Source of the DNA: a bacterium
GTDB lineage: Bacteria; Cyanobacteriota; Vampirovibrionia; Gastranaerophilales; JBAXKC01
Direction: 5' to 3'
Length of the DNA stretch: 64,000 bases
NCBI GenBank assembly: GCA_037137535.1
Contig: JBAXKC010000007.1
Span: 1-64,000 of the forward strand
Shown here: piece after piece, positions 1 to 64,000 of the stretch
How positions within the stretch are numbered: position 1 is the first letter of the stretch
How the letters are laid out: every line of letters begins with the position of its first letter
Translations under genes and position numbers: made by a program
The notes under the pieces: generated by a model
Told to the model about the DNA's origin: nothing
Databases searched by the model: none
What the model saw: the letters and a program-made list of their open reading frames with translations, nothing else

Positions 1-97
1 ATTTCGCTATTTCCATTACGTTCGTTTACTTTATATATAATTATTAGCATAATTACCACCTATCGTTCAACATTTATATATTTATTAACAAAAAAGA

Positions 98-127
98 AGA
101 CGGCTTTTATTTATAAAAAGTCCGTCT
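98..127 (-). terminator. Intrinsic terminator of the 159..2108 gene
   Basis: Hairpin AGACGG-CTTTTAT/ATAAAAAG-T-CCGTCT with an A-run on its left side (U-tail on the minus strand). Confidence 0.6.
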
Positions 128-158
128 ATTAGGGAAATATTTTATAGTTTAGAGGATT

Positions 159-2108
159 TTATAAAAGGGGATAATTTCTACTTTTGAAGTTATCTATAGC
201 TCTATCCAGATCAGGATTTGATGAGTTTTGCGAAACTGTAGATTGTTGAATCGACTGAATATTATTAGCGTTTAATGATTTAGCAAATAGTTTATGAGGA
301 TTTTCAACTTGTGTAGGAGCTTTACCTGTTTTTTCAAGTTCTTTTTTATGTTTATAGTCCGTCCACATTGCACAACCTTTAGGAATAATAATACCAAGAG
401 TTACACAAGCATAAGCAAGACCTGCAAGGATTGAGCCATTCTTAATCGACTCAAGATGGTGTTTAATTTCATGTGCAGCATTTTTAAGAATTTCCTTCTC
501 TTCAGCAGGCGTTACAGATTTTTTTATAATCTCATTTTTATGAGCTTCAACAAAATTCTCTGCAAAATAACCTATTTCTCTATAAGATTTAGTTGATGCA
601 TCATTAACTTCAATCAGCCAATTTCTAGTTTTATCTAAAAAAGGAACATGATTTTTAATAAAGTTTATAGAGTTAGTTCTTAATTCATTTAATCTTAACA
701 ATGAAACAAAATTACCTAATGGCCCCTGTTCAAGAGAATCAATAACTTTACCCATATTGCCTTTATCAAAAGCTTTATCACTAAGATTAAATATTGCTCC
801 AATCTGTCTTTCTTTTCCATCAACACTAATTTTACGATCATAGGTTTTAAGAACATCAGGAAGTTTTACGTTCTTCGATAAAGCCCACGCTGCAAAGTTT
901 GCAACAAGAGTAGGAATAAACATAAAGTTAGCAAAAGCTACACCACATTTAATTGTTGCTTCGGCACGCTCATTTTTATCTCTGCAAGCAGTTAACCTGC
1001 CTGTAATATTAGCAGGATAAATCCATGCTTTAAGAATACTTGCATCTGGAAATAATCCACCAAAAGACACCTGTTTTTTAAGTTTAGTTTCTTGAGCTGT
1101 TTGAGGAGGCGTAACTGCCTTAGGCTCAACTTTATTTTCTACTTTTTTAGCCCCTTTATCAGCATCGCTATATCCGACAAATGCGTCTTTTCCTGTACGT
1201 TTTTTAGTCAAGTATCTGTTAATATGCTGAATACTGAAAGTTAAAGCACCAACAACTGCTAAAGTAATGCCAAACTTGAACTTATTTAAGGATTTAAGTT
1301 GTTCAATTTTAGTGCCGACTTCATCACTATGTTTAGAAAATACTTCCTGACATACTTTATGAGTATCTCTTACAAGCTGTTCAAGACTTCCTTCAATATG
1401 ATGATCTCCGACCTTTTCAGTGAGAACTTTATCACAAGCACCTAAATGCTTACCGATAGGATCCATAATAGAATCTAAAACAGTTCGTTGCAATTTTTTT
1501 TCAGCATTAGGATTTATAATTTCATTAAGATTAGTTCTTGATTCTATCGCATTAATTAAAGCCTCTGTAGCATCTTTAAAAGCTGGAGTTCCTTCCTTTA
1601 AAGACTCCTTAAGGTTTATTCCTGATTTAGGACTAAGATTTTTAAAAACATTACGAACTACAGTATCTATAGCTTCTTTCGGATTTGTGTTATTACCTGC
1701 TTTTTTCCAATGCTCACCCAGAAAATCCAGCGACTTATTTGAAACATCAAAATTCTTATTAACACCTGGTAAAATCTTGAGTGCTTTTAATCCAAAAAGA
1801 GTTATTCCAGTTGAAAGCGCACCATATAAAAGATAATTTACTAAAATACCGCCAAGTTGAAATACAGATGTTTCAATTCCTGCCTGCTTATTTCGATGAA
1901 AATCCAGCCAAGTTTGAGGAAGAACCATCGATACCATATTAATTCCAAGTAGACTTGCTACTTCATTTTCTTTTAATTTACAAAATTTTGTTACGACATG
2001 ATTATCCAAAAGACCATTAAAACTTACTTGATCTTTCTTCTTGTTCTCATGAGAAGAAAGTTTGGGATAATTATATGAAAAACGATTATGAAGCCCTATA
2101 TTGGTCAT
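159..2108 (-). CDS. Orphan multi-helix membrane protein with two VSFxG motifs (candidate secreted substrate)
   Basis: Long ORF; ATG at 2108 is preceded by a GGAG RBS; QVSFNG near the N-terminus and QVSFGG mid-protein, each followed by hydrophobic helices. Confidence 0.75.
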   Translation of the reverse strand: MTNIGLHNRFSYNYPKLSSHENKKKDQVSFNGLLDNHVVTKFCKLKENEVASLLGINMVSMVLPQTWLDFHRNKQAGIETSVFQLGGILVNYLLYGALSTGITLFGLKALKILPGVNKNFDVSNKSLDFLGEHWKKAGNNTNPKEAIDTVVRNVFKNLSPKSGINLKESLKEGTPAFKDATEALINAIESRTNLNEIINPNAEKKLQRTVLDSIMDPIGKHLGACDKVLTEKVGDHHIEGSLEQLVRDTHKVCQEVFSKHSDEVGTKIEQLKSLNKFKFGITLAVVGALTFSIQHINRYLTKKRTGKDAFVGYSDADKGAKKVENKVEPKAVTPPQTAQETKLKKQVSFGGLFPDASILKAWIYPANITGRLTACRDKNERAEATIKCGVAFANFMFIPTLVANFAAWALSKNVKLPDVLKTYDRKISVDGKERQIGAIFNLSDKAFDKGNMGKVIDSLEQGPLGNFVSLLRLNELRTNSINFIKNHVPFLDKTRNWLIEVNDASTKSYREIGYFAENFVEAHKNEIIKKSVTPAEEKEILKNAAHEIKHHLESIKNGSILAGLAYACVTLGIIIPKGCAMWTDYKHKKELEKTGKAPTQVENPHKLFAKSLNANNIQSIQQSTVSQNSSNPDLDRAIDNFKSRNYPLL

Positions 2109-2148
2109 CTGATCTCCAAATATTCTCATCCCATCCACTACATGTATA

Positions 2149-2176
2149 TAAAAACATTATTATATGAGAATTTGCC
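2149..2176 (-). promoter_or_regulatory. GGCAA-N16-GTTTTTA upstream box
   Basis: Same bipartite motif and spacing as upstream of 43271 and 45660. Confidence 0.55.
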
Positions 2177-2436
2177 ATGCATGAAAAGCTCTTTTGTGAT
2201 TTAAAAGCCAAAATTCAGATATATCAAAAGATATCGAGATTATAACAATTTGAAGTATTGTTAACATTTCTTATTTTTCGCTAATGTTATTAATTATTTT
2301 GTTGTATAGGGAATAAGTATTTCATATTAAAATTACTTAAAAAAAAATGATATTTTAGTCAATTTTATTTATGTTTAGCTTTATTATGAATATAATAATT
2401 AAAGCCACAATGCTAAAGGAAAAGGAAAAACAGTTT

Positions 2437-3420
2437 ATGAAAATTGCAAAAGATCTGACTCAATTAATAGGCGGTACTCCGTTAGTTGCTTTGAATAAAT
2501 TAAATAAAGATGCAAAAGCTCAAGTTATAGTAAAACTTGAATATATGAATCCCGGTTGTTCCTGTAAAGATCATATTGCTATGAATATGATTAACAAAGC
2601 AGAACAGGAAGGGAAAATAAAAGCAGGAGTAACAACACTAATAGAAGCAACAAGCGGAAATACAGGCATTTCTCTTGCATATATATGTGCAATAAAGGGT
2701 TATGACCTCATAATTTGCATGCCTGAAAATAACAGTATAGAAAGAAGAATGTTGTTAAATGCATACGGTGCCAGAGTTGTGCTTACACCTGCAAACCTAA
2801 GAATGAAAGGTGCTGTTGATAAGGCACATGAAATTGAACAGGAAATGGAAAATGCTCATATTCTTTATCAATTCCAAAATCCTGCAAATCCTGAAATTCA
2901 TAGATTAGAAACTGCTGAAGAAATTTGGAATGATACAGACGGTAAAATAGATATAGTTGTAGCCGGCGTAGGTACAGGCGGAACAATTACAGGTATCGCT
3001 CAAAATTTAAAAGCAAAAAAAGCTTCTTTTCAGGCAATAGCTGTTGAACCAGCGAATAGTGCCGTTTTATCAGGCTGTGAGCCGGGTTGCCATAGAATTG
3101 AAGGAATAGGAACAGGATTTGTTCCCGATGTACTTGATAGAGATTTGATTGATGAGATATATCAAGTAGAAGACCATAACGCCATTGAAACAACAAGACA
3201 ACTTGCTAAAAAAGAAGGTATTTTGTGTGGAATTGCAGGTGGAGCTTCTACCTATGCAGCCTTAGAGCTTGCAAAACGTCCTGAAAACGAAGGCAAATTA
3301 ATTCTTGCAGTTTTAACTGACTCTGGTGAAAGATACCTTAGTACAAGACTTTTTGAAGAAACAAATACAGTTTATGCTTCTGAATTTAAAGTTAGCCCAA
3401 AAATCAAAGCATCTGTTTAA
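2437..3420 (+). CDS. cysK: Cysteine synthase A (O-acetylserine thiol-lyase)
   Basis: IGGTPLV, KLEYMNPGCSCKD (PLP lysine), EATSGNTG, GVGTGGT, DSGERYLS; start moved to MKIAKD after the AAGGA RBS. Confidence 0.93.
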   Translation: MKIAKDLTQLIGGTPLVALNKLNKDAKAQVIVKLEYMNPGCSCKDHIAMNMINKAEQEGKIKAGVTTLIEATSGNTGISLAYICAIKGYDLIICMPENNSIERRMLLNAYGARVVLTPANLRMKGAVDKAHEIEQEMENAHILYQFQNPANPEIHRLETAEEIWNDTDGKIDIVVAGVGTGGTITGIAQNLKAKKASFQAIAVEPANSAVLSGCEPGCHRIEGIGTGFVPDVLDRDLIDEIYQVEDHNAIETTRQLAKKEGILCGIAGGASTYAALELAKRPENEGKLILAVLTDSGERYLSTRLFEETNTVYASEFKVSPKIKASV

Positions 3421-3441
3421 TAAAACTAAAAATTTTCTTAT

Positions 3442-3476
3442 AAACGAGGATTAGTATTTAATGCAAATCCTCGTTT
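3442..3476 (+). terminator. cysK terminator
   Basis: AAACGAGGATT/AATCCTCGTTT stem followed by a T-run. Confidence 0.75.
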
Positions 3477-3626
3477 TTATATTAAATTTGAGTCGCTAAA
3501 TTATGAATAAGTTGAAACATGCCTGATTTAAGTATTTGAGCCAACTAAATTACGAGAATAAGAAAGCCTGCTGAATACTGCATTCATTTTTACAACATCA
3601 TTAATAGAAAAAAATTAAAACACAAA

Positions 3627-3658
3627 ACAACCCTATTATTAAAAAATAATAGGGTTGT
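3627..3658 (-). terminator. Terminator of 3696..4040
   Basis: Perfect 14-bp stem ACAACCCTATTATT/AATAATAGGGTTGT. Confidence 0.7.
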
Positions 3659-3695
3659 AAAAGATATTAAACAGTTATAAAAAACTATTTTTTAA

Positions 3696-4040
3696 TTAAA
3701 ATTTTGTTCTGTTGAGCTTTTCTCTAAGTTCTCTGAAACGTGCAACATCTTCCTGAGCTCTTGAACTTTCTCTAAAAAGAACTTGAGTTGAAGGATGTAC
3801 CATTTGAATAAAATCCATGTGAACTTCAAGGAAATTGTATTTTCTTGGAGCTCCGCCTGCTTTTCTGCTAATTATTTCGGCATCTGTAACAGCAAGAAAT
3901 CTTCTTTCTCTATCATTAAGGAGATCTGTTAACTCTCTGTTTGTATTAGTATATTTTGAAACGTGAACAGTTCCTTTAATTTCATGATCCATTGTAAGAA
4001 TTAATACTTCAACAGGAATTGTATCTATCTGCTTTGACAT
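3696..4040 (-). CDS. Small conserved protein, DUF6812-like
   Basis: IKGTVHV...LTDLLN..RRFLAVTDAEI pattern; AAAGGA RBS. Confidence 0.6.
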   Translation of the reverse strand: MSKQIDTIPVEVLILTMDHEIKGTVHVSKYTNTNRELTDLLNDRERRFLAVTDAEIISRKAGGAPRKYNFLEVHMDFIQMVHPSTQVLFRESSRAQEDVARFRELREKLNRTKF

Positions 4041-4279
4041 AAGTCCTTTTCTTCTTTTAAAGAATTTCTACTAAACATTAGCATAAGTATAATACAAAAT
4101 AGGCGATTATGACTAGTCTTTTTATGTGATTTATTTTTTAAAATATTAAAAATCAAATTTTCCCAATATAGTTTCCTAAAATTAAATAAATCAAATTTCT
4201 TTATTGCAAAAAACCAAAAAATCTTGTAACCTTATAAATACAATGCCCTAATTAAGAAGCTGATTAAGAAAGGTAAAGT

Positions 4280-6001
4280 ATGGAAAGATTTTTGAGCAAA
4301 TTTAGTATTAAACAAAAAATACTATTTATTTTACTGTCTTTAAGTTTTATATTACTAGCTGTATCTACAATAATAACGGCTAATTCTTTATTTCAAAAAT
4401 CGTATGAAGAAAAAATAACTCAAGTTTCCTACATTACTGAAATGGCAGAAAATATCCTTAAAGATGAACAAAACAAAGTAACAAAAGGACAGCTGTCATT
4501 AGAAGATGCACAAAAACAAGCCATAGAGAGTATTAATCACCTTAAATTTGCCGGAAAAAACTATATATGGATAAATGATTATAACTATAAATTTCTTGCT
4601 CACCCTAAATTTCAAGGACAAGATGGTAGTAAAATAATTGATAAAAATGGATTCCAAGTCATTGTAGAGGCAACTAAACTTGCTAAAGAAAAAAATAAAG
4701 GAGTTATTTCATATTTATGGATAAAGCCTGCCGAAAATAGCACAAAAACATATCCAAAAGTTTCATATATAAGAAATTTTGCTGATTGGAACTGGGTCAT
4801 AGGAGCTGGTATATACATTGATGATATTTACACATCTGTATGGACCACATTTATTAACACTATAATTATAAACATTATAGTCCTAAGTATCATAATGTTT
4901 TTATCACTTACTATCATTGAAAAAGGAATAAATTCACCTATTAAAAAACTAACAGATTTAAGTAATGATTTAGCAAATAATCACTTAGATTTATACATAG
5001 AGAATGATGAAAATAAGACTGAAATAGGACAATTAAACAGATCTTTCAAAATCTTTACTGAAAATCTTAAAAAAACCATAATTAGTATAAGTGAAACAGT
5101 AGAAACTATAACTGCAAGTTCAGAAGAGATGAATGCTTCTGTTGAACAAACAGCACAAGGCTCTCAACTAACAACAATAAGTGCAATACAACTTGCAGAA
5201 GGTGCTCAACAAATATCCAGCAACGTAGAAGTGGGCGCTGTAAATATTACCAGCTTAAATAATATGATTCAGGAAATATTTGAACAGGCAAATCTTGTTT
5301 CCAAACTTGGAAATGATACTGAAACTAATGCTAATGATGGCGGTAAATATGTAAAACAGGCTATTGATAAAATAAGCAGCATTAAAACAGCCTCAGAGCT
5401 AGTATCTTTAAATATTTCAGAGCTTAGCCAGTTAAGTGGAAACATTGAGCAAATTGTTGACCTTATTAAAAGCGTAGCAGGACAAACAAACTTACTTGCA
5501 TTAAATGCCGCCATTGAAGCAGCTAGAGCAGGTGAACATGGCAAAGGCTTTGCTGTTGTAGCTGAAGAAGTTAAAAAATTAGCAGAACAATCCGCAGGAG
5601 CAACCGATAAAATTACAGATATGATTAAAGAAATTCAAAATAAAACTCAAATTGCGGTTAATACAATGGATAAGACTGCAAAAGAAGTTGAAGAAGGTGT
5701 TTCAGTAATAAACAATGTAGGTCGCTCTATTGAAAACATTAACTCTCACATAAAAACAGCAAACGAAAACATACAAGACATTACCCAACGAATTGACGGA
5801 GTAGCCAGCAGTTCCGAAGAGATAGTAAGAATGATTGAAAATATCTCTGCAATTACCGAAGAAACTGCCGCAAGCGCACAAGAAATATCAGGAACAACCG
5901 AAAAACAAAGTGCAAGCCTACAAGAGATCAATGCAAATGCTCAATCTCTGTCTTTAATTGCCGAAAAGATAAACAAACAGGTTAACGTATTTAAAATGTA
6001 A
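4280..6001 (+). CDS. Methyl-accepting chemotaxis protein (sCache_2, HAMP, MA domains)
   Basis: Two TM helices flank NYIWIND...HP...[40 protein letters not shown]. Confidence 0.95.
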
Positions 6002-6017
6002 AATTCAATAAAAAATG

Positions 6018-6054
6018 AAACCGCCTAAGAAGTATTGATCTTCTTAGGCGGTTT
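6018..6054. terminator. Bidirectional terminator between convergent genes
   Basis: 15-bp stem AAACCGCCTAAGAAG/CTTCTTAGGCGGTTT. Confidence 0.8.
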
Positions 6055-6062
6055 TATTTTTC

Positions 6063-7304
6063 TTAAATAACCGCCCCTTGAATGAGTAATTCTCGCTGAA
6101 TGTCTTTAATATCAGTTTCATTCACATTATTATTATCACTTAACGCCGTGAGAGCGGCAGCTATACCTCCGGCCTGACCTGTTGCCATACACGCAGGGAT
6201 TTCTCTGAACATATCGAGCAAACTATGTTCTACGGAAATACATCTTCCTGTAAAAATAACATTATCAATGTCTTTTGAAATCAAACATTCAAAAGGTAGT
6301 TGAGAAAAGCCTTTTCCCGAATGAGTATAATCGGGCACTTTTGCAATAGAAGTATCAAATTCTTTTAAAACATCTTCTTTAGTAAATCGGTGCAAACCTT
6401 TAATTCTTCGTGAATCCCTGAGTCCTATTTGTGGTGCAGTATCTATCAGATAAGCCTTTTCAAATCCGTCAAGGTTGGCTACAAATTTTTCTATTATTTT
6501 ATTAATTAAACTTCTTGCTTTTATTTCTGCAAAAGTCAAATCTTCTGTAGAAATAGGGCATACTTTTTCAACATGAGCGATATTGAACCATGCCTCATTC
6601 TCGTTCATAGTCGGAACCCATCCGCCAATTTTTGTATTTATGCCTAAATCATGTAAAAGCTTTCTGTAAAAGTCATTATGGTGAATTATCGTATTAAATA
6701 CTTTCTCAATATCAAGACCGCCTAGTCTAAAACTTAAAGTTATCGGCATAAGATGCTCTTTTTGTTCCATATCGAAGGCTGAATTTGAAAATCGGGCAAG
6801 GTCTCCATCTCCCGTTGAGTCAACAAAAACTTTTGCTTTTATAGCACCTCTGCCTGATTTACCGTCAACAATGATTGCAGATAATTTATTATCAATTTTT
6901 AAAGCAGTAGATGCAAAAGTATGGTAATAAGGCTTTATTGAATGTTCTTCTATGTTTCTGTCAAAAATATATTTCATGGCTTCAGCATCAAATAGGACAT
7001 TTGCACCTATATTTCTTGTAGCTTTCATTTCTTCGAGTCTTTTTATGGTTTCTGAGCAAAAGCCTTTTATTATAGGCTCATGTGGATTTTTAGTACCAAT
7101 TTCCGTTAACCCCACAATAAGAATGACAAGTCCGCCTGTAGCCTGCCCTCCAAGATAACCGAATCTTTCAATTATAGCGGTTTTAACTCCTAATTTTGCA
7201 GCAGATACAGCAGCAGAGATCCCCGCAGGTCCTCCGCCGACAACTACCACATCATAAAACCCAATTATAGGTATATGCTGCGGTGCTTCAATTATATAGT
7301 CCAT
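6063..7304 (-). CDS. FAD-dependent oxidoreductase (FAD_oxidored family)
   Basis: DVVVVGGGPAGISAA, ERFGYLGG, FVDSTGDGDL, CMATGQAGG. Confidence 0.85.
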   Translation of the reverse strand: MDYIIEAPQHIPIIGFYDVVVVGGGPAGISAAVSAAKLGVKTAIIERFGYLGGQATGGLVILIVGLTEIGTKNPHEPIIKGFCSETIKRLEEMKATRNIGANVLFDAEAMKYIFDRNIEEHSIKPYYHTFASTALKIDNKLSAIIVDGKSGRGAIKAKVFVDSTGDGDLARFSNSAFDMEQKEHLMPITLSFRLGGLDIEKVFNTIIHHNDFYRKLLHDLGINTKIGGWVPTMNENEAWFNIAHVEKVCPISTEDLTFAEIKARSLINKIIEKFVANLDGFEKAYLIDTAPQIGLRDSRRIKGLHRFTKEDVLKEFDTSIAKVPDYTHSGKGFSQLPFECLISKDIDNVIFTGRCISVEHSLLDMFREIPACMATGQAGGIAAALTALSDNNNVNETDIKDIQRELLIQGAVI

Positions 7305-7323
7305 TTAAAGCCCCTTTTGCTTA

Positions 7324-8043
7324 TTACAGGTCGTGTTTATAAGCCGGAATTTTTAAATTATTTTTTTCTTTAATATCTAAGTTTACACCCAAGATTTCAA
7401 ATTCTTCTATTATCCCACCTCTTAGTCTGAGGGACGGAATTATTGTTTCCGTTGGACCTATTGCTTTTACAATATAAGGGGGGATGATTTCTGTTTTATT
7501 TACGACTATATTATTGCCTGCCGTAACTATTTCAGAAGTAGTGACAAGTCTTTCGTTATTAATCGATAAGCCTTCAGCTCCAGCGGCTTTCAGAACGTTT
7601 ATAAGTTTCAAAAGGTCATCGCTGGTAATAGTAGGCGAATCGATAACCATTTCCACTCCTTTACCTTTTAACTCAAGGAGTCCTGTTTGTTCATATAATT
7701 TTTTTAATTGTGAAGAAGCAAGCTCTGCTTTTTCAGAAGAGGAAAGTTGCTTGAACTTTACTTTTAAATCAATTAATTGTTGCTGAAGCTCTTCTTTTTT
7801 ATTTTGAGTATCTTTTAAAATCATTACAAGTTCGTCAAGTCTTCTTGTAGTCGGCAAATTGGTTTTTGTTTCATCAAGAAATCTTTTTACATTAACCGTT
7901 ATGATAAAACTCAGCGAAAGCAATACAATTCCCATCGCAACACCAAAGTGTTTAAAAGATTGAACCGTTGAGACTGTTTCTTCTGATTGATTTTCTTCGA
8001 GCTGTTCTTTTTCTTTAGTTTTTCGTTTTAATTTTATAAACAT
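7324..8043 (-). CDS. DUF881 family protein
   Basis: TM plus coiled coil, GL.ELKGKGV, DLLKLINVLKAAGAEGLSINNER, PYIVKAIG. Confidence 0.85.
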   Translation of the reverse strand: MFIKLKRKTKEKEQLEENQSEETVSTVQSFKHFGVAMGIVLLSLSFIITVNVKRFLDETKTNLPTTRRLDELVMILKDTQNKKEELQQQLIDLKVKFKQLSSSEKAELASSQLKKLYEQTGLLELKGKGVEMVIDSPTITSDDLLKLINVLKAAGAEGLSINNERLVTTSEIVTAGNNIVVNKTEIIPPYIVKAIGPTETIIPSLRLRGGIIEEFEILGVNLDIKEKNNLKIPAYKHDL

Positions 8044-8139
8044 TTTTATCTACTTTTTTAGGCAGTTATAATAACAGGTATATTATATTATTTTGTTTTA
8101 GACAAGTAAATTTATATTTTAAACTAAATAGGAGCAATT

Positions 8140-9369
8140 ATGACAGATGCTAATTTATTAATTAATAAAGCCGAACAAAAACTTTTTTCATATTTTCAAG
8201 AACTTGAGCTAATAAGAGAATATAATCAGGAAAAAGTCTTAACAGCCTTTCGTGATAACAAAATAGGCGAAGAACACTTTGCAACGGTAAGCGGCTACGG
8301 GCATGACGACCTTGGTAGACAGGCAATAGACAGAGTTTATGCACAGGTTTTCAATTGCGAAGCGGCAATAGTCAGAAATCACTTTGTTTCGGGAACGCAT
8401 GCCATTGCTTGTGCCTTATTCGGAAATTTAAGACATGGAGATAAACTTATATCAGTTGCAGGAACTCCTTACGACACGCTAGAAGAAGTTATAGGAACAA
8501 GAGGAAATGTAAAAGCCTCCTTAATCGGGCATGGTGTAAGCTATGAAGAAATCCCACTAAAAAATGGTGTTGAAGTTGACCTTGAAGCAATTGAAAAAGC
8601 AGTAGATAAGCATACAACAATGGTAACTATTCAGCGCTCAAGAGGTTACAGCCTTAGAAATCCTATTGATATAGCGAAAATGACAGAGATTATTGAAGTT
8701 GTAAAATCAAAAAATCCGAAATGTATTTGTTTCGTTGATAACTGTTACGGTGAATTCACAGAAACCTTTGAACCTACTGAAATAGGAGCTGATCTTATGG
8801 CTGGCTCATTAATAAAAAATCCTGGTGGTGGAATAGTTGAAACGGGCGGTTATATTGCAGGTAAAAAAGAATATGTAGAACAAGCGGCAATGCGTTTAAC
8901 AGCACCCGGTATCGGCGCTAAAGGCGGTGCAATGTTAAATCAGTCAAGGCTTATCCTGCAAGGTTTCTTTATGGCTCCAAGCATAGTATTTGAAGCATTA
9001 AAAGGTGCTATTTTAGCTTCACAGTTGTTTCTTGACCTTGGCTATAATACCTCGCCAAGACCTGATGATATAAGAACAGACATTATTCAAGCTATTGAAT
9101 TTGGTTCTCCTGAAAAACTTGTAGGTTTCTGTAAGGCTTTACAGTTTAATAGCCCTGTAAATGCTTATCTGACACCAATTCCAGATGATGTACCGGGTTA
9201 TGACAATAAAATAATTATGGCAGCAGGAACTTTTATTGAAGGTTCAACCATTGAACTCTCTGCTGACGGACCTTTGAGAGAGCCTTATGTGGCTTATTTC
9301 CAAGGAGGACTTAATTACGCACATGTGAAGCTTGCTTTAAAAGGAATAATCAAGGAAATCGGTCATTAA
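8140..9369 (+). CDS. Methionine gamma-lyase family / aluminium-resistance YnbB-like PLP enzyme
   Basis: GYGHDDLGR, FVSGTHAI, FVDNCYGEF, GSLIKNPGGG, GSTIELSADGP. Confidence 0.9.
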   Translation: MTDANLLINKAEQKLFSYFQELELIREYNQEKVLTAFRDNKIGEEHFATVSGYGHDDLGRQAIDRVYAQVFNCEAAIVRNHFVSGTHAIACALFGNLRHGDKLISVAGTPYDTLEEVIGTRGNVKASLIGHGVSYEEIPLKNGVEVDLEAIEKAVDKHTTMVTIQRSRGYSLRNPIDIAKMTEIIEVVKSKNPKCICFVDNCYGEFTETFEPTEIGADLMAGSLIKNPGGGIVETGGYIAGKKEYVEQAAMRLTAPGIGAKGGAMLNQSRLILQGFFMAPSIVFEALKGAILASQLFLDLGYNTSPRPDDIRTDIIQAIEFGSPEKLVGFCKALQFNSPVNAYLTPIPDDVPGYDNKIIMAAGTFIEGSTIELSADGPLREPYVAYFQGGLNYAHVKLALKGIIKEIGH

Positions 9370-9469
9370 TAAAATCTTAATTTACAATCTTTTGAATAAA
9401 ATGGCTTTGTCATTTAAAATCAATTAATAGTTTTAAGAAATTATTTTATGAGATCAAGGAGCAGAATTA

Positions 9470-10585
9470 ATGATTATCGGTATTCCAAAAGAGATCAAAT
9501 CAAATGAGCACAGAGTAGCAATTACCCCAGCGGGAGTCGAAGCCTTTAAAAAATTCGGGCATACAGTTTACATCGAAACAAAAGCCGGTATTGGAAGCAG
9601 TTTTACTGATGAAGACTATATTGAAGCAGGAGCAGAAATTTTAAATACAGCAAAAGAAGTTTTTGCTAAATCCGATATGATAATGAAAGTAAAAGAGCCA
9701 TTACCTGCTGAATATGACCTTTTTAAGGATGGTCAGCTTTTATTCACCTATTTACACTTAGCACCCGAACCAAATCTTACAAAAGCACTTCTAGCTAAAA
9801 ATGTTGTAGGTATTGCATACGAAACAGTTCAATTGAGAGATGGCTCACTTCCTCTTTTAACCCCCATGAGTGAAGTGGCTGGAAGAATGTCTGTGCAGAT
9901 AGGAGCAATGCTCTTAGAAAAGCATTACGGAGGAATGGGCGTTCTTCTTGGCGGAGTTCCTGGAACAGCTCCAGGGAAAGTCGTCATCATAGGCGGTGGT
10001 ATTGTAGGAAGAAATGCGGCTAAAATGGCCATTGGGCTAGGTGCTGACGTTACTATCATTGATATTAACCTTGATAGACTTAGATTCCTTGATGATGTCT
10101 TTGGCGGAAGAGTTAAAACCCTTATGTCAACGACTTATAACATAAGAGAAGAACTAAAAACCGCTGATTTATTTATTGGTGCGGTTTTAATCCCAGGAGC
10201 AAGAGCGCCTAAAATTGTTACCGAAGACATTGTAAAACAAATGAAAAAAGGCTCGGTTATTGTTGATGTTGCCATTGATCAAGGCGGATCAGTAGAAACT
10301 ATTGACAGAGTAACAACTCATGACAATCCTGCTTATGAAAAACATGGAGTAATTCACTATTCAGTAGCCAACATGCCAGGTGCAGTAGCAAGAACCTCAA
10401 CTTTTGCCTTAACAAACGCAACTCTTCCTTATGCGCTAGAGCTTGCAAATAAAGGCTATGAACAAGCAATTAAAGACAATTATGCTCTTGCAAAAGGTGT
10501 GAACGTCTTTAAAGGCAAATTGACTTATAAGTCCGTTGCAGATTCGTTGAACTTTGAATATACTTCGCTGGAAGATTTGTTGTAA
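9470..10585 (+). CDS. ald: Alanine dehydrogenase
   Basis: [59 protein letters not shown]. Confidence 0.97.
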
Positions 10586-10598
10586 TTGATAATTTAGG

Positions 10599-10620
10599 GG
10601 TGGGTTAAAACCCACCCTAC
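10599..10620 (-). repeat. GTAG-type REP-like palindrome (may also act as the ald terminator)
   Basis: Minus strand reads GTAG-GGTGGGTT-TT-AACCCACC; degenerate copy at 12635-12653. Confidence 0.5.
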
Positions 10621-10685
10621 GGGCTTAATTTTTTTTTGCTAAAATTAAATAAAAAGGTAAAGAGATATCTATAGGTAATATAATA

Positions 10686-11204
10686 ATGTATTGTAATAAT
10701 TGTGGTAATGAATATACAGAAGCAGATAAATTTTGTTCAAAATGTGGTAAAGACTTGTTAAATAATACCTATGTACCTAAATATAAGAAAATAGAAGATA
10801 AACCTAATATTAAAGATAAAGATCAAAAAAAAGGTATAGGATGTGGGACACTAAATCTTATACTCATCATAGGATTTTTTGTATTCGTATGGCTATATAC
10901 TTCTTTAAATTCTTCTGATAATGGAGGAGATTCTTCCTCTATACAATCAGATTCTACTATGCAAAGTGAAGCTAAGTATTATTGTAATAACACAGTAAAA
11001 GCAAACTTAAAAAATCCTAATGGAGCAACTTTCCCTAGTTTTGAAGAATATAACTTCACTAATTTAGGGAATAATACATATAAGGTTAAGTCTTATGTTG
11101 ATGGTACAAATTCCTTTGGGGCTATTATTAGAACAAATTTTGAATGTAAAGTAAAAGTTTTTAACGATGGTGGTCAAGTTATTGGGCTAACAATGGACAA
11201 CTGA
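10686..11204 (+). CDS. Zinc-ribbon membrane protein
   Basis: MYCNNCG...FCSKCG, one TM helix, LKNPNGATF...VDGTNSFGA C-terminal domain. Confidence 0.8.
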   Translation: MYCNNCGNEYTEADKFCSKCGKDLLNNTYVPKYKKIEDKPNIKDKDQKKGIGCGTLNLILIIGFFVFVWLYTSLNSSDNGGDSSSIQSDSTMQSEAKYYCNNTVKANLKNPNGATFPSFEEYNFTNLGNNTYKVKSYVDGTNSFGAIIRTNFECKVKVFNDGGQVIGLTMDN

Positions 11205-11223
11205 AAAAAATTCTTTTAATAAT

Positions 11224-12647
11224 ATGTTAAATGAGTCGTTCAATTCGGAGAATTTTCGAAAAAACGGGCATGCAATAGTTGATAAACTTGCTAATTACAT
11301 GAAAAACCTTGAAGACAATCAGATTAATGAAGTTTTACCTCCAATTACTCCTAAACAAATGTTGTTAAATTGGGATAATAATTTTCAAACAAAAGATTTT
11401 TCTTTAGATAAATTTACAGATGAAATTATTACACAGTCAAATCATCTGCATCATCCTAAATACATAGGGCATCAGGTCAGCGCTCCTCTGCCTTTGGCTT
11501 CACTGTTTGATATGATGTCTTCTCTTTTAAACAATGGAGCTGCTATTTATGAAATGGGACCTGTTTCAACAATAATGGAAAAAGAGTTATAGAATGGATG
11601 TCATCAAAAATAGGTTATGGAAGTAATTCTGACGGCTTTTTTACTTCCGGTGGAACTCTTGGAAACTTAACGGCCCTTTTAGCAGCAAGACAGGCAAAGT
11701 TCTCTTACGATATATGGACGGAAGGCATTAAAACAGAAGAAAAACCAGCATTTTTCGTTTCAAAACTTGCACATTACAGTATAAAACGTGCCGTTCAAAT
11801 TATGGGATTTGGCGAAACCTCAGTAATTCCTGTTGAAGTCAATTCAGAATATTCTATGGATATAAATGACCTTCAAAATAAATATGCTCATGCAATATCA
11901 GAGGGAATGACACCTGTTTGCGTTGCGGCAAGTTCTTGTTGCACTCCGACAGGAAGTTATGACGATTTAAATGCTATCGCTGATTTTTGTGAGCAAAATA
12001 ACCTATGGATGCATATTGACGGGGCTCATGGGGCTTCGGCATTATTGTCGGACAAATACAAACAATTATTATCAGGAGCTGAAAGAGCTGATTCTATAGC
12101 ATGGGATGCTCATAAAATGATGCTCATGCCTGCATTAATAACAGCAGTTATCTTCAAAAACGGTGATAACTCTTATGAATCCTTTTCGCAAAAGGCTTCA
12201 TACCTCTTTGAAAATGAGGCAAAAGATGAATGGTATAATCTAGCTCATAGAACAATGGAATGTACTAAAACCTCTATGATCTTTAAACTTTATGGCTGCT
12301 TAAAGCTATACGGAGAAAAGTTTTTTGGTGAGTTTATTGATTATGTATATGACTTAACAAAAACCTTTTCGGAAATAATTAATGAAACTGACGATTTTGA
12401 AACAGTAATGATGCCTCAAGCAAATATTATCTGCTTTAAACATATACCATCCTACGATTGTGATATTAATGAACATCAAAAACAAATAAGACGAAAACTT
12501 TTAAACCTTGGAAACTATTACATAGTGCAAACAAACATCGAAAGTAATTCTTATTTAAGATGTACTATTATAAACCCATTGACCAAATTAGAAGATTTAA
12601 AAGAACTTCTTGAAGATATCAGAAAAATAGCCATTAGGATGGATTAA
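11224..12647 (+). pseudogene. Group II PLP-dependent decarboxylase (DDC/GAD-like), split by a 1-nt frameshift
   Basis: ORFs 11224..11592 (HHPKYIGHQ) and 11598..12647 (TSGGTLGN, HIDGAHG, DAHK) join as MEKRVIEWMSSK if one A is added to the A5 run at 11579-11583. Confidence 0.85.
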
Positions 12648-12720
12648 ACCCACAAATAAAGCAAAGCAAATAAAAATATCGAATTAATTTTAATAATTTT
12701 TGTTACAATTAATTTTAAAG

Positions 12721-12758
12721 CTGGAAAGAATTTTAAAATAATTTCCAGTTTTTGTTTT
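12721..12758 (+). terminator. Probable terminator or palindromic operator upstream of 12807
   Basis: Imperfect palindrome CTGGAAA..ATTTTAAAAT..TTTCCAG followed by TTTTTGTTTT. Confidence 0.45.
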
Positions 12759-12806
12759 AATAATTAGTATAAAAATTCATTATATTTTATAAGGAAAAAG
12801 AAACTT

Positions 12807-13169
12807 ATGAATGCAACACCAATAAAAACATTTGCAAGTCCTATATGTAATGAGATTGCTACAACGGCAAGGGGAATAACTCAAAAATTAACAAAGAATA
12901 TTAAAGCTGTTGAACCGGATATTTTAGAGCTAGGCGGTAAAGTTACTCAATTAAAACCTCCGACTAATTGTACGAATGCTGAAGTTTCAGAATTAATTCC
13001 AATCTGTAATGAGGCTGGTGATATGTTATTAAAAAAAGCCTGTGCTGAAATAAGTAATAAAACACAACAGCCTTTATCTCAGCTCTTTAGAGAAACAGTT
13101 CAAATGCCTTTAAGAAATATTTTAATGCCTGCCTTTTCAATGCTTCAAAGTTTTATGAAAAAGGTATAA
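12807..13169 (+). CDS. Hypothetical protein
   Basis: 120-aa ORF with AAGGA RBS; no recognisable domain. Confidence 0.6.
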   Translation: MNATPIKTFASPICNEIATTARGITQKLTKNIKAVEPDILELGGKVTQLKPPTNCTNAEVSELIPICNEAGDMLLKKACAEISNKTQQPLSQLFRETVQMPLRNILMPAFSMLQSFMKKV

Positions 13170-13312
13170 TAAAAACGAGAAGTCCCACCATAATGAGTGA
13201 AAACTCACACTATGACATTATGAAATATATCAGAAAAATAGCATGAAAAAATAAGACTATCAGTCTGCCATATTAAGGTATTAAAAAAGCTCTGAATAAT
13301 TACATTGGCTTA

Positions 13313-13354
13313 TTGACTAACTAAGTTGTTATAATTATAGTTACTATAACAACT
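13313..13354 (+). promoter_or_regulatory. Sigma-70 promoter with overlapping inverted-repeat operator for the efflux operon
   Basis: TTGACT-N17-TATAGT; perfect inverted repeat AGTTGTTATA-N11-TATAACAACT at 13324-13354. Confidence 0.65.
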
Positions 13355-13375
13355 ATTTTTTTTGAGAAATAAGCA

Positions 13376-14707
13376 ATGGAAGAAAATTCGTCCGAAAAGC
13401 CAACTAAAAAAAATCATTTAAAAAAAAGATATATTATAGCAATAGTTATATCAGTAATTTTTATTGCAGTTCTTATCATTTATTTTTTAAATTATGGCAA
13501 AGAATCAACGGACGATGCTTTTATAGACGGTCATATCATACAGATAAGCCCTGAAATTTCAGGTAATATTGTAAAACTTCTTGTTAAAGATAATCAACAT
13601 GTCAAAAAAGGCGATTTATTACTTGAAATTGATCCGACAGATTATCAAGTAGCTCTAACTGAAGCAAAGGCAAAACTTCAAAACATATTGGCTCAAAAAG
13701 AAATTTCTAATAAAAACCTTGATGTTACTAAAATAACTTCGGTAGCTAATTATCAACAAGCTATTGCGGGTGTTGATTTTTCACAATTTGGAATAAGTGA
13801 AATGGTCTTTGCTGGGCAGTCTACAAAAGCACAATTAAGTTCTATTGAACAGGATATAAATAGCCAACAAGAACTTATAAATGAGGCTTCAGCTTCAATT
13901 GATGAAGAAAAAGCTAACCTTGATTTGTCAAAACATGATTATGATCGTTATAAAAGCCTCTATAGCGAAGGGGCTGTTTCCAAGCAATTTTTTGATAATG
14001 CTTTAAAGTCTTTGCAGGTAAGTGAATCAAGGGTAAAATCTTCTACAAACAGAAAAAATGCCTTAGAATATAACTATAAATCTTTACTGGCAAAGAAATT
14101 AGCAATTATTGCAAACATAAAACAAAGTCAGGCAAAAGTTTCTGAAACAAAAGCAGGGTTAAGCCAGTCACAAGGTAAATTAAAAGCAGTAAGTACAGTT
14201 AAACAGCTTGTTGATATAAGTAAATTACAGGTGAAAGCCGCTAAAGCTCAGGTAAATCAACTAAAGGCAGAAGTAAAACAGGCAGAGTTGGATTTGGGAA
14301 AAACAAAAATTTATGCCCCTGCTGATGGCTATATAAGTAAAAGATTAGTTGAAAAAGGAATGTTTACAGACAAAGGAATGATATTATTTGCTATAGTTCC
14401 CGTTAATGTATGGGTTACTGCAAATTTTAAAGAAAATCAGCTTAAACATATTAAAATAGGACAAAAAGTTAAAATAAAAGTGGATGCTTATCCCTATGAA
14501 AAATATTTTGGACATGTTGAAAGTTTACAATATGGAACAGGTGCGAAATTCAGTTTATTTCCACCCGAGAATGCTGTTGGAAGTTATGTAAAAGTTGTTC
14601 AAAGAGTCCCCGTAAAAATAGTGTTTGATAAAAAATCGGATAATGCCCCGCCACTAGTACCGGGAATGTCCGTAATACCAGAGGTATATACAAAAAAATG
14701 GAAATGA
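13376..14707 (+). CDS. emrA: EmrA/HlyD family membrane-fusion protein
   Basis: STDDAFIDG, VKKGDLLLEID, WVTANFKE, FSLFPPENAVGSYVKVVQRVPVKI. Confidence 0.9.
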   Translation: MEENSSEKPTKKNHLKKRYIIAIVISVIFIAVLIIYFLNYGKESTDDAFIDGHIIQISPEISGNIVKLLVKDNQHVKKGDLLLEIDPTDYQVALTEAKAKLQNILAQKEISNKNLDVTKITSVANYQQAIAGVDFSQFGISEMVFAGQSTKAQLSSIEQDINSQQELINEASASIDEEKANLDLSKHDYDRYKSLYSEGAVSKQFFDNALKSLQVSESRVKSSTNRKNALEYNYKSLLAKKLAIIANIKQSQAKVSETKAGLSQSQGKLKAVSTVKQLVDISKLQVKAAKAQVNQLKAEVKQAELDLGKTKIYAPADGYISKRLVEKGMFTDKGMILFAIVPVNVWVTANFKENQLKHIKIGQKVKIKVDAYPYEKYFGHVESLQYGTGAKFSLFPPENAVGSYVKVVQRVPVKIVFDKKSDNAPPLVPGMSVIPEVYTKKWK

Positions 14708-16272
14708 TTGAAACACCCGATGAGGGAAGCAGTAATATAGATTTTAAACCGTTAGTTAATCCTTGGATTATAGCGTTTTCGGTTATGTTAGCAACTTTTA
14801 TGGAAGTTTTAGATACGACCGTTGCAAACGTAGCATTACCAAGCATTGCAGGAAGTTTTTCCGCCAGCAATGAAGAATCAACATGGGCTTTAACCAGTTA
14901 TCTTGTATCAAATGCAATAGTTTTGCCTGCTACGGCATGGTTAAGTTCTGTTTTCGGGCGAAAAAACTTTTTTATAGGCTGTATTGTACTTTTTTCCGTT
15001 GCTTCTCTTTTATGCGGAATGGCTGACAGCCTTCATACACTTATATTTATGAGAATTTTACAAGGTATCGGAGGTGGAGCTTTACAACCAGTTTCGCAAT
15101 CAATTTTACTTGAAAGTTTCCCTCCTAATAAACGTGGACTTGCTACGGCAGTATTTGCTTTAGGTGTAGTCGTTGCACCAATACTAGGGCCATTTCTAGG
15201 CGGTTGGATTACAGATAATTTCAGTTGGAGATGGATATTCTTTATTAATCTTCCTGTTGGAATTATTGCAACATTGATGTCGGTGCTATACATTCGAGAT
15301 ACGAAACAATCTTCCTCACAAAAAGTTAAAAGCATTGACTACATAGGGTTTGGGCTAATGGCTCTGGCCATTGCATCATTGCAGATTTTCCTTGATAAAG
15401 GTCAACAACTTGACTGGTTTTCAAGTAGATTTATTACGTTTACAGCCATTACAAGTTTAGTTTCCTTTATCGTATTTATAATATGGGAATTAAAAGTAGA
15501 AGAACCTATTGTAAACTTAAAAGTCTTTAAAAACAGGAATTTAACAGTAGGAATTTTATCAATTACAGCACTAGGAGCTGTTTTATACGGAACAATCGTC
15601 CTTATGCCTTTATTCTTACAGACAATATTAGGATATACTGCCCAATTAAGCGGTATGGCAATAAGCCCGAGGGGAATAGGTTCATTTTTATGTATTCTTG
15701 TTATCGGAAAATTTATTGATAGATATGACGGAAGAATCTTTTGCGCAGTTGGATTTGTTATTTTAGGCATTGCCTGTTTTCTACTCGCAAATATAAATTT
15801 AAGTATTGATATGGCTTCGGTGGTTATTCCTAATATTTTATCGGGTGTAGCAATGGGTTTAATCTTTGTTCCTCTTACTACGCTTAGCTTTGGCACATTA
15901 AAACAACAAGAATTCGGAACAGCAGCAGGTTTATTTAACTTAATGAGGAATATTGGCGGTAGCGTAGGGATTTCCCTTGTTAATACACTTTTACACCGTT
16001 TTAGCCAAACTCATCAAAATTATCTTGTAGATAAACTAAATCCTTATAATCCTGTATTTCAACAAAAAGTCGGCCAATTAACAACAAATTTCAGTCATTA
16101 TACAGATCCTGCCCATGCTACTTATTTAGCAGAGGCAGTAATCCATAGAAATTTAATTATTCAGTCTACTTTATCGGCTTTTGTCGATAATTTAAGACTT
16201 TTTGGTTTTTTGTGCTTTATTGTTGTTCCATTGGCTTTTCTTTTCAACAAAGTTTCTAAGAAAAAAGCTTAA
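14698..16272 (+). CDS. emrB: DHA2 (EmrB/QacA) MFS efflux permease
   Basis: FMEVLDTTVANVALP, WRWIFFINLPVG, FNLMRNIGGS; many TM helices. Confidence 0.92.
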   Translation: MEMIETPDEGSSNIDFKPLVNPWIIAFSVMLATFMEVLDTTVANVALPSIAGSFSASNEESTWALTSYLVSNAIVLPATAWLSSVFGRKNFFIGCIVLFSVASLLCGMADSLHTLIFMRILQGIGGGALQPVSQSILLESFPPNKRGLATAVFALGVVVAPILGPFLGGWITDNFSWRWIFFINLPVGIIATLMSVLYIRDTKQSSSQKVKSIDYIGFGLMALAIASLQIFLDKGQQLDWFSSRFITFTAITSLVSFIVFIIWELKVEEPIVNLKVFKNRNLTVGILSITALGAVLYGTIVLMPLFLQTILGYTAQLSGMAISPRGIGSFLCILVIGKFIDRYDGRIFCAVGFVILGIACFLLANINLSIDMASVVIPNILSGVAMGLIFVPLTTLSFGTLKQQEFGTAAGLFNLMRNIGGSVGISLVNTLLHRFSQTHQNYLVDKLNPYNPVFQQKVGQLTTNFSHYTDPAHATYLAEAVIHRNLIIQSTLSAFVDNLRLFGFLCFIVVPLAFLFNKVSKKKA

Positions 16273-17969
16273 TACAATATTCCTAATTTTTTCTCATAAA
16301 CTACACCTTGTTCTGTTCTAGGATCAGAAACGCCTTTAAGCGACTGTTTATTTTGATTTAACTCAATTGCCTGAATATTCCAGTAAAATCTTGACCAAAC
16401 TGATTTGTTATCTTTAGGGAAGTTATAATTGTATTTATCTTCAAGAGTTTTCTGAGTTTTTTCATCAATTAAGGATTTTTCAGCATAAACTTCATCTGGC
16501 ATCCATTGATGGTGAACTCTTCCTGCGGCTACAGCTTGCTCAACAGTCATTTGATTATCTATATAAGCCAGTAAAGTGTTGAATACGGCACTTATAATAG
16601 TAGGTCCACCAGGACTGCCTAATGCTAATACAGGTTTATCATTATCAAAAACTATTGTCGGACTCATTGAACTTAGTGGAGTTTTATCGGGAGCAGGAAA
16701 ATTTTTATCATTTCCTATAAGTCCGAATTGATTAGGTTTTGAATCAGGTAAACTAAAATCATCAAGAGTATTATTTAATAATATTCCCGTGTCAGGAACT
16801 ACAAATTTTGAACCTAAATGACCGTTAAGTGACATTGTCATTGCCACAATGTTTCCATCTTTATCCGCTACCGTAAAGTGCGTTGTTTGAGGTTTTTCAG
16901 CTGTTTCATAAACTTTTGACGACGGTATAGCTTTTTCAGAGGTTTTAATTCTTTCAGCAATTTTTTTAGCATAATCTTTTGACGTTAATTCATTTATATT
17001 AAGGTCTTTATTAAATCTCGGATCTCCAAGCTTTGTGGCTCTGTCTGCAAAGCTGAATTTTAATGCCTCTATTACATAATGAATTCTTTCAGGCGATGTA
17101 TATTGATATGAAGGCATATTAAAGTTTTCAAGGATATTAAGCGCTTCGATAATACAAACTCCACCCGAACTTGGAGGAGGGAAAGAACAGATTTTTTTAC
17201 CTCTATACGTTGAACAAATAGGCTGAACTTCATGAACTTTATAATTTTTTAAATCATTTAAAGTTAAGAAACCTCCAACTTTTTGAGCTTCGTCTGTTAT
17301 TGTTTTAGCCAATCCACCCTCGTAAAATTCTTGAGTTCCGCCTTTTTCAATTTTTTCTAAACTGTTAGCAAGGTCTATTTGTTTAATAACATCACCTATT
17401 TGAGGAACTTTATCATTTGGCAGATATATTTTCTTTGTAGATTCAAACTTTCTTATATTCTCCTGTTGTACTGTAATAGCATAATTCAAGGTTTTATTTA
17501 CAGGAAAACCCTGTCTTGCAACCTTTATAACAGGTTCGATATCTTGTTTTCTATCTAATTTGCCGTATTTTTTTCTTAAATATTCTAATCCCGCCACAGT
17601 TCCGGGAATTCCTGCCGCTTTTGGTCCTATTCTGAATTCATAAGGATATTTATTAATATTTTGCGGAGCTCTTTCTCTAAAATCAACTGCAATAAGTTTT
17701 TTAGTTTTAGCTAAATATATTAACGCAAAACCTCCTCCACCTATTCCAGAGCCTTGAGGTTCAACAACACCAATTGTATAGCCTGTTCCAATGGCCGCAT
17801 CAATTGCATTTCCGCCTTTAGCCAGTATGTCTGCACCTACTTTGCTTGCTATTTCATTTTTAGAAACAACAACACCTTGAGAAAACTGTTGTTTTGCTTC
17901 TACTTGTAAACATTGCAATAACAAAATTACAGTTATTAATTTAATAAAAAAGAATTTAACTCTTTGCAT
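16269..17969 (-). CDS. ggt: Gamma-glutamyltransferase
   Basis: Signal peptide, GGNAIDAA, GIGGGGF, PPPSSGG, QTTHFTVAD (catalytic Thr), PLSSMSPT, GSPGG. Confidence 0.95.
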   Translation of the reverse strand: MQRVKFFFIKLITVILLLQCLQVEAKQQFSQGVVVSKNEIASKVGADILAKGGNAIDAAIGTGYTIGVVEPQGSGIGGGGFALIYLAKTKKLIAVDFRERAPQNINKYPYEFRIGPKAAGIPGTVAGLEYLRKKYGKLDRKQDIEPVIKVARQGFPVNKTLNYAITVQQENIRKFESTKKIYLPNDKVPQIGDVIKQIDLANSLEKIEKGGTQEFYEGGLAKTITDEAQKVGGFLTLNDLKNYKVHEVQPICSTYRGKKICSFPPPSSGGVCIIEALNILENFNMPSYQYTSPERIHYVIEALKFSFADRATKLGDPRFNKDLNINELTSKDYAKKIAERIKTSEKAIPSSKVYETAEKPQTTHFTVADKDGNIVAMTMSLNGHLGSKFVVPDTGILLNNTLDDFSLPDSKPNQFGLIGNDKNFPAPDKTPLSSMSPTIVFDNDKPVLALGSPGGPTIISAVFNTLLAYIDNQMTVEQAVAAGRVHHQWMPDEVYAEKSLIDEKTQKTLEDKYNYNFPKDNKSVWSRFYWNIQAIELNQNKQSLKGVSDPRTEQGVVYEKKLGILY

Positions 17970-18016
17970 ACATATCCTATTCTATAATCCGCTAAACTTT
18001 TCTATTATATAACAAT

Positions 18017-18044
18017 AAAAAAAGCGACAGATTATCTCTGCCGC
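18017..18044 (-). terminator. Terminator of 18065..19666
   Basis: Minus strand GCGGCAGA-gataa-TCTGTCGC-TTTTTTT. Confidence 0.7.
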
Positions 18045-18064
18045 CATTTTTCTAAGTATAATAA

Positions 18065-19666
18065 TTATTCTTCAATAACTAAAATATTACCTTTGATTGA
18101 ACCGTTTGATTGTGCTAAATAATCTTCAACAACCGCTCTTGAATTATCACCTGTGTAAACAACACCTGTCTGTTTATCAACGTTCTTTTCAAAGTTCTTT
18201 TTAACTTCATTAGGGACATGGTATTTTCCGTTTACAACATCTCTAGAACCTTGAATGATAGCGTTTGATGTTCCAAAATCATCCCAATTACCATGAGCAA
18301 CATGAGCAACCACTTTTAATCCGTCTTTCAATGCGCCCGGGATAGCATCTTTACCGAAATCATATTCCCCTTCTTCAGGATGATGCTCAGCAAGCGACTT
18401 TAAGAATTTAGGACTTGCAATATAAATAGCAGTATTCGCAAGGTATTCGCCTTTGTGCTTACCTTCTTTAATTAATCCCATTTCAGCGGCTTCTAAATTT
18501 TTTGGTTTTTCGATGAATTTTTGAATATTTTTATCATCATCCATTCCGATAATACCAAAACCACTTACATGATCAGGAGGAACAGGAATACCGACAATCA
18601 TAAGATCTGCTTCTTTAGCATTAAATTCATCAAGAGCTTCTGTTATCTCAAAGTCAGAGAAAGCATCTGCAGAGCAAATGATTGCAGGTTTATCAGCAAG
18701 TTTTGGATCTTTTTCAATAGCTTGATAAACTGCACCTGCATTTCCCGCTTTTCCTACTTCTTTACTGAATTCAGGCTTTGTATCAGGAGCTATAACTCCA
18801 CCTTTTACTCCCATAGCAAGACTGTTATCAATCAAGTGTGAACCATCTGCCATTGCAATTGAAGGTTTGCACATTTCATTAAGTGTAATATCATTTGTTC
18901 TTGTACCAAAACCACCAGCGGTTGAAAGGAAGTTGAACTTATCAAATTTTGCATGATTTTTTTGATATTGTTTTTCAAATGCGTTGAAAATACCTTTATC
19001 AAATGAACCTTCTACATCATTTTTCAATTCTTCTGCTTTATAGGAAGTTAAAACGACTAATTTCCCTGCAAAAGAGACTTGTTTTTTAGCTGAAGGCATA
19101 TTTAACTGAACATCATCAGTTTTAACTTCTGATCCTGCTTTACAAATTAAAACAATATTTTTCCCTGGTTTATTAGGATTAGGAATTTCAATTCTGATTG
19201 CTTTTCCTGAAGCACCTGTCATTGCTTTAACAGTTACTTTATTATTATCGGTTTTCTTTTTAGCAGTTGCTACAACATTACCGTCAATATCAGTAACATA
19301 GACTTTACGCTCTCTTGTTCTTGTATCTGTATCCCATTCAACTGTTAAAGGAGCATAAATTTTATCAGGTTTTTTCCCTGCCTTAGGCTCAGTCCAATCT
19401 TTTTCTTTTTTAGGCTCATATGAACGAACTTTAGATTGTCCAAGTTGAGTGTCGCCTTCAAATATATCAACAACTCTTGAATTATCACCATCACCTTTAA
19501 ATGATATTGTTGATAAAGCCATTGATTTCAAAGCATGAGCTCCTTGTGAACTTACTAATTCTTTTTGATTTACAGTTGCTTTATTTTCTACTTGTTCATG
19601 TTTCTTTTCTGCTTTAGCTGTCTTTTGAAAAAATGCTGAAGAAACATTTGAAATTTCAAATGCCAT
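18065..19666 (-). CDS. GlgC-like sugar-phosphate nucleotidyltransferase with a long N-terminal extension carrying ISFKG and VSFAG motifs
   Basis: AGGFGTR, KPSI, GNAGAV, FGII, FIEKP, DFGKDAIP, WDDFGT; about 240-aa non-enzymatic N-terminal region. Confidence 0.8.
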   Translation of the reverse strand: MAFEISNVSSAFFQKTAKAEKKHEQVENKATVNQKELVSSQGAHALKSMALSTISFKGDGDNSRVVDIFEGDTQLGQSKVRSYEPKKEKDWTEPKAGKKPDKIYAPLTVEWDTDTRTRERKVYVTDIDGNVVATAKKKTDNNKVTVKAMTGASGKAIRIEIPNPNKPGKNIVLICKAGSEVKTDDVQLNMPSAKKQVSFAGKLVVLTSYKAEELKNDVEGSFDKGIFNAFEKQYQKNHAKFDKFNFLSTAGGFGTRTNDITLNEMCKPSIAMADGSHLIDNSLAMGVKGGVIAPDTKPEFSKEVGKAGNAGAVYQAIEKDPKLADKPAIICSADAFSDFEITEALDEFNAKEADLMIVGIPVPPDHVSGFGIIGMDDDKNIQKFIEKPKNLEAAEMGLIKEGKHKGEYLANTAIYIASPKFLKSLAEHHPEEGEYDFGKDAIPGALKDGLKVVAHVAHGNWDDFGTSNAIIQGSRDVVNGKYHVPNEVKKNFEKNVDKQTGVVYTGDNSRAVVEDYLAQSNGSIKGNILVIEE

Positions 19667-19788
19667 AATTATATTTACCTTTCTAACTCTCGAATTTGAT
19701 ACTTACTCTCTATGGTAGTATTAAAGTCAAGACAAAAAAGAACATGACACTCATAAACAAAAATGTAACAAAATCTTAATATTTTTTT

Positions 19789-20733
19789 TTATAATTTAAT
19801 ATAACTTTTAATTTTATTTTTTTCTGAAATAAATTCTGTTTGACTAACCGTCAAAGAATCTTTATTTTTTTCTGCTTTTTCAATATGGAACAAAGCATCT
19901 TCATATTCATTAGTTAGACTGAATACTCTAGCCATAGCAAAATGCAAATCACCGTTATCAGGACTTTGCATTATTGCAGATTCAATTATATCAAGTGCTT
20001 TGTCATACTCTTTCAGATAAACAAGGATTGAATAATAAGTTTTATAGGCAGCTATATCTTTAGGATTTAACTCAACAGTCTTATTTAAACAGGTCAAGGA
20101 TTCTTTTACATCACCCTTTTCATAATAAAGGCACGCTAAATTATAATAAGCCCAACTGTAGTCGGGATTTATGGCTAAAGCTTTTTGATAACCGTCAATT
20201 GCCTTATCCAGCTCTTTAAGTTTTTTATATTCAAAAGCAAGGTTAAAATAAGCAAAAGCATCCTTTGGATTATATTTTATAGTTTGCTCTAAATGATAAA
20301 TAGCCAAATCGATCATATTCTGTTTTGAATAGATACAACCTAAACAAAAATGAGTATTTGAATCCTCCAAATCAAGAGATAATGTTATTTTATATTCATT
20401 AATTGCTTCTTTTAAATTTTGCTCTTGTTCATATATAAAAGCAAGATTATAGTGATAGTCAGGCTCATCGGGAGCAAGACTTATTGCCTTTTGATAAGCC
20501 GTTTTTGCATTATTAAATAATTTCTGCTTTTCATAAACTATCCCCACATTAAAATGCAAATCTGCATTTTGAGGAAAAATTTTCAACAAAAGCTTATACT
20601 GTTCAAGCGCTTCAATTAAAAGATTTTCCTCTAAAAGAGCATCAGCATACTCTCTCCTTAGTTTATAATCGGAAGGAGTTTGACTAATTAATATTTTAAA
20701 AGTTTCTAACGTTTTCTTCTCTTTAAGATTCAT
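19789..20733 (-). CDS. Cytoplasmic TPR-repeat protein
   Basis: Repeated HFNVG / HYNLA / YFNLA / YYNLA...YQKA..L.P units. Confidence 0.9.
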   Translation of the reverse strand: MNLKEKKTLETFKILISQTPSDYKLRREYADALLEENLLIEALEQYKLLLKIFPQNADLHFNVGIVYEKQKLFNNAKTAYQKAISLAPDEPDYHYNLAFIYEQEQNLKEAINEYKITLSLDLEDSNTHFCLGCIYSKQNMIDLAIYHLEQTIKYNPKDAFAYFNLAFEYKKLKELDKAIDGYQKALAINPDYSWAYYNLACLYYEKGDVKESLTCLNKTVELNPKDIAAYKTYYSILVYLKEYDKALDIIESAIMQSPDNGDLHFAMARVFSLTNEYEDALFHIEKAEKNKDSLTVSQTEFISEKNKIKSYIKL

Positions 20734-20814
20734 ATATTAATAATACATATAAAGGTGCTTTTGTACCATAAAAAGTTTAGAACCTCTTAGTTTATACTTT
20801 TAATTTTTAATAAT

Positions 20815-21165
20815 TTATTGAATAACGCTCTTATCTAAATCTTCAATAAAAGAAATAGCAATTTGAGACAGATTTCTTTTTGTTTCAAGTGGAGAGTGTC
20901 TTAATAACTCAACAAAGATTCTAAGAATCTCATCTTCATCATACCATCTACGTCTTCTGTATTCTTGCGTTGCAAGCTTAAAAACGTCATCAGGCAACAT
21001 ATCGCAAAAAGGAGGTTTTTCTATAATTTTCTCCATTAAATAACTTGAAATTTGTCGTTTAATTACTTCCGGTAAAGTTTCCATACTTTTTACACATTTT
21101 TCGACAATCGGGTCTTCTTCGTACCATCTCTTAATTGTTGCTGAATTTTCGTCCATTTGCTGCAC
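20815..21165 (-). CDS. Hypothetical protein with two RWY[DE] repeats
   Basis: KRWYEEDP and RRWYDEDE internal duplication; GTG start. Confidence 0.7.
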   Translation of the reverse strand: MQQMDENSATIKRWYEEDPIVEKCVKSMETLPEVIKRQISSYLMEKIIEKPPFCDMLPDDVFKLATQEYRRRRWYDEDEILRIFVELLRHSPLETKRNLSQIAISFIEDLDKSVIQ

Positions 21166-21272
21166 CCCTGCAAATTATCTGTTATAACTGATAAAGTGAT
21201 TTTTACTATATAATTTTATTATAAATAGACTCTTTAAAAATTAATCAATAAGGTTAAAATATAAGGTCAACT

Positions 21273-21482
21273 ATGTATATAATTGAAATTATAGCCAAAT
21301 TTCTACAAAATCGCAAAGAAAAAAAACAACTGAATATAGATTTGGATGAAGAACTTGAAAGCTGCGAACATATTTATGTTGCTATAGATAGCTCGAAAAC
21401 CTATCTGGCCTGTTACAAATGCGGAAATTTAATAGAAAATAATGGTGAAATAAAAATTAACAAAAATCCTTTCAGTCTTTAA
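21273..21482 (+). CDS. Small hypothetical protein, possible Zn-binding
   Basis: AAGG RBS; CEH...CYKC. Confidence 0.55.
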   Translation: MYIIEIIAKFLQNRKEKKQLNIDLDEELESCEHIYVAIDSSKTYLACYKCGNLIENNGEIKINKNPFSL

Positions 21483-21483
21483 A

Positions 21484-22266
21484 TTATGGATAAATTCTTG
21501 AAAATTGTGAAAAATATTGAGCTAATACATTCATAAGCAGCGGCATTGTTAAAATCAAAACAGCTATTCCTAAAACAGGCTTAAACATTGCACTTAACTG
21601 AAATACGTTAACCTGAGGAGCAGTTTTTGAAACTATACCTAAAATAACATCCATAGCAAGCGTTGCCATCAAGACGGGAGCTGAAAGCTGCATTCCTACA
21701 ATAATTACGTTAGAACTTACCATTATTAAATAATCAAGATTCATTAAAGTTTTTAATGGAAAAGCAACACCATATATCGGAAAAATCTCGAAACTTCGCT
21801 GAAAAGCCGCTATTAACCAGTATATGCCTCCTTCTTCAATAAAAATAAGAACAGACAAAAAGGTAAAGGCCTTACCGATAATAGAAGTTTGACCTCTTGA
21901 ACTCGGGTCAAACATTACAGCAGAAGATAATCCCATCTGCATGTTTATAATATCCCCTGCCGAGCCGACAGCTGACATAATAATAGTTCCAATAAGCCCA
22001 ATAATAGCCCCAACTCCGCTATTTAGCAAAATAGAAAGAAACATTGAATTATGAGGTGGAGGATTTGACGGGTTTAAAATACTAACAAAACAAATTGACA
22101 TTAGAAAAGTAAATCCCATTTTAAGCATGAAGGGAACGTCTTTACGGCTAAAAACAGGAGCTGTAGACACAAAACCAAGAAATCTTGCCATAATGTAAAG
22201 CCCTGCTTCAGTTTTCATACTGAATTCAGGAAAGTTTTTAAATACGCTAAGAAAATTTTCTAACAT
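21484..22266 (-). CDS. fliR: Type III export-gate protein FliR/SctT
   Basis: ARFLGFVSTAPVF, AGDIINMQMGLS..MFDP, GIVSKTAPQVNVF; start at MLENF, adjacent to the upstream stop. Confidence 0.92.
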   Translation of the reverse strand: MLENFLSVFKNFPEFSMKTEAGLYIMARFLGFVSTAPVFSRKDVPFMLKMGFTFLMSICFVSILNPSNPPPHNSMFLSILLNSGVGAIIGLIGTIIMSAVGSAGDIINMQMGLSSAVMFDPSSRGQTSIIGKAFTFLSVLIFIEEGGIYWLIAAFQRSFEIFPIYGVAFPLKTLMNLDYLIMVSSNVIIVGMQLSAPVLMATLAMDVILGIVSKTAPQVNVFQLSAMFKPVLGIAVLILTMPLLMNVLAQYFSQFSRIYP

Positions 22267-22267
22267 T

Positions 22268-22693
22268 TCACTTTGCCTTAAATTGTGGTGGTTGGTCAAT
22301 AATCATATTATCATTTAGCTTTAGCGGTTTTAACGGAGGCTTATCTATTTCTATCAAAGAAGCTTCATTATTCTTCTTTATCTGTTTTTGTTTAGTTATC
22401 AGTATTTTATAAATATACAAATTTGTTTTTGTCCAAACAATAAGATTAGTATCTTCCGCCTGCATTGCCGAAATAATCAACTCATAATCATCATTAAATA
22501 TTTTTGTATTTTGTTCAACCTTTAGAGCTTTTGCATTTCCAACTTCAATTTTTTTAAAGTTTTCAGAAAATTTTAAAATGTAAACATCACCTTTGTTAAT
22601 TTTAATTTGCTTAAAAACCTCACTTCTTACTGAGTTTAAAGGCATAAATATTGCTAAAAATAAGATTATAGCCGTAATAACAAAGTTTTTCAT
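22268..22693 (-). CDS. Secreted stand-alone pilus-secretin N-terminal domain (T2SS-T3SS_pil_N-like)
   Basis: Signal peptide, then KGDVYILKFSENFKKIEVGN...ELIISAMQAEDTNLIVWT, which aligns by eye to GKSQLIRFNEPVKRISLTN...ELLLNGKTAGLTSLIIWG of the secretin at 34365..35726. Confidence 0.75.
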   Translation of the reverse strand: MKNFVITAIILFLAIFMPLNSVRSEVFKQIKINKGDVYILKFSENFKKIEVGNAKALKVEQNTKIFNDDYELIISAMQAEDTNLIVWTKTNLYIYKILITKQKQIKKNNEASLIEIDKPPLKPLKLNDNMIIDQPPQFKAK

Positions 22694-22703
22694 TGTTTAC
22701 CTC

Positions 22704-23198
22704 TTATCGTTGAGAGTAAATTCTTCTTGCTTCCGCCATATTCGCACCTACTGAAGGGCCAACATTGGCTTTTCCGTAAGACTCTTTTAGCTTCTTATCA
22801 GAATAAGGCACTTTTCCAGGATGTTTCATCATAGTATCAACATCAGGACGTTTTATAAAACGAAAATCCTTTTCATCTTCATAAAATGGACGTGTTTTCC
22901 CCGGAGGTTCGGGAGCAAGGGCGTAATCACCCTGCTTTGGAATAACTTGAAGCGCCAAATGTATTGAATCTTCAAGGTATTCTGATAATATTTGTGTAAA
23001 AAGCCTACCCATCATTACAATTACGAGGAAAACAGCAAGAATTTTAGGAGCAGCTGCGATTGTTTGTTCCTGTACCTGCGTTACCGCCTGTAATATCCCT
23101 ACTACAAGACCTATACCTGCCGCAACAAGCACAACAGGCATTGAAATAATCAATGTCGCAACAAATCCTTTGGCTAGTTGTTCAAAAAGTAAATCCAC
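22704..23198 (-). CDS. fliQ: FliQ/SctS with a long C-terminal extension
   Basis: PVVLVAAGIGLVVGILQAVTQVQEQTIAAAPK; 164 aa. Confidence 0.9.
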   Translation of the reverse strand: MDLLFEQLAKGFVATLIISMPVVLVAAGIGLVVGILQAVTQVQEQTIAAAPKILAVFLVIVMMGRLFTQILSEYLEDSIHLALQVIPKQGDYALAPEPPGKTRPFYEDEKDFRFIKRPDVDTMMKHPGKVPYSDKKLKESYGKANVGPSVGANMAEARRIYSQR

Positions 23199-23217
23199 TT
23201 TTAGTATTCTCCAAAAT

Positions 23218-23859
23218 TTAATTGAAACTTTGGACGAGATTAGTGACTATAAGCCCCCATCCGTCAATTGCAACAAATATCAATAATTTAAACGGTAACG
23301 AAATAATGGTAGGGGAAAGCATCATCATACCCAGAGCCAGCAATATATTCGCAACCACAAGGTCAATGACGACGAAAGGTATAAATATCAAGAAACCAAT
23401 CTCAAAGGAGGTCTTTAATTCACTAATGATGTATGCAGGAGCTACTTCAAAAATACTTATCTCCGTAATATCCTTAGGTGGAGTTTTTCTCATTAATTTG
23501 ATAAAGAAAGCAACGTCTTTTTCACTGGTCTGCCTTAACATAAATCGCTTAAGGGGCTCAGAACCTTCCTTTATGGCTAAAGGCAGCGATCCAGTCTGAA
23601 CATAAGGTTTATTGCCCGCGTCATACATCTGTTGAAAAGTAGGCCCCATTGTATAAAAAGTCAAAATTAGTGATAAACCTATAATTACCATCCCCGGCGG
23701 AACTTGCTGTGTACCAAGAGCCGTTTTAAGAATTGAAAATACAATAGTAAATCTTAAAAAACTGGTCATACAGACAAAAACAAATGGCAACAAAGAAAAA
23801 ATCGCCATCGTTATAAGTAGCTGAATAGCGGGATCTAATGTTTTTAGCGTCTGGTCCAT
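23218..23859 (-). CDS. fliP: FliP/SctR lacking an N-terminal signal peptide
   Basis: MTSFLRF..LGTQQVPP, PAYIISELKTSFEIGF, GMMMLSPTIISLPFKL..DGW; 213 aa. Confidence 0.95.
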   Translation of the reverse strand: MDQTLKTLDPAIQLLITMAIFSLLPFVFVCMTSFLRFTIVFSILKTALGTQQVPPGMVIIGLSLILTFYTMGPTFQQMYDAGNKPYVQTGSLPLAIKEGSEPLKRFMLRQTSEKDVAFFIKLMRKTPPKDITEISIFEVAPAYIISELKTSFEIGFLIFIPFVVIDLVVANILLALGMMMLSPTIISLPFKLLIFVAIDGWGLIVTNLVQSFN

Positions 23860-23873
23860 ATTATCTCCTGAAA

Positions 23874-24281
23874 TTATTTTCGATTAATAAAATTCTTTAA
23901 CATATTACATAAAGGATTTTGCGGATTATTAAAATTTAAAAGCTCTTCCATTGGAAACTCTTTTAAAGGAAGTTTTTCATCTATTATTTGATTTTCCCCT
24001 TGTTGAATTTCAACTTGTTGAGGAATATTATTATCATCAAGTTTAGTCAGAAAATTTATGTTATTTAAATCACTTGATACTAAAAATCTTTCATTGCCTG
24101 CTTTAACAAGATAAATTGATTTTCTTGGTTCAAGAGGTAAAATTCCTTCAAGTTCAAGAAATCCGTTTTTCATTTTATTTGTTGAAAATTGTAAGGTTTT
24201 TTTAGCGATAACTATGGCAACAAAAATCAAGCCCATCATTGCCAGCATATACACTATAAAGCCTGTTAAGTGGTGATACAT
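23874..24281 (-). CDS. fliO: FliO-like protein
   Basis: N-terminal TM, then LPLEPRKSIYLVKAGNERFLVSS...INFLTKL; directly upstream of fliP. Confidence 0.75.
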   Translation of the reverse strand: MYHHLTGFIVYMLAMMGLIFVAIVIAKKTLQFSTNKMKNGFLELEGILPLEPRKSIYLVKAGNERFLVSSDLNNINFLTKLDDNNIPQQVEIQQGENQIIDEKLPLKEFPMEELLNFNNPQNPLCNMLKNFINRK

Positions 24282-24292
24282 ATTTATTTTCC

Positions 24293-25501
24293 CTATAAAT
24301 CATCATCAATTTCAAAATCACTATAATCAAAATCAGAATCATCCATTTCTTCGAGGTTAATCTGTTCGCCCTCACCCATATTTTCTGAATAATCCTCATT
24401 TGACGGTTCTTCTTGTTCCGGTTCAGCTTGTGGCTTAGGATCATGATAAACCTTATTTATCTTAACTCCATATTTATCGCCTATTATAACAAGTTCACCT
24501 GATGCAATCTTTTTACTTTCAACGCTTAAAGTTATTTCGTTTCGCACAATAGGTGCTATATCTACAACAAGACCTTCTGAAATTTGCCTTAATTCGCCAA
24601 GAGTCATTTTTATCTTTTCAAATTCGGCAGATACATCCACCTGAAGGCTATCCCATATATCTTGAATTGAACGCTGTTCCATGTCAGTCATTTCAACTTC
24701 GTCCTCATCATCAATATCCACAACAATAGAAGGATTAGGGTTTACATTAAATAATATAGGCTCATGTGCCAATATTGTCATTTGATTTAAATTACTATTC
24801 TCTAATATTATATAATCATCCGACTCAAGATTTTTTATTCCTTCGAGCGTTATTTTTGATTTTCCTACATAAATACTAGCCATAGTAGCACTTTGTTCAA
24901 ATTGCATAATATCCAGCAAGTCATTTTGCTCTTCAATATATTGTACTTGCTTATAAATAAATTCAGGGAATGATATTACTAACTTCCCCACACTTTCTTC
25001 CTCATGTTGTTCTGAATAAAGAGAAAATGTTAAATGAAGCATTTTTTTATAATTGCTGCCCTGTGATATAAATTTTAATGCTTTTTTTCCGGAAAGAAAC
25101 AATTCTTTAAAATTTTTAAAAAGATACTCAATATAAACTGTTAAAATTCGGCTTTCCAACTTTGTTATATCTTTTATTCGAATTTCTTCAAACGTTCCGT
25201 TTTTTCCACCAAGAGAATTATACAAAACAATACCGGCGGCATCGGACGAAATTTTAAAAGTAATAGCGCATTTATCATTAAGGCTTATTTGAGTAACAAA
25301 AAACTCTTCACCTTTCCAAATATTATCATTAGAAGTCATTGAGATCAGCTTAAAATATAAATTCGCATTAAGAATAGAATGACTTATTTCTTGTAAAGAA
25401 GGGCAAAATGCATTTTCAAACATGGTAAAACTGCGGCTATAATCAAGATGACCACTATATCCGTCACTTTCTATATGATAATTATGCTGAGAACTCGTCA
25501 T
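24293..25501 (-). CDS. FliM/FliN-family C-ring protein with two SpoA domains (SctQ-like)
   Basis: SIYVGKSKITLEGIKNLESDDYIIL and VSAEFEKIKMTLGEL...IASGELVIIGDKYGVKI; GGAG RBS before MTSSQ. Confidence 0.85.
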   Translation of the reverse strand: MTSSQHNYHIESDGYSGHLDYSRSFTMFENAFCPSLQEISHSILNANLYFKLISMTSNDNIWKGEEFFVTQISLNDKCAITFKISSDAAGIVLYNSLGGKNGTFEEIRIKDITKLESRILTVYIEYLFKNFKELFLSGKKALKFISQGSNYKKMLHLTFSLYSEQHEEESVGKLVISFPEFIYKQVQYIEEQNDLLDIMQFEQSATMASIYVGKSKITLEGIKNLESDDYIILENSNLNQMTILAHEPILFNVNPNPSIVVDIDDEDEVEMTDMEQRSIQDIWDSLQVDVSAEFEKIKMTLGELRQISEGLVVDIAPIVRNEITLSVESKKIASGELVIIGDKYGVKINKVYHDPKPQAEPEQEEPSNEDYSENMGEGEQINLEEMDDSDFDYSDFEIDDDL

Positions 25502-25568
25502 TTTACTCCGCCCGACACTATGCATTCTTTAATTTTAATGATGATATAAAGACAGTAAACCCCTAATA

Positions 25569-25595
25569 TAAAACTATATTTTTTTTAGCCGATAC
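25569..25595 (+). promoter_or_regulatory. Sigma-28 (FliA/SigD)-type promoter facing the GAF histidine kinase
   Basis: TAAA-N15-GCCGATAC. Confidence 0.6.
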
Positions 25596-25767
25596 ACATC
25601 AATCGTCTAATGTAATTATATGCTGAATAGTTTAGTTATGAAAGTTTAATAAGAAATATTTAAAAAAAACTACAAATATAATCTTCAAAAAATTATAGAA
25701 AATAGGGCAATTAAACTTATTTAATTTAATGATTATTATGAATTTATAAATTTAGGAGATATTTATT

Positions 25768-28098
25768 TTGTCTAAAAATAATAAAAAAAATAAAGAAAAT
25801 CCTCTCTTTAATTTGGATTCTGAAACTAAAAATAATAGAAAAACACAAAAAACAACTGTTCATGTCCTTGCTAATATTTTAAGTATAGATAACTGCCATT
25901 TTATTGAATATGATGAAAATTCTATTCCTAAATTCGCCGAAGTAGGGTTTAACTATTCAAATAAACAAACTCCAATCAGTAATAATCTCAATGAAGATTA
26001 TGATTTTAATTGCTTGACTGATTTATTAATAAATTTATATAAAGAAAAAAAAGAAAATAAACTTTATATTAAAGATATCGAAGAATATATTAAAAATAAC
26101 AATATTTCATCAGATAAAATTAAAAAATTCTTTAAAGATTTAAATTTTAAGTCAGGTTTATTTCTTTCAGTATTTGAAGATGATAAACCTAAAAGTATAT
26201 TTATAACTAACTTTACAGAAAAAACCATGGCACCGGGTGCTGAAAAAAAATTAATCGAATATGATGAAAACTTTATTAAAATATTAATTGATTATGTGGA
26301 TTTGATTATTACTAAAAATGAAATGGAATCCATAATAAAGAAAATGAGCAAAAGCTCTGACTTATTAAAAGAAATAAGACATTTAGTTGAAAAATCATTA
26401 GATATTAATGTAATTAAGTCAGGTATTATAAAGGAATTAGTAAAAGTTTTTAATCCTGACAGATGCTTTTTTAGAGTTTATGACAATAATAGAAAAATTT
26501 TATATTCTGTTGAAAATGAATATCTTGTAAGTCGTGATGTTGAATCAATAACTTATTATATTTATCCGAGGGAAGCAAACGAATACAGCATTTTAAATTA
26601 TTCCGAAAAAGGTACATATATAGTTGAAGATGTTGACTCATTTATAAATGAACATAACTATTCGCAAATTTCCCATTTAAAACAAACTATTCGTGTTTTT
26701 AAAGAACAGAATTTAAAATCTTTTTATGGATTTGCTATTTATTATGAAGATAAATTAGCTGGAATTTTAGAACTTCAATATACTAAGGAAAAAGTAATTC
26801 TAACGAAGGAAAACATTCATACTCTTAAAAATATAGCAACTCAAGCAAGTATTGCATTAAAAGAGGCAGAGTTTTTTGAATTTCAAAAATATACTGCAAA
26901 AAAAGAGCGCATTTTAAGAGAAATTACGGAGCAATTATTTCTTATCAATGAAGAAAATGAATTATTTGACTACATTCTTAAAAAAATTGTTGAAATATTT
27001 AATATAGATGGGGCAATGTTTATTGAAATCCCTCAAGAAAAAGGATCATCTCCAACAATAAAATATGAATATCAAACAGATACCCGTTTTCCTTCGTTGT
27101 TACATGCAGAATTACCTGTTGAATGCTTGAAAACTTATGGACATATGATATCCACATTTTTTCCTGTTGTTGTTAATAATACACATAATTTTTACGCAGA
27201 TGAACAAGGAAGACAATGTTTTTATAATCAATATTTAGTTGAAGCGTTTATGACTACTCCTATTATAACAGAGACTTATCCTCATTTAGCAATAGGAGGG
27301 ATGGTTCTTTTTACTCATTCTCCAAGAATTTGGTTAAAAAATGAAATAGATTTTATGAGGGGTATTGATGATGTTATAATGAGTGCTATAAATCGAATTA
27401 AAAGATTAAGAGAACTTGACGAATTAAGAAACTCTTTCATCCAAACAATGACTCATGATTTACAAATACCCTTGGTCGGAGAAAATAAAGCTCTTGAATA
27501 TTTATTAAAAAAATCCGACAATGAAACTATTGGGAGCATTAAACCGATACTGAATGAATTAAAATTAAATAATGAATATAGTCATGAAGCATTAATTAAG
27601 TATATTGAAATATATAAATATGAATCAGGATCAAGAACGTTAAACTTAAAAAATATAAATATCTCAACTGTTGCTGATAAAGCAATTAAGAATATAGAAC
27701 ATTTAATCACAAGTAAGAATATTGATTTTAAAATTAATATTCAAAATAATCTTCCATTATTAAAAATGGAGGCACAAGAAATATCTAAAGTAATTTATAA
27801 CTTTATAGACAATGCTATTTCATATTCCGAGGAAAATTCAAAAATTGAACTGAATATAAAAGAAAATAAAGATAAAATTTATGTTTGCGTAAATAATAAT
27901 GGTCCGGCAATACCTAAAGAACTGCAATCTATGATATTTAATCGCTTTAAAATGATAGAAAGAACTGAAAGAAAAGTTGGTTCAGGATTAAGCTTATATT
28001 TGAGTAAATTAATAATAGAAGCTCATGGCGGCTCTATTTGGTATGAAACAAATCAAAAAAATGGCTCAATGTTTTGTTTTACTCTTCCAAAAGAATAA
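25768..28098 (+). CDS. Cytoplasmic multi-GAF sensor histidine kinase
   Basis: GAF-like repeats (FNPDRCFF, RIWLKNEIDF), THDLQIPL H-box, NFIDNAISYS, GSGLSLYL..IIEAHGG. Confidence 0.88.
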   Translation: MSKNNKKNKENPLFNLDSETKNNRKTQKTTVHVLANILSIDNCHFIEYDENSIPKFAEVGFNYSNKQTPISNNLNEDYDFNCLTDLLINLYKEKKENKLYIKDIEEYIKNNNISSDKIKKFFKDLNFKSGLFLSVFEDDKPKSIFITNFTEKTMAPGAEKKLIEYDENFIKILIDYVDLIITKNEMESIIKKMSKSSDLLKEIRHLVEKSLDINVIKSGIIKELVKVFNPDRCFFRVYDNNRKILYSVENEYLVSRDVESITYYIYPREANEYSILNYSEKGTYIVEDVDSFINEHNYSQISHLKQTIRVFKEQNLKSFYGFAIYYEDKLAGILELQYTKEKVILTKENIHTLKNIATQASIALKEAEFFEFQKYTAKKERILREITEQLFLINEENELFDYILKKIVEIFNIDGAMFIEIPQEKGSSPTIKYEYQTDTRFPSLLHAELPVECLKTYGHMISTFFPVVVNNTHNFYADEQGRQCFYNQYLVEAFMTTPIITETYPHLAIGGMVLFTHSPRIWLKNEIDFMRGIDDVIMSAINRIKRLRELDELRNSFIQTMTHDLQIPLVGENKALEYLLKKSDNETIGSIKPILNELKLNNEYSHEALIKYIEIYKYESGSRTLNLKNINISTVADKAIKNIEHLITSKNIDFKINIQNNLPLLKMEAQEISKVIYNFIDNAISYSEENSKIELNIKENKDKIYVCVNNNGPAIPKELQSMIFNRFKMIERTERKVGSGLSLYLSKLIIEAHGGSIWYETNQKNGSMFCFTLPKE

Positions 28099-28121
28099 CC
28101 GGATAGCAATTATTATTTTGG

Positions 28122-28145
28122 AATGCGTTATATAGATAACGCATT
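28122..28145. promoter_or_regulatory. Perfect hairpin between the kinase and the 28160 gene (terminator or operator)
   Basis: AATGCGTTAT-ATAG-ATAACGCATT. Confidence 0.5.
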
Positions 28146-28159
28146 ATAAGGTTTTTCAA

Positions 28160-29635
28160 ATGAAGAATATAACATCAAGACCACAAATCATTTTAAATAC
28201 TAATAATTGGGCAAAAAGAAAAAATCTGAACGTATCAAGTTCAGAAACACTTACTGAAAAAAATTATGACTTGAATTTTAAAGGAAACCCTTTTGCCATT
28301 TTAGGTCAAATATTTCAACCTTCTATTAAAAAAACTGCTGCAAATATGAACGATGTTGCTTTTTTTAAAGAAATTATCGAAAAAATAAAGCTCACCACAA
28401 AAGGTAATGATACCTTAGAAAAACTTATTGAAGACAGTTTTCATAAAATTGATAAAACTAAAGTTACTGATCCCTTTGAATATATTTTTTCTGAATTACA
28501 CAAAGGAATAGAAAAAGCAGAAAAACATCTTCAAAAGGCGAATGAAAGCAAAAACATAAATGATTACAGAAAAGCCGAACATTATTATAAAATATCGGCA
28601 AATTATATAGATAAATTAAATAAAAATATAAACAATCATACAATTAATTCTAAGAATGGAGTATCAGTTTCAAATTTACGAGATAATTTTAAAATTTCAA
28701 ACTTATGCAATAACTTTATTGAAAAAACAAATCAAAAACAGATTGAATGCAGAAATAATATCTTTAAAATAAATATTTCGCCGGAAGCTTTAGCTCAAAC
28801 AAACGCACAAGAAACAGCAAAATATAAAGCTATTAAAAATGGCAATGGTTTTTATCGAATGACAGAACAATTAATTGACGGGCAGAGGATAAGCATGTAT
28901 TCAAACCAAAGAATGACTTATACCAAAGAAGGTGTGCCTATTCCTTATAAAAATTTCAAAAAAGGACTCACTACTTTTGTTGTTGACTTAAGCAAAGATA
29001 ATCAGTTAAAAAAGAACTTAGATTTTTTCAATAATACCATTTTGGCTTTTGAAAAATTAAAAGGAAAAAATTTAGACGATTTAGAAAAAATCAAACATTT
29101 ATGTTGCACGATGAAACAAATATTCCCTGAAAAAGGTTATATTCAAAATAACAAGGGGGAAACAGTTAATTTACTAACTTGGAGCAATAAACATGTGCCA
29201 CATAGAGACATACTTCTTGGAGAATTTATTTCAGGAACTAAAGACGGAATAAGACCAGGTGAAGCCGTTTGTCTTCAACAGTCAATGATTGCCAAAGTTT
29301 TTGGTGAAAATAACGGAATGAATGTTGATTTAATAATCAATAAAGATCATGCATGGACAGAAATAAAAAGTAAAAATGGAGACAAATTTTTATTTGATCC
29401 AAGAGCTGGAATCATAGCAGATTTTAAAAATGCAACTATATACTCTTATGATTCATATTTTGGAAGCATTGAAACATATGACAAAGACTTTATTATCAGA
29501 ATGATTGAATACAAAAACAATAAGCCCTTAACTCCTGATTTCAAGCAAAAGGTTACTAATAAAGAATTACTTAGAATGTATTTAAGTTCTATTTATCAGA
29601 ATGAAGTCGGAAAATCTATCTATGATAAAATATAG
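28160..29635 (+). CDS. Orphan protein with LNFKG motif and C-terminal transglutaminase-like Cys-His-Asp core
   Basis: GEAVCLQQS...DHAWTEI...FLFDP. Confidence 0.65.
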   Translation: MKNITSRPQIILNTNNWAKRKNLNVSSSETLTEKNYDLNFKGNPFAILGQIFQPSIKKTAANMNDVAFFKEIIEKIKLTTKGNDTLEKLIEDSFHKIDKTKVTDPFEYIFSELHKGIEKAEKHLQKANESKNINDYRKAEHYYKISANYIDKLNKNINNHTINSKNGVSVSNLRDNFKISNLCNNFIEKTNQKQIECRNNIFKINISPEALAQTNAQETAKYKAIKNGNGFYRMTEQLIDGQRISMYSNQRMTYTKEGVPIPYKNFKKGLTTFVVDLSKDNQLKKNLDFFNNTILAFEKLKGKNLDDLEKIKHLCCTMKQIFPEKGYIQNNKGETVNLLTWSNKHVPHRDILLGEFISGTKDGIRPGEAVCLQQSMIAKVFGENNGMNVDLIINKDHAWTEIKSKNGDKFLFDPRAGIIADFKNATIYSYDSYFGSIETYDKDFIIRMIEYKNNKPLTPDFKQKVTNKELLRMYLSSIYQNEVGKSIYDKI

Positions 29636-29639
29636 CAGA

Positions 29640-30572
29640 CTATTTTCCTATACCCGATTTGCCAAAAGTGCCCATAAGGCTTATTGCCGCAGGTCCCATT
29701 AAAACTATAAACATTGAAGGTAATATAAATAAGACCATCGGAATTATCATCTTTACACTTGCTTTAGCCGCAAGAGCTTCAACACGTTGACGTCTTCTTG
29801 TTCTTACGGTATCGGCATAGACGCGTAAAGATTGAGCTATACTTGTTCCCAACTTATCGGTCTGAATTAATAAAGCTGTAAAACTTTTCAAATCAGGGAC
29901 ATTATTTCTATTTGCAAGATTTCTGAAAGCATCCTGCCTTTGAACACCTGCTAAAATATCTTTATTTACTTTTCCAAGCTCTTTTGCAAGAACAGGAGCC
30001 GTTCGGTTAAATTCCACCGATACTCTTGATAACGCAGCATCTAAACCTAATCCGGCTTCAACGCATACGGTTAATAAGTCTAACGCATCAGGAAGATTAT
30101 AAGCTATATCGTCGGAACGTTTTTTAATTATTGATTTTAATTGAAAATCCGGAAATTTAAACATTCCATAAGTGCAAATAAATAGAGAAAATAACGAAAA
30201 TAAAGGAGCTGACCTGTTCATAAGAGACATACAAATTCCGATAATGACACCCATTAAAGCAAAAAATATTTTTTTCAATACGAATTTAGAGGCTTCTTCT
30301 TCTCCTGAAGCATAGCCTGCCTCTAAAAGAAGTTGTCTTGTCGATTTCATTTTATCTTTGCGTTTTAAAAAACTTGCTAAAAATGGCTCTAATAACTTAT
30401 AGATTTCTTCTTTAAGACTAAATTTTTCTTCTTTGTTTTCTTCTTCTATATGATTAACTTGTGAAATCTTCGTTAATCTTGCTTGAAGAAGATCATTATG
30501 TTCATCATCAATAAAAATATATATTAAAATAGAAATTGAAATTATTAAAAACATAAGAATAATGATATTCAT
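29640..30572 (-). CDS. tadC: Tad inner-membrane platform protein TadC
   Basis: LPDALDLLTVCVEAGLGLDAAL, LIQTDKLGTSIAQSLRV, KMIIPMVLFILP. Confidence 0.93.
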   Translation of the reverse strand: MNIIILMFLIISISILIYIFIDDEHNDLLQARLTKISQVNHIEEENKEEKFSLKEEIYKLLEPFLASFLKRKDKMKSTRQLLLEAGYASGEEEASKFVLKKIFFALMGVIIGICMSLMNRSAPLFSLFSLFICTYGMFKFPDFQLKSIIKKRSDDIAYNLPDALDLLTVCVEAGLGLDAALSRVSVEFNRTAPVLAKELGKVNKDILAGVQRQDAFRNLANRNNVPDLKSFTALLIQTDKLGTSIAQSLRVYADTVRTRRRQRVEALAAKASVKMIIPMVLFILPSMFIVLMGPAAISLMGTFGKSGIGK

Positions 30573-30585
30573 TTAAATCTACTCC

Positions 30586-31575
30586 TTATATTTTAATATT
30601 TGTAATTTGTTTAATACATAGAAAACCGATAAAACCCATTGTTACCGCCATTGCTAAAGCCATCTGCCCCATAATATTTTCAAAAAGCGGCTTCATATAA
30701 CTTGGATTCATTACCCAAATAAGCAAACCAATCGCAACAGGAGCTAAAGCAAGCACAATTCCTGACATTTTAGCCTGCGCAGTCTGTGCATTAAGCTGAC
30801 CGATAAGTTTAAATCGCTCTCTTATCGTATGCCCAAGATTATCTAATATTTCAGCTAAATTTCCGCCAATTTCCCTTTGAATAAGCACAGCTGTAATAAA
30901 AAACCTTAAATCAACGCTTTCAGGCATATAATTACTCATATTATCTAGAGCATCCCTTGTATCTCGCCCTAAAGAAATATCATCAACAACAACTTTAAAA
31001 ACCTGTGATGTAGGTTCAGGCATTTCATTAATAACAAGAGCAAAAGAAGAAGACAAAGAATGACCGGCTCTTAAAGCACTTGAAATAAGACCGAGCGCAT
31101 CGGGAAATTGTTGGCTGAATAATTCATGTCGTTTTTTTATACGCATTCTTATCATAAGAAAAGGACTATATGATAATATAATCCCTATTACAGTAAAAGC
31201 AACAGAATTTGCAGGTATAACCAAACCAAGGAAAAAGAAAAAGCTAAAAATACCTGCTGACATTAATAATAAAATATCAACTGTTATTTTAATATCAGCT
31301 GTTTTCAACATTCTCTTTAATTTTTCAGTCGATTTTAATCTATTTAAAATTGCGCCAATAAATAAAATTCTATATTCATCTGATGAAAAAAATGCTTTAA
31401 ATTGTTGTTGCCTTAAACTTTCATTTTTTTTAGTTAAAAATACTTTATTTTTAATATTTCTAAGTCTTTTTGCCACTGATTCATCAATATTAACAACATT
31501 ATTGTTAAATTGAGTAATAACAAAAAATATTGAAAAAATTAATATTAAAATAAATGCAAAGTTTAAAATATCCAT
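30586..31575 (-). CDS. tadB: Tad inner-membrane platform protein TadB
   Basis: QFPDALGLISSALRAGHS, IQREIGGNLAEIL. Confidence 0.93.
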   Translation of the reverse strand: MDILNFAFILILIFSIFFVITQFNNNVVNIDESVAKRLRNIKNKVFLTKKNESLRQQQFKAFFSSDEYRILFIGAILNRLKSTEKLKRMLKTADIKITVDILLLMSAGIFSFFFFLGLVIPANSVAFTVIGIILSYSPFLMIRMRIKKRHELFSQQFPDALGLISSALRAGHSLSSSFALVINEMPEPTSQVFKVVVDDISLGRDTRDALDNMSNYMPESVDLRFFITAVLIQREIGGNLAEILDNLGHTIRERFKLIGQLNAQTAQAKMSGIVLALAPVAIGLLIWVMNPSYMKPLFENIMGQMALAMAVTMGFIGFLCIKQITNIKI

Positions 31576-31586
31576 AAAAACTCAAA

Positions 31587-33113
31587 TTATCTTTTCAATC
31601 TATTTAATAGAGAATTTGATTCGTTACTACTCTTAAAAAGTTCTTCATTTTTAACTTTAGTGTTGTTATTTTGCGAATTATTATTAGAAGTAACTTCTTT
31701 TGTTGTTTTCAAATTTGGAGGATTTTTACAAAGATAAACAGGCGGTGTTTTAGCATCAAAAATAGCCAAAGATAAATTAATGCCTTTAGACTTACATCTA
31801 TCAGCAAATAAAGGTCTCACACCCGTAGCAACATGTTGACCTATTATTTTTCCATTTTCATCTATGCCTGTCTGCTCCCATTTAAAAATATCCTGCATAG
31901 TAATTGTAGAGCCCTCTAATCCTGTCAATTCAGTTATATGAGTAACTCTTCTTGTGCCATCACTAAGCCTGCTTGCCTGAACTATGATATGAACAGCCGA
32001 ACTGACTTGAGTTCTGATAGTTCTTTCAGGCAATTCAACACCTGAGAACATAACCATTGTCTCTAGTCTGCTTAATGCATCTCTCGGAGTGTTTGCGTGA
32101 AGTGTAGTTAAAGAACCATCATGACCTGTATTCATCGCCTGTAGCATATCTAAAGTTTCAGCGCCACGACATTCCCCTATAACAATACGATCAGGTCTCA
32201 TTCTTAAAGCATTAATAACTAAATCTCTAGCGGTTATAGCTCCTGTTCCTTCAATGTTTGAAGGTCTTGTTTCAAGCCTTACAACATGTTCTTGCTGTAA
32301 ATTCAATTCAGCAGAGTCTTCGATAGTTACAATTCTTTCATCTTCAGGAATTTGAGCTGATAAGCTGTTTAAAAGAGTTGTTTTTCCTGCACCTGTTCCA
32401 CCCGATATAACAATATTTAATCGGCTTTTAACTGCGGCTTTTAAGGTATCTGCCATTGCAGTAGTCATTGATCCCCATTGTAGAAGACTTTCCAGCGTAG
32501 CGACATCAGACTTGAATCTTCTTATTGAAAGGGATGGTCCATCTATTGCTAATGGAGGAATAATAGCATTAACCCTTGACCCGTCAGGTAATCTTGCATC
32601 AACCATCGGAGACTTTTCATCAATTCTTCTTCCTACTTTCGATACAATTCTTTCAATGATATTCATTAAATGAGCATTATCTTTAAAGGTTATTGAAGTT
32701 TTATGAATTTTACCATGTTTTTCAACATAAACCTGCTTTGCTCCATTAACAAGAATATCAGAGACTTCAGTATCAGCCAGTAAAATATCGAGAGGTCCAT
32801 ACCCCTTAACTTCATTCAAAATCTCTCTGATTATAATTTCTTTTTCATTTTTATTTAACGGAGTTGTTCCAAAATCACTCGAAAGTTTTTTATCAATAAA
32901 CTGGCGAATAAATTGTTTTTGTTCTTCTTCGGAATAAGTATCCCAAACAGGTGTAGAATTAACCTTTTCAATCAATAAAGTATGAATTTTTTCTTTGATA
33001 TTCATAAATTCAACGGTTAAAGGCTCATTATACAATGATAATTCATTATATGGTTTAACATCAGACGATTTAGACGGTGGAAGATTTTTACTTAACCTAT
33101 CTCTTAATGACAT
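31587..33113 (-). CDS. cpaF: Tad ATPase CpaF/TadA
   Basis: DARLPDGSRVNA, GGTGAGKTT, IEDSAEL, LRMRPDRIVIGECRG, AMNTGHDG. Confidence 0.96.
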   Translation of the reverse strand: MSLRDRLSKNLPPSKSSDVKPYNELSLYNEPLTVEFMNIKEKIHTLLIEKVNSTPVWDTYSEEEQKQFIRQFIDKKLSSDFGTTPLNKNEKEIIIREILNEVKGYGPLDILLADTEVSDILVNGAKQVYVEKHGKIHKTSITFKDNAHLMNIIERIVSKVGRRIDEKSPMVDARLPDGSRVNAIIPPLAIDGPSLSIRRFKSDVATLESLLQWGSMTTAMADTLKAAVKSRLNIVISGGTGAGKTTLLNSLSAQIPEDERIVTIEDSAELNLQQEHVVRLETRPSNIEGTGAITARDLVINALRMRPDRIVIGECRGAETLDMLQAMNTGHDGSLTTLHANTPRDALSRLETMVMFSGVELPERTIRTQVSSAVHIIVQASRLSDGTRRVTHITELTGLEGSTITMQDIFKWEQTGIDENGKIIGQHVATGVRPLFADRCKSKGINLSLAIFDAKTPPVYLCKNPPNLKTTKEVTSNNNSQNNNTKVKNEELFKSSNESNSLLNRLKR

Positions 33114-33127
33114 TTGTTATGAACCTC

Positions 33128-34363
33128 CTACTTTCCGTTTTTTGTTAGTCTGCTTAAAAAAGGTGATATAGACTTCATACTAAATAAGCTTTTATTCTTT
33201 TTAGCCTTTCCTTGAAATTTATTGTCTCTTACTATAACAGAATTACTCAACAATGCGGCTAATTCCATAAAACTTTGACTAATATTAGAATTAGGGTCAA
33301 TTTTAGAAATAGGAACACCTCTGTTAATAGCAGACATTACGGACAAGTAATTATTAGGAAACTTCCAATATACAGAATGCCCTAAAGCATCTTCAACATC
33401 TTCAACCGTAATTTCTTCATTAGGCATATAACGGTTGATAATCAACTTTACTTTATCTTCGTTATAATCAAGCCTGTTAAACAGGTCAATACATCTTTGA
33501 GAGTTTCGTATAGTAGGAAGATTTACCATTGAAACCAGAAGAATATTATCCGAGTTATCAAGTGAACACAGCGTTTTACTGTCAAAATTACTGCTTGTAT
33601 CAATAATTATGTAGGAAAAAACTGATTTTAATATACTGAGAACAGTATTAATCTGCTCAGAGGTAATTTCCTCAGCCTGCTCCAAATATGGAGGGTCTGC
33701 GAGTATATACAAATCTTTATCTTTATATTTTTCAAGAGTGCTTAGAAGAAATGACTCATCAACCCTGTTTAAATGAGTAACAACATAAGAAATATCAAAA
33801 GAAGGAGAAATATCCAAAAAGGTTGTCACATCGCCAAGTTGAAGGTTCAAATCAAGTAAGGCCACTTTTTTACCTGTAAGATCCGCAAGACTCACCGCAA
33901 GATTAGCGGCAATTGTAGTTTTTCCAATACCACCCTTGTTGCTGAAAACTGTTATTATTTTGCTCTGATGTCTTTCTTCATTATCAACATTAATAATGCT
34001 TTTAGCCTTATCAAGTGCATTTTTAAGCTCGTTTGTCTGAATTGGCTTTGATAAAAATTCTCTTGCCCCTGCTCTCATTGTCTTTAAAACAATATCTGTA
34101 CTTACATCAGACGAAGTTACAAAGATAATAGTGTTTTTAGCTTGAATAGAAAGTTTTTCTATTACTTCAAGAGCATACTCTTCATTATCAGATATATCAA
34201 TAATCGCAACAGACGGTTTGTCCTGAATAATAGCATTATAGCCTGCGACTAAAGTATTATAATCTCCGATGACTTTAACATTTGGCATTTCATCTAAAGT
34301 GCTTTTTAGTATTGGGCTTTGATCCTCAAAGCTGTCAACCACTATCATTGAGATTAAATCCAT
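33128..34363 (-). CDS. cpaE: CpaE/TadZ (receiver-like domain plus MinD/ParA-like ATPase)
   Basis: MRAGAREFL receiver-like domain, KGGIGKTT, DLNLQLGD; GGAGAGG RBS. Confidence 0.9.
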   Translation of the reverse strand: MDLISMIVVDSFEDQSPILKSTLDEMPNVKVIGDYNTLVAGYNAIIQDKPSVAIIDISDNEEYALEVIEKLSIQAKNTIIFVTSSDVSTDIVLKTMRAGAREFLSKPIQTNELKNALDKAKSIINVDNEERHQSKIITVFSNKGGIGKTTIAANLAVSLADLTGKKVALLDLNLQLGDVTTFLDISPSFDISYVVTHLNRVDESFLLSTLEKYKDKDLYILADPPYLEQAEEITSEQINTVLSILKSVFSYIIIDTSSNFDSKTLCSLDNSDNILLVSMVNLPTIRNSQRCIDLFNRLDYNEDKVKLIINRYMPNEEITVEDVEDALGHSVYWKFPNNYLSVMSAINRGVPISKIDPNSNISQSFMELAALLSNSVIVRDNKFQGKAKKNKSLFSMKSISPFLSRLTKNGK

Positions 34364-34364
34364 A

Positions 34365-35726
34365 TTATAAGCCCTCTCCTGAAACATTGGAATCGATAAT
34401 TCTAGGAGTTACAAATATTAAAAGCTCTGTTTCATCTTTTCTTATATCAGATCTCTTAAAGAAATTACCTATAATCGGTATATCGCCTAAAGTAGGGATT
34501 TGGTCTTTTGATGAATTATCTGTTCTTTTCAACAGTCCCGCAATAACAAGAGTCTGACCGTCCATTAACTGAACAGTAGTTTCAGCTTTTCTTGTTTTAA
34601 ATCCGTAAATTTTTGAATTTTGATTTGTAACAGTTACGGTAGAATCTATTTCACTTACCTCAGGAATTATATTTAATGAAATAAGTTTTGATTCAGGCTG
34701 TATAGTAGGGGTAAAAGTAACATTTACACCTGTATCTTTATATTCATAAGATACATTTCCGCCTTCACCGATACCGCTTGGAACAGGAACTTGATAACCT
34801 GCGTTAAAACTGGCTTTATTGCCATTTGTCGAAACAAGTTTAGGCTCTGCAAGTATTTTAACAAGACCTTTTTGCTCTGCCATACTTAAAGCAGTACTTA
34901 CGCTTTGAGAATTAAATCCAAACCCTCTTAATCCCTTTGAAATATCCGGCTCAAAAGACATACCGTATTGATTCCCCGATATTGCCGTAGCAGCACTTGG
35001 AATAACACCAAATGTAAAATTATCAGCATATCTGCTTAATGCGAAACTTGAACTTATTATTTTTGTAAACGAACGAGCAGCTTCTGTAACTTTAACTTCA
35101 AGTACAATTTGAGGAGTTTTACATTCAGAAAGATCAACAAATTTATAGCCGTATGCTTCAGTTATACTTTTAATTTTATCTCTTACAATAGAAGAAGAAA
35201 CATTTCCTGCAAGTATAACATTTTCAGAATTAGTAAATTTTAAATCCACTTTTTCATTCGGATATACTGATCTGACAGCTTTTAATAAAATAGTAGGATC
35301 ATTTTTAATATTCAAATCAAAGAAAACAGGTTCACCTGTTTCTCCCCATATAATTAAACTTGTTAAGCCTGCTGTTTTACCGTTTAAAAGCAATTCATTA
35401 GGCGAAAGCATTATTATATCGGCAAGTGAAGGATTTGTTAAAGATATTCTTTTTACAGGCTCATTAAATCTTATAAGCTGAGATTTCCCCACAAAAGCAG
35501 TCATTTCAGAAATACTACCTTTTAAATCAGCGTTAACTTTTTCCGTAGGAGTAAAAAAGGTATCAGAAATTTTTCTGGAGGCTTTATCATCAATAGACAA
35601 AGGAGAAAGATTCATTTCTCTAAGCTGTGGAGCAGCATCAGCATTAACCGACTGCGAACAAGAGAATAAAAGCGCAATTGATAACAAGCCAAATATTATA
35701 TTTTTTTTCTGATAATTATAGTTCAA
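34365..35726 (-). CDS. cpaC: Tad secretin CpaC/RcpA
   Basis: Signal with lipobox-like LFSC, pil_N domain, ILAEPKLV...ASFNAG, TLVIAGL, IPTLGDIPIIGNFF..ETELLIFVTP. Confidence 0.92.
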   Translation of the reverse strand: MNYNYQKKNIIFGLLSIALLFSCSQSVNADAAPQLREMNLSPLSIDDKASRKISDTFFTPTEKVNADLKGSISEMTAFVGKSQLIRFNEPVKRISLTNPSLADIIMLSPNELLLNGKTAGLTSLIIWGETGEPVFFDLNIKNDPTILLKAVRSVYPNEKVDLKFTNSENVILAGNVSSSIVRDKIKSITEAYGYKFVDLSECKTPQIVLEVKVTEAARSFTKIISSSFALSRYADNFTFGVIPSAATAISGNQYGMSFEPDISKGLRGFGFNSQSVSTALSMAEQKGLVKILAEPKLVSTNGNKASFNAGYQVPVPSGIGEGGNVSYEYKDTGVNVTFTPTIQPESKLISLNIIPEVSEIDSTVTVTNQNSKIYGFKTRKAETTVQLMDGQTLVIAGLLKRTDNSSKDQIPTLGDIPIIGNFFKRSDIRKDETELLIFVTPRIIDSNVSGEGL

Positions 35727-35737
35727 CTCATTTACCT

Positions 35738-36694
35738 TTAATAATCGCTGTTAAAATTAACTTCTGACTTAACATTTGCCTGAATAAGCTCTACTGATTT
35801 TGTATGCTGCAACTTTGGAGCAGCTGGTAGCGGCAAGCCTGACGAAGAAATAGCCGGAAGTGTCGGAACTCCGGAAATGGAAGGGACTTCAGGAAGTTTA
35901 TAACCAGGGATTATTGATCCATAATTATGACCTGAACTTGAAGCTGAATGCCTTTTCTTATAAGACTTGTTTCCGATAATTTTTTTATCTGTAAAATTTC
36001 TAGCCACAACTTGAAGCTTTCCACTCATCATTGCATCAACTATCCTTGCCGAAGAGCCTGCCGGAATCTGAAAGGTTATTGCTGTTGCCTTTATTACAGA
36101 TTGAGCTGTGCCATCAGGCACACCTTCTAACGAGATTATCTTTACGTTTTGCAAAATAAGCTCAGGCTGTTCTGTCGCTGTTTTTGCCATTGAAATAATA
36201 TCAACATAACTTCCTTTTGTAATATAAGAAGCTAAGCCTTGAATATAGGACACAGGAATGGATATAGCCCTCATTCCTTCAGGAAGATCAAGCCCGGCAA
36301 AACTATTTTCCATTACATCGCTATTTTTTATAAAATCTCCTGCCTTTATGGCTTTTGCACTGATTTTACCAACAAGAGAATATAAATTATTTGATACATC
36401 GGGTGGCATTAATTTTGCGTTAATTTGCTTTGCTTCCATCATTTCTGTGGTTAACACAACGCCTGAAGGGATATTTTGTCTTGAAACAACAGCAAGATTA
36501 GAATTAACAACATTAACACCGCTTTGCAAATTTTGTGATAATCTGCCAAGTTCTGTTTTTTGAGATTGCAGCTCTTTACTCAAATCCTGAATTACCGCAT
36601 CTTTTTTAGTAAAAGATGTGAATATACCAAAAGCGGAGATAATGCCTGCTGTAACCGCTATCATTATTTTTTTTCTATTTGACTTTGAACGCAT
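35738..36694 (-). CDS. cpaB: Flp pilus assembly protein CpaB/RcpC
   Basis: TM, SAF-like domain, LPEGMRAISIPV...G..VDII, ILQNVKII. Confidence 0.9.
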   Translation of the reverse strand: MRSKSNRKKIMIAVTAGIISAFGIFTSFTKKDAVIQDLSKELQSQKTELGRLSQNLQSGVNVVNSNLAVVSRQNIPSGVVLTTEMMEAKQINAKLMPPDVSNNLYSLVGKISAKAIKAGDFIKNSDVMENSFAGLDLPEGMRAISIPVSYIQGLASYITKGSYVDIISMAKTATEQPELILQNVKIISLEGVPDGTAQSVIKATAITFQIPAGSSARIVDAMMSGKLQVVARNFTDKKIIGNKSYKKRHSASSSGHNYGSIIPGYKLPEVPSISGVPTLPAISSSGLPLPAAPKLQHTKSVELIQANVKSEVNFNSDY

Positions 36695-36724
36695 ATCCTA
36701 TCCCGATCAAATACTTTATTTTAG

Positions 36725-36752
36725 ATATCGGCTATCGCAAAGATTAACTTTA
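36725..36752 (-). promoter_or_regulatory. Sigma-28 (FliA/SigD)-type promoter of the tad operon
   Basis: Minus strand TAAAGTTA-N12-GCCGATAT (TAAA-N16-GCCGATAT), 30 nt upstream of the cpaB ATG. Confidence 0.7.
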
Positions 36753-36871
36753 ACATTTTACGACAGTCCACCCTTTAGATTACCAGTTATAATGATTTTG
36801 AATATCATTCAAACAAACTATATCAAGTATAATCCGATTTTTTTGAAATATAAAGTATTTTATACGAAAGT

Positions 36872-37208
36872 TCATTTAGGCTTATTATTCTTAATTTTAT
36901 GCCTATGTTTATGAAATTTTTTAGAGTGTTTCTTTTTATGGTGTTTTTTCTTTTTAGTATGTTTTTTAGGTTGTTTTGGCTTTAAAATACATGTTTTACA
37001 AGAATGAGCATTAAATAATTGTTCTGCTTCATCTCTTGTTGTTACGACACAATTAGAACAATACGAAGCCGTGACGACCATCAATTTTATGATAAATTTT
37101 ACTATCCAAATTTAAAGCAACATCTTCTGCAAAACTAAAATTGCAAAGACATCAGTGCAAGATAATAATCGCAAATAACTTATTAAGCTTTAATAGAGTA
37201 ATTTTCAA
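36872..37208 (-). pseudogene. Disrupted secreted Cys-rich (Ada-Zn-binding-like) protein with Lys/His-rich tail
   Basis: TTG start reads MKITLLKLNKLFAIIILH*CLCNFSFA-EDVALNLDSKIYHKIDGRH, then a +1 shift near 37070 into ASYCSNCVVTTRDEA...CKTC. Confidence 0.55.
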
Positions 37209-39363
37209 GTTTTATACCCTCTTTCACTCCTAAGACACAATATATTTTTACAGCATTATCTTTTCCTTTAACTTTACATTCATCAAGATATTGAGTGTTT
37301 ATATACTCCTTGACTTCGTTGTAAGTCGTTTCACTGATAATAATATTCGTTTTATATTCCTTATTAAGCCCCTCAAGACGGGAAGCGAGGTTGACATTAT
37401 CACCTACAACAGTATAATCAAGCAATCTTGGCGAACCCATATGACCAACAATCATATCACCGGTATTTATGCCTATACCGATATCTAAAACATGCTTACC
37501 TTCTTCAGCCCATTTTTTATTTAAGAATTTTAATGACTCCATCATGGAAATAGCCGTTAAAACAGACCTTAGAGCATGGTCTTCCATCGGTAAGGGATCA
37601 CCATAAAAGGCCATAATTGCATCGCCAATATATTTATCTAACGTTCCATTATGCTTTAATATCACTTCGACCATTTCAGTCATATATTCATTCAACTGTG
37701 AAATAAGTTCATGAGGCGGTATTTTCTCTGAAAGAGTAGTAAAACTTCTAATATCAGAGAATAAAACCGTCATATACTTTCTTTGACCTTCTCTGGATAC
37801 ACTTTTAGGGTCTTTTAATAATTTATCAAGAACCTGAGGAGAAACAAACTTTCCAAACAAGTTTTCTATTTGCTGTTTATCCTTTTTCTCTATATGAATT
37901 TTATATAAGTATGTCCCAATGGAAGAAACGGTCATTAATATTAGCGGATAGGTCATATTCACCCATATTCTGATCTGAGGATGGGCAAAAAGAATAAGAG
38001 CCAATATTATAAAAAAGAATACAACAAGGAAAAAACCTGCAAGACTAAGCAAATTAGAACGAGCTTTAATAATAAAAATAACAATTGCCGCACAAAACAA
38101 TAATGAAATCATAAAATTTGTTATAAAATCGGCTTTTTTTATAAAATTCCTTGAAGAATTACTATTTTTAAGAGTGTCATGAAGCAAATTATCAATACTT
38201 GTAGCAATTATTTCCGTCCCGGGGTAAACCATGCCCATTGGAGTAGGATGAAAATCAGTACCCGGTGCTGTTTGACCTATTACAATTATTTTATCCTTAA
38301 AAAAGTCAGAGGTTATTCTATCACTTGGATTAATTTTATTAATTTTACCTTTTTCAAAAGCTTCGGAAATCAAAACTTTAGAAATAGAAATATTTTTATA
38401 AGCAGAAGCTTTTCCATGCCAGTTAATAAGAAGTTTCCCCTCTTCATCAATAGGAATTATTCTGTTTTTTGATTCAATTCTGTCTTGATATAACTTATAG
38501 GAAGCGTTTTCATCTTTGTCTGACAAGGCAATAACCGTTGCCAAAGGAAGAGATGGGATATACTGAACACCTTGACTCTTCGCCAATCTGTATAGTGGCT
38601 CATGCACTCTGGCAACAAGGCTGTCACCAGACTTCAGATTAATAACACCCAAAGAATGCGAACTTGCTAAAAGCTCGGGGCTTATAGCACTATTTCCGTA
38701 AAAAGTAATATTATTAAGTAAATTTTGAATATTTTTATCAGTAGAAGGTAACTCCTGTATCGATTTGTCATCAATATTTAATGTTAATGCTTTTTTTAAT
38801 GGAATTGATGAAATATTTAACTGCTTATAAACATAACTATCTAAATTATTATTAGAAAATTTTCTTTGCTTAGTTAAATCGTTAACTTCCTTGCTGATTG
38901 ACTCTCTTGGATAAGATAAGGCAACTCCGAGAATTACGTTTTTATGTTTTTTTAAAACATCCGCCATATATTTATCAGAATAAACACTCTTAATATCATT
39001 GCCTTCAGAGCCTTCAAACTTTATATCAAAAACTATTGCCTTAGGCTTACCCTTATTAATAAAAGTTATTACATCTCCCCAGGTTTTTCTCGGCCATGGC
39101 CACCTTCCAAGAGCAAGTTTAGGATATTGCATCAATTTATCATTTGTAGACTGATCATCCGTCAGTAGAATTATATTATTATCGGCTTTTCTGAATTTAG
39201 AACTAAAAGGCCCTCCATCAACAGAGATTTGAGCTCGCCAATCATACATAATGCTTTCAATATTATTTAAAAGGTCTTTAATACCTGCAAACCAGCTTAT
39301 TCCGATTATCAGAACACAAGCAAAAACCACCAACATATTGCGGAAGAAATAATTATCACGCAT
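37183..39363 (-). CDS. CHASE2-domain class III adenylate/guanylate cyclase
   Basis: RWPWPR CHASE2, three TMs, VLFSDIRSFT, DKYIGDAIMA, YTVVGDNVNLASRLE. Confidence 0.93.
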   Translation of the reverse strand: MRDNYFFRNMLVVFACVLIIGISWFAGIKDLLNNIESIMYDWRAQISVDGGPFSSKFRKADNNIILLTDDQSTNDKLMQYPKLALGRWPWPRKTWGDVITFINKGKPKAIVFDIKFEGSEGNDIKSVYSDKYMADVLKKHKNVILGVALSYPRESISKEVNDLTKQRKFSNNNLDSYVYKQLNISSIPLKKALTLNIDDKSIQELPSTDKNIQNLLNNITFYGNSAISPELLASSHSLGVINLKSGDSLVARVHEPLYRLAKSQGVQYIPSLPLATVIALSDKDENASYKLYQDRIESKNRIIPIDEEGKLLINWHGKASAYKNISISKVLISEAFEKGKINKINPSDRITSDFFKDKIIVIGQTAPGTDFHPTPMGMVYPGTEIIATSIDNLLHDTLKNSNSSRNFIKKADFITNFMISLLFCAAIVIFIIKARSNLLSLAGFFLVVFFFIILALILFAHPQIRIWVNMTYPLILMTVSSIGTYLYKIHIEKKDKQQIENLFGKFVSPQVLDKLLKDPKSVSREGQRKYMTVLFSDIRSFTTLSEKIPPHELISQLNEYMTEMVEVILKHNGTLDKYIGDAIMAFYGDPLPMEDHALRSVLTAISMMESLKFLNKKWAEEGKHVLDIGIGINTGDMIVGHMGSPRLLDYTVVGDNVNLASRLEGLNKEYKTNIIISETTYNEVKEYINTQYLDECKVKGKDNAVKIYCVLGVKEGIKLENYSIKA

Positions 39364-39498
39364 AATAAAAGACCTTATCCAAACTCACTTTTATATTTAA
39401 TTATATAAATACATATTATTTTTATCAATCACGAATAAATGCTTGACTATATTTTATGTTAGAGGTTTAATATAGATAATTAAATATTAATTTAGTTC

Positions 39499-39582
39499 GG
39501 GTGAGTGGCGGAATTGGTAGACGCGCTAGTCTTAGGAACTAGTAGGTTCCCTGTGAGAGTTCGAGTCTCTCCTCGCCCACCA
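39499..39582 (+). tRNA. tRNA-Leu (anticodon TAG)
   Basis: GGGTGAG/CTCGCCC acceptor stem, CTAGT-CTTAGGA-ACTAG anticodon arm, long variable arm, GTTCGAGTC, encoded CCA. Confidence 0.97.
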
Positions 39583-39585
39583 TTT

Positions 39586-39614
39586 AATACAACCTTATTT
39601 TTAAAGGTTGTATT
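39586..39614 (+). terminator. tRNA terminator
   Basis: AATACAACCTT/AAGGTTGTATT stem, then a T-run. Confidence 0.7.
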
Positions 39615-39725
39615 TTTGTATGGATTTTAAAATACAACCTATTTGTTAAAGCTCCCATTAAATTACTTGAAAATATACTTCAACTCTGAAATAATTTTAC
39701 TAGATTAATAATTAGCAAAAAAATA

Positions 39726-40745
39726 ATGGTAGATTCTGCTCAAAAAGACTGTCAAGCTTTTAATTACTGCTTGAACGATATATTAATTACAGTAAAACCT
39801 GAATTAGATTCTTTAGAAAGAAAGTTAATTCAGGAACTTTCCGGCAATAATCCTTTTTTAAATAAAATTACTGAACATATTATTCAGGCAGGAGGCAAAA
39901 GGCTAAGACCTGCGCTGGTTTTTTTATTTTCAAAAGCCTTTAATGGCTCATTTGTAAGCTCAAATCACCTTAGACTTGCTATTGCGTCAGAATTAATCCA
40001 CACTGCAACATTAATTCATGACGATATAATTGATGAAGCAGATGAAAGACGTGGAATTCAAACAATTAATTCAAAATGGAGCGATAAAGCAGCAGTTATA
40101 GCGGGCGATTATCTGCTTGCAAAATCTTTAAAAAATCTTGCCTTAACAAAAAATGTAAACGTAATAGAAATTTTTTCAAATATTCTTAGCGAAATATGTG
40201 AAGGCGAAATAACTCAAAATTCCGAAAAATATCAAATACCTTTACTGGAAAGCTATATTGAAAAATCAAAACGTAAAACAGCAATGTTATTTATAGCTTG
40301 CACCGAAGGTTCTGCGGTATTATCACCAAATTCAAACAATCTAAAAATAAAAACAGCAAGAGATTATGCCTTGAATTTTGGTATTGCTTTTCAGATAATC
40401 GATGATGTTTTAAATTATATGACACAAAATAATGAAGCAGATAAACCCGTTGGCAGCGACCTTTTCAATGGAATTATAACCGCACCTGCAATATTTGCAG
40501 TCGAAGAATACGCAGAAAAAGGTGATTTTATTTTAAAAAACCTTATTGAAAATGGTTTAAATTCCTCTGAAGAATTTGATTTAGCGCTTGAACTAATTTT
40601 AAATACTCAAGGAATAAATAAATCAATTAAATTGGCGGAAGAATATTCGCAAAAGGCATGCCAATCAATAGAAACACTTGAAGAAAACGAAATAAAACAA
40701 ACCCTTACAGACTTAGCCCAATTTGTAATAAATAGAAAAAAATAA
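39726..40745 (+). CDS. Trans-polyprenyl diphosphate synthase
   Basis: GGKRLRP, LIHDDIID..RRG, KTAMLF, FQIIDD. Confidence 0.93.
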   Translation: MVDSAQKDCQAFNYCLNDILITVKPELDSLERKLIQELSGNNPFLNKITEHIIQAGGKRLRPALVFLFSKAFNGSFVSSNHLRLAIASELIHTATLIHDDIIDEADERRGIQTINSKWSDKAAVIAGDYLLAKSLKNLALTKNVNVIEIFSNILSEICEGEITQNSEKYQIPLLESYIEKSKRKTAMLFIACTEGSAVLSPNSNNLKIKTARDYALNFGIAFQIIDDVLNYMTQNNEADKPVGSDLFNGIITAPAIFAVEEYAEKGDFILKNLIENGLNSSEEFDLALELILNTQGINKSIKLAEEYSQKACQSIETLEENEIKQTLTDLAQFVINRKK

Positions 40746-40829
40746 GGCTAATATCATATAGTTTTATTTATGATATACTCAAACTTGTTAAAAAGGTGAG
40801 CTTTTGGCTTTTTATATGAGGGTATAGCA

Positions 40830-41525
40830 TTGACAGACGATACAAATTCAAATAGTCATAAAATAAAAGCGATTATTAAAGAAACTGTTGAAACAATAGT
40901 CATTGTACTTGTTCTTGTCTTTTTTATTCGTCATTTTATTGCCGAGCCAAGATGGATACCTTCTGCATCAATGCACCCGACTTTAATTGAAGGAGATAGG
41001 CTTATTGTTGAAAAAATAAGTGCTTATTTTTCAACACCTAAAAGAGGCGATATTCTAGTATTTTATCCTCCTCACAGAAAGCTTGACCCTACACTATGGG
41101 GAAAATTCACTAGAACAATAGGCTTTTTCGGAAAAGACGATGCTTTTATTAAAAGAGTTATAGGCTTACCGGGTGATAACATTAAAATAACACCCGATAA
41201 CAATCTTTATATCAACGGAAAAAAATTAGATGAGCCTTATAAAATTGGTTCTTCAACTATAAGCTGTTCTTTTGCAAGATATTGCGCAGAAACCTCAATA
41301 AAAGTTCCTCCTCATTCTTATTTCATGATGGGTGATAACCGTTCAAACAGTGAAGACAGTCGTTTTTGGGGTTATTTACCTGATAATAGAATTATTGGAA
41401 AAGCTGTTTTTATATTTTGGCCATTAAACAGAATCAAAGTATTAACAAGACCAGATTATCCCAATTTAGTACCGCAACCTAATAATAGAGTTAAAAATAT
41501 TAATGAAAGAGCTACAGTTCATTGA
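40830..41525 (+). CDS. lepB: Signal peptidase I
   Basis: EPRWIPSASMHPTL..GDR, FIKRVIGLPGD, GDNR.NS.DSR. Confidence 0.95.
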   Translation: MTDDTNSNSHKIKAIIKETVETIVIVLVLVFFIRHFIAEPRWIPSASMHPTLIEGDRLIVEKISAYFSTPKRGDILVFYPPHRKLDPTLWGKFTRTIGFFGKDDAFIKRVIGLPGDNIKITPDNNLYINGKKLDEPYKIGSSTISCSFARYCAETSIKVPPHSYFMMGDNRSNSEDSRFWGYLPDNRIIGKAVFIFWPLNRIKVLTRPDYPNLVPQPNNRVKNINERATVH

Positions 41526-42471
41526 AATAATTAAAAAGACGTTACCATCTTCCTGTAAATATATCGGGGATGATACTGCTTTTTTATCGGATAAAGGAAT
41601 TATAATAACTCAAGACACGCTTGTAGAAGATGTTCATTTCAGATTAACAACTATTAGCCCCTTTCAACTCGGCTATAAATCCATCGCTGTAAACTTAAGC
41701 GACATTGCTGCAGGTGCAGCAATTGCTAAATATTGCCTTATTTCTCTTTCCTTACCTAAAAACATTAATAATGCTTTTATAGAAGGATTTTATAAAGGCG
41801 TAAAGGCTATATGTGAGTTTTTTAACGTTGATGTAATAGGTGGAGATATTACAGGGGCTGAAAAATTAACTGTAAGCATTACGGCAATAGGCTATACTGA
41901 AGGGGTACAACCTGCTTCACGCAAAAATGCAAAAGAAAATGATATTGTCTTTGTAACAGGTCATTTTGGCTCAAGCGCAGCCGGATTATGGTGTTTAGAA
42001 AATAATTACAATTCTGATAAATTTATAAAAAGCCACCTAATGCCAATGCCAAGATTGACAGAAGCCAGAAAAATCCTTGAAAAATCAAAACATCCTTTGA
42101 CTTTAATGGATGCAAGCGATGGACTTGCTGATGCTTTAGCAAAAATCTCTTCAATGAGCGAAGTATCTATGGAAATAAACGCTATAGATATTCCAATTGA
42201 CAGCGATATAAAAAATATTGCGGGAAAAGCCAATATAAATTCATATTACGACTGGATTTTATTTGGTGGAGAAGACTATGAACTTGTAGGGACAATGCCC
42301 GAAAGTTTATTTAATGAATTAAATCATAATGAATTAAACATTAAAAAAATCGGGAAAGTAATAAAAAAAGAACTTAACTCAACTGTTTTTGTCCAATTAA
42401 ATGATAAAACCCTTGAAATTAATATGGAAACGCTAAATCAACAAACTTTTGATCATTTTAAAGAGGATTAA
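41503..42471 (+). CDS. thiL: Thiamine-monophosphate kinase
   Basis: IGDDTA, VEDVHF, NLSDIAA, GGD, MDASDGL, GGEDYEL. Confidence 0.95.
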   Translation: MKELQFIEIIKKTLPSSCKYIGDDTAFLSDKGIIITQDTLVEDVHFRLTTISPFQLGYKSIAVNLSDIAAGAAIAKYCLISLSLPKNINNAFIEGFYKGVKAICEFFNVDVIGGDITGAEKLTVSITAIGYTEGVQPASRKNAKENDIVFVTGHFGSSAAGLWCLENNYNSDKFIKSHLMPMPRLTEARKILEKSKHPLTLMDASDGLADALAKISSMSEVSMEINAIDIPIDSDIKNIAGKANINSYYDWILFGGEDYELVGTMPESLFNELNHNELNIKKIGKVIKKELNSTVFVQLNDKTLEINMETLNQQTFDHFKED

Positions 42472-42473
42472 AA

Positions 42474-43157
42474 ATGAAAATTTCTGCAATTATACCCGCA
42501 GGTGGCTCTGGAAACAGGTACAGCAAAGAGAAGAATAAGCTTTTAGAACTTTTATCGGGGAAAGAAGTTTTAATAACAACTATTGAAGCTATTTTAACCT
42601 CTGATTATATTGACAATATTATAATTCCCTCCTATGAAGGAATTATTCCCTTTTTAAACAAAGCCTTACAGACTTTTCCTCATAAAGACAAAATTCAAAT
42701 CATTAATGGAGGAGACACAAGGCAAGCATCTGTTTATAATGCATTGGAGTTTTTAAATAAAACAACTAAACCTGATTATATTGTGATACATGATGGAGCA
42801 AGACCTTTAATTACAAACGATATTATCAATTCAGTAATCAAAAAAGCCATTGAAACTGATGCGGCAATCGTTGCAGTCCCTGTAAAAGATACGATTAAAA
42901 GAGCTAATAGCGAAAATTTAGTTATAGAAACGCCTAACAGAGAAGAATTATGGCAAATTCAAACCCCACAGGTCTTTAATTTTGATAAATTAATTAAGGC
43001 TCATGAAAAATACAAACAGGAAAATTTTACAGATGATGCAGCACTTATGGAAAAAGAAGGCTATAACGTGTTTCTTGTAAAAGGCTCTTATTCAAATATA
43101 AAAATAACTACCCCCGAAGATATTATTATTGCTGAGGCGTTATTGGCAATTCAGTAA
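42474..43157 (+). CDS. ispD: 2-C-methyl-D-erythritol 4-phosphate cytidylyltransferase
   Basis: AGGSGNR, GGDTRQASV, IHDGARP, QTPQVF, NIKITTPED. Confidence 0.95.
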   Translation: MKISAIIPAGGSGNRYSKEKNKLLELLSGKEVLITTIEAILTSDYIDNIIIPSYEGIIPFLNKALQTFPHKDKIQIINGGDTRQASVYNALEFLNKTTKPDYIVIHDGARPLITNDIINSVIKKAIETDAAIVAVPVKDTIKRANSENLVIETPNREELWQIQTPQVFNFDKLIKAHEKYKQENFTDDAALMEKEGYNVFLVKGSYSNIKITTPEDIIIAEALLAIQ

Positions 43158-43206
43158 AATTCAATTATAATACTTATTCAAATATCTAATAAAATAAGAG
43201 CAATAA

Positions 43207-43234
43207 GTCAATTTTTTCATGCGCTGTGTTTTTA
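43207..43234 (+). promoter_or_regulatory. GTCAA-N16-GTTTTTA upstream box
   Basis: 36 nt upstream of the 43271 ATG; identical elements upstream of 45660. Confidence 0.55.
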
Positions 43235-43270
43235 TATATATAATATATCGTTTAAAGTAGAGGATAAATA

Positions 43271-45598
43271 ATGAACACTAATAATAGTGTAAATTTTTTT
43301 TCAACAAATAATCTATATAAACTACCTGAAAAACAACTTTCTCAGGTAGCTATAAAAACTACTGAGCTTGAAAACGATAAATTTGAATTATCAACAGCCT
43401 CTAAACAACCTGAAAATAAAAAAAATAATAATTTATTAATGTATGCGACTATTTTATCAACAGCAGCAGCAACTATTCTTGGGGCAATCGTCTTACATAA
43501 AAATGGACTTTTGGCAGAAGTAAAAACTCAGTTATCTTCTAAAGAGACTCATCTTAATGAAATAAATCAAAAAGTTAAAGAAACCTTAAAAAATTCACAA
43601 GCACTTGAAAATGAATTAGCAAAATTAAAAGAACAAGCTCTTAAATCTGCTGATGAGGCTTTAAATAAAACTGTTGAAACATTACAAAAAGAAAAACAGG
43701 CTCTTGAAACAAAAGCCCAATTATTAGAACAACAACTCAAGCAAGCAAAAAATAGTAACACAGCAGAAGTTTCTGAACTTAAACAACAACTTAACATCCT
43801 AAATACCGAAAAACAAAAACTTGAGCAAAATGTTAGAAACCTTGTAGCTGAATCAAAAAGCAAAGACGGCATTATCAATTCACTTCAACAAGATATTTCA
43901 CAAATAAAAACTGCTTCCGATGAAGCTACTAAAAAACTTGCTGACTTGCAAAAATCAGCTTTAGAAGCTGCTGATCAAAAGTTAAATAAAGCTGTTGAAA
44001 TTTTACAAAAAGAAAAACAAGCTCTTGAAGAAAAAGCAAATACACTAGAGCAACAACTTCAGCAAGCAAAAAACAGTAACACAGCAGAAGTTTCTGAGCT
44101 TAACAAACAACTTAACAGTCTAAAAACCGAAAAACAAAAACTTGAACAAAATGTCAATAAACTTGTAACTGAAACAAAAAGCAAAGACGGCATTATCAGT
44201 TCACTTCAACAAAAAATTGAACAAATAAAAACGGAGTCCAATGAGGCTACTCAAAAACTTGTTAAAATAAATCAAGCCGCTTTAGAAGCTTCTGATAAAA
44301 ACTTGCAGAAGGCTGTTACAGATTTAAAAACACAAAAAGCAGAAATTGATAAATTAAATAAAGAATTAGAAGACTCTCTTAGAACTCAATCTTCAAATTC
44401 TGCTGAAATTACAAACCTAAAAGCTAAGGTTAAAGAATTAGAAAACAAAAATATAGAATTAAATAAAAATATTGGAAAAGTTGAAAATGAAATAATCTCA
44501 GGCATTCAATCCAAACTTTCTAAAGTAGAACATCCTGCCGTTGGCAAACAAGTAAAAATAAATCTTGAAAAAGACGGTGAATTTTTCATCGGAAGAGAAG
44601 CTTCACCTAGCTGTATAGAAATAACAGACAGCGGTAAAGTAAGTCGAACTCATTTAAAATTAAATATAAAAAATGGAAAAGTTGAAATAACTGATGTTTC
44701 TGCAAATGGAACACTATTAAACGGTAACATTATTCAAAAAAACAAACCAATAACGATTAACAAGTTAGATGAAATTCAAATAGACAATACTATCTATTTA
44801 TTTGACGGTAAAGAGCTTAAAACCTTAACAAATGATGCTGAAACATACAGAGAAATGTTTAATTCAGGAATTAAAGATCTTCCCTTTTATCAAGGTCAGA
44901 ATGGCAATTGCTATGCTTTAAGCGGCTTTGATTCTTTAAGAGCTATGCCAGATGCCAAATGTTATCTTGCAAACATGATTTCTAAAGAAAAAAATGGAGA
45001 TATAATTGTAAACTTTGCAGGAGTAAAAGAAGGAGCAGGAAAAAAAATAATCATAAAAGCGGCGGAACTACCTTCAATACTTAATGACCCTGAGGCAGTA
45101 ATATCCTCTAATGGTTTAAAAATAATTGAACGAGCTTATGGGCATCTTATAAAGGCTGAAAGACAATCTTTAAACCCTAATAGTAATAAGACAATGTTCT
45201 TAATGTCAGGCGGTAGACCTGGGGACTTTATGGAAGCAATTGTACCAGGAATAAAACATCTTATTTTCTGGGGAAATGATATTGGCGATATGTCTCGTGA
45301 AGCAGAGCACCTCCCTTATGCCCTAAATATGCTTAAAAGTTTTTCCGCCAATAAAGAAAGAATGGCTTTAACAGCTGCAACCAGAAGAGGAGCAGCAGGT
45401 GGACATGAGGTGATACTTAAAACAATTGGAAATTTACAAATAGCACAAACACATGCATATAGCATAAAAAATGTAGACTTGGCCAATCAAAAGATTTTAC
45501 TTGCAAATCCTTGGGATTCTAGTGAAAAGGCTTATATTGCCTTTGATGAATTCTTTAAATTATTTGGAACTATCGACAGTATAGCTATGAAAAAATAG
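43271..45598 (+). CDS. TM + duplicated coiled coil + FHA + calpain-like cysteine protease (effector-like)
   Basis: FHA: FIGR...VSRTH...TDVSANGT; protease: QGQNGNCY...HAYSI...ANPW. Confidence 0.8.
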   Translation: MNTNNSVNFFSTNNLYKLPEKQLSQVAIKTTELENDKFELSTASKQPENKKNNNLLMYATILSTAAATILGAIVLHKNGLLAEVKTQLSSKETHLNEINQKVKETLKNSQALENELAKLKEQALKSADEALNKTVETLQKEKQALETKAQLLEQQLKQAKNSNTAEVSELKQQLNILNTEKQKLEQNVRNLVAESKSKDGIINSLQQDISQIKTASDEATKKLADLQKSALEAADQKLNKAVEILQKEKQALEEKANTLEQQLQQAKNSNTAEVSELNKQLNSLKTEKQKLEQNVNKLVTETKSKDGIISSLQQKIEQIKTESNEATQKLVKINQAALEASDKNLQKAVTDLKTQKAEIDKLNKELEDSLRTQSSNSAEITNLKAKVKELENKNIELNKNIGKVENEIISGIQSKLSKVEHPAVGKQVKINLEKDGEFFIGREASPSCIEITDSGKVSRTHLKLNIKNGKVEITDVSANGTLLNGNIIQKNKPITINKLDEIQIDNTIYLFDGKELKTLTNDAETYREMFNSGIKDLPFYQGQNGNCYALSGFDSLRAMPDAKCYLANMISKEKNGDIIVNFAGVKEGAGKKIIIKAAELPSILNDPEAVISSNGLKIIERAYGHLIKAERQSLNPNSNKTMFLMSGGRPGDFMEAIVPGIKHLIFWGNDIGDMSREAEHLPYALNMLKSFSANKERMALTAATRRGAAGGHEVILKTIGNLQIAQTHAYSIKNVDLANQKILLANPWDSSEKAYIAFDEFFKLFGTIDSIAMKK
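43637..44278 (+). repeat. 321-nt (107-aa) tandem duplication in the coiled coil, with a degenerate third copy from 44279
   Basis: Units start at 43637, 43958 and 44279; AACACAGCAGAAGTTTCTGA recurs 321 nt apart. Confidence 0.9.
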
Positions 45599-45625
45599 TC
45601 AATAATTCATTTCAAATTGTTTTTA
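45598..45625 (+). promoter_or_regulatory. GTCAA-N16-GTTTTTA upstream box
   Basis: 34 nt upstream of the 45660 ATG. Confidence 0.55.
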
Positions 45626-45659
45626 AATATATATAGGCGAATTATATAAAGGAGAAACA

Positions 45660-45887
45660 ATGTCAAACGAACTTTTCAATATAGTTAATACGATTGACAA
45701 ATATATCGGCAAAAATAAAATGACTTGTTATAAATTCAACTATCCTTGCGAATATAAACGTTGTGAAGTGGCTAAATCTATTGATATTGTTGATGAGTAT
45801 AAAACTTTAAAAGAAACAGTTGAGAATTTATCCTTTCAATCTTCTGATCTCGCTTACAGCTATGTAGAAGTAAGAAACAGACGATAA
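45660..45887 (+). CDS. Small hypothetical protein with three Cys
   Basis: AAGGAG RBS; terminator follows. Confidence 0.7.
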   Translation: MSNELFNIVNTIDKYIGKNKMTCYKFNYPCEYKRCEVAKSIDIVDEYKTLKETVENLSFQSSDLAYSYVEVRNRR

Positions 45888-45907
45888 ATATTTTAATAAT
45901 ATAAACT

Positions 45908-45932
45908 AAAGCGGTTATTTAAGCCGCTTTTT
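45908..45932 (+). terminator. Intrinsic terminator
   Basis: AAAGCGGTT/AGCCGCTTT plus T-run. Confidence 0.65.
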
Positions 45933-46033
45933 GTATTTCTTGCAGATTTTGTAGAAAGTTCTCTTTTATCGTAATATAATTTTATTACAAGCTCATATTA
46001 CTGAGTATTTATTAATAAAATGAATTGAAAATT

Positions 46034-48049
46034 ATGGTTGAAGCTGCAATATCATCATATTTACCGCTATATAGAAAATACAGACCGCAAAAATTTAGTG
46101 ATCTTGTCGGACAGGAAGCAGTAACTAAAATTCTTTCTTCTGCAATAGAATTAAACAAAGTTTCCCATGCATACCTTTTTACAGGTTCAAGAGGAACAGG
46201 AAAAACTTCTTCCGCAAGGATTTTTGCAAAGTCTTTAAATTGCGAAAAAGGCCCGACTCCAAGTCCATGTGGAGTTTGCGCAAGTTGCACGGATATAACC
46301 GCAGGCAGAGCTGTTGATGTAATAGAAATCGATGCCGCAAGCAATCGTAGCGTTGAACATGCCAGAAACATTCTTGAAAAAGTACAATTTGCACCAGTTG
46401 CAGGCAAATATAAAGTCTATATCATAGATGAAGTGCATATGCTTTCAAAAGAAGCCTTTAATACTTTATTAAAAACGCTGGAAGAACCGCCTAAAAATTT
46501 GGTATTTATACTTGCAACGACCGAAACTCATAAAGTTCTTGAAACTATCGTATCTCGTTGTCAAAGGTTTGATTTTAAAAGAATTAAAACCGAGCTGATC
46601 GTCGGACTTCTACAAGAAATCTCAAAAATTGAAAATATTAACATAAACGATGAAGCCTTATTTATAATTGCAAGAAAAGCTCAAGGAGGTTTAAGGGATG
46701 CTCTTAGCCTTTTAGATCAGGTAAGTATTTTATCCTTGACAGGTAAGCAAATAACCGAAGAAGATGTCCTTAAAATGTTGGGAAGCCTTTCTGAAGAAAC
46801 GCTTTATGAAATAACTCAGGCTCTTGCGGAAAAGAACATTCAAAGTTTGCTTAAATTTTTAGATTATCTTTACGAAAAAGGAAATGAACCTGTTCAGATA
46901 ATCCGTGAACTTATAGGCTATTTTAGAAATCTTATGCTTGTGAAAACTTCAGATAATTATTCTGAAATTAAAGAATTGGTATTAAGCGGAGAAGAGTTTT
47001 ATTCAAAGCTGAAAACTCAATCAGCTATCTTTGAAACTATTGAAATTACACAAATTATTGAAAAACTTGCAGAATGTGAAAGAGCGTTAAAAAACTCATC
47101 ACAACAGGGGTTATGGATTGAAACAGGCTTAATATCTATATGTCACAGGCATGACATTCAAGTTATAAAAAATCTTGAAGAAAGAATAGAAAAACTTGAG
47201 AGTCTTATTTTATCTGGCAATATTCCTACTCAAAGAGTAAATACAACTTATGAAAAGCCGATTACAAGCTTTACTGCTCCAATCGTAAAAGAAATTGAAC
47301 TGCCTGAAAAAACTAAAGAACCTGCAATTACAACAGAAGTAAAAGCTCCAGTTATTCAAACTACTCCAAAAATTGAACCCGCAAGACAAGAAGAACCAAA
47401 ACCGATACTGATAAAAGAAGAAAAACCACAAGAAACTCAAAGTGCCCAAAGTGTTTCCTCAATTACTTCTGTCTCAAAAGAAGATTTAATAGCAAACTGG
47501 AAGCTCTTATTGAAAAATATTACAAGCCCACCCACAATGAGCTTGTTTATGCAGCTTTCGACCCCCGTTGAAATAACTGCTGATAGAATTATTGTTACTT
47601 TTAAAGATGAAACATGGGTAAAGAAAATTCAGGATGAAGGCAAAGCAGAAATGCTTGAAAAAGCTGCTATTGCTTTATTTGGAAAAGCTCCTAGGCTTAT
47701 TATCAGAACACCTATGCCTGAAGATAAAGCAAATATAAAAGCTGATAAAATATCTATAAGCTCACAACCTGTTACAGAAGTACAAAAGCCGAAGCCTGCT
47801 CCTCAACAAGCAGCACCTGCTGTAGAAACGCATACTTATGATCAAATAACTTCTGATATTGTTGAAGAACGCACCGAAAAAATTGTTAAAAGATCCGATG
47901 ACGTGAAAAATGTATCTTCCTCTTCTGATGATCTGACGGATGACGATTTAGAAGAGATACAAACAACCGCCCCGCAGATTGTTAGAACAAATCTTCCCGA
48001 GACGGCTGTACATCTTTTAAATGTGTTTAACGGTAAACTTATTGATTAA
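46034..48049 (+). CDS. dnaX: DNA polymerase III subunit gamma/tau
   Basis: LYRKYRPQ, GSRGTGKT, EIDAASN, IIDEVHML, SRCQ. Confidence 0.97.
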   Translation: MVEAAISSYLPLYRKYRPQKFSDLVGQEAVTKILSSAIELNKVSHAYLFTGSRGTGKTSSARIFAKSLNCEKGPTPSPCGVCASCTDITAGRAVDVIEIDAASNRSVEHARNILEKVQFAPVAGKYKVYIIDEVHMLSKEAFNTLLKTLEEPPKNLVFILATTETHKVLETIVSRCQRFDFKRIKTELIVGLLQEISKIENININDEALFIIARKAQGGLRDALSLLDQVSILSLTGKQITEEDVLKMLGSLSEETLYEITQALAEKNIQSLLKFLDYLYEKGNEPVQIIRELIGYFRNLMLVKTSDNYSEIKELVLSGEEFYSKLKTQSAIFETIEITQIIEKLAECERALKNSSQQGLWIETGLISICHRHDIQVIKNLEERIEKLESLILSGNIPTQRVNTTYEKPITSFTAPIVKEIELPEKTKEPAITTEVKAPVIQTTPKIEPARQEEPKPILIKEEKPQETQSAQSVSSITSVSKEDLIANWKLLLKNITSPPTMSLFMQLSTPVEITADRIIVTFKDETWVKKIQDEGKAEMLEKAAIALFGKAPRLIIRTPMPEDKANIKADKISISSQPVTEVQKPKPAPQQAAPAVETHTYDQITSDIVEERTEKIVKRSDDVKNVSSSSDDLTDDDLEEIQTTAPQIVRTNLPETAVHLLNVFNGKLID

Positions 48050-49056
48050 ACCGCAAAATTATAAGTATCTTCCTTTTTAAGCTGTCTTGTCATAAGTTTT
48101 TTAATCACGTCTTCCGGTGAAATATCGGTATAAACAGCTTCATAGATAACATCTGAAACTGGTGTTTCTATATTTAACTTTTTAGAAAGCTCGCAAACAG
48201 CTTTTGTAGTTTTTACACCTTCCGCAACAGAACCAAGCTCTTTTAAAATATCATCAAGTTTTTTTCCTTGACCTAGTTTATAGCCGACTTGATAATTTCT
48301 GCTTAAAGGACTTGAACAAGTTGCTATTAAATCACCAATGCCCGAAAGACCGTATAATGTACTCGGATTAGCTCCAAGTTCTACGCTAAGTCTTACTATT
48401 TCAGCAAGTCCACGAGTTAAAATAGCCCCTCTTGCATTATCACCAAGATTCATAGCACTTACAAATCCCGAAGCAATAGCAATTACGTTTTTAAGACTTC
48501 CGCCAAACTCTACACCGGCGACATCAGAGTTTGAATACAATCTGAATTTACCTGGGACTGTTAATTTTTGTTGAACTAATTCGGCGGTTTCACTATCTTT
48601 AGAAGCAACTGACGCTGCGGTCGGCAAGCCTTTTAACACTTCTACAGCTAAAGTAGGTCCTGAAAGAACAACAACAGGATTATCGGGAAGTTCTTGCGAT
48701 ATAACTTCGCTCATTCTGTATAAACCAGGTAATTCGAGGCCTTTAGAAGTATTAACAAGAATTTGCTTATCTGTTAAGCCTGCTTCTTTTAATTTTTTAC
48801 AAACATCTCTAACTCCGGAAGTAGCAATAACCATTAATATTATTGAAGCATCTTTGATTGCTTCATTCAAATTTGAAGTAAGTTGAACTTTATCTGCAAG
48901 TTGCACTTCTACAGGCTTTGAAAGTTTTTTTGTAGACTTAAACTCTTCAGTCAAATCCTGTTCTCTTGCCCAGAGTGTAACTTCTTCAAAGTTATCGGTT
49001 AAAAGCCTTGTTAATGTTGAGCCCCAAGCACCTGCTCCAAGAACTGTAAGTTTCAT
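48046..49056 (-). CDS. gpsA: NAD(P)H-dependent glycerol-3-phosphate dehydrogenase
   Basis: GAGAWG, SGPT.A.EV, GGSLKNVIAI, GDLIATC.S..SRN. Confidence 0.96.
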   Translation of the reverse strand: MKLTVLGAGAWGSTLTRLLTDNFEEVTLWAREQDLTEEFKSTKKLSKPVEVQLADKVQLTSNLNEAIKDASIILMVIATSGVRDVCKKLKEAGLTDKQILVNTSKGLELPGLYRMSEVISQELPDNPVVVLSGPTLAVEVLKGLPTAASVASKDSETAELVQQKLTVPGKFRLYSNSDVAGVEFGGSLKNVIAIASGFVSAMNLGDNARGAILTRGLAEIVRLSVELGANPSTLYGLSGIGDLIATCSSPLSRNYQVGYKLGQGKKLDDILKELGSVAEGVKTTKAVCELSKKLNIETPVSDVIYEAVYTDISPEDVIKKLMTRQLKKEDTYNFAV

Positions 49057-49068
49057 AACTATTTCCTC

Positions 49069-49692
49069 TTACTTTCTTACTTTATTTTCTGTTCCGGCAA
49101 TTAAACGCTGAATGTTTTCTCTATGAAGCCATGTAATATATAAACCACCGATAAGACAGTAAATAACATAGCTTAAAGGCTGTTTGAACAGCCACATCCA
49201 CAATGGTGTAAGCAACACAGCGATTATGGATGAAATAGATACTATTTTTGTTGAATAGGTGATAATACTCCATAACAAAGCAGTAATAAGCCCAACAGGC
49301 CAATAAAGACCGAAAATCGTACCTACTCCTGATGCTACGGATTTTCCACCTTTAAATCCAAGAAATAATGATTTACTATGACCAATAATAACTGCAACTG
49401 AAGCTAAAACCGGTAATATATGAGAATGTGGGAATAAATTAAATTTAACTTCAACATATTTTGCCAGTACAACAGGAAGGATTCCTTTAACTGCGTCTAT
49501 GAACATTACAACGAAAAAGGCCCAAGAGCCAAGTACACGCTTAACATTCGTAGCCCCAGTACTGCCGCTGCCTATTTTTCTTAAATCTTCGCCTTTTAAG
49601 GCTCTTACTAGCAAATAACCTGTTGGGAATGCACCCATGATATAGGCAATAGCGATAAATATAAGGCTATACCCGATTGAATGAAAATTCAT
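49069..49692 (-). CDS. plsY: Glycerol-3-phosphate 1-O-acyltransferase
   Basis: GSGSTGATN, FKGGKSVA, HRENIQRL. Confidence 0.95.
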   Translation of the reverse strand: MNFHSIGYSLIFIAIAYIMGAFPTGYLLVRALKGEDLRKIGSGSTGATNVKRVLGSWAFFVVMFIDAVKGILPVVLAKYVEVKFNLFPHSHILPVLASVAVIIGHSKSLFLGFKGGKSVASGVGTIFGLYWPVGLITALLWSIITYSTKIVSISSIIAVLLTPLWMWLFKQPLSYVIYCLIGGLYITWLHRENIQRLIAGTENKVRK

Positions 49693-49892
49693 AAAAACTT
49701 CCCTATACTAACTATTCATATACAAATAAGACTATGACTCATAAAAACTAAAAATAAGAAGTTAATGATAATATTTCAAATTAGAGCTTTTATAGGTAAT
49801 ACATCAATTTCTTAACTTTTATTCTATCGAAAAATCAGTTAATATGATACTTTGTTATAGGATTTTTACAATATGAGCTTTTGTTTTTAATT

Positions 49893-50390
49893 ATGAGTAA
49901 TTTACAGTTTGAAAATGTTTTAGATAATAAATTAATTGAGATGGTAGAAGAACTTGCAAAAGAAATCTGGAGCGAACACTATACAGAAATAATCGGCGAA
50001 GCTCAAGTAAAATATATGGTTGATAAGTTTCAATCACAAAGTGCTATAAATCAGCAAATTCAACAAGGACTAATTTATTACCTCATAAAATATAAAGATA
50101 ATTATATTGGATATTTTGCCGTAGAGATAAAAAATAAAGAATTGTTTTTAAGTAAGTTATATATAAAGGCAGAATATCAAAACCAAGGATTAGGAAAACA
50201 ATCTTTTGATTTTATAGAAGAGCTGGCAAAAGAAAAAAAATTAATGTTAATTTCTCTTAACGTAAATAAAAACAACATAAACTCAATTAAAGCATATAAA
50301 AAATACGGATTTATTATAGTTAATGAAATAATCCAAGACATAGGCAATAACTTTGTCATGGATGATTATGCAATGCAAAAAATAATATAA
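49893..50390 (+). CDS. GNAT acetyltransferase
   Basis: LSKLYI..YQNQGLG, LNVNKNN..SIKAY. Confidence 0.9.
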   Translation: MSNLQFENVLDNKLIEMVEELAKEIWSEHYTEIIGEAQVKYMVDKFQSQSAINQQIQQGLIYYLIKYKDNYIGYFAVEIKNKELFLSKLYIKAEYQNQGLGKQSFDFIEELAKEKKLMLISLNVNKNNINSIKAYKKYGFIIVNEIIQDIGNNFVMDDYAMQKII

Positions 50391-50564
50391 TATAATTATT
50401 AATAAACAAATAAAGGTAATTATATACTTATAAATTTAAGTATAGATTAGAGAGATTTATTAATTAAAATAGTATTTAAATAGGTTTTAATCTCTTTTAA
50501 AAAAGGAATAAGAAAACATGTAATCTTATTTAAGAAAAATTATTTTGTTTTATATTGGATTGAG

Positions 50565-51902
50565 ATGAGAATGAAAATCAAAGAAAAAGAATTTTTAAAA
50601 GCTATAAACTATTTAATTAAACATCAACCTGATCATGATCTGCTAATTAGTAAAATAACTGAAGAAATAGGACTATTTTATAATTCCGACAGAGTTGTTT
50701 TTTCAAAATATGATGCAGATAATGGAATTTTTATAGCACCAAATGATTTTTATGAATATCGAAAATCTGAAGCAGTAAAAAGTCTTATAGGAATAAGCAT
50801 TGAATCACAAGGAAATATTAAATATAAAAACAAATTAATTGAAAAGAAAAATGTTCTTTACATTAACGATACCCTTAAATCAGCTATTGAAACAATAGAT
50901 GAAAATCCAAGTCAGTTAGATCATAAAAATGAATTAGATTTTTTACATTTTTTTAATATCAAAGCAGCGATAGGAACAACTTTTCTTGATGGAAAAGAAT
51001 TATTGGGAATTATGGCCATTCATTTTCCAGCTTCAATTCCTGAACCATCAGAAGCAGATATTAATTTAATAAGAAATCTTAGCGAAATTATCAGCCCTTT
51101 ATTCAGAAAGGAAAATAAAACTGATTTATTATTTTCTTCTTTTAATCAAAATATAGCTAAAAATCTTGGTTTAAGCGCAGCTATTTTATATGATTACCTA
51201 TTAAAAGAAGACAGAAAGTACACATTATTTAAAAAAAATGATTTAAAAAATATTCTAACAATCAGTATTTTAGATATTAAAAATGCAACCTACCTGTCTA
51301 ATCCTGAAATAAGAACAGCATTAGAAAAACTTTATGAACAAGGAATCATTGAGCTTAAAAAGGTTAAAGAAGAAAATGCTGATACCATAAAATTCTTAAT
51401 TTCACCTGAAAATAAATATATAAATCGCATAAATAATGAAAACAAGCTGCAATTACTTTTTGATAATTACATAAAATGCTTTCAACAATCACAGAATAAC
51501 ACTTATCAGATAAACGATATCATTTCATTTAAGACCTTTGGCTTTAATTTTGATCTTGATGTTGATTTTCATAAATTAATTCAATATTTCTTTAAATCAT
51601 TTATTCAGAATAAGACGAAAGAACAATCTATTGGAAGAGAATTAGTTTCTATAATTTTTCAGACGCTTTATATCTTTATAAATGAAAATGATTTAACAAC
51701 AGCCAATATGATAAAATTGCTTGAAGCCTCTGAGGTTAATAATACAAAAGACCGAAACAACATTACTAATCTTGATAAGAATATTATCTCTTCACGTTTT
51801 TGGTTAATCTTAATTTATAGGTTAAGTATTGCTGACATTAACAGTAATGACAAAGAAATTTATAAAAAAATAATGCAACGACAAACAAAAGAGCTTGTAT
51901 AA
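50565..51902 (+). CDS. GAF domain protein with a probable winged-helix domain
   Basis: NSDRVVF...LLGIMAIH GAF; AKNLGLSAAILYDYL...IRTALEKLYEQGII. Confidence 0.6.
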   Translation: MRMKIKEKEFLKAINYLIKHQPDHDLLISKITEEIGLFYNSDRVVFSKYDADNGIFIAPNDFYEYRKSEAVKSLIGISIESQGNIKYKNKLIEKKNVLYINDTLKSAIETIDENPSQLDHKNELDFLHFFNIKAAIGTTFLDGKELLGIMAIHFPASIPEPSEADINLIRNLSEIISPLFRKENKTDLLFSSFNQNIAKNLGLSAAILYDYLLKEDRKYTLFKKNDLKNILTISILDIKNATYLSNPEIRTALEKLYEQGIIELKKVKEENADTIKFLISPENKYINRINNENKLQLLFDNYIKCFQQSQNNTYQINDIISFKTFGFNFDLDVDFHKLIQYFFKSFIQNKTKEQSIGRELVSIIFQTLYIFINENDLTTANMIKLLEASEVNNTKDRNNITNLDKNIISSRFWLILIYRLSIADINSNDKEIYKKIMQRQTKELV

Positions 51903-51905
51903 AAT

Positions 51906-52847
51906 TTATTTAATATACTTTCTCACAAATTGCCTAAGAGTATCATTATGCCTTATTTTCAATAGCATAGGCACATATGAATAATCCACTCCTTTATTTT
52001 GAGGAGTATTGACTATAAGATGATGCCCATTATCATCTGAATGAAGTGTTAAAACAACTATTTCAGGTGGATTTCCAATTCTTACAGGAACTCCGCCTAT
52101 TCCCGATGAAACAAAAAGCTGTTTTCCATTTTCTGCAATATGACCTTTCATAAATCTTTGACCATAATCAGAAATAATAAATAAACCGCCCAAATACGGC
52201 AAATTAATATGTCCCCCATGCGTATGCCCTGAAAGTGTTAGAGAAACTGATTTTGGTACTAATGGAAAATAATCGGGGTTATGGCTAAGCAAAATAGTAG
52301 GTCTTGATTTTTTTATATACCTTGTTGCTTTTCTATAGTCCGGATGTCCCATCCAAAAATCCTCAACCCCAACAATATTAAGCCCTTTACTTTTCAATAC
52401 CAGTGATTCATTCTCTAGTAAAGGAATATGAGCATTTTTTATTATTGTTCTTATTATATTGGTGTCATAATCATGATTTCCCATAACTGCAACTACACCG
52501 TATTTGGAATGAAAACCTGATAAAATTCTTGAAATTTTATTTGTATTTATTTTTGATGCTTTTATCGCTAAAGCATCCATATCACCTAAAAGAAAAATCA
52601 AATCCGGCTTTTGAGCATTTGCCAGTTGTACTATTTCTACTAATTTTTCTTCATTTATTGTTGGCGTGCCGATGTGCATATCGGAAATTGCAACAACTTT
52701 TAAATTATCAAGGCGATGACTCCAATTTGGCAGAACAAGGTCTTTATGAGTAACAACAAGCTTATTCGGCTCAATAAAACGTCCCCAGATAATAGCAACT
52801 ATCATTAAAAATATTATTATTTTTATTAATTTTAATATTAATTTCAT
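51906..52847 (-). CDS. Membrane-anchored metallophosphoesterase (YkuE/YaeI-like)
   Basis: SDMH, GD, GNHD, LSHNPD, SGHTHGG. Confidence 0.9.
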   Translation of the reverse strand: MKLILKLIKIIIFLMIVAIIWGRFIEPNKLVVTHKDLVLPNWSHRLDNLKVVAISDMHIGTPTINEEKLVEIVQLANAQKPDLIFLLGDMDALAIKASKINTNKISRILSGFHSKYGVVAVMGNHDYDTNIIRTIIKNAHIPLLENESLVLKSKGLNIVGVEDFWMGHPDYRKATRYIKKSRPTILLSHNPDYFPLVPKSVSLTLSGHTHGGHINLPYLGGLFIISDYGQRFMKGHIAENGKQLFVSSGIGGVPVRIGNPPEIVVLTLHSDDNGHHLIVNTPQNKGVDYSYVPMLLKIRHNDTLRQFVRKYIK

Positions 52848-52856
52848 ATAATAACC

Positions 52857-54212
52857 TTATTTCTCAAGAACGGCTTTAATTGACTCATGAGCAATATTAA
52901 CAAGCTTTTCAATTTCTTCTTCGGTAATAATCAAAGGTGGCATAAAATAAAGAACATTTCCTAATGGTCTGATAATAGCACCTCTTTTTAAGGCTTCTTT
53001 GTATATTTGATGACCAATACGGTCTTTTAACGGAAATTCTTCTTTTGTTTCTTTATTTCTAACAAGCTCTATTGCACCTACCATACCAATTTGGCGAATA
53101 TCACCGACATATTTATTATCTTTAAGTTTTTGCATTTCCTCTTTAAGACGTTTAATTTTTGGCTGTATTGCTTCAATTATTTTATCTTCTTCATATATTT
53201 TCGCACATTCGAGAGCAACGCTTGCAGCAAGAGGATTCCCCGTAAAACTATGCCCATGATAAAAAGTTTTTTTGTTTTCATAATCATCATAAAAGGCTTT
53301 ATATATTTTTTCGGTCGTAAGAGTTGCTGATAGTGGCATATATCCACCTGTAAGACCCTTTGCCACACATACTATATCGGGCACTATTTCAGCATGTTCA
53401 AAAGCAAACATTTTACCTGTTCTTCCAAATCCCATAGCCACTTCATCATCGATAAGAAGAGCATCATATTTGTCGCATAACTCACGAACTTTTGCTAAAT
53501 ACTTTGATGGGTATATTATCATTCCCCCTGCGGCTTGATTTAAAGGCTCAACAACAACACCGATTATTTCATCAGAATGCTCTTGGAATATTTTCTCCAT
53601 AGAGCTTATACATTCTACTTTACAAGTATCAGCCTTTTTTCCCTCAGGACATCTATAACAATAAGGACTTTCAGCTTGACAAACATCAAACAATAAAGGC
53701 TTATAAACATGATGAAACAATTCAACACCGCCAACAGACACAGCTCCAATTGTATCGCCATGATAAGAGTTTTTTAACGCAATAAATTTATTTTTTTGAG
53801 GTTTTCCACTCTGAACGCAATATTGATAAGCCATTTTTAAAGCCACTTCTACGGCAGTAGAACCATTATCAGAATAAAAAACTCTTGTTATGGCTTCAGG
53901 CATAAGATTGATAAGTTTCTCTGCCAGTTCTATCGCAGGCTTATGAGAAAATCCGGCTAATAACACATGTTCAATCTTTTGTAACTGGTTAATTATAGCG
54001 TTATTTAATCGTGTATTACTGTGCCCGAGAACATTTACCCACCATGAAGAAATACCGTCAATGTATCTATTCCCCTCTATATCCCAAATATAAATACCCT
54101 CTCCACGCTCGATTATTATAGGTTTTTCGTCTTTTTCATAATCTTTCATCTGAGTAAAAGGATGCCATATATATTTTAAGTCTTTATCAATCAATTCAGA
54201 GGTTATAGGCAT
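52857..54212 (-). CDS. bioA: Adenosylmethionine-8-amino-7-oxononanoate transaminase
   Basis: WHPFTQM, SSWW, DNGSTAVEVALKMA, YHGDT, DEVAMGFGRTG, AKGLTGG. Confidence 0.96.
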   Translation of the reverse strand: MPITSELIDKDLKYIWHPFTQMKDYEKDEKPIIIERGEGIYIWDIEGNRYIDGISSWWVNVLGHSNTRLNNAIINQLQKIEHVLLAGFSHKPAIELAEKLINLMPEAITRVFYSDNGSTAVEVALKMAYQYCVQSGKPQKNKFIALKNSYHGDTIGAVSVGGVELFHHVYKPLLFDVCQAESPYCYRCPEGKKADTCKVECISSMEKIFQEHSDEIIGVVVEPLNQAAGGMIIYPSKYLAKVRELCDKYDALLIDDEVAMGFGRTGKMFAFEHAEIVPDIVCVAKGLTGGYMPLSATLTTEKIYKAFYDDYENKKTFYHGHSFTGNPLAASVALECAKIYEEDKIIEAIQPKIKRLKEEMQKLKDNKYVGDIRQIGMVGAIELVRNKETKEEFPLKDRIGHQIYKEALKRGAIIRPLGNVLYFMPPLIITEEEIEKLVNIAHESIKAVLEK

Positions 54213-54284
54213 TTGATATTCCTTTAAGTTGCTTTATTCATTAAAAATATAATGAATAACTTTAAATATCAAATCAAACTTATA

Positions 54285-54320
54285 AAAAACCGTCTCTCTA
54301 ATAATAGAGAGACGGTTTTT
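54285..54320 (-). terminator. Terminator of the Gln-rich gene
   Basis: 16-bp perfect stem AAAAACCGTCTCTCTA/TAGAGAGACGGTTTTT. Confidence 0.8.
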
Positions 54321-54323
54321 ATC

Positions 54324-54866
54324 TTATCTTCTTCCTTGTTGATTATTTTGCCTGAAGTCTCTCATGTTTTGGTGTTGTTCTTGTCTAAACGCTTGTCTTC
54401 CTTGCTGATTGTTTTGTCTGAAATCTCTCATATTTTGGTGTTGATCTTGTCTAAACTCTTGTCTTCCCTGCTGATTATTTTGTCTGAAATCTTGCATGTT
54501 TTGGTGTTGATCTTGTCTGAACTCTTGTCTTCCCTGTTGATTATTTTGTCTAAAATCTTGCATGTTTTGGTGTTGTTCTTGTCTGAACTCTTGCCTTCCC
54601 TGTTGATTATTTTGTCTGAAATCTTGCATGTTTTGGTGTTGTTCTTGTCTGAATTGTTGTTTTTCCAGTTGATTATTCTGTTTATATTCTTCTCGTTTTT
54701 GATTCATCTCTTCTCGATGTTGCATGTATTTTTGTTGTCTTTCTTCGGGGGATAAATTGGGTCTGTCTTGATTATAAGACGGAGAATCAGAGCTTACCTG
54801 ACTAAATGCAGAATTTCCAACTAGTAATAATGAACAGACAAAAGCCGCCGCTAATAACTTTTTCAT
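54324..54866 (-). CDS. Secreted Gln-rich 22-aa tandem-repeat protein
   Basis: MKKLLAAAFVCSLLLVGNSAFS signal; five RQ[ED]QHQNM[QR]DFRQNNQQGRQ[EA]F units. Confidence 0.85.
   Translation of the reverse strand: MKKLLAAAFVCSLLLVGNSAFSQVSSDSPSYNQDRPNLSPEERQQKYMQHREEMNQKREEYKQNNQLEKQQFRQEQHQNMQDFRQNNQQGRQEFRQEQHQNMQDFRQNNQQGRQEFRQDQHQNMQDFRQNNQQGRQEFRQDQHQNMRDFRQNNQQGRQAFRQEQHQNMRDFRQNNQQGRR
54327..54650 (-). repeat. 66-nt coding tandem repeat, about 5 copies
   Basis: Recurrent TTGTCTGAAATCTTGCATGTTTTGGTGTTG on the plus strand. Confidence 0.92.
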
Positions 54867-54930
54867 GTAAATCCCTTTCATGCTAATCTTTTGCAAATAA
54901 TTTCAAACAAACACCGAAGCAGATAATAAC

Positions 54931-54973
54931 TTTATAAGGTTGTAAATAATTTTACGACTTACAACCCTATAAA
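54931..54973 (-). terminator. Hairpin after the Spy/CpxP gene
   Basis: TTTATAAGGTTGTAA/TTACAACCCTATAAA. Confidence 0.55.
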
Positions 54974-54998
54974 AGTTTATACCCATTATAAAAAATTT

Positions 54999-55502
54999 TT
55001 AATCTTTATTGAAATTATGATGTTCTCCTTTTTCATCATGATACTTTTTCATCTCCGCCTTACGCTCTTCTCTGAATTTAGCAAATTGAACTTTTTGATC
55101 AGGGGTCAATATTGCTTCAAATTGCTTCATATTTTCTTCCCTGACTTGTTGCACCTGTTTTCTCATTGCTCTTACTTTTTCTTGCTGTTGAGCTATATCT
55201 TGAGAAGGAGCCTTTTGTTCTCTCATTTGTTTTAATTTTTGATATTCTGCTTTTAAATTATCAATTAGAGGCTTGATTTTACCTTTAGAAGCTTCTCTCA
55301 TCGCTTTTGCTTTTTGGGCTTGATCAGGTGTTAAATTCAAATAATCTTTAATTTTTGGTCTTTGACATTCTTTATTAAACGTAGATTGAGCTTGAGTATT
55401 ATCGCTAATTAATAATTTATCAACATTTTGAGCAAAAGCTCCACTTGAAAATGCAAATAAAGACAAAGCAATTAAAGTTGTTGAAATATAATGTTTTTTC
55501 AT
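54999..55502 (-). CDS. Spy/CpxP-family periplasmic chaperone
   Basis: Signal peptide; two LTxxQ motifs (LNLTPDQ, ILTPDQ). Confidence 0.85.
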   Translation of the reverse strand: MKKHYISTTLIALSLFAFSSGAFAQNVDKLLISDNTQAQSTFNKECQRPKIKDYLNLTPDQAQKAKAMREASKGKIKPLIDNLKAEYQKLKQMREQKAPSQDIAQQQEKVRAMRKQVQQVREENMKQFEAILTPDQKVQFAKFREERKAEMKKYHDEKGEHHNFNKD

Positions 55503-55523
55503 GAGTTTGAACCCTTTCGTTAA

Positions 55524-56033
55524 TTATAGAAATTCTTTTAACTCTTCTTTAAGCAATCTTCTGGCTTTAAAGAGTCTTGATTTTATTGTGCCTGCAGGGC
55601 AATTTAATTTTTTAGCTATAGCATCATGTGTTAATTCTTCTATGTCATGAAGAATGACAACTTCCTTGAATTTGGGAGGTAACAAATTGATTGCATTAAT
55701 TATAGTTTGATGTCTTTCATTCAAAAGTGCTTTCTGTAAAGGGATGGGCTTATTATCCTTTATCTGATTAAACATTTCTTCATCAGAGCAAGCAAAAGCT
55801 TTCTTACTTTTAGTAAAATCCTTACATGTGTTTATGGTTACAGTTTTTATCCATCCGAGCAAAGAAGTGCTATTTTCTACTTTATGAAAATTTTTCCATG
55901 TTTTTATATAGACTGTTTGCTCAATGTCATCAACTTCATCATCATCAATCGAGTTTTTAAAAAAACCTTTTATAGTAGACCGAACTCGACCGTTATATTC
56001 ATTGATTACATTTTTTATCGGGGTATCTTTCAT
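55524..56033 (-). CDS. ECF sigma factor
   Basis: DDIEQTVYIKTW, GWIKTVTINTCKD, LPPKFKEVVIL..IAKKLNCPAGTIKSRLFKAR. Confidence 0.92.
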   Translation of the reverse strand: MKDTPIKNVINEYNGRVRSTIKGFFKNSIDDDEVDDIEQTVYIKTWKNFHKVENSTSLLGWIKTVTINTCKDFTKSKKAFACSDEEMFNQIKDNKPIPLQKALLNERHQTIINAINLLPPKFKEVVILHDIEELTHDAIAKKLNCPAGTIKSRLFKARRLLKEELKEFL

Positions 56034-56040
56034 ATAAGCC

Positions 56041-56406
56041 TTATTCTATCTCCAATAATCCATATTGATCAGTTGGTAAGCCCATTGCTTCAACAACAGA
56101 TGTATCATTAACAGATAACTCCGAGGACTTCGTATGTTCAATTGCAATTTTATTTACAGAAAAATTATCAAATGCGAAAAAACATAGAAAAATAAGAATT
56201 AATGATGCAACAGCCTGTAATTGAACAGAAGGAATTTTTTTTGATTTTGATTTATTAAGATATGGTTTTACTTCTTTAACAAGAGAAGCTATTTTTTGAT
56301 CTTCCTCATATTCTTTCCTGCACTCTTCGCAGTCTTTGATATGAGAGAACAAAACTTCTTCACTCTGAAATAAGTATAACGATTCATATCTATTACATTT
56401 TCCCAT
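56041..56406 (-). CDS. Zinc-binding anti-sigma factor (ZAS)
   Basis: HIKDCEEC (HxxxCxxC) followed by one TM. Confidence 0.8.
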   Translation of the reverse strand: MGKCNRYESLYLFQSEEVLFSHIKDCEECRKEYEEDQKIASLVKEVKPYLNKSKSKKIPSVQLQAVASLILIFLCFFAFDNFSVNKIAIEHTKSSELSVNDTSVVEAMGLPTDQYGLLEIE

Positions 56407-56440
56407 AATTTTATACCTTTGTTTTCTCCTTCTGATAATA

Positions 56441-56467
56441 TAACGATTTGATTTTGAAAAGGGTTCA
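56441..56467 (-). promoter_or_regulatory. ECF-type promoter of the anti-sigma/sigma/Spy operon
   Basis: Minus strand TGAACC-N16-CGTTA. Confidence 0.7.
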
Positions 56468-56659
56468 TTTTTTTAATATTTTTTATTTTATTCATTTCAG
56501 ACAGCTTTTAAAAAGATCCTACAAGTCATTATATGTTAATTTTATATCAATTACTTATCTATAGATATTAAATCTCCTGATTGAAATATTATTATGATTT
56601 AGTTTTAATTAAAGTAATAACCTAAGCTTAATTTATAGTATATTTTATAGGTAAAATTT

Positions 56660-57805
56660 ATGAGTTTATTTAAATCTCTTTTAATCACGATAGCTATTTT
56701 TATTTTCATTGGATTATTTTGCGTTATAGGTGTTTTTTTTGATCAAGAGAAAAAATCAGAGAAAACTCTTGCATTAGTTAAAGATTTATACAATAAAGGA
56801 AGCTATGAAGAGGTAATAGCTAAAGTTAATGAAACTCTTCCATTTGCTCATAGAGAAGAATTATTATTTACTAAGTTCGAATCATTAATGGAGTTAGGTA
56901 AATTTTATGAAGCCGAAACTCTTTCAAAAGAATTATTAAAGCTTAATGCAAAGAACGATAAATGTTATTATTTATTAGGTCTTTTATATTACAATACAGG
57001 CGATTTTACAAAATCATCGGAATCATTTAAAAAAGCCATTGAACTACAACCGAAAAATATTGATTATAAATTAAATCTGGCTAGAATTCTTGCTCAAAAT
57101 GGTAACTATGATGACGCAATAAAAGTTTATGCACAAATAATGAAAGAAGATCAAAGATATGAAGTGGCATGGGCTGAAATGGCTAATACCTATAATACGA
57201 TAGGGAATAAAAAAGAAGTTTTAAGATTAAGAAAAGATGCCGTAAAAAGGTTTCCTAATAATTCGTATGATCACTATATGCTTGGTGTAATTTATGATGA
57301 ACTGAAAATGAAAAAACAGGCGATTATTTCATTTAAAAAGTCTATTGATTTGCAACCTGATGCTGATACAGATGCAAAAGACAGATTGGAAAAATTAACA
57401 GGAAAGAGTTATAGCGTTACTTTTGGATCACAAGAACGAATTCCATATCATGGAATGGGTAATCTTATGCTTATTAATACAAAGGTTAATAATGTAAAGG
57501 GGACATTCTTAGTTGACACAGGTGCTATGACTACCGTACTTTATTCAAGATTTCTTAAAAATAATAATATTAAATTGATTACAAATTCTTTTGGTGTAAT
57601 AGAAATGGCTAACGGCAAAAAAAGTTTTGCTCCTTCTACCTATATTGATGTACAGATGGGAAGTAAAAATCTAACAGATATAAGAGCTTATATTTTACCT
57701 GATACTAAGAATATGAATATTGATGGAATAATCGGAATGAATGTATTGAATAATTTTAGTTTTCAAATAGATTCAGGGAAAAATTCTATATTAATTAATA
57801 AATAA
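56660..57805 (+). CDS. Membrane-anchored TPR protein with C-terminal retropepsin-like aspartyl protease
   Basis: TM, TPRs, FLVDTGA...DGIIGMNVL. Confidence 0.88.
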   Translation: MSLFKSLLITIAIFIFIGLFCVIGVFFDQEKKSEKTLALVKDLYNKGSYEEVIAKVNETLPFAHREELLFTKFESLMELGKFYEAETLSKELLKLNAKNDKCYYLLGLLYYNTGDFTKSSESFKKAIELQPKNIDYKLNLARILAQNGNYDDAIKVYAQIMKEDQRYEVAWAEMANTYNTIGNKKEVLRLRKDAVKRFPNNSYDHYMLGVIYDELKMKKQAIISFKKSIDLQPDADTDAKDRLEKLTGKSYSVTFGSQERIPYHGMGNLMLINTKVNNVKGTFLVDTGAMTTVLYSRFLKNNNIKLITNSFGVIEMANGKKSFAPSTYIDVQMGSKNLTDIRAYILPDTKNMNIDGIIGMNVLNNFSFQIDSGKNSILINK

Positions 57806-57823
57806 TCCTATAACTAAAAAAGT

Positions 57824-57858
57824 AAAAACCCTTTAATTAAGAAAATTAAAGGGTTTTT
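57824..57858 (+). terminator. Intrinsic terminator
   Basis: AAAAACCCTTTAATT/AATTAAAGGGTTTTT. Confidence 0.75.
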
Positions 57859-58082
57859 GTGATTTTCAAGCGTATGTAAACCTGTAAAAAAAGTTTAAGG
57901 TCTAAATTCATATACTAACTTTTTATATTTCAAGAATTAAGTCGATTTATTAATTTTATAAATGAAATTTGCTCCTATAATAAGAATTCAAATTTATAGA
58001 ACTCTCAAAAAATAAAGTTCAATCCTTATCATGGAAAATTGGTGCAATTATCATTATTATTTAATCGAGAAAGGAAATTATC

Positions 58083-58598
58083 ATGGGAAAAAGAGGTATA
58101 GAAATATTAGGGCTTAACGTCGAACAACTGATAAAAACCTTAAATGAAGCATTAAGTGAGGAATGGTTAGCCTATTATCAATATTGGATTGGTGCAAAAG
58201 TGATGGAAGGCCCAATGAGATCAGATATTGAATCCGAACTTCTTCTTCATGCTAATCAAGAACTAAATCATGCAACTTTATTGGCAGACAGAATAATACA
58301 ATTAGGCGGAGTGCCTGTTTTATCTCCTGATGAGTGGTCAAAACTTGCAAAATGCAAATATCAATCACCTGAAGATAATTACATCGAATCTGTACTAACT
58401 CAAAATCTTGAATCAGAAAGATGTGCTATTCAGAGATATAAAGATATTATCGATTCAACAAACGACAAAGACCATACCACTCATCAAATGGCAATTAATA
58501 TTCTGAATGAAGAAATTGAACATGAGCAGGATCTTGAAGATTGGATAAAAGATATTAACAGAATTAAAGAACAAGTTAAAAATACAAAATTAACCTAA
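58083..58598 (+). CDS. Ferritin-like protein (DPSL/bacterioferritin-related)
   Basis: ALSEEWLAYYQYW, ELNHA..LADRIIQLGG, ERCAI, EEIEHE. Confidence 0.9.
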   Translation: MGKRGIEILGLNVEQLIKTLNEALSEEWLAYYQYWIGAKVMEGPMRSDIESELLLHANQELNHATLLADRIIQLGGVPVLSPDEWSKLAKCKYQSPEDNYIESVLTQNLESERCAIQRYKDIIDSTNDKDHTTHQMAINILNEEIEHEQDLEDWIKDINRIKEQVKNTKLT

Positions 58599-58603
58599 TG
58601 TTG

Positions 58604-59188
58604 TTAAGTTAGTCTGTAATCTATTCCGTTAAAGCGATTTGAAGCCGTAGTAAGATCATTTTTTATGTAAGTTTCAATCGCTTCTGCGGCTCCATTTACA
58701 ACATTTGCTAAGAGAGCTTTTTCTGAAACGGCAAAAGGCTCAAGGACAAAATTTTTCCTTGCAGCTCCACCGGGATCAGGGCCGATTCCAACTTTTAATC
58801 GATGAAAATTGTTAAATCCGCCAAAAGAACCTATTATTGACTTTATACCGTTATGACCACCGTCACTTCCGCTATTTCTAAATCTTAATCTACCAAGGTC
58901 GAGCGCTATATCATCAAAAACAACAAATATATTTTCTTTTTGCAATTTATACCAGTTTATAATTTTAACAATACTTTCCCCCGAAAGATTCATAAAAGTC
59001 ATTGGCTCAAGAATAAAGACTTCTTCCCCGCAAATATTTCCCTTGCCGACTAAAGCATTGAATTTAGGCTCAAATCTCAAAGATATAGCATGTTTTGAGG
59101 CTAACGTCTCAACAGTCATAAAACCTATGTTATGTCTAGTGTTTTTATACTTATCACCCGGATTGCCGAGTCCTATTATCACTTTCAC
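58604..59188 (-). CDS. pth: Peptidyl-tRNA hydrolase
   Basis: GLGNPG..Y..TRHNIGF, TFMNLSG, GGHNGIKS. Confidence 0.97.
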   Translation of the reverse strand: MKVIIGLGNPGDKYKNTRHNIGFMTVETLASKHAISLRFEPKFNALVGKGNICGEEVFILEPMTFMNLSGESIVKIINWYKLQKENIFVVFDDIALDLGRLRFRNSGSDGGHNGIKSIIGSFGGFNNFHRLKVGIGPDPGGAARKNFVLEPFAVSEKALLANVVNGAAEAIETYIKNDLTTASNRFNGIDYRLT

Positions 59189-59420
59189 TTTTAGTTCTAC
59201 TCCTATAGGGTAACTTGATGAATAAATTTTTTGTCTTTTTATTATATTCTCTGTGATAGGAACTATTTTAATTTTATGTTATATTTTTATTGATAATTTA
59301 ATATATCTAATTGAATAATAACTATTAAAATTACAAATCTGCGATTAAAGAGCAATTACCCGATAAAACTATTAAATCAAAAAATAATATAATTAAAAGA
59401 GCAAACAATTGGAGGTTAAA

Positions 59421-59996
59421 ATGTCTACTGATAATCAAATTTCTACCGACACACCTATAAGCGAAAGCAGCACAAGGCTTGTAGATTTCCTTGAAACATC
59501 AAATCTGCACAAAAAAGATTTTGCCGAAATGATAGGTGTTACTCTTTCTTATGTTTATAGCCTTATTGACAGCACTATTTCATTCTCGACAAGAACCACA
59601 ACACTTGAACGTATTGCGGTTATTATGGGGATAAATCCTTCTGAGTTTCCTGAATACAAATCATCAGAAGAGCCTAAACTTGTTGATCCGGGAGTACAGT
59701 TTCTGAAACAGAAACAAAGAGAACTTGGATTAAGCAATGTACAATTACTAAAACGTTTCCCAAGACAAAAAAGACTTGAAATGGTTGATCTTTGGAGAGG
59801 TGCAGAGCCATTACCACTTGATTGGAATGACCTTGCCGCTGTTGCAGAAGTTTTAGAATTGTCTTCAAAAGACATCTATCCATATTGGCAAGCAAGACTA
59901 CAACAATATCTTGTAGTTGGAGGTATTGACCTTTTTGCTAATACAGGATTAATTAATGCGATGTTTGAGGGAGCAAAAAGCTATTTAAAAATATAG
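59421..59996 (+). CDS. XRE-like helix-turn-helix protein
   Basis: LHKKDFAEMIGVTLSYVYSL; GGAGG RBS. Confidence 0.65.
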   Translation: MSTDNQISTDTPISESSTRLVDFLETSNLHKKDFAEMIGVTLSYVYSLIDSTISFSTRTTTLERIAVIMGINPSEFPEYKSSEEPKLVDPGVQFLKQKQRELGLSNVQLLKRFPRQKRLEMVDLWRGAEPLPLDWNDLAAVAEVLELSSKDIYPYWQARLQQYLVVGGIDLFANTGLINAMFEGAKSYLKI

Positions 59997-60123
59997 ACTT
60001 TTTACGCATTATTTTTACTCAAAATTGCATTAAGATAGAAGTATCTTGAATCAAACCGATCTTAAAAGTGAAATACTGATATTCTCAGATTAACGGATAA
60101 GGTCGGTTTTTTCTATCCTCTAA

Positions 60124-60156
60124 CTAAAACCTCACTATTAATTAGTGAGGTTTTAG
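60124..60156. terminator. Terminator between convergent genes
   Basis: Perfect 14-bp stem CTAAAACCTCACTA/TAGTGAGGTTTTAG. Confidence 0.75.
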
Positions 60157-60179
60157 ACTGTTATATTTATAATTTTTTA

Positions 60180-60836
60180 TTAAAACAAATTAAATATAGA
60201 TGCAACGCTGACTAATGCAACATCAGAAATTAAATTTGCAGCAGTCCAAAAAACATGTGAAGCACCTGGAATAATGCATAGAACTAAAAATAAAAGAAGA
60301 TATCCATTATTTCCAATTTTTTCATAGATTTTATTAACGGCAGGAATCAAATATTTAGCAATATGACTACCCTCCAGCGGTGGTAAAGGAATTAAAGTAA
60401 ATAATGCTAATACGGCATTTGCCTGACTACCTGTCTGAAAACAAAATAACAGGTTCTTTTTTACATGTACAGGAATAAAAGATAAATTATTTTTCAAACA
60501 AACTATATATAATAAAGAAAAGACAAAAACCATAACCAAACTCGCAAGTGGTCCTGCTAAGCTGACAAGGGCTTTGCTGTATTTATGCTTATATGTTTTG
60601 TTCTCCATATCAAAAGAATCCCAAAACATTCCAAATAAAACCAGTAGAATAAGCGACATATAATTCAAATAATAAACAGGATTAAAAGAAAAATAATCTT
60701 TTCTTTTAATGGCTAAATCAGTTTGTTTATAGGAAACAGCAGCATGAGCTAATTGATGAATATAAGCCGAAATTATGACTATAACAATCCAAGTAATATA
60801 AAGTTGAAAATCTGTAAATAAATATTGTATAAACAT
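60180..60836 (-). CDS. Site-2 protease (M50)-like membrane protein with degenerate active site
   Basis: HQLAH, VSLAGPLA, FTLIPLPPLEGS. Confidence 0.75.
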   Translation of the reverse strand: MFIQYLFTDFQLYITWIVIVIISAYIHQLAHAAVSYKQTDLAIKRKDYFSFNPVYYLNYMSLILLVLFGMFWDSFDMENKTYKHKYSKALVSLAGPLASLVMVFVFSLLYIVCLKNNLSFIPVHVKKNLLFCFQTGSQANAVLALFTLIPLPPLEGSHIAKYLIPAVNKIYEKIGNNGYLLLFLVLCIIPGASHVFWTAANLISDVALVSVASIFNLF

Positions 60837-60972
60837 TTTTAAATTCCTATCCTTTAAACCTATTATAATCTCTAAACAATAGATTTATACCAACTATTTT
60901 AACGAAAATTTAATAAGTTTCAAAATAATGTAAAATATTTAAAAAAACATGTATAAAAATTTCAAAAGGACT

Positions 60973-60999
60973 ATCAATATTTTTTATTTTTGGTTTTTA
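60973..60999 (+). promoter_or_regulatory. ATCAA-N15-GTTTTTA upstream box (variant)
   Basis: 36 nt upstream of the 61036 start. Confidence 0.4.
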
Positions 61000-61035
61000 A
61001 GCACTTATCAAGATTTTTATTAGTGAAAGTTTAGA

Positions 61036-62271
61036 GTGAATTATATGATTTATTCGATTAAGCCACAAACAAACTTGCAATATCACAACAAGAAAGTCGA
61101 AAATAAAAACATCAATAACTTCTCTAATAATGCTTCGTCAAAAAGCATCAATTTTACAGGAAATAATCCTGATCTTGCAACAAAAATTGCGAAATCCATA
61201 CCTGATGGAGTTTTTACATTTAAACCAATTCAAGGATTGTTTAAACTTGCACAAAAAGATTTAGCCTTATTTGATGCGGTTTTAACATTCGCATTGGTGG
61301 CGTCAATAAGACCATTAACGATTATGGCAATGCCTGGCGCAAGCAAAGAAGATAAACAATATGCCGCTACAAAAGCTATGGCTGGTGGAGCAATTGGCTT
61401 AGGTTTAACAGCCTTACTTTTTACTCCCGTTACAAAAGCTGTTAAAGGTGTATCAAAAGAACTGTTTAAAGGACTTGCTAACTCCGAGAAGAAAGAAAAA
61501 GCCTTTGAATATTTAATGAATTATGGTGCTAAGTTTATTATTGCACCGCTTCAAGCCTTTTTACTGGTGGAATCAATTCATCCTATTATGGATTTAGTAT
61601 TCCCTAAGAAAAACAAGAAAACAGAAGAAAAAAAATCTACTGAAAAGGCCTTTACCTCAAACCAAACTGTTAAATCAAATAATTCCGCAAGTTTACTTAA
61701 CATTCTTGAAGAAGCTAATAAAAATAAATCCTTAAAAACTGAAAACAGAACTGCTTTATTCTCACAAAAACCGACTGCTAAAGTTACAAGCTTTGGTGGA
61801 CTTCAATCTTTCTTTGATAATTTAATTAAAGAAAACCCTGCTACTAAAAAAACTAATCTTGATACAATTAAAAAATTTGCTCCCGCTATATCAGGGTTAT
61901 GGTTAGAAGGTTGTTATTCTACGGCTTCTATCTCTTCCGACAAAATACCTAAAGAAAGAAAAGCTCCATTAGTAATCAATCTTTTATTTACTGGAGTAAC
62001 TTCTGCGATCGGAAGTATTGCATTAGCTCCGTTTATTGAAAAATGTGAAGTTGCACTTGTAAAAAGATTTAATGAAATTAATGGAATTAAAGCTCTTGAA
62101 CAACAAGAACGAACTGTATTAGGCGAAGGCTTAAAAGCAATGCCACATATTGCAATAGCAGCAATACTTTTACATTATATTTGTCCTGTAATAGCTACAC
62201 CTATTGCAGATAAAGTGAATAAATTCCTTATTAAGCAAAATATCCTTAAAGCTCCTGACACTAAAAAATAA
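61036..62271 (+). CDS. Orphan multi-helix membrane protein with INFTG and TSFGG motifs
   Basis: Two modules, each a polar linker, an xxFxG motif and hydrophobic helices; architecture parallels 159..2108. Confidence 0.75.
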   Translation: MNYMIYSIKPQTNLQYHNKKVENKNINNFSNNASSKSINFTGNNPDLATKIAKSIPDGVFTFKPIQGLFKLAQKDLALFDAVLTFALVASIRPLTIMAMPGASKEDKQYAATKAMAGGAIGLGLTALLFTPVTKAVKGVSKELFKGLANSEKKEKAFEYLMNYGAKFIIAPLQAFLLVESIHPIMDLVFPKKNKKTEEKKSTEKAFTSNQTVKSNNSASLLNILEEANKNKSLKTENRTALFSQKPTAKVTSFGGLQSFFDNLIKENPATKKTNLDTIKKFAPAISGLWLEGCYSTASISSDKIPKERKAPLVINLLFTGVTSAIGSIALAPFIEKCEVALVKRFNEINGIKALEQQERTVLGEGLKAMPHIAIAAILLHYICPVIATPIADKVNKFLIKQNILKAPDTKK

Positions 62272-62420
62272 TTAACTCGAGTCGCTAATTCAAATTATCA
62301 AAAACCCTCCCGCAGCACCCATAAGTGGCAAAGAGGCGATGCACCTTTGCATTTCTATATATTTTTGATAATTTAAAACTTAATAATAAGACCTTTGATT
62401 ATTTGGCGACTGAAGTTAAT
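62271..62420. repeat. Nested inverted-repeat element (MITE-like or structured RNA)
   Basis: Outer imperfect IR, inner perfect 13-bp IR AAATTATCAAAAA/TTTTTGATAATTT, GC-richer core hairpin. Confidence 0.45.
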
Positions 62421-62424
62421 TATC

Positions 62425-63813
62425 TTATTGTCCTAAAAGATTTATTATTTTATCTTCTAAATCTTTGGCGCACTTGGATTGCCCGCTATAATTCTGTATT
62501 AAGATTACAAAACTATATGTTTTATCCGTTTGCAAATATCCTGTTATTCCGCTAACTCCCGATAAAGTTCCTGTTTTTGCGAAAACCTTAAAAGTAGAAG
62601 TTTTTAATCTGGCTTGAAGTGTCCCATATTGCTGTGGCTGAGCAAGAGAATTAACATAAATATCCGACAAATTACTCTTATAAAGCCTACATAAAGCCAA
62701 ACTCATCCAATCGGACTGCATTAAGTTATAATGCGAAACACCACTTGCATCAACAAGTTTTAAATCATTAAGATTCATCCCTAAATTAGAATAAAACGAA
62801 TTAAAAGCCTTAAAACCATTCATAGTAGAACCTTGTGAGTGAGTAAATTCACCACCCGCAAGTTTAAAAAGAGTTTCAGCACCCATGTTGTCGCTTTTAT
62901 GATTAATAGAAGCAACTTCGTCACTTAAATTATGCTCTATGCTATTAATCAAAATAACATCTTGAGGCGTTTTTTCTATTTGAACATCTCCGTTAAACTC
63001 AATATTATTAGCTTTTATTATCTGTTTAAGATTTTCAATAAAATATTTTTTTGTGTTTTCTACAGGAATATAAGTTTCAGTCGGAGTTTTTATCTCGCCT
63101 AAAATATCTAAAGCCTCTGAATTTTGAGTAGATTTTTCAACAATTATATTATTTTTTGTTGAAGTTATAGCATTATTTATAATATTTATCTGATAAGGTA
63201 AATCAACCATTACTTGTGGAGGAAAACCCTTTTGAGCAGGTAAAATTTTAACTTTGAATAAATTATGGTTAAGGTTATAAGAACTGAATTTAGGCATTGA
63301 TTCATCGTTATTATCATCCCACATCCAGCCTTTGCCCCACTCTTTATTATCGATAACACTATCATCAATAATCATTGAGCCTTTAATGCGGTCAATACCT
63401 TTATTTTTAAGAGTTTTAAACATATCCGACAAATCATTAGAGGTTAAAAAAGGATCAGCAGATAGTTTTAAATATAAATTGTCATTATTTGACGACTTAT
63501 ATAAATTTGTAGCTATTTTATAATCTTTCCCTAATGTATTTAACACAACAGGTGTAGTAAAGGCTTTCAAAGTCGAAGCAGGATGTAATAATAATCGGCT
63601 ATTTCTTTCATAAATAATATTTTCGCTGTTAACGTCCCTAATTGACACAGCTATAATTGATTTTTGAGATAAAACACTATTATTAATAACTTTATCAAGA
63701 GAATTAACCAAATTTTCTTGAGCAAAAGCGTTATTATTTAAGACAGCAAACCATAAAAAAATGGTCAATAAGATTTTGTTTATTTTTATTTTTTGCCAAA
63801 ATAGTTTAAGCAT
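62425..63813 (-). CDS. dacB: D-alanyl-D-alanine carboxypeptidase/endopeptidase (PBP4, peptidase S13)
   Basis: PASTLK (SxxK), SDN, DASG, AKTGTL. Confidence 0.93.
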   Translation of the reverse strand: MLKLFWQKIKINKILLTIFLWFAVLNNNAFAQENLVNSLDKVINNSVLSQKSIIAVSIRDVNSENIIYERNSRLLLHPASTLKAFTTPVVLNTLGKDYKIATNLYKSSNNDNLYLKLSADPFLTSNDLSDMFKTLKNKGIDRIKGSMIIDDSVIDNKEWGKGWMWDDNNDESMPKFSSYNLNHNLFKVKILPAQKGFPPQVMVDLPYQINIINNAITSTKNNIIVEKSTQNSEALDILGEIKTPTETYIPVENTKKYFIENLKQIIKANNIEFNGDVQIEKTPQDVILINSIEHNLSDEVASINHKSDNMGAETLFKLAGGEFTHSQGSTMNGFKAFNSFYSNLGMNLNDLKLVDASGVSHYNLMQSDWMSLALCRLYKSNLSDIYVNSLAQPQQYGTLQARLKTSTFKVFAKTGTLSGVSGITGYLQTDKTYSFVILIQNYSGQSKCAKDLEDKIINLLGQ

Positions 63814-63916
63814 CTTAATACCTTATTAACAAAACAAGTCAGATTAATCTATTATAGCAAAAACCCCAGAAGTCATAATAACTCTGAGGTTTCTGAAAGT
63901 TAAGTTTAGATTAATC

Positions 63917-64000
63917 CTAACCGAAGTATCTTTCTAATAAGCCTTTGAAAGCCATACCGTGTCTAGCTTCATCTTTACACATTTCGTGAACTGTATCATG
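63917..64000 (-). CDS. C-terminus of reverse rubrerythrin / NADH peroxidase (partial)
   Basis: Translates HDTVHEMCKDEARHGMAFKGLLERYFG*; runs off the window edge. Confidence 0.85.
   Translation of the reverse strand, partial: HDTVHEMCKDEARHGMAFKGLLERYFG

Follow-up and report, generated by a model that had tools for sequence, protein, structure and literature searches.

The window, a 64,000-nucleotide stretch of DNA from an uncultured, non-photosynthetic freshwater relative of cyanobacteria, encodes several proteins that share a short phenylalanine-centered tag, along with a Tad/Flp pilus locus and part of one of the two flagellar-type cores of the source genome (Table 1). All eight tag peptides cited in a first-pass annotation of this DNA, most of them of the form [VIL][SN]F.G, were recovered by translation at the positions and on the strands listed in Table 1. 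Scored with a position matrix built from the tags of the source genome, VSFNG, VSFGG, ISFKG, VSFAG, LNFKG, and INFTG reach 14.0–19.3 bits, compared with 12.2 bits for the 99.8th percentile and 5.7 bits for the 95th percentile of shuffled N-termini. Based on these scores, we consider these six peptides solid and TSFGG borderline; VNFFS, which falls below the 95th shuffle percentile, was rejected as noise.

The 659-aa membrane protein consists of two homologous halves, with a tag ahead of each. It matches no Pfam or NCBIfam family, and the ESM Atlas returns solely nameless Melainabacteria clusters. Of the order's 31 genomes, 26 have homologues, and none of 66 genomes from other families does; this membrane family is specific to the order. 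The F and G columns of QVSFNG are conserved in the homologues that keep that N-terminal region (10 aligned), and the 10-homologue alignment has the consensus K-x-x-F-x-G-x-x-P at QVSFGG.

The 533-aa protein, whose gene follows fliR and a TPR gene in the same orientation, is built of a polar leader, a tag, a small beta-rich part, a second tag located ~50 residues ahead of a GGxGTR motif, and a divergent GlgC-like nucleotidyltransferase that scores far under the cut-offs of the NCBIfam glgC models. The phenylalanines of both tags, F56 and F199, are invariant in six homologues that are 27–32% identical. The suggestion that the tags sit just before folded modules fits the sole AF2 model, which is of this protein and was built from a 6-row alignment: both tags have pLDDT values below 50 (~21–22 at ISFKG; QVSFAG lies in a low-confidence linker, residues 192–238) and flank folded parts. 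The 491-aa orphan is one of nine paralogues with a common C-terminal domain of ~100 aa, and the tag is degraded in some of them.

Table 1. Tagged proteins, tags, and secretion-related loci in the window.
Feature	Position	Strand	Basis
Two-halved orphan membrane protein, 659 aa, ~4 hydrophobic segments	159..2138	-	translation
Internal tag QVSFGG, residues 356-361, 15.8 bits, start of second half	1056..1073	-	translation, matrix
N-terminal tag QVSFNG, residues 37-42, 19.3 bits	2013..2030	-	translation, matrix
GlgC-like tagged protein, 533 aa	18065..19666	-	Pfam NTP_transferase, residues 303-477
Internal tag QVSFAG, residues 196-201, 17.9 bits	19064..19081	-	translation, matrix
Tag ISFKG, residues 54-58, 16.5 bits	19493..19507	-	translation, matrix
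Cytoplasmic-looking TPR protein, encoded between fliR and the gene for the tagged GlgC-like protein; candidate reader	19792..20733	-	Pfam TPR
Second export-gate copy: FliN-like, FliO, FliP, FliQ, weak pilus-N-match ORF, FliR	21487..25525	-	Pfam
Orphan, 491 aa	28160..29635	+	translation
Tag LNFKG, residues 38-42, 14.7 bits	28271..28285	+	translation, matrix
Tad/Flp pilus locus: TadC, TadB, CpaF, TadZ-like ATPase, secretin, CpaB	29643..36694	-	Pfam
VNFFS, residues 7-11 of a coiled-coil/FHA protein, 5.2 bits (rejected)	43289..43303	+	Pfam FHA
Orphan membrane protein, 411 aa	61036..62271	+	translation
Tag INFTG, residues 38-42, 14.0 bits	61147..61161	+	translation, matrix
Weak internal TSFGG, residues 251-255, 8.5 bits, borderline	61786..61800	+	translation, matrix

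The tag is enriched near N-termini across the genome

Genome-wide, the tag is more widespread than originally reported, with dozens of carriers. Our set comprised 2,439 ORFs (minimum length, 100 aa), called crudely by us and always from the earliest start codon, which may make some leaders too long. Within the first 80 residues of these ORFs the pattern [VIL][SN]F.G occurs 59 times, compared with 16.7 ± 3.9 times (maximum 30) in 200 within-N-terminus shuffles that keep composition. Outside the first 80 residues there is no enrichment (56 against 50.5 ± 6.3), and permuted or reversed versions of the motif occur 15–25 times within them.

A self-trained matrix detects 97 N-terminal tags at 12 bits or more where 4.6 are expected, an optimistic comparison, since the ORFs being scored had also served as the training set. 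The fair figures for enrichment are those from family-disjoint hold-out matrices, which give 22 against 2.6 and 11 against 1.8 at 12 bits, and 35 against 8.2 and 26 against 7.8 at 10 bits. Hold-out scoring puts the excess at about 45 carriers, and the share of source-genome ORFs that are tagged is roughly 2–4%. Internally, the matrix finds 24 copies at 12 bits or more against 11–19 expected; about a dozen internal or C-terminal tags are convincing, including strong ones near the C-termini of a deaminase (residue 452 of 477) and of another protein (residue 1488 of 1508). Carriers have one to three copies each. Counting tags across genomes with a degenerate DNA pattern was abandoned, as it returned 68 in the source genome and 33–69 with five permuted controls.

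Consensus and leader

The tag has the consensus hydrophobic-(Ser/Ala/Asn)-Phe-(Lys/Thr/Ser/Ala)-(Gly/Ala/Ser), often followed by Asn or Lys; among the 97 N-terminal tags, the residue before the final Gly/Ala/Ser is Lys in 30, Thr in 18, Ser in 16, Ala in 10, and Gly in 7. The tag is preceded by a disordered leader of ~5–75 residues that is rich in Asn, Ser, Thr, Gln, and Lys and has few acidic residues (Asn, 14.8% against 7.2%; Asp plus Glu, 6.7% against 11.3%). In 37 of the 97 ORFs the tag begins fewer than 26 residues from the start, and in some it begins 1–8 residues after the initiator Met.

Serine is encoded in the tags by both TCN (22) and AGY (13) codons, glycine uses all four of its codons, and the 5′ regions of tagged genes share, paralogue groups aside, DNA matches of 18–45 bases at most. 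Since synonymous codons vary and 5′ DNA is barely shared, a Shine-Dalgarno artefact and a mobile 5′ cassette were both excluded as explanations of the tag.

The observation that these proteins have no Sec signal was borne out. Tagged ORFs do not show a Sec-type hydrophobic core within their first ~30 residues: a hydrophobic segment precedes the tag in 3 of 97, compared with 20% of untagged ORFs (first 30 residues). At least one small hydrophobic residue is found at positions 2–5 in 93% of tagged and 84% of untagged ORFs (p = 0.02), with start codons being uncertain.

Carriers are unrelated and mostly orphan

By blastp, the 97 tagged ORFs form 86 families, in agreement with the initial view that the carriers are unrelated. 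Their orphan status is also upheld: Pfam domains are lacking in 34 of 43 strict-pattern carriers, compared with 15 of 99 untagged neighbors. No NCBIfam model matches the leader in the 40 tagged proteins scanned. Membrane segments are found in 30 of the 97 carriers, in 13 of which one lies within 60 residues after the tag; the other 67 have no membrane-like segment. Some carriers (adenosine deaminase, HD, GlgA-like, and GlgC-like proteins) are extra copies beside untagged genomic enzymes, and the GlgC-like, GlgA-like, and AAA carriers are nucleotide dependent. One family comes in two forms: a pair of adjacent tagged genes, and a fusion in which the internal tag is retained. A dedicated neighboring chaperone was rejected, as no neighbor family is enriched beyond its size, and a rough count from gene lists shows no clustering of tagged genes with flagellar genes.

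Conservation and distribution

In orthologues from other families of the order that are 27–34% identical, the Phe is kept at both N-terminal and internal sites. The tag is real, shared among proteins, under selection at the protein level, and conserved in position in orthologues. It is lineage-specific and undescribed in Pfam, in NCBIfam, and in the literature searched on Melainabacteria and Vampirovibrionia. No enrichment was detected in eight genomes of other orders. Within the order, one small genome has 2 clear tags in 172 ORFs (200-kb sample).

A tag without any shared function, arising from low-GC composition, wrong start codons, or a common first beta strand, is scarcely credible. The source genome does have 31% GC and Asn/Lys-rich coding, and the earliest-start rule may lengthen leaders, but this reading is largely refuted by the controls: the pattern exceeds composition-keeping shuffles, permuted motifs are unenriched, and the hold-out matrices confirm the excess. 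In addition, the low-GC relatives G022 and G050 (33–34% GC) show no enrichment and G030 (32% GC, from the same order) none that is detectable, the Phe is invariant at ~30% identity, and the carriers belong to many unrelated families.

The expectation that the tag would co-occur with the export apparatus was not borne out, as 200-kb samples of six FlhA-bearing genomes of other orders show no enrichment. The gene neighborhood of the GlgC-like protein is variable as well. Flanks were read in four relatives; none of these retains its synteny with fliR, and synteny with fli genes is not kept in three of the four. A TPR gene precedes the GlgC-like homologue in one relative (G084), and the homologue stands without it in G104, G101, and G086.

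Discussion

The tag is probably an address or docking label. We tentatively propose, at somewhat less than even probability, that this lineage-specific tag is read as such a label on the cytoplasmic side, most likely by a flagellar-type T3SS. The disordered polar leader and the Phe-centered tag would be read cytoplasmically, and the most likely reader would be the cytoplasmic domain of FlhB or FlhA, or an order-specific soluble FlhA-C paralogue. By imitating the hydrophobic-x-Phe region through which rod and hook subunits dock, the tag would route or recruit non-flagellar proteins to a flagellar-type machine. Here we infer the docking itself, the identity of the reader, and the outcome, be it export, recruitment, or processing.

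The first-pass annotation had proposed that the tag marks cargo of the fli/tad system in the manner of T3SS substrates, and the flagellar part of this proposal is plausible. The source genome encodes two complete flagellar-type cores, with the other gate copy (fliP-fliR-flhB-flhA) located on contig C3, as well as four FlhA-C-only ORFs; 30 of the 31 genomes of the order have a soluble orthologue of the FlhA-C-only type. A related motif, hydrophobic-x-Phe-x-(Gly/Ala/Gln/Asp), is found at residues 27–49 in 9 of the 13 early-type flagellar proteins read (FlgE, one of two FlgF/G-like proteins, FlgB, FlgC, a second FlgB, FliE, a FlgG-like and a FlgC-like protein, and a weak FliK-like ORF), and a related hydrophobic-x-Phe motif is absent from all seven flagellin-family ORFs read. 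When FlgB is aligned with solved FlgB chains, its motif falls on the equivalent conserved segment. Like the early flagellar signal, the tag is built on one Phe in an unstructured N-terminus: consistent with a motif in the unstructured N-terminal 50–60 residues, enrichment is limited to the first 80 residues and pLDDT is below 50 at the tags of the one modeled protein.

Against the flagellar link stand the gate consensus, the spacing, the internal copies, and the distribution. The gate-recognition (docking) motif, which Evans et al. in 2013 reportedly gave as Phe-x-x-x-hydrophobic, differs from the tag, which lacks a hydrophobic residue at F+4 and continues Lys-Gly-Asn. F+4 is hydrophobic in 31 of 97 tags, compared with a background of 0.36, and 44 of the 97 have a hydrophobic residue at F+3 or F+4, compared with a fraction of 0.61 after any Phe in untagged N-termini. 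In Bryant et al., 2022 (PMC8983047), early subunits are described as docking on FlhB-C through a motif at about residues 36–40 in addition to an extreme N-terminal hydrophobic signal, with at least 26 residues required between the two signals in Salmonella. The 37 tags that begin closer to the start depart from this rule. Also unlike early flagellar signals, the tag has conserved internal copies and dozens of non-flagellar carriers, membrane proteins among them. The conserved internal tags and those near C-termini are better explained by a general docking motif or a cleavage site than by an N-terminal export signal, and the nucleotide requirement of the GlgC-like, GlgA-like, and AAA carriers means that their release into the medium would be pointless. 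Co-folding of the soluble FlhA-C-only protein (14-row alignment) with residues 25–85 of the GlgC-like protein (6-row alignment) gave a score of 0.00 and no verdict either way.

Substrates of injectisomes offer a second comparison. Their effectors and translocators resemble the tagged proteins in having a polar, disordered N-terminus and in including orphan or enzyme-like cargo with housekeeping paralogues. TPR class II chaperones bind a short peptide of injectisome substrates, and a cytoplasmic TPR gene, whose product has no hydrophobic N-terminus, adjoins one tagged gene in the export-gate operon of the window. Injectisome effector signals are not known to have a sharp consensus. A further difference is that the source genome shows flagellar-type parts only, with no injectisome-specific parts identified.

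A stronger form of the flagellar proposal is rather unlikely. It holds that the order has evolved an address code in which the Phe-centered five-residue tag, copied from the rod/hook docking region, directs 50–100 non-flagellar proteins to a flagellum-derived export or sorting machine. A gate component, or the order-specific soluble FlhA-C ring acting as a sorting platform, would read the tag, and the proteins exported or assembled at the machine would include enzymes and membrane proteins.

It is possible, if doubtful, that the tag is a cytoplasmic docking motif unrelated to export, which would recruit soluble enzymes, and membrane proteins by their cytoplasmic tails, to a lineage-specific scaffold, membrane domain, or pole, by analogy with clamp-binding and CheR-binding peptides. 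Such a motif would be consistent with tags in predicted flexible segments (one AF2 model), with one to three copies per protein at N-terminal, internal, and C-terminal sites, with carriers that are soluble and membrane-anchored alike and include nucleotide-dependent enzymes, and with a tag abundance that does not track T3SS presence in the sampled genomes. Both tags of the two-halved membrane family would also face the same side. A general docking motif, however, needs no N-terminal bias, and the bias of the tag is strong (97 N-terminal copies compared with 24 internal ones); nor did a candidate hub emerge from neighbor families.

The tag could instead be a processing site, either standing alone or coupled to sorting, at which a dedicated endopeptidase with the invariant Phe or the Gly at P1 would remove the leader and separate modules. 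We consider this unlikely. A tag ahead of each module in the two-halved membrane and GlgC-like families, and the family that exists both as adjacent tagged genes and as a fusion with its internal tag, would fit such cleavage, and one invariant residue with small or hydrophobic flanks may resemble a protease subsite. On the other hand, no protease co-varies with the tag, and cleavage at tags that lie 2–10 residues from the start would release almost nothing. A TPR plus retropepsin-like protease encoded in the window was rejected as the processor: full-length homologues of it occur in other orders and, within family f2, in only 4 of 14 genomes, every one of which 14 has the tagged membrane family.

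A cargo signal for a Tad pilus, a contractile injection system, or a double-glycine peptidase-ABC exporter is highly improbable. The Tad locus in the window adjoins one tagged gene, but nothing was found that connects the tag with Tad, contrary to the initial proposal, and Tad is not known to export proteins of other kinds. The source genome has one phage-type sheath gene, yet the sheath family was found in only 8 of the order's 31 genomes, with no match in 5 genomes of f2 or 3 of f14, both of which are families with tags; the wider spread of the tagged membrane family includes families without a sheath match. In double-glycine (C39 peptidase) leaders, Gly occupies position -2 and Gly, Ala, or Ser position -1. 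The final tag residue agrees with -1, but Gly precedes it in 7 of 97 tags alone. Type IV prepilin or Flp leaders have Gly and then Phe (or an Flp motif) and a hydrophobic helix. Like Sec, Tat, prepilin, and double-glycine signals, the tagged leader is a cleavable-looking N-terminal extension ending in a small residue; it differs in having no hydrophobic core and in placing Phe before Gly, which reverses the prepilin order, and most carriers have no membrane-like segment. T6SS and T4SS readers were rejected, with no VipB or VirB4 family match in the source genome.

Cells use sorting and docking tags to address their proteins, and every new tag of this kind has revealed either a new machine or a new role for an old one. 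The position of the present tag has been retained for as long as the order has diverged. If the reader is of the flagellar type, non-flagellar cargo would be predictable from sequence, and the invariant Phe would provide a clean mutational handle. If a flagellum-derived address code exists, the tag would become the first signal of the type III kind to have a sharp sequence consensus, and a large secretome or recruitome could be predicted from sequence alone. If the reader is another, the tag would point to a hub or a protease that organizes many lineage-specific proteins. Either way, the tag provides a first functional handle on a large share of Melainabacteria orphan genes.

Tag instances in the window and their excess genome-wide

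The assembly (2.95 Mb in 81 contigs, ~31% GC; here G000) contributes the initial 64 kb of its contig C7 as the window. The eight peptides that the first-pass annotation had named there as copies of one [VIL][SN]F.G tag on unrelated orphan proteins all translate as claimed (see table). Scored with a position matrix built from the tags of G000 itself, six of these instances reach 14.0–19.3 bits, TSFGG 8.5 and VNFFS 5.2; because the 99.8th percentile of shuffled N-termini lies at 12.2 bits, we accept the six as solid, treat TSFGG as borderline and dismiss VNFFS as noise. In the 775-aa protein carrying VNFFS, a long coiled coil and an FHA domain accompany a C-terminal part without a Pfam match, where a Gln...Cys pattern picked out by eye may resemble that of papain-like enzymes. 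The protein at 28160-29635 shares its C-terminal ~100 residues with all eight of its paralogues on other contigs, in some of which the tag is intact and in others degraded; we take the Cys...His...Asp spacing of this shared region to recall transglutaminase-like cysteine peptidases.

Coordinates of the features discussed (window positions; C-numbers are other contigs of G000)
Feature	Location	Strand	Basis or content
Tag-bearing ORF, 659-aa membrane protein	159-2138	-	two peptides; translation
Tag-bearing ORF, GlgC-like protein	18065-19666	-	two peptides; translation
Tag-bearing ORF	28160-29635	+	one peptide; translation
ORF with weak peptide VNFFS	43271-45598	+	translation
Tag-bearing ORF	61036-62271	+	two peptides; translation
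TAGCAAT(T/A)T box, window example	28104-28110 region		upstream of ORF 28160-29635
Type III core genes	21487-25525	-	FliP/Q/R (21487-23859), with FliO and a FliN-like gene
Type III core genes	C3:62058-67096		FlhA, FlhB, FliP/Q/R
Type III core genes	C13:60-11444		FlhA, FliF, FliI
Type III core genes	C36:1727-8066		FliF, FliI
Type III core gene	C21:47287-48312		FlhB
FlhA-C-only ORF, soluble, 497 aa	C34:182-1675
FlhA-C-only ORF	C60:3193-4608
FlhA-C-only ORF	C2:107681-109057
FlhA-C-only ORF	C27:25204-26991
TPR and retropepsin-like protein	56660-57802	+	membrane-anchored
Phage-type contractile sheath gene	C35:10328-10858		single gene
Tandem tagged ORFs	C25:29118-30881		five ORFs

Among 2,439 ORFs (100 aa or longer, called genome-wide from the earliest start codon, overlaps removed greedily), [VIL][SN]F.G is found 59 times within residues 1–80, where 200 shuffles of the same residues give 16.7 ± 3.9 (maximum 30), and 56 times beyond them, against 50.5 ± 6.3. 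Permuted and reversed versions of the motif give only 15–25 matches in the first 80 residues, and the N-terminal bias is lost when Tyr or Leu is substituted for Phe. About 16 of the 59 matches are expected by chance. Fifteen sit within known domains (transketolase, CheD, glycine-cleavage P protein, MotA, MlaE, RimM, dNK, FlgB, FlgC and others) or, in one TPR protein, in the signal peptide; a sixteenth, without a Pfam domain, follows a hydrophobic instead of a polar leader. In the remaining 43 the motif follows a polar leader and often has Asn or Lys directly behind it, and Asn makes up 14.8% of their leaders versus 7.2% of all N-termini. Paralogues of the carriers have relaxed forms (ITFKG, IPFKG, LAFKG, TAFSG, ISFKA).

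Iterating the matrix yields 97 ORFs that score at least 12 bits, versus 4.6 in shuffles, an optimistic count since the matrix is self-trained. When the proteome was divided into halves with no blastp family in common, training on one half and scoring the other gave 22 versus 2.6 and 11 versus 1.8 at 12 bits, and 35 versus 8.2 and 26 versus 7.8 at 10 bits. The shuffle, permutation and hold-out controls thus exclude an artefact, and a fair range for the carriers is about 45 to 100, or 2–4% of ORFs.

Nature of the tag and its carriers

The signal works at the protein level. Synonymous codons vary at the tag (Ser as TCN 22 times and as AGY 13 times, all four Gly codons in use), and tagged genes that do not belong to the same paralogue group have no more 5' DNA in common than short matches of 18–45 bases. 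The carriers are indeed unrelated, the 97 falling into 86 single-linkage blastp families, and mostly orphans: 34 of the 43 strict-pattern carriers have no Pfam domain, versus 15 of 99 untagged neighbours that had been scanned for other purposes (Fisher p = 3e-13). The absence of a Sec signal also holds, with a hydrophobic segment ahead of the tag in 3 of 97 carriers versus 20% of untagged ORFs. A membrane-like segment occurs somewhere in 30 of the 97, in 13 of them no more than 60 residues after the tag. Where carriers have a domain, it lies behind an N-terminal extension; such domains include the GlgC-like nucleotidyltransferase of the window, a GlgA-like glycosyltransferase, adenosine deaminase, HD and DHH domains, a dual-specificity phosphatase, an AAA ATPase and pentapeptide repeats, and several of these proteins have an untagged paralogue elsewhere in G000. 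On another contig, five near-identical tandem ORFs of 111–115 aa each have a VAFSG tag at residue 23.

The tag is not strictly N-terminal. Internal matches of at least 12 bits number 24, versus 11–19 in shuffles, and the best dozen have the complete polar context, including both internal tags of the window; others lie at residue 452 of 477 in the deaminase and, in a large protein of 1508 residues, at 1488. In an AlphaFold2 model of the GlgC-like protein, built from six sequences only, both tags have pLDDT under 50, between parts at 70–80. No model in Pfam or NCBIfam matches the tag leader, and we found no account of it in the literature searched.

About a dozen tagged genes have a TAGCAAT(T/A)T box 55–95 nt ahead of their start, often with a T-rich, TATA-like stretch ~20 nt after it. 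The box precedes 13 of 97 tagged versus 44 of 2,285 untagged ORFs, and neither the reverse word nor one permuted word is enriched; it may be a shared promoter or operator.

Conservation within the order

The tag is kept in relatives of the order. Of 31 genomes sampled from the same order, 26 have the family of the 659-aa membrane protein, including 14 of 14 in family f2; it is found in none of 66 genomes from other families of the class. Ten homologues, 27–34% identical, keep the Phe and Gly columns of the N-terminal tag wherever the region is retained, and the homologue consensus at the internal tag is still F-x-G, while the leaders drift freely. GlgC-like homologues from five other genomes, in four other families of the order, each have two or three tags, including the one ~50 residues ahead of the catalytic GGxGTR; in their first 250 residues only M1, L51, F56, G151 and F199 are invariant, and both Phe are tag residues. 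Homologues of the tagged deaminase in two f3 genomes have VRFMG, IAFRG, VNFQG or VAFRG in their extensions.

We also scored 200-kb samples of nine further genomes and, for a tenth, one of 105 kb. Eight genomes of other orders (G004, G017, G022, G006, G050, G080, G039, G001) gave 4 matches of at least 12 bits in 1,312 ORFs, where shuffling expects 2.2 and the hold-out rate of G000 ~18; diverged tags could escape detection in any genome other than G000, because the matrix was trained on G000. Within the order, G095 (f14, 83 ORFs) has three clear tags, with relaxed patterns at 7 versus 2.5 ± 1.3, and the small f2 genome G030 has two among 172 ORFs, too few to judge by.

Flagellar-type export genes

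Type III core genes come in two full sets in G000, with two each of FlhA, FlhB, FliP/Q/R, FliF and FliI. In the class sample, two full-length copies are usual for families with FlhA; a single copy is seen in f2, f7 and f8, and FlhA is missing from f4 and f9. Four further ORFs encode only FlhA-C, the cytoplasmic C-terminal domain of FlhA, two as soluble proteins and two behind two membrane segments. The soluble 497-aa form combines FlhA-C with a coiled coil and a small, conserved N-domain, and 30 of the order's 31 genomes encode a full-length orthologue; we found no FlhA-C-only protein in the literature searched. In the window, the ORF at 22271-22693 (minus strand), lying between fliQ and fliR, weakly matches a pilus-formation protein N-terminal region (E 4.6e-5). 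The FliQ ORF (22707-23198, minus strand) is 164 aa from its earliest start, and the FliQ family (Bac_export_3) matches residues 8–75 only.

A hydrophobic-x-Phe-x-(Gly/Ala/Gln/Asp) motif lies at residues 27–49 in nine of the 13 early-type flagellar proteins read (FlgE, one of two FlgF/G-like proteins, FlgB, FlgC, a second FlgB, FliE, a FlgG-like and a FlgC-like protein, and a weak FliK-like ORF) and in none of seven flagellin-family ORFs. When aligned with FlgB chains of known structure, the FlgB motif falls on their equivalent conserved segment.

Candidate readers of the tag

The tag leaders, low in acidic residues and high in Asn, Ser and Thr, look as type III signals generally do. We tentatively propose, with limited confidence, that the tag is a docking signal read by flagellar-type machinery. 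The earlier type III reading is supported in part, by the two export cores and the motif in early flagellar proteins, but not by consensus, spacing, co-occurrence or gene order. The tag lacks the Phe-x-x-x-hydrophobic arrangement of the flagellar gate-recognition consensus. Of the 97 tags, 37 violate the spacing rule of Salmonella early flagellar subunits, at least 26 residues between N-terminal signal and docking motif according to PMC8983047. The expected co-occurrence with the export apparatus is not supported: FlhA is encoded in six of the eight other-order genomes, with two full-length copies in five, and the stretches sampled from these six show no tag enrichment; FlhA is absent from the two f4 genomes. 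The GlgC-like gene lies downstream of fliR and a TPR gene in G000, and is preceded by a GTPase gene and RNase HII in G104 and G101, a glycosyltransferase in G086 and a TPR gene in G084; the TPR neighbour recurs in G084 only, and gene order lends a flagellar reader no support. Nucleotide-dependent enzymes and membrane proteins would also be odd cargo for release via a flagellum.

An N-terminal export signal has no place for conserved internal copies, which the tag has. These copies and the mixed cargo would be accounted for by a general docking motif for another cytoplasmic hub, a reading only a little less likely that leaves the strong N-terminal bias unexplained and for which no hub candidate is in sight. 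A processing site, compatible with either kind of docking, would explain why the tag precedes each module, and it fits one family that occurs either as two adjacent tagged genes or fused, with the inner tag retained; we nevertheless consider it improbable, and no protease tracks the tag. The membrane-anchored window protein, with TPR repeats and a retropepsin-like aspartyl protease domain, was rejected as a candidate: its full-length homologues are scattered among several families of the class, other orders included, and within f2 only 4 of 14 genomes have one.

Sheath genes turned up in only 8 of the order's 31 genomes, which makes contractile-system cargo an unlikely reading; VipB (T6SS sheath) and VirB4 families have no match in G000, which has one phage-type contractile sheath gene. 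Nothing points to Tad, the other apparatus initially suggested, and the remaining probability is shared by other machines and no function. Overall, the observation of a shared tag is confirmed and extended, and its interpretation as a signal for a flagellar-type export apparatus is partly supported.

Follow-up and report, generated by a model that had tools for sequence, protein, structure and literature searches.

In Pseudomonas syringae and its relatives, the hrp box (GGAACC-N15/16-CCACNNA) is read by HrpL, an ECF sigma factor tied to the injectisome cluster. The flagellar sigma factor of Campylobacter jejuni co-expresses non-flagellar genes, including those for the Feds and CiaI, which are sigma-28-dependent non-flagellar secreted proteins, and some of the products exit via the flagellar export apparatus. 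Karunker et al. 2013 (PMC3627812) describe FliA as a global regulator in the attack phase of Bdellovibrio bacteriovorus, where 92 of 140 mapped promoters share a rigid TTAAG-N16-CCGATA and many of the genes under FliA promoters, mono- and polycistronic alike, are non-flagellar and uncharacterised. A targeted literature search found no publication on transcription control in Melainabacteria, and the word ‘sigma’ is absent from Soo et al. 2014. The host of the DNA analysed here is a non-photosynthetic relative of cyanobacteria (Vampirovibrionia/Melainabacteria).

The box described below (RGCAATT-N13-TGTTTTTATA) was found in a 64 kb stretch of DNA (the window) and throughout the surrounding genome. 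It resembles the Bdellovibrio FliA regulon in its comparable size, in its architecture (a short -35 and a long -10 at a fixed distance) and in its FliA-like candidate sigma factor. It differs in consensus, in the separate occurrence of a sigma-28-type motif in the same genome and in its candidate sigma, a divergent paralogue under the FliA/WhiG cut-off; moreover, the Bdellovibrio promoters were mapped, whereas those presented here are inferred from sequence. The C. jejuni Feds and CiaI offer a parallel in that non-flagellar genes are placed under a flagellar-type sigma (a candidate in our case), but they are a handful of genes with the standard sigma-28 consensus, whereas here about 150 genes carry another box and export is hypothetical. 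The sequence-only reading had drawn an analogy with the hrp box, which stands as a functional likeness: one alternative sigma promoter with a fixed -35/-10 distance would head dispersed, fast-evolving effector genes. The box sequence is different, however, and the link here is to flagellar export genes (flhB), with secretion of the gene products again hypothetical; the best candidate is a FliA-like protein in the flhB operon and not a HrpL-type ECF sigma. The genome encodes three ECF sigmas, none of which stands out.

Within the window, six copies of the box had been claimed. Three copies with an exact G[TG]CAA-N16-GTTTTTA were borne out at 23.7–26.5 bits (Table 1), compared with 0.10 expected and with no set of three in 100 shuffles. 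The distance from the end of GTTTTTA to the start codon was 40, 36 and 34 nt (starts 2108, 43271 and 45660), and in box C the G of the -35 is also the final base of the preceding gene's stop codon. The N15 variants were scored with a 44-column weight matrix, and two were rejected. The site at 28105..28131 (+) has a perfect AGCAATT, but its -10 half GCGTTATATA scored only -2.4 bits, and the best upstream score of gene 28160-29635 at fixed spacing was -0.2 bits. The site at 19722..19748 (-), GTCAT-N15-GACTTTA, lies upstream of gene 18065-19666, where the best score was 1.7 bits at fixed and 2.5 bits at variable spacing. The third variant, at 60973-60999, is marginal, reaching 2.8 bits at fixed spacing and 11.1 bits at spacing -1 when other spacings were allowed. 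Given these low scores, the claim that all five genes encoding the xxFxG tag carry a box holds for two and marginally for one, and the third valid box precedes the 75-aa orphan, which lacks the tag. The statement that no equivalent precedes housekeeping genes was upheld, as no further window gene with an upstream gap reached 12 bits on the same matrix.

Table 1. Box promoters and the genes behind them in the window, and sigma factor genes elsewhere in the genome (C, contig); promoter elements and starts are predictions.
Feature	Coordinates	Strand	Details
Box promoter A	2139..2182	-	exact match, 23.7 bits; -35 GGCAAAT 2170-2176; -10 TGTTTTTATA 2147-2156; start ~2141
Box A gene	159..2108	-	649-aa membrane protein, two VSFxG motifs
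Box promoter B	43201..43244	+	exact match, 25.1 bits; -35 GTCAATT 43207-43213; -10 TGTTTTTATA 43227-43236; start ~43242
Box B gene	43271..45598	+	775-aa protein, long coiled coil
Box promoter C	45592..45635	+	exact match, 26.5 bits; -35 GTCAATA 45598-45604; -10 TGTTTTTAAA 45618-45627; start ~45633
Box C gene	45660..45887	+	75-aa orphan, four cysteines
Marginal candidate	60973..60999	+	ATCAA-N15-GTTTTTA, spacing 1 base short; before gene 61045-62271
sX1	C21:48383-49069		co-oriented, 32 nt downstream of flhB
sX2	C1:313261-313896		sX1 paralogue
True FliA	C23:27572-28414		247 bits vs TIGR02479
RpoD-like clade A	C21:29157-30233		
RpoD-like clade B	C34:1751-2644		
RpoD-like clade C	C17:806-1834		

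A gapped motif search over upstream regions, proposed in the sequence-only reading as a check, placed the box first: an unbiased dyad scan of 1707 such regions returned GCAA-N16-GTTTT as the most spacing-constrained pair (62 vs 3.8, z 26.7). Genome-wide, the original pattern had 26 matches at N16, of which 21 were intergenic, and 3–5 at N14, N15, N17 and N18. The refined consensus, RGCAATT-N13-TGTTTTTATA, is followed by approximately five A/T and then T plus a purine, and is more rigid still, with GCAATT-Nx-TGTTTTTATA occurring 29 times at N13, twice at N12 and never at N9–11 or N14–19. The starts of the two blocks lie ~20 nt apart, a fixed distance that fits the -35/-10 contacts of a sigma-70-family promoter, and the spacer and flanking sequence are unconserved. 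The weight matrix was built on the genome-wide sites and therefore trained on the sites it counts, a circularity from which the regular-expression and spacing tests are free. Its scores were bimodally distributed, with 188 matches of at least 15 bits, 178 of them intergenic and 161 having a start codon on the same strand no more than 200 nt away; intergenic matches at this threshold numbered 176 vs 10–22 in ten Markov simulations. Approximately 150–160 oriented sites point toward start codons at 20–60 nt (median 48 nt).

The box was distinct from the other promoter classes considered. None of 37 tRNA upstream regions carried it at 12 bits or more, while many carried cTTGACa-N17-TAtAAT, the form of the canonical housekeeping promoter (TTGACA-N17-TATAAT). 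The related pattern TTGAC-N17-19-TAnnWT preceded 38 of 1707 genes, two of which were box genes. A sigma-28-type pair, TAAA-N16-CCGAT, was enriched independently (14 vs 1.6) and heads 16 other genes, and the box is unlike the class III flagellar promoter read by sigma-28 (FliA; TAAA-N15-GCCGATAA). It also lacks the conserved GC 12 nt past the GG of GGCAA that a sigma-54 promoter (-24 GG/-12 GC, ten bases apart) would show, and its consensus is not that of the hrp box.

Genes were called with a simple purpose-made ORF caller (2620 genes). Box genes are scattered through the genome, mostly as single-gene units (75 of the 86 that score at least 20 bits), and 82 of 151 have no paralogue. Their proteins are lineage-specific, with N-termini rich in N, Q, S and T. 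No Pfam family exceeded the cut-off for 67 of the top 86, and an NCBIfam family was found at E<=1e-5 for only 5 of 75 box proteins tested vs 36 of 55 non-box window genes. The small number of proteins with a recognisable domain belong to kinds of enzyme frequent in secreted toxins and effectors. Members at 15–20 bits include ordinary housekeeping genes, e.g. HisRS and an ABC ATPase, in a set for which about 10–22 chance matches are expected at 15 bits or more. The proposed link between box and xxFxG tag proved weak genome-wide (14/151 box genes vs 47/1556 others). In the window, the 649-aa protein behind box A matched no Pfam or NCBIfam family; homologues sharing 27–36 % of its residues occur in 26 of the 31 genomes from the order, and conservation of the box in front of them is partial, with one clear and one weak site among 11 loci. 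The 775-aa protein behind box B contains an FHA domain (residues 440-504, 42.2 bits) and, at its C-terminus, a domain of unknown family. The box thereby offers a sequence-only handle on 5–7 % of the genes of uncultured gut and freshwater bacteria, those that annotation fails to name, and allows the members of one co-regulated set to be enumerated for every genome in the group.

Mapping the box across relatives revealed its presence in all 31 genomes of the order (reversed-pattern control, 0–2 per genome) and in five further families (f2 48/48, f3 2/2, f6 19/19, f10 25/25 and f12 5/5). It was not above control in the sampled photosynthetic cyanobacteria. Genome G114, at ~60 % GC, contains 58 exact copies of GCAAT-N15-GTTTTTAT and none of the reversed control; sampled box loci there are 54–65 % GC, with the box preceding GC-rich orphan genes. 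GGCAATT and TTGTTTTTATT were retained across 30 sampled G114 sites, and the AT-rich island stops at T plus a purine, 7–8 nt past GTTTTTA. The earlier caveat that AT-rich DNA inflates the matches is contradicted by these copies together with the rigid spacing (29 at N13), which rule out AT-richness as the explanation.

The rigid spacing, orientation and distance to the start codon, the separate promoter class of the tRNA genes, conservation across GC contents and the scarcity of known families together suggest that the box is probably a promoter class read by a specialised alternative sigma-70-family holoenzyme in part of the Vampirovibrionia (Melainabacteria). This class is most likely undescribed. 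RGCAATT would occupy approximately -35 to -29 and the long element TGTTTTTAT approximately -15 to -7, with transcription predicted to start at the purine 7–8 nt past GTTTTTA; a check of the listed sequencing runs that contain this DNA found none of RNA. Such a sigma would drive ~130–160 mostly single-gene units, or ~198 of the 2620 called genes. The computed features hence fit the original proposal of an alternative sigma and a regulon of effector-like orphans, although its consensus, the membership of the N15 variants and the link to the tag required correction.

We tentatively put forward sX1, a divergent FliA-like protein, as the best candidate for this sigma, at a confidence just short of even; its paralogue sX2 is a distant second and would be a surprise. 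Both are sigma-70-family proteins (TIGR02937, 69 and 67 bits) and only FliA-like, as they score 77.9 and 56.1 bits against the FliA/WhiG model TIGR02479 (cut-off 189.6). Every sampled genome of the box families has an sX1 match at E<=1e-51, with a second paralogue present in almost every one. Among families labelled as lacking the box, by one strict pattern, flagellated ones have a single sX1-like copy (E 1e-25 to 1e-40), and f4 and f9, almost entirely without FlhA, have no sX1-like copy. Across box families, the segments with which sX1 putatively recognises DNA do not vary, and the copies from box-less families differ there. The gene lies immediately downstream of flhB in 79 of 80 loci, and a positional orthologue occurs in a box-less family (G038). 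None of this genome's sigma genes is preceded by a strong box. The assignment is confounded with phylogeny. Box families also possess three RpoD-like clades unseen in five box-less genomes.

That one of these clades (A, B or C) reads the box in place of sX1 or sX2 appears unlikely. A tree of 68 sigma proteins covered six box genomes and five box-less genomes, so labelled by the same strict pattern; clade C was present in 6/6, B in 5/6 and A in 4/6 box genomes and all were absent from the 5 box-less ones, a distribution as confounded with phylogeny as that of sX1. The box TG at -15/-14 resembles the extended -10 element, a feature of RpoD-type sigmas. Clade B has a changed region 4.2 helix (T[KR]ECIRQTE vs TRERIRQIE) and a changed region 2.4, but the latter varies between box genomes while the -10 box is invariant. 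Clade A has the sequence SKERIRQIE, and in its region 2.4 a T is replaced by I, yet no member turned up in G114, the genome richest in boxes. In clade C the residues that recognise the -35 are the canonical ones, yet the box -35 is not TTGACA. Together with sX1 and sX2, these clades form a short list of sigma factors amenable to assay in E. coli extracts.

It is improbable that the box is instead a class II activator promoter, in which GCAATT would be the site of a dedicated activator over the -35, and either the housekeeping sigma or one of group 2 would read an unusual -10. TG followed by a T-rich -10 could act as a weak extended -10, some promoters show extra symmetry (CATGCAAT ... GTTGCATG in one conserved promoter of gut relatives), and the regulon includes several small DNA-binding proteins (RHH twice, MerR and a GntR-repeat protein). 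Against this, the two halves form neither a palindrome nor a direct repeat, and the spacing is base-exact across ~30 sites with nearly no flexibility. Given the predicted start, a T occupies the position of the RpoD-type invariant A (-11), and the box bears little resemblance to this genome's canonical promoters. The notion that the box is no promoter but the conserved terminus of a mobile or repeated cassette, or has arisen by chance in AT-rich DNA, draws on the dispersal of mostly single-gene units that each have their own box, but is close to refuted by the unconserved sequence between and around the blocks, the mostly unrelated genes, the orientation of sites toward start codons and the G114 and reversed-pattern counts.

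Returning to the alternative sigma, the position of sX1 in the flhB operon raises a more speculative scenario, which we regard as unlikely: the genes of the box regulon may encode the substrates of a protein export machine derived from the flagellum. Building the export gate would switch on ~150 genes via sX1, and their products, with disordered N-termini, would exit the cell through that gate. If so, gut Gastranaerophilaceae would use a former flagellum solely for secretion, with an effector regulon of its own, a change that would parallel the way in which the injectisome arose. Gut lineages have partial flagellar gene sets (Soo et al. 2014), and the box raises the question of whether these constitute a working export system. 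Flagellin was absent from all five near-complete gut Gastranaerophilaceae genomes; this family has kept the box and flhB-sX1, along with two copies of FlhA and a reduced set of rod genes.

The three exact copies of G[TG]CAA-N16-GTTTTTA that the sequence-only reading had claimed for the window were all confirmed, at 2149-2176 (minus strand), 43207-43234 (plus) and 45598-45625 (plus), versus a mean of 0.10 matches in dinucleotide-preserving shuffles, none of 100 of which contained three. The start codons that they precede have Shine-Dalgarno-like sequences and lie 40, 36 and 34 nt further on, within the 34-40 nt originally claimed. On a 44-column weight matrix built from genome-wide sites, the other window genes with an upstream gap scored no higher than 11.3 bits, in agreement with the earlier impression that this putative promoter, hereafter the box, is absent before housekeeping genes. 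The three weaker N15 variants proposed as further members did not hold up, scoring 1.7, -0.2 and 2.8 bits versus 23.7-26.5 bits for the exact sites. When other spacings were permitted, 60973-60999 alone came near, with a marginal score at spacing -1 of 11.1 bits. Footprinting of homologues of gene 159-2108 gave a clear box at one and a weak box at one of 11 loci. In the product of 43271-45598 (plus strand), the C-terminal third, which follows an FHA domain, had no Pfam match and contained the motifs QGQNGNCYALSG, HAYSI and NPWD, which we take to be reminiscent of the Cys, His and Asn blocks found in cysteine peptidases of the papain or calpain type.

The assembly around the window (2.95 Mb, 31 % GC, 81 contigs) was represented by 2620 genes from a simple ORF and codon-usage caller, which is not a curated annotation. 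Genome-wide, the pattern occurred 26 times at N16 versus 3, 5, 5 and 4 times at N14, N15, N17 and N18; 21 of the 26 matches were intergenic and 16 had a same-strand start at most 100 nt downstream. Gapped motif discovery, proposed earlier as a check, pointed the same way: in an unbiased dyad scan of all 4-mer/5-mer pairs at spacings of 10-23, GCAA-N16-GTTTT ranked first (62 against 3.8, z 26.7), whilst the sigma-28-like TAAA-N16-CCGAT formed a separate, weaker class (14 against 1.6). Iteration of the matrix over 1707 upstream regions yielded the consensus (A/G/C)GCAATT-N13-TGTTTTTATA, followed by about five A/T, a T and a purine. A spacing test on exact strings, independent of the weight matrix, found 29 copies of GCAATT and TGTTTTTATA at N13, two at N12 and none at N9-11 or N14-19, and an alternative -10 element, aCTTTATA, was present in the register of TGTTTTTATA (12 against about 2). 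Matrix scores were bimodal with a trough near 13 bits. Matches of at least 15 bits numbered 188, of which 178 were intergenic, although intergenic DNA makes up only 13.5 % of the genome, and 161 had a same-strand start within 200 nt; the count of intergenic box matches was 176 in the real genome versus 10-22 in ten second-order Markov simulations of its intergenic DNA.

The edges of the signal are blurred in a genome of 31 % GC. We draw its anatomy from G114, a relative from another family whose sampled loci have 54-65 % GC and which carries 58 exact copies of GCAAT-N15-GTTTTTAT (reversed control, 0). Conserved in 30 G114 sites were (a/g)GGCAATT(c), TTGTTTTTATT, an A-T-T that precedes the -10 block by about seven bases, and an AT-rich run that ends with T (23/30) and then A/G, 7-8 nt past GTTTTTA; downstream of this T-A/G, base composition is again that of the background. 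The T-purine end of the run is thus the probable start of transcription. With the start placed there, GCAATT would span roughly -34 to -29 and TGTTTTTAT roughly -15 to -7, a predicted geometry that is normal for sigma-70-family promoters; at -11 the box would have T, where RpoD-type promoters have an invariant A. A sigma-54 geometry was considered and dropped. The sequencing runs listed as containing window 41000-48000, six from four studies, were all of DNA and none of RNA.

Many tRNA genes displayed textbook cTTGACa-N17-TAtAAT promoters, and none of the 37 tRNA genes genome-wide carried a box (best score 11.5 bits). The housekeeping promoter type is therefore canonical, in keeping with an RpoD orthologue whose recognition residues are unchanged. 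In the last 130 nt upstream of flagellin genes there was no obvious promoter of either class, with the exception of a 16.9-bit box at C44:18385. A sigma-28-type promoter precedes cpaB, the first gene of a Tad/Flp pilus operon (window 29640-36694), suggesting that the pilus may be co-regulated with flagellar late genes.

A box of at least 15 bits was found before 151 of 1707 genes with an upstream gap, and inclusion of likely operon partners gave a box-driven set of about 198 of 2620 genes. Single-gene units accounted for 75 of the 86 genes that have the best boxes. As 82 of the 151 box genes have no paralogue in the genome, gene duplication did not spread the box. The Pfam scan covered 150 of the 151 box proteins, and 67 of the 86 best-box proteins lacked a family over the cut-off. 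NCBIfam families (E<=1e-5) were assigned to 5 of 75 box proteins versus 36 of 55 non-box window genes, a comparison that omits the 11 of the 86 best-box proteins with strong Pfam matches. The families encountered included Zeta_toxin, an ADP-ribosyltransferase exoenzyme with a gp5-type spike domain, CHAP, two PPPDE-like peptidases (below cut-off), class 3 and GDSL lipases, dual-specificity phosphatases, peptidase M16, PpiC rotamase, EF-hand, FHA and small DNA-binding proteins. In G114, 2 of 19 scanned ORFs had a family (Peptidase_M23 and CHAP), each behind a Gly/Pro/Ser-rich N-terminus. Genes with boxes of 15-20 bits included ordinary enzymes, some of which are expected false positives. The N-termini of box proteins had an excess of Q, N, P, S and T and a deficit of hydrophobic residues, and do not look like Sec signals. 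The link to an xxFxG-type tag drawn in the sequence-only reading was real but weak: the strict form, [VILMT][SNT]F.G within the first 80 residues, occurred in 14 of 151 box proteins versus 47 of the 1556 remaining ones (odds ratio 3.3, p 6e-4), and a looser form, [SNT]F[TKGNSRA][GSA], written after looking at the data, in 25 of 86 versus 111 of 1502. Most box genes have no tag, and most tagged genes no box.

One box promoter, before the gene for a protein of ~173 aa, was identical at every base in gut genomes from four genera, and in these genomes it holds an inverted repeat, CATGCAAT ... GTTGCATG. Paralogues of this protein in the present genome carried boxes of 27.7 bits, with a sigma-28-type promoter in place of the box at C9:24182. 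In this family, which is Melainabacteria-specific, the N- and C-terminal helices are conserved and the middle varies; a protein atlas search returned only Melainabacteria hypothetical proteins. An AlphaFold2 model (mean pLDDT 60) comprised two long helices, 2-58 and 134-193, and Foldseek against PDB gave nothing at E<=0.001 (best, V-type ATPase D subunit, 0.09); the modelled hairpin fold is uninformative.

A strict box pattern was present in all 31 genomes of the order, with 3-70 copies each (reversed control, 0-1). Within a class sample of 201 genomes, it occurred in every sampled genome of families f2 (48), f3 (2), f6 (19), f10 (25) and f12 (5), counts that are not independent because the genomes are kin. 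In f4, f5, f7, f8 and f9, and in 67 genomes of other cyanobacterial families, the pattern stayed at control level (0-3), bar one of the 67 with six copies in a repeated element; absence here means not found with one strict pattern in the sampled genomes.

Nine sigma genes were recognized by Pfam region 2 (RpoD, three RpoD-like, SigF, FliA and three ECF), and region 4 matches together with NCBIfam revealed three further divergent genes that Pfam Sigma70_r2 does not detect at E<=0.001. Two of these encode FliA-like paralogues, sX1 and sX2, which are 45 % identical to each other. A match to sX1 was present in every sampled box-family genome (53-75 % identity) and the second paralogue in nearly all (37-48 %). 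Flagellated families without the box (f5, f7 and f8) had a single copy (E 1e-25 to 1e-40), equidistant from sX1 and sX2, and families almost without FlhA (f4, 1/47; f9, 0/2) had no sX. Two putative recognition segments of sX1 did not vary among box families that span 31 % to about 60 % GC, as an invariant box predicts, and differed in copies from families without the box. The sX1 gene begins 32 nt past flhB in this genome, and has flhB ahead of it at 79 of 80 related loci; the single sX copy is also behind flhB in one genome without the box. Alternatively, the box may be read by one of three RpoD-like clades, A, B or C. In a tree of 68 sigma proteins, sampled from six genomes with the box and five without, these clades were limited to box genomes. 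Each of these has a weakness, however: the -10-reading segment varies in clade B, clade A is missing from G114 and clade C keeps canonical -35 residues. The divergent FliA-like pair thus appears the better fit as box sigma, on a correlation within one clade. Sigma genes of this genome had no strong upstream box that would suggest autoregulation, although FliA has a weak box, of 16.6 bits, at 139 nt. In other genomes, one clade B sigma gene has a box ~740 nt upstream that is antisense to another gene, and one clade A sigma gene has a divergent box; both are unconvincing as autoregulation. A clade B sigma gene adjoins an FlhA-like gene fragment here, a link that was not kept at 14 other sigma loci searched.

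Soo et al. 2014 (PMC4040986) described most Gastranaerophilales genomes as having only a subset of flagellar genes. Flagellin genes were found in none of five f2 gut genomes (G153, G005, G030, G070 and G150, each 99 % complete), and the first three, which were searched for rod/hook-type genes, had only two, versus eight here and seven in G114. Each of the five nevertheless keeps the box, both sX copies and a pair of FHIPEP matches. Across the 48 sampled f2 genomes, all retained FHIPEP matches (mostly two) and the box, 47 kept both sX copies, and flhB lies before sX1 in G153, the f2 genome checked. The absence of flagellin from these f2 genomes, with export genes, sX and box retained, together with a second cluster on contig C13, gave rise to the reading that the box regulon may feed a flagellum-derived export machine, which we consider rather improbable. 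A direct tie between box presence and FlhA was rejected, since two FHIPEP matches occur in most box families and likewise in f5, a family lacking the box. The C13 cluster contains flgF-, flgG-, flgB- and flgC-like genes, a lytic transglycosylase, fliE, a weak fliF, an unknown gene, fliH, a second flhA (670 bits, below the FlhA cut-off) and fliI. This genome has a total of five FHIPEP matches; C-terminal-domain paralogues lie on C34, C13, C60, C2 and C27. In the window export cluster, the fliN/Y-like product (402-410 aa) has a SpaO/YscQ-like C-terminus and that of fliQ, at 164 aa, is about twice the usual length; flhB is not in this cluster and is found on contig C21, followed by sX1.

Coordinates of promoters, gene clusters and gene families (C, contig of the present genome; L, locus)
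Feature	Location	Strand	Remarks
Flagellar export cluster	window 21484-25525	-	fliN/Y-like, fliO, fliP, fliQ, unknown 141-aa gene, fliR
Second basal-body and export cluster	C13:60-10372	-	locus L211, compact
Sigma-28-type promoter TAAAGTTAATCTTTGCGATAGCCGATA	window 36726-36752	-	ends 31 nt before cpaB start (36694)
Housekeeping-type promoter GCTTGACT-N17-TAATAT	window 39441-39473	+	before tRNA-Leu (39499); local example of the class
Conserved gut promoter ACATGCAATTC-N5-AGTTGCATGTTTTTATATA	L102-L106		before ~173-aa gene
~173-aa family members	C15:44882-45466, C15:46512-47096, C62:8061-8420, C9:24182-24511; gut loci L102-L106
Divergent sigma-70-family genes	C1:313261-313896, C21:48383-49069, C48:8295-8873		L197-L199; C1 and C21 FliA-like, C48 ECF-like
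ECF sigma locus	window 54324-56406; sigma gene 55524-56033	-	121-aa ORF precedes

A targeted literature search on Melainabacteria sigma factors and promoters found nothing related. In its mode of action, the box regulon comes closest to the FliA regulon of Bdellovibrio (PMC3627812). The analogy to the hrp box drawn in the sequence-only reading is fair in functional terms, but sequence and sigma type differ. Separately, two genes lie downstream of the ECF sigma gene in the window: the first encodes a 167-aa protein that has a signal peptide and carries two LTPDQ motifs, the second a secreted protein built of repeated QQGRQEFRQ[ED]QHQNM[QR]DFRQNN units; this locus looks like an envelope-stress module.

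Follow-up and report, generated by a model that had tools for sequence, protein, structure and literature searches.

A second, divergent flagellar gene set kept across the Vampirovibrionia, proposed as a non-rotary type III export apparatus

The injectisome (NF-T3SS) is derived from the flagellum (Abby & Rocha 2012; PMC3459982), and flagellar genes can also serve an organism that makes no filament. For example, the flagellin-less Lysobacter enzymogenes OH11 secretes toxins via its remaining flagellar T3SS, this secretion of toxic proteins being dependent on fliI and flhB (PMC7688988), and Buchnera aphidicola has kept flagellar genes for basal bodies that are used without a filament (PMC8109811). 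Partial flagellar gene sets have been reported from the Gastranaerophilales. Di Rienzi 2013 (PMC3787301) lists 13 flagellum genes common to all four genomes, and in ACD20 a single scaffold carries flgG, flgG, flgC, fliF, fliH, flhA, fliI, and flgE, with a second flhA, fliP-fliQ-(one unlisted gene)-fliR, and flhB in addition. Soo 2014 (PMC4040986) found only a flagellar subset in six of nine genomes, and a 2026 preprint (10.64898/2026.04.24.720558) credits ~25% of genomes with complete flagella, the rest retaining flhB, fliI, and flgG, for which a role in secretion is "postulated". The genes of these partial sets are the same as those of the gene set described here, which we call set 2, but none of the reports, in the portions available, treats the subset as a paralogous system of its own beside a full flagellum or calls it class-wide. 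Earlier papers took these genes for the remains of a flagellum in decay; we describe set 2 as a distinct, kept paralogous system.

Two flagellar gene sets in one genome

The window is the whole 64,000-nucleotide stretch analyzed (contig JBAXKC010000007.1 of GCA_037137535.1, positions 1-64,000), and the locus under study occupies positions 19789-36752; C1, C3, C9, C13, C15, C21, and C36 denote other contigs of the same genome. Genes were called from open reading frames (ORFs) and Pfam matches, all 59 non-overlapping ORFs of at least 70 aa being scanned.

19789-20733, minus strand: TPR protein (Pfam)
20815-21165, minus strand: 116-aa ORF without a Pfam match
21484-22299, minus strand: FliR (fliR2); Bac_export_1, 172 bits
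22268-22693, minus strand: X; T2SS-T3SS_pil_N, 23.5 bits against a cut-off of 23
22704-23198, minus strand: FliQ (fliQ2), 164 aa; Bac_export_3, 70 bits
23218-23859, minus strand: FliP (fliP2); Pfam FliP, 238 bits
23874-24281, minus strand: FliO (fliO2); Pfam FliO, 36.6 bits against a cut-off of 22
24293-25525, minus strand: FliM/N-like protein (fliMN2); FliMN_C alone, 59.5 bits
25768-28098, plus strand: GAF histidine kinase (Pfam)
28160-29635, plus strand: 491-aa ORF of unknown kind
29640-30572, minus strand: TadC; T2SSF
30586-31575, minus strand: TadB; T2SSF
31587-33113, minus strand: CpaF; T2SSE
33128-34387, minus strand: CpaE; receiver and ParA-type ATPase
34365-35726, minus strand: CpaC secretin; Secretin and pil_N
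35738-36694, minus strand: CpaB; RcpC and SAF
36725-36752, minus strand: sigma-28/sigma-D-like promoter sequence; pattern TAAA-N16-GCCGATAT

ORFs and Pfam bear out the gene content and order that a preliminary description had given for the two minus-strand blocks: a fli block (fliM/N-fliO-fliP-fliQ-X-fliR) and a Tad block (cpaB-cpaC-cpaE-cpaF-tadB-tadC), separated by two plus-strand genes in a gap of 4.1 kb. Its statement that genes for rod, hook, ring, flagellin, motor, and Flp pilin are missing from the window holds for the 59 ORFs scanned, and a G-xxxx-EY scan of small ORFs on the same contig gave no Flp candidate. The TPR protein and the 116-aa ORF (19789-21165) turned up beside fliR2 in none of the eight relatives read, TPR paralogues are many across this genome, and both genes probably lie outside the set-2 system. 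The two spacer genes (25768-29635), encoding the GAF histidine kinase and the 491-aa protein, each have several paralogues in the genome, and neither is kept beside fliMN2 in the relatives read.

FliP, full-length FlhA, FliF, and FlhB are each present twice in this genome. Set 1 is a complete canonical flagellar set, with fliPQR-flhBA on C3, flgBC-fliEFGHI on C36, flgFGAHI-flgJ-flgNKL-fliS on C15, FlgE on C1, six flagellins plus FlgL, and MotAB, the genome having two MotB genes. Set 2 is a divergent paralogous set made up of cluster A in the window; cluster B on C13, with h311, two FlgF/G-like proteins, FlgB, FlgC, a lytic transglycosylase, FliE, FliF, a weakly FliG-like protein, FliH, FlhA, and FliI; a trio on C9 encoding FliJ, a FliK-like protein, and a 277-aa FlgE-like protein; FlhB with a sigma factor on C21; and soluble FlhA-C-domain paralogues. 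Contamination of the bin as the source of the two sets is ruled out because both occur in the single-contig relatives G044 and G055. Its inventory, with four rod proteins, FliE, and a lytic transglycosylase among the parts of set 2, would equally fit a purely structural periplasmic organelle.

All recognizable set-2 genes belong to flagellar basal body/export apparatus families, FliO included, and their order (flgB-flgC-..-fliE-fliF-(fliG)-fliH-..-fliI-fliJ-fliK-flgE) is flagellum-like. Set 2 nevertheless departs from the flagellum in having FlhA between fliH and fliI, the extra soluble FlhA-C paralogues, a FliQ with a long C-terminal tail, a short FlgE-like protein without a Flg_bbr_C match, and, in place of FliG, a weakly similar all-helical protein. 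The FliG-like call is a weak one, drawn from synteny together with low-scoring comparisons (VIA Z 5.6-6.3, which for helical proteins is within the noise; hhalign probability 3.7%), and no FliG with a torque domain was found in set 2. FliK2 scores below its Pfam cut-off (26.2 against 29.8), and FlhB2 has an NPIH motif where the FlhB of relative G028 has NPTH.

Within cluster A, fliMN2 encodes a FliN/SpoA domain (residues 293-359) and an acidic tail and reaches just 12 bits against Pfam FliM; its sequence suggests a C-ring or sorting-platform-like protein of set 2, and cluster A starts with its orthologue in 8/8 relatives read, as also in families f11, f18, and f16. The position of fliO2 is kept in relatives, other orders included. 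FliP2 is 47% identical to the other FliP of the genome, on C3, and scores higher against solved structures of flagellar FliP (189.6 bits) than of SpaP/SctR (148.6 bits); orthologues occur in 38 of the 40 relatives at 66-78% identity, one as contig-end fragments, and FliP2 is the sole FliP in all 10 genomes of family f3. In the unusually long FliQ2, Bac_export_3 at residues 8-75 is followed by a C-terminal extension of ~75 residues; the conserved motif M-(K/R)-x-P-G-K-x-P-Y in the set-2 extension is absent from FliQ1 (89 aa), and orthologues elsewhere in the class have 136-293 aa. FliR2 is 26% identical to FliR1 and 44-54% identical to its orthologues in relatives.

The preliminary description took X for a stand-alone copy of the N-domain of the Tad secretin, which stands at the level of the domain family, where the Pfam call is marginal because the score barely exceeds the cut-off, but not at closer range. 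X is 25% identical to the CpaC N-domain of its own genome over 61 residues (E = 0.001), and its structural model (pLDDT 82), a seven-strand beta-sandwich, has as best PDB match the VirB9 N-domain 7o3t_B (E 1e-4, rmsd 2.0 A, 79 columns), the compact Foldseek matches 7o3t_B, 6gyb_B, and 8rt6_v spanning E 1e-4 to 3.5e-4, rmsd 2.0-3.0 A, and 78-90 columns. X orthologues also give weak matches to Pfam CagX (26-28 bits against a cut-off of 34). Unlike VirB9, X (117-200 aa) lacks the C-terminal barrel domain, has D-x-P-P motifs in its tail, and lies in a fliPQR operon. By sequence search it is found between fliQ2 and fliR2 in 20/40 relatives, f8, a family without Tad, being among the families that have it, and it is also found in f11, of another order; the same position is without X in G024, G015, G016, G136, G044, and G087. 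X is best described as a predicted secreted small beta-sandwich with C-terminal D-x-P-P motifs, encoded by a patchy accessory gene of set 2.

Set 2 across the class Vampirovibrionia

Orthologues were counted in a sample of 40 relatives, gene neighborhoods were read in eight relatives, and a broader class sample was used for flagellin and FlhA counts. Cluster A is present in the eight relatives read, the contig of G005 ending after fliQ2, and cluster B is complete or nearly so in five of them; it is without rod genes in G016 and reduced to fliE-fliF-h313-fliH-flhA in the two f3 genomes. In G028, the rod cluster, FliI, the FliJ-FliK-FlgE-like trio, and FlhB with the sigma factor are located elsewhere in the genome, and the copies are nearer set 2 than set 1 (FlhB 61% versus 32%, FliI 75% versus 50%). 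The same clusters and gene order are found in several Vampirovibrionia orders, and set 2 is old and kept across the class, flagellum-less relatives included.

In the class sample, flagellin goes with FlhA1 and not with FlhA2. Families with both FlhA types are all flagellin-positive (2/2, 23/23, 14/14, 9/9, 1/1, and 1/1 genomes), whereas flagellin is found in 0/45 genomes of f3 (0/24; 0/10 among the relatives), f15 (0/9), and f16 (0/12), the three families with set-2 FlhA only, although relatives are non-independent samples and these families may represent as few as 2-3 loss events. f15 and f16 have one full-length FlhA each, of set-2 type. In f3, the sole set-2-only family tested for these proteins, FlgI was above cut-off in 0/10 genomes and MotB_plug in 0/4, whereas flagellated genomes have a single FlgI copy each. 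Five f3 genomes each encode one FlhB, one T3SS ATPase, and 2-3 Flg_bbr_C proteins, all of the latter in the rod cluster, and FlgE-like2 is present in 10/10 f3 genomes. The core inference of the preliminary description, that the export genes are not simply part of a flagellum, is therefore upheld by a second paralogous set beside a full one, by the retention of FliO, and by flagellin-less families that keep set 2.

Our FlhA tree places the FlhA2 proteins of the class in one clade (support 100) with a stem of 0.96-1.58 changes per site, FlhA1 in another (support 99), and SctV apart (support 100). The split between FlhA and SctV leaves FlhA2 with the flagellar proteins, among which it has a long branch and a tentative place beside Devosia (support 82-92), and FlhA2 is under both NCBIfam cut-offs (FlhA 670 against 772, SctV 592 against 692); among 1.84 billion clustered proteins there is one full-length representative above 41% identity. 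In addition to this position outside the SctV clade, set 2 differs from the injectisome in keeping FliO, a full-length FliF, FliE, and rod proteins and in having no dedicated secretin. It would be an independent derivation and not a member of the NF-T3SS, although it is proposed, like the injectisome, to be a flagellum-derived apparatus without filament or rotation. In Lysobacter and Buchnera, on the other hand, the genes concerned are the organism's only flagellar genes, a stripped single system, whereas set 2 is a separate paralogous lineage with its own long-stemmed clade that coexists with a complete flagellum in many members.

Possible functions of set 2

We propose, with moderate confidence, that set 2 encodes a second flagellum-derived type III apparatus, a non-rotary, filament-less device for export or secretion. 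It would build an MS ring and an export gate, along with a short axial structure, rod or hook-like, whose length is controlled, would neither rotate nor carry a filament, and would serve protein export or secretion; a secretory role is probable by analogy, and the FliK-like ruler and FlhB switch imply late substrates. X would be an optional periplasmic VirB9-N-like beta-sandwich that may form a collar round the rod. Where a genome is flagellated, the two sets might still have some parts in common.

A non-secretory envelope structure, such as a periplasmic rod or anchor or a membrane-nanotube platform, is a possible but rather unlikely alternative. The rod proteins, FliE, lytic transglycosylase, and VirB9-N-like periplasmic protein point to something that spans the periplasm, a role as platform for nanotubes has been reported for the flagellar export core (PMC6456723), and a "hat-like" structure related to the flagellar T3SS has been described from many bacteria (bioRxiv 10.1101/2021.09.03.458937). 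Against it, the ATPase complex (FliH, FliI, and FliJ), the ruler-like FliK, and the FlhB switch are all retained; these are needed for ordered export and, although compatible with self-assembly only, would be costly for that.

It is improbable that set 2 is a second true flagellum that takes its hook, ring, filament, and stator parts from set 1 and has merely been stranded in flagellin-less lineages. Dual flagellar systems are well known in bacteria, and the two MotB genes, the full rod, FliE, FliF, FliK-like, and FlgE-like genes, and the flagellar placement of FlhA2 would suit such a view, but it sits poorly with the single FlgI of flagellated genomes and its absence from those of f3, with a set 2 in which no torque-domain FliG was found, with the 277-aa FlgE-like protein, with an FlhA2 under the curated FlhA cut-off, and with three families that keep set 2 without any flagellin.

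Still less credible is a decaying remnant without a function of its own, even though Di Rienzi 2013 (PMC3787301) and Soo 2014 (PMC4040986) explain the subset, known from non-motile gut Melainabacteria, by genome reduction or lost function and no filament, junction, ring, or stator genes were found in f3. The retained genes, far from being set-1 leftovers, are orthologous to a distinct paralogous set found alongside a full set 1 in flagellated relatives; they are intact in 24/24 f3, 9/9 f15, and 12/12 f16 genomes sampled; identity between families is high (FlhA2 74-76%, FliP2 66-69%, FlgE-like2 59-63%); gene order is conserved across orders; and the FlhA2 clade has internal branches as short as those of FlhA1.

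The neighboring Tad operon

The Tad block has CpaB/RcpC, CpaC/RcpA, CpaE/TadZ, CpaF/TadA, TadB, and TadC in the usual order. The preliminary description called it pilin-less, which is correct locally but not for the genome: contig C1 carries two Flp_Fap genes (C1:273302-273998) and an A24 prepilin peptidase gene (C1:305437-305814), and the Tad system would therefore be complete on its own, differing from the usual arrangement in its unlinked pilin genes, on another contig, and in the N-terminal receiver domain of CpaE. CpaF orthologues (66-74% identity) occur in 20/40 relatives, and in none do they share a contig with FliP2; 18 relatives have both, and the count of 0/18 on the same contig is weak alone because many assemblies are fragmented. 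No Tad gene was found within 7.6-8.9 kb upstream of fliMN2 in four Tad-bearing relatives (G001, G025, G016, and G005), and the fli set occurs without a CpaF orthologue in f3, f8, and f9, which make up 20/40 relatives; the window genome is the sole sampled member of its family, so these linkage counts come from other families. The Tad operon is an independent, ordinary Flp-pilus machine and a chance neighbor here, the fli-Tad adjacency being private to this genome among those sampled.

A hybrid machine of export gate and Tad secretin/ATPase with X as its bridge to CpaC, as previously suggested, could appeal to the adjacent, co-oriented blocks, to the domain family common to X and CpaC, and to RNA-library contigs covering parts of both blocks, but two opposite-strand genes intervene, X is only 25% identical to the CpaC N-domain, is nearest in fold to VirB9-N, and occurs in the Tad-less f8, the Flp pilins and peptidase are encoded elsewhere, and the distribution largely refutes the idea, which we regard as having almost no chance of being right. 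The findings are divided with respect to the original proposal: in its favor, the window's fliPQR is not the only one of the genome; against it, the Tad linkage is not conserved, and X is only patchy.

A pattern search placed the sequence TAAA-N16-GCCGATAT 30 nt upstream of the cpaB start. It matches a sigma-28/sigma-D promoter consensus and serves as a lead only; such a site could put Tad under a flagellar-type sigma factor, a regulatory and not a structural link. Genome-wide matches show no regulon, and some of the tight-form copies elsewhere in the genome belong to a repeated element that follows genes of unrelated kinds. Contigs of an RNA library made from the source sample match parts of fliO2, fliMN2, cpaC, and cpaB at 100% identity, a hint, with library DNA as another possible origin, that these four genes are transcribed.

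Two flagellar-type gene sets in the host genome

The fliMN-fliO-fliP-fliQ-X-fliR genes of the window (cluster A), in which X is a small ORF between fliQ2 and fliR2, are well supported as one cluster of a second, class-wide flagellar-type system that is spread over several loci. Suffixes 1 and 2 refer to the canonical flagellar set (set 1) and to this divergent paralogous set (set 2), respectively.

Genes of cluster A and its neighbourhood in the window
24293-25525, minus strand: fliM/N-like gene (fliMN2), FliN-type C-domain only (Pfam)
23874-24281, minus strand: fliO2 (ORF listing and Pfam)
23218-23859, minus strand: fliP2 (ORF listing and Pfam)
22704-23198, minus strand: fliQ2, 164 aa versus the usual 89
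22268-22693, minus strand: X, 141 aa, marginal secretin-N family match
21484-22299, minus strand: fliR2, followed by a 116-aa ORF and a TPR protein
Between the two minus-strand blocks, plus strand: GAF histidine kinase and a 491-aa gene of no known family
36694 down to 29640, minus strand: cpaB, cpaC, cpaE (with a receiver domain), cpaF, tadB and tadC (Pfam)

ORF listing and Pfam scans bore out the gene list and coordinates of the preliminary description, as well as its statement that the window is devoid of rod, hook, ring, flagellin, motor and pilin genes (59 of 59 non-overlapping ORFs of at least 70 aa scanned). The TPR protein and the 116-aa ORF were considered as set-2 parts and dropped because the fliR2 neighbourhood in relatives does not keep them. 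The Pfam scan gave no informative match for the 116-aa ORF, the 491-aa ORF or h311, a protein encoded in the second set-2 cluster (cluster B).

The host genome comprises 81 contigs (C-numbers) and 2.95 Mb, the window lying on C7. Whole-genome family searches returned two copies each of FliP, full-length FlhA, FliF and FlhB, and seven Flagellin_N matches, one being FlgL. The canonical flagellum encoded by set 1 is complete, and both sets are dispersed as follows.

Location of the two sets in the genome
Set 1, C3: fliPQR-flhB-flhA
Set 1, C36: flgB-flgC-fliE-fliF-fliG-fliH-fliI
Set 1, C15: flgF-flgG-flgA-flgH-flgI-flgJ-flgN-flgK-flgL with fliS
Set 1, C1: FlgE
Set 1, C21 and C1: MotAB on C21, second MotB on C1
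Set 2, C7: cluster A
Set 2, C13 (cluster B): h311, two FlgF/G-like proteins, FlgB, FlgC, lytic transglycosylase, FliE, FliF, h313 (313 aa), FliH, FlhA, FliI
Set 2, C9: FliJ, FliK-like protein, 277-aa FlgE/F/G-D1 protein
Set 2, C21: FlhB2 (47278-48351) with adjoining sigma factor

Set 2 therefore holds the export gate (FliPQR, FlhA and FlhB) plus FliO, as assigned by Pfam, together with the MS-ring protein FliF, FliE and the rod proteins FlgB/C/F/G of cluster B, which are kept in relatives. Identity between the two copies is 47% for FliP and 26% for FliR. Because the genome holds two such distinct sets, with a second FliP, FliR and further components in set 1, cluster A is not the genome's only fliOPQR, one part of what the preliminary description had named as fatal to its reading. 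Contamination of the bin is excluded because both sets occur in the single-contig genomes G044 and G055. The two MotB genes lie at C21:15592 and C1:332985; one canonical flagellar set would need one.

Set 2 and flagellin across the class

Named records assign the lineage to Gastranaerophilales/Melainabacteria. FliP2 orthologues (66-78% identity) were found in 38 of 40 genomes of the same order, once as contig-end fragments. Cluster A is kept in all eight relatives whose neighbourhoods were read, the contig of G005 stopping after fliQ2. Five of them have all or almost all of cluster B; G016 lacks its rod genes, and in the two genomes of the flagellin-less family f3 the cluster is reduced, with rod genes and fliI located elsewhere. 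Both clusters also occur in other orders, complete in family f11 and partial in f14, f18 and f20.

In all ten f3 genomes (99% complete), FliP2 is the sole FliP, flagellin and the P-ring protein FlgI are absent (flagellated genomes carry a single FlgI copy), FlhA2 and one paralogue of the FlhA cytoplasmic domain (FlhA-C) are present, FlhA1 is absent and an FlgE-like protein is retained. Five f3 genomes each encode one FlhB, one type III secretion system (T3SS) ATPase and, as rod-type proteins, only the two or three of set 2. The stator protein MotB, searched for with MotB_plug, was above cut-off in none of four f3 genomes, which gave two sub-threshold matches (19.0 and 17.4 bits). In G028, an f3 genome of five contigs, all retained genes are nearer the set-2 copy (FlhB 61% versus 32%, FliI 75% versus 50%), and both the FlhB-sigma factor pair and the FliJ-FliK-FlgE-like trio are intact.

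The same pattern is clean across a 120-genome sample of the class, in which flagellin, scored by Flagellin_N, tracks FlhA1 and not FlhA2. Families with both FlhA types encode flagellin (f11 2/2, f13 23/23, f14 14/14, f18 9/9, f19 1/1 and f20 1/1 genomes), Flagellin_N found none in families with set-2 FlhA only (f3 0/24, f15 0/9, f16 0/12), and two families in the sample have neither. Since relatives are non-independent, the flagellin-less families may reflect only two or three loss events. In G021, of family f8, flhA2 stands about 130 bp from flhA1, back to back with it on the opposite strand (C11:11930-16014).

The neighbouring Tad operon

The preliminary description had proposed a hybrid machine in which the flagellar-type export gate is coupled to a pilin-less Tad secretin/ATPase operon. 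All six Tad families (CpaF/TadA, TadB, TadC, CpaE/TadZ, CpaC/RcpA and CpaB/RcpC) are above their Pfam cut-offs. The operon is pilin-less within the window but not genome-wide: two Flp_Fap genes at C1:273302-273998 (41.6 and 47.3 bits versus a cut-off of 32.2) and the genome's one Peptidase_A24 gene, at C1:305437-305814 (56.8 bits; it may be of TadV or PilD type), rule out a Tad system lacking pilins. The coupling likewise did not survive comparison with relatives. Of the 40 relatives, 20 carry a CpaF orthologue (66-74% identity) and 18 of these have FliP2 as well, always on a different contig. Because many of these assemblies are fragmented, the fliMN2 flanks were read as well, and no Tad gene was found within 7.6-8.9 kb upstream in any of four Tad-bearing relatives. 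Families f3, f8 and f9 have set 2 without Tad CpaF, and f8 has X as well. This distribution, together with the flanks, makes the fli-Tad adjacency private to the present genome, the one genome of its family in the comparison, and led to rejection of the hybrid machine; that the Tad genes lie next to cluster A here is coincidental. In G025, about 4 kb separate cpaF from the fliP-flhA cluster of set 1 (C13:4044-14435), and set 2 is not nearby, so that Tad adjoins different flagellar clusters in different genomes.

A sigma-28 regulon was not borne out. The sequence TAAAGTTAATCTTTGCGATAGCCGATAT (window 36725-36752, minus strand), 30 nt upstream of cpaB, exactly matches what we take to be the sigma-28/sigma-D promoter consensus, but tight matches number ten genome-wide and several stand behind unrelated genes: part of them belong to a repeated element that follows genes for a fumarase, a glycine dehydrogenase and FlgE, and the genes downstream of the remaining ones have no Pfam family. 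The end of the match by cpaB, 36752, is also the end coordinate of the finding in the preliminary description.

Ancestry, parts and possible role of set 2

FlhA2 scores 670.4 bits against the NCBIfam FlhA model (TIGR01398; cut-off 772.1) and 592.5 bits against the SctV model (TIGR01399; cut-off 692.25); G028 FlhA2 reaches 701.0 bits on the FlhA model, which FlhA1 passes at 865.5. Two FlhA trees were built, one of 52 rows (43 of 80 loci used; 10 of 25 "flagellar" rows labelled without an NCBIfam scan) and one of 50 rows (7 of 19 labelled in the same way). In both, the SctV rows form one clade (support 100) with all FlhA2 rows outside, FlhA2 of the class forms one clade (support 100) whose stem measures 0.96-1.58 changes per site, the FlhA1 rows of the class form a separate clade (99-100), and FlhA1 and FlhA2 fall on the flagellar side. 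The free tree places Devosia beside FlhA2 with support 82-92 on a long branch, an unreliable placement. The AU test leaves FlhA1 and FlhA2 as a single clade unrejected (p 0.545), so a duplication within the class is possible; from the sequences, set 2 may have arisen by such a duplication or by lateral acquisition, the data fitting both. Among 1.84 billion clustered proteins, a single full-length representative exceeds 41% identity to FlhA2, and other metagenomic proteins have 50-59% identity to its C-domain alone.

Set 2 is distinguishable from both known type III machines. A complete flagellum has its own flagellin, FlgI (in diderms) and MotB, none of which was found above cut-off in the set-2-only genomes tested (f3 for FlgI and MotB), and a curated FlhA score, which FlhA2 falls below. 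An injectisome, on the other hand, is marked by SctV score and clade membership, neither of which FlhA2 shows, and by a linked dedicated secretin (SctC), which set 2 lacks; the one secretin nearby is Tad CpaC, whose linkage is absent in relatives. FliP2 also matches flagellar FliP with a higher score than SctR, and the rod proteins present in set 2 are flagellar ones, an injectisome having needle, inner rod and translocator proteins. The core idea of the preliminary description, a flagellum-derived non-flagellar machine, is thus well supported by the distinct paralogous set and the flagellin-less families, without its Tad part.

All FliQ2 orthologues read carry a C-terminal extension of 45-200 residues with a conserved M-(K/R)-x-P-G-K-x-P-Y motif, whereas canonical FliQ does not. 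As possible counterparts of the hook protein FlgE and its length ruler FliK, set 2 has an FlgE-like protein (277 aa) with the FlgE/F/G D1 domain only (43 bits) and a FliK-like protein at 26.2 bits, under the cut-off of 29.8. Directly after FlhB2 comes a sigma-70-family factor of 228 aa (C21:47278-49069; L029:15278-17069), a pair kept in flagellin-less G028 with the sigma factor 69% identical; the autocleavage motif is NPIH in FlhB2 of this genome and NPTH in FlhB1 and G028 FlhB. An FlhA-C paralogue of about 495 aa occurs in nearly every relative, f3 included, and such proteins could serve as adaptor or decoy rings for set 2.

Proteins with only the FlhA cytoplasmic domain and unrelated N-termini (L013-L016)
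C2:107681-109057
C34:182-1675
C27:25255-26343
C60:3211-4173

At FliG's position in cluster B, h313 has no FliG_C match and weak matches to FliG_N/M or MgtE_N. Its model is all-helical (pLDDT 84), with weak FliG-N/M similarity and no torque domain. Foldseek gave no match at E <= 1e-3, hhalign against FliG1 a probability of 3.7%, the PDB profile search FliG at E 0.12, and VIA Z-scores of 5.6-6.3 to the N and M domains of FliG, within the noise expected among helical proteins. Its identification as a clear FliG was dropped on these results and the label "weakly FliG-like" retained.

X had been described as a free copy of the Tad secretin N-domain. Membership of the domain family stands, marginally (23.5 bits versus a cut-off of 23), but X is no recent copy, sharing 25% identity over 61 residues with the N-domain of the genome's CpaC. 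The X model (pLDDT 82) shows a sandwich of seven strands together with a signal helix and a disordered tail that bears D-x-P-P motifs; among PDB structures, it best matches the VirB9 N-domains in core complexes of type IV secretion systems. VirB9/CagX proteins combine an N-terminal beta-sandwich with a C-terminal barrel-forming domain, whereas X has the N-domain-like sandwich only; its Pfam CagX scores are below cut-off. A sequence search placed X between fliQ2 and fliR2 in half of the relatives (20 of 40); f11 has it there too, and at least six genomes read lack it at that position.

Partial flagella have been known in this group since 2013. According to Di Rienzi 2013 (PMC3787301), exactly the set-2 genes are the flagellum genes that the four Melainabacteria all share, and the lack of filament, cap, junction and L/P rings in MEL.A1 was interpreted as genome reduction; Soo 2014 (PMC4040986) interprets a flagellar gene subset as loss of function, and a 2026 preprint (10.64898/2026.04.24.720558) gives a secretion role of the retained genes as "postulated". 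Secretion via a flagellin-less flagellar T3SS has been tested in Lysobacter enzymogenes OH11 (PMC7688988). In passages of these papers and in the further literature searched, we saw no account of a second, paralogous system of flagellar type for Melainabacteria or Vampirovibrionia. If it is a working export machine, set 2 would shift the reading from decay to a distinct conserved organelle.

Set 2 presumably works as a secretion device. A bolder and doubtful extension is that it represents a third, independently evolved type III machine beside the flagellum and the injectisome, filament-less and stator-less, that goes back to a duplicated flagellar set at the root of Vampirovibrionia. Such a machine would have a sigma factor to itself, soluble adaptor rings made of FlhA-C, a FliQ with a long tail and, in part of the lineages, a periplasmic collar resembling VirB9 (X), and would secrete proteins into the environment, host or prey cells, human-gut members included. 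If set 2 does work as a filament-less export machine, it would constitute a second natural experiment in flagellum conversion, independent of the injectisome, in the sister class of photosynthetic cyanobacteria and in common gut commensals. Because flagellated members hold both systems side by side, they offer a clean comparison of the changes needed; FlhA2, the long-tailed FliQ2, the FlgE-like protein, X, the FlhA-C paralogues and the linked sigma factor are concrete targets.

An RNA library from the same sample as a freshwater-metagenome run, possibly the source sample, contains contigs with 100% identity to portions of fliO2, fliMN2, the kinase gene, cpaC and cpaB, for which DNA carry-over is possible; its contigs leave most of the stretch uncovered, a gap that carries no weight as evidence. 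In the 491-aa protein (28160-29635, plus strand), for which every Pfam family is below its cut-off, a C-terminal region of about 100 residues (approximately 325-445) has further copies, 29-37% identical, on seven other contigs. The window further encodes a 775-aa FHA-domain protein (43271-45598, plus strand) with a weak match to the T3SS YscD cytoplasmic-domain family, below its cut-off (28.6 versus 33.2 bits), and a retropepsin-like aspartyl protease domain fused to a TPR protein (56660-57805, plus strand).

Follow-up and report, generated by a model that had tools for sequence, protein, structure and literature searches.

The window, as we call the whole 64,000-nt stretch of DNA analysed here, carries a gene between fliQ and fliR of a flagellar-type operon (gene X, 22268..22693, reverse strand), and this insertion is real, old and widespread. 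The product, of 141 aa, is predicted to be an exported stand-alone pil_N (secretin-N-domain-like) protein; the homology of its β-sandwich to the secretin N-domain is well supported, by sequence comparison (Pfam, BLASTP and hhalign) as well as by structure prediction (AlphaFold2 and ESM Atlas). We suggest that X is a stand-alone pil_N protein similar to CpaI of Caulobacter that was taken into the operon of a second flagellar-type apparatus, here called set 2, in these non-photosynthetic relatives of the cyanobacteria.

All genes of the operon lie on the reverse strand, and their order was read directly from the DNA. The first gene codes for a FliM/N-like (SctQ-like) protein of 410 aa (24293..25525; PF01052, 3.1e-16, the NCBIfam FliN/SctQ matches being below the cut-off) and is followed by fliO (23874..24281; PF04347, 4.7e-9), the set-2 fliP (23218..23859; PF00813, 9.9e-71), a long set-2 fliQ of 164 aa (22704..23198; PF01313, 1.8e-19, residues 8-75), X, and the set-2 fliR of 260 aa (21484..22266; PF01311, 1.5e-50). 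The gaps at the upstream genes (FliP, FliO and FliN/SctQ-like) are of 11-19 nt. The fliQ gene ends in a TAA at 22706..22704, and 10 nt separate it from the X ATG at 22693; the Shine-Dalgarno sequence of X, AAGAGG (22700..22705, reverse strand, read from the sequence), lies there and overlaps the fliQ stop codon. At the other end, the X TGA (22270..22268) is 1 nt away from the fliR ATG at 22266, and this fliR start (MLENF...) agrees with the starts of the orthologues. With gaps of 10 nt and 1 nt and a Shine-Dalgarno sequence in place, the original prediction of a gene wedged between fliQ and fliR as part of their operon is borne out. A promoter and terminator scan was uninformative (26 sites versus 24.3 expected, and one terminator versus 2.2 expected), and base composition gave no signal of a foreign origin of X, the GC content being 26.5% for X, 27% for fliO and 31.6% for the window.

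The N-terminus of X, MKNFVITAIILFLAIFMPLNSVRS-EV, resembles a Sec signal peptide, as judged by inspection and by a simple heuristic that 58 of 59 family members satisfy. The predicted signal peptide comprises residues 1-24 (22622..22693, reverse strand), with MK, a hydrophobic core and VRS/E at its end, and AlphaFold2 places a helix at residues 3-16. A lipoprotein reading was discarded, the signal peptide of the window's X having no Cys (no lipobox). Residues 28-100 (22394..22612, reverse strand) are predicted to form a seven-stranded β-sandwich like that of pil_N and of the VirB9 N-terminal domain, with AlphaFold2 strands at pLDDT 83-98. It is followed by a C-terminal strand with the motif LIEIDKP (22337..22357, reverse strand; AlphaFold2 strand 113-116), which has the form h-x-h-D-x-P. 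The same layout, a signal peptide, a β domain of about 70 aa and a C-terminal h-x-h-D-x-P, runs through our 24-row alignment of the family (A1), in which D117 is invariant; the motif was found in 54 of 59 family members.

Several lines of sequence evidence bear on the identity of the domain. In Pfam, X matches PF13629 (T2SS-T3SS_pil_N) over residues 29-93 with E 4.6e-5 and 23.5 bits, against a cut-off of 23, and in a six-frame search of the genome it scores 24.3 bits. PF13629 has only two matches in the whole 2.95-Mb genome, X and the Tad secretin CpaC of the window (gene 34365..35726), whose pil_N domain (35313..35495, reverse strand) scores 61-65 bits. By BLASTP, residues 35-95 of X align to residues 80-135 of this CpaC with 25% identity (E 0.001), so that the alignment first made by eye between X and the CpaC N-domain was right. 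Among the X orthologues, 10 of 24 match PF13629 at E<=0.01, most of them scoring under the cut-off; PF13629 is the one family that recurs. When A1 was compared by hhalign with 15 CpaC N-domains of the class, the probability was 94.7% (E 5.9e-8, 78 columns). The pil_N assignment is therefore borderline as a single Pfam score, just above the gathering score, and solid on the family-level evidence. No secretin channel domain (PF00263) was found in X, the three secretin matches of the genome lying elsewhere, and no flagellar family model is among its Pfam and NCBIfam matches. A Pfam BCAS3 match and the Atlas feature matches (0.84) for X were below any useful bar.

The structure predicted by AlphaFold2 from A1 has a pLDDT of 85 and a pTM of 0.64. 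Its neighbours in the ESM Atlas include the pil_N parts of CpaC-type secretins (TM by query 0.49-0.55), together with a cluster of stand-alone pil_N proteins of 145 aa. By Foldseek, the best neighbours among solved structures are the N-terminal domains of VirB9/TrwF (E 2.2e-4 to 8.8e-4), so the structural comparison that had been proposed returned VirB9-type domains among solved structures and pil_N domains in the Atlas. An exhaustive structure aligner placed Xanthomonas VirB9 (6gyb_b) first, with Z 8.3, rmsd 2.6 and 84 aligned residues, a score not clearly above the Z 7-8 of unrelated generic Ig-like sandwiches. The X profile had no match among PDB sequences (best E 0.99), and no solved pil_N structure was found by sequence.

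A six-frame search of 401 genomes of the class with the single X sequence gave matches in 30 genomes, at 29 loci other than that of the window. Twenty-one of the 29 carry fliP-fliQ, and also fliR wherever the contig extends that far, and in each of these 21 an ORF with a signal peptide lies between fliQ and fliR. This ORF is of 115-150 aa except in two long forms, of 215+ and 375 aa, which come from two large genomes of another order. The other eight loci (L037, L039-L045) lack fli genes and were set aside as chance similarities. An exhaustive search of 1.84 billion proteins with the X profile yielded 292 clusters at 50% identity, mostly of 110-150 aa and 136 of them at E<=1e-10, where a word-index homologue search had returned one X relative only. 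In the long forms, found in the order of family f4, a disordered linker and a DUF4352-like Ig domain are added. The predicted Ig domain matches 3fbq_A (Z 11.2) and YcdA (Z 10.9), and the N-domain of a long form matches TraK of the F plasmid (7spb_C1; Z 9.4, rmsd 2.8, 87 aligned). As modelled, these long forms would fit an envelope-spanning tether, which proves nothing.

With the X profile, 63 of the 401 class genomes gave a match, and 48 of these are true X (E<=7.8e-12); the remaining 15 are weak matches to the pil_N part of CpaC-like ORFs of 436-914 aa. Four of the 48 true matches have an in-frame stop and may be decaying. The 48 comprise the window's genome, 43 of 188 genomes of family f2, 2 of 2 of f3 and 2 of 2 of f4. 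X was found in none of the other families of the 401-genome sample, and in three of these (f7, f11 and f13) set 2 is present with fliQ abutting fliR. The same slot was surveyed in named loci, namely the best 80 of 589 loci confirmed to have a long FliQ, whose titles are mostly Gastranaerophilales, Melainabacteria or Cyanobacteria. Among these best 80, the slot holds a clear X in 35, a divergent signal-peptide ORF of 127-199 aa (X2) in 13 and no gene, with a gap of <=30 nt, in 30; in 2 it falls at a contig end and is unscorable. X or X2 thus occupies the slot in 48 of the 78 scorable Gastranaerophilales/Melainabacteria loci among the best 80 of 589, and hhalign relates X2 to X at 87.5% (E 3.6e-6). 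In the locus that bears the title MEL.A1 (L136), the slot is empty. The fliQ-X-fliR order is hence far from unique to the window's genome, as it recurs in 48 of 401 class genomes. Among the X-bearing genomes, 21 also have a FliQ of the other, set-1 type and 27 have the set-2 type only, according to a FliQ pattern heuristic of which few cases were checked directly. X occurs with and without a true flagellum, which shows that it is independent of it.

The operon belongs to one of two export-gate sets of the genome. Set 1, fliP-fliQ-fliR-flhB-flhA with a FliQ of 89 aa, is on another contig, and set 2 is that of the window. The set-2 FliQ has a C-terminal tail of about 75 aa that is not in canonical FliQ and is present in set-2 loci. 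The window's FliP is 59-70% identical to the set-2 FliP of relatives, including those of three other families, versus 42-47% to set-1 FliP, and the two FlhA of the genome are 37% identical to each other. Further set-2 genes were located on other contigs: one contig carries two FlgF/G-like rod genes, FlgB, FlgC, an SLT transglycosylase, FliE, FliF, FliH, FlhA and FliI, and another carries FlhB and a sigma factor. On the contig with FliF, a 313-aa ORF occupies the FliG position. Neither this ORF nor one of 311 aa, also of set 2, gave a SAF/CpaB-like match that would suggest a CpaB-type partner. Judged from its gene content, set 2 is complete: a second basal-body and export apparatus of flagellar type, paralogous to the first.

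In five gut relatives with a single FliQ, this FliQ is of the long-tailed type and lies in a fliMN-fliO-fliP-fliQ-(X)-fliR unit; in the three gut relatives checked for it, a FliE-FliF-ORF-FliH-FlhA cluster is also present, with an FlhA about 75% identical to that of set 2. Flagellin and FlgI had no match in any of the four gut relatives tested, and the window's genome has seven flagellin matches and one for FlgI. Set 2 is the only FliQ-type set found in the five non-flagellated gut relatives checked, and in the main gut family FliQ was found in each of the 188 genomes sampled. Where species are flagellated, set 2 coexists with their true flagellum, and in the non-flagellated ones checked it is the set that was found. 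To judge from the available parts of the literature, it has been taken for an 'incomplete flagellum' in the Melainabacteria of the gut: in the portions at hand, complete flagellar sets are credited to only some Gastranaerophilales, the others having 'a subset' (Soo 2014, PMC4040986), MEL.A1 is described as lacking a full flagellar set (Di Rienzi 2013, PMC3787301), and a recent preprint counts about 25% as complete, the rest keeping flhB, fliI and flgG, 'postulated' for secretion (10.64898/2026.04.24.720558). Neither a pair of paralogous sets nor a gene inserted between fliQ and fliR is mentioned in the available parts of the Gastranaerophilales/Melainabacteria literature. In our view, set 2 deserves more attention than X itself.

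The history of X was followed on a tree of FliP+FliR with 103 rows, rooted on families without X. Its rows are the window, six outgroup loci, 76 of the best 80 named loci, 18 of the 21 that the X search had found (which biases the sample towards X) and the five gut loci, two that carry X and three that lack it. X is present in the basal ingroup rows, and X2 forms one clade, with support 97/73. Presence and absence of X require 10 changes on this tree; in a careful run, well-supported branches force at least 9 of them, and a mixture model also needs 10. Most simply, X was gained once, early, and then lost about nine times, and the data show that it has been inherited vertically together with the set-2 operon from a time before two orders split. 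X evolves much faster than the gate proteins: its identity is 22-31% from genus to genus and 50-65% inside a single genus, and FliP is 60-70% identical between genera. In the 7 of 10 pairs for which dN/dS was computable, that of X is 0.16-0.39, with dS near saturation.

The closest known protein to X is CpaI of Caulobacter, compared here by its description. In the available parts of the two reports (bioRxiv 10.1101/2025.11.06.686991; mBio PMC13170226), CpaI is a periplasmic pil_N protein with a signal peptide that is required for Tad assembly; it is modelled as a bridge between CpaC and CpaB, in which the C-terminal hairpin of CpaB packs on the CpaI sandwich and the C-terminal strands of CpaI pack on the N-terminal sandwich of CpaC, an arrangement called 'reminiscent of donor-strand complementation'. 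As far as that description goes, X likewise has a signal peptide, a single pil_N sandwich and a C-terminal strand region without a secretin domain; unlike CpaI, it is encoded in a fliPQR operon and not in a cpa/tad locus, and in 45 of its 48 genomes no CpaC-type secretin was found. The Tad secretins themselves (CpaC/RcpA, PF13629) have an N-terminal pil_N domain homologous to that of X, but X, with its 141 aa and neither a BON nor a secretin domain, is predicted to be a free periplasmic protein and not part of an outer-membrane channel. VirB9, TrwF and TraK, the best neighbours among solved structures (7o3t_B, E 2.2e-4), have N-domains that build periplasmic rings. X matches the NCBIfam VirB9 model TIGR02781 with E 1.1e-4 in the N-domain only, at 22 bits versus a cut-off of 217.7, and CagX (PF03524) at 14.7 bits versus 34.2, but it has neither the C-terminal domain of VirB9 nor a T4SS context. 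Flagellar motors carry lineage-specific periplasmic scaffold proteins, and injectisomes have recruited a secretin. X would resemble both, as a Sec-exported add-on and as a secretin-system module borrowed by a flagellum-derived machine; it differs from the injectisome secretin in being an N-domain only and not a secretin.

Taking into consideration (i) that X shares the layout of CpaI and (ii) that its nearest solved folds, the N-domains of VirB9 and TraK, build rings, we read X as a CpaI-like connector. Specifically, we propose, tentatively and as slightly less than an even chance, that X is a dispensable, fast-evolving periplasmic connector of this kind and an accessory subunit of the set-2 basal body and export apparatus. 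By analogy with CpaI in the Tad machine, X would be a periplasmic component located at the basal body of set 2, serving as a connector or as part of a ring. Its sandwich might take a strand from one partner, and its own conserved C-terminal strand (h-x-h-D-x-P) could dock on another partner or on the next copy of X, a donor-strand role that we infer from CpaI. In this way X may connect the complex in the inner membrane with a structure of the periplasm, the peptidoglycan or the outer membrane, and would modulate or stabilise the machine without being essential to it. A modulatory or stabilising part, rather than an essential one, is suggested because X was lost in many lineages, and the machine appears to work without X since the slot is empty in 30 of the 78 scorable loci among the best 80 of 589 and in set 2 of three families. 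Counting against a connector is the fast divergence of X, which a passenger gene would also show. The role of a stand-alone pil_N protein, CpaI as a bridge between outer and inner membrane in Tad, is recent in the parts of the literature available, and X would show this connector domain reused by a flagellar-type machine.

Another explanation is that X helps to assemble the gate and is no structural part of it: as a periplasmic chaperone or cap, it would bind FliP/FliR on their periplasmic face, or the long tail of FliQ, during construction of the gate and be released afterwards. We consider it unlikely, although not negligible. The X gene lies exactly between those of two gate subunits, at the very short distances given above, it shares its operon with fliO, and dispensability across many lineages suits a helper. 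FliO is a known gate-assembly factor. However, the form of the FliQ tail is conserved whether or not a locus has X, and the homologous domains (the secretin N-domain, CpaI and the VirB9 N-domain) are structural ring or bridge elements and not chaperones.

It is also rather improbable that X is a passenger with no role in the machine. On that view X would be an exported, Ig-like protein that evolves fast, such as an envelope or adhesin-like protein, and would use the operon for its expression only. Such a gene would account for the rapid divergence and the about nine independent losses; the sandwich fold is common, and the disordered linker and DUF4352-like Ig domain of the long forms are typical of envelope and surface proteins. 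Yet X has kept one precise slot, with very short gaps on both sides, since before two orders diverged, and even the very divergent X2 branch has kept it; dN/dS is below 0.4, and the homology is specifically to the machine-building pil_N domains.

A further proposal, which goes beyond the accessory connector and which we regard as doubtful, is that set 2, rather than a flagellum in decay, is an envelope machine of its own kind that derives from a flagellum and has no filament, in the simplest case a secretion apparatus, and that X is an early-captured secretin-N-domain module coupling its basal body to a peptidoglycan or outer-membrane partner via donor-strand complementation. If true, a flagellar type III apparatus would here have taken over part of a secretin system independently, in parallel to the step by which injectisomes acquired their secretin. 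Should set 2 work as a secretion or envelope device of these common uncultured animal-gut bacteria, X would be a handle on what it connects to.

The neighbouring Tad block offers one more partner for X. In the window, the flagellar and Tad blocks are about 4 kb apart, with a histidine kinase gene and an unknown ORF between them on the opposite strand, and the original prediction took X for a periplasmic adaptor linking the export gate to the secretin, and for evidence that the two blocks cooperate. Using PF13629 at E<=1e-5 as the marker of a CpaC-type secretin in the 401 genomes, X and a CpaC-type match occur together in only 3 of the 48 X genomes, that of the window and two of family f4, and in these two X and CpaC are on different contigs. 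In the other 45, which are 96-99% complete, no CpaC-type secretin was found, as a match to PF13629 at E<=1e-5 is absent. Conversely, in 14 genomes of the sister family f2, CpaC is the only pil_N match and X is absent, so Tad in this lineage manages without an X-type protein. No Tad genes were found in the 20-kb loci of five relatives (about 7-12 kb either side of the operon), and X was always in the fliQ-fliR slot and never in a tad locus, both in the 21 fli-bearing loci and in the 48 slot-occupied loci among the best 80 of 589. These data on distribution and loci show that X is independent of the Tad secretin CpaC, and indicate that the adjacency of the two blocks is particular to this genome.

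Of the adaptor idea, a periplasmic adaptor role is plausible by analogy with CpaI, but the Tad secretin as its partner is contradicted by the 45 X genomes without a CpaC-type match and the 14 CpaC genomes without X, and the cooperation of the two blocks finds no support, as no Tad genes were found near the operon in the five relatives and no CpaC-type match in those 45 genomes. That X is a CpaI-type adaptor of the neighbouring Tad machine, or a link from the export gate to CpaC that would make both blocks one apparatus, is thus very improbable, in spite of its homology to the CpaC N-domain, the binding of the CpaC pil_N sandwich by CpaI in the published model (in the parts available), the short distance between the blocks and the fact that X and CpaC are the sole PF13629 matches in a genome whose Tad block has no CpaI-type gene of its own. 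Moonlighting of X with CpaC in this one genome is conceivable, because its Tad block has no such gene.

The run records assign the genome to freshwater metagenomes. In an RNA-library run (X5), low-depth contigs covered only 23926..24121 (fliO) and 24522..24716 (fliM/N-like) of the operon, X being without cover, and as DNA carry-over in the RNA library is possible we make no statement on the expression of X. A second sample of the same study contained an identical 367-nt contig that spans most of X.

The genome that carries the window, G000, was found to encode the flagellar basal body and export apparatus twice, in paralogous gene sets, the canonical one (set 1) on contigs C3, C36 and C15, and the second (set 2) on contigs C7, to which the window belongs, C13 (L056) and C21 (L057). 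In the five non-flagellated gut relatives that were checked, set 2 is the sole set found. For the main gut family, a FliQ gene was found in each of the 188 genomes sampled, the set type being directly confirmed in only a few of these. Apart from its two full-length FlhA genes, G000 contains four more ORFs of 467-599 aa that match FlhA solely over its C-terminal, cytoplasmic half (FHIPEP positions ~270-655); these lie at C2:107894-109006, C34:584-1639, C27:25255-26343 and C60:3211-4173 (L005-L008).

The FliQ of set 2 carries a conserved C-terminal tail of ~75 aa, encoded on the minus strand by the 3' part of fliQ (tail, 22704..22960; gene, 22704..23198), whereas the set-1 FliQ proteins (86-89 aa) are devoid of it. 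Besides the window, the tail was observed at loci L017-L036, L051-L055 and L061-L066; its C-terminus is basic, it contains recognizable motifs (for example NPGK-P-[FY]), and it reaches ~290 aa in the FliQ of two loci from another order. Its form is unchanged with or without X, the exported stand-alone pil_N protein gene, at the locus.

One clade of gut Gastranaerophilales has, in the same fliQ-fliR slot, genes of X2, a branch that has diverged from the rest of the X family (L078-L082, L085, L099, L104, L105, L121, L122, L129 and L138). X2 is marked by a pair of invariant cysteines and, in most rows, by an ETYTY motif, and in some members a Pro/Ala-rich insert follows the signal peptide. Long forms of X, of 375-599 aa, have an extra low-complexity Pro/Lys/Glu-rich linker and then a C-terminal DUF4352-like Ig sandwich (L020:700-1827, minus strand; P0032, P0034, P0042, P0060, P0061 and P0084).

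Convergent with fliR is a 69-aa Cys/His-rich ORF (21273..21482, plus strand), which tblastn recovered adjoining fliR in L077, L080, L081, L085, L087, L129 and L138, and whose product, small and possibly conserved, may resemble a zinc ribbon. The fli block is separated from the Tad block by, among others, a 491-aa ORF (28160..29635, plus strand) to which no Pfam or NCBIfam family could be assigned; its C-terminal ~100 aa occur in 8 further copies on 7 G000 contigs, at 29-37% identity. The Tad block itself includes a CpaE/ParA-like ATPase with a response-regulator receiver domain at its N-terminus (33128..34387, minus strand), and is adjoined by a CHASE2-adenylate/guanylate cyclase gene (37183..39363).

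In metatranscriptome data from the likely source sample, fliO and the fliMN-like gene are each overlain by one low-depth contig (23926..24121 and 24522..24716, respectively), a weak hint that the set-2 operon is transcribed, DNA carry-over being a possible source of both. A Melainabacteria-type set-2 operon was also detected in some public MAG records titled 'uncultured Gammaproteobacteria' or 'uncultured Muribaculaceae' (L076, L086, L089, L094, L098 and L132); on these set-2-bearing records, such labels are probably wrong.
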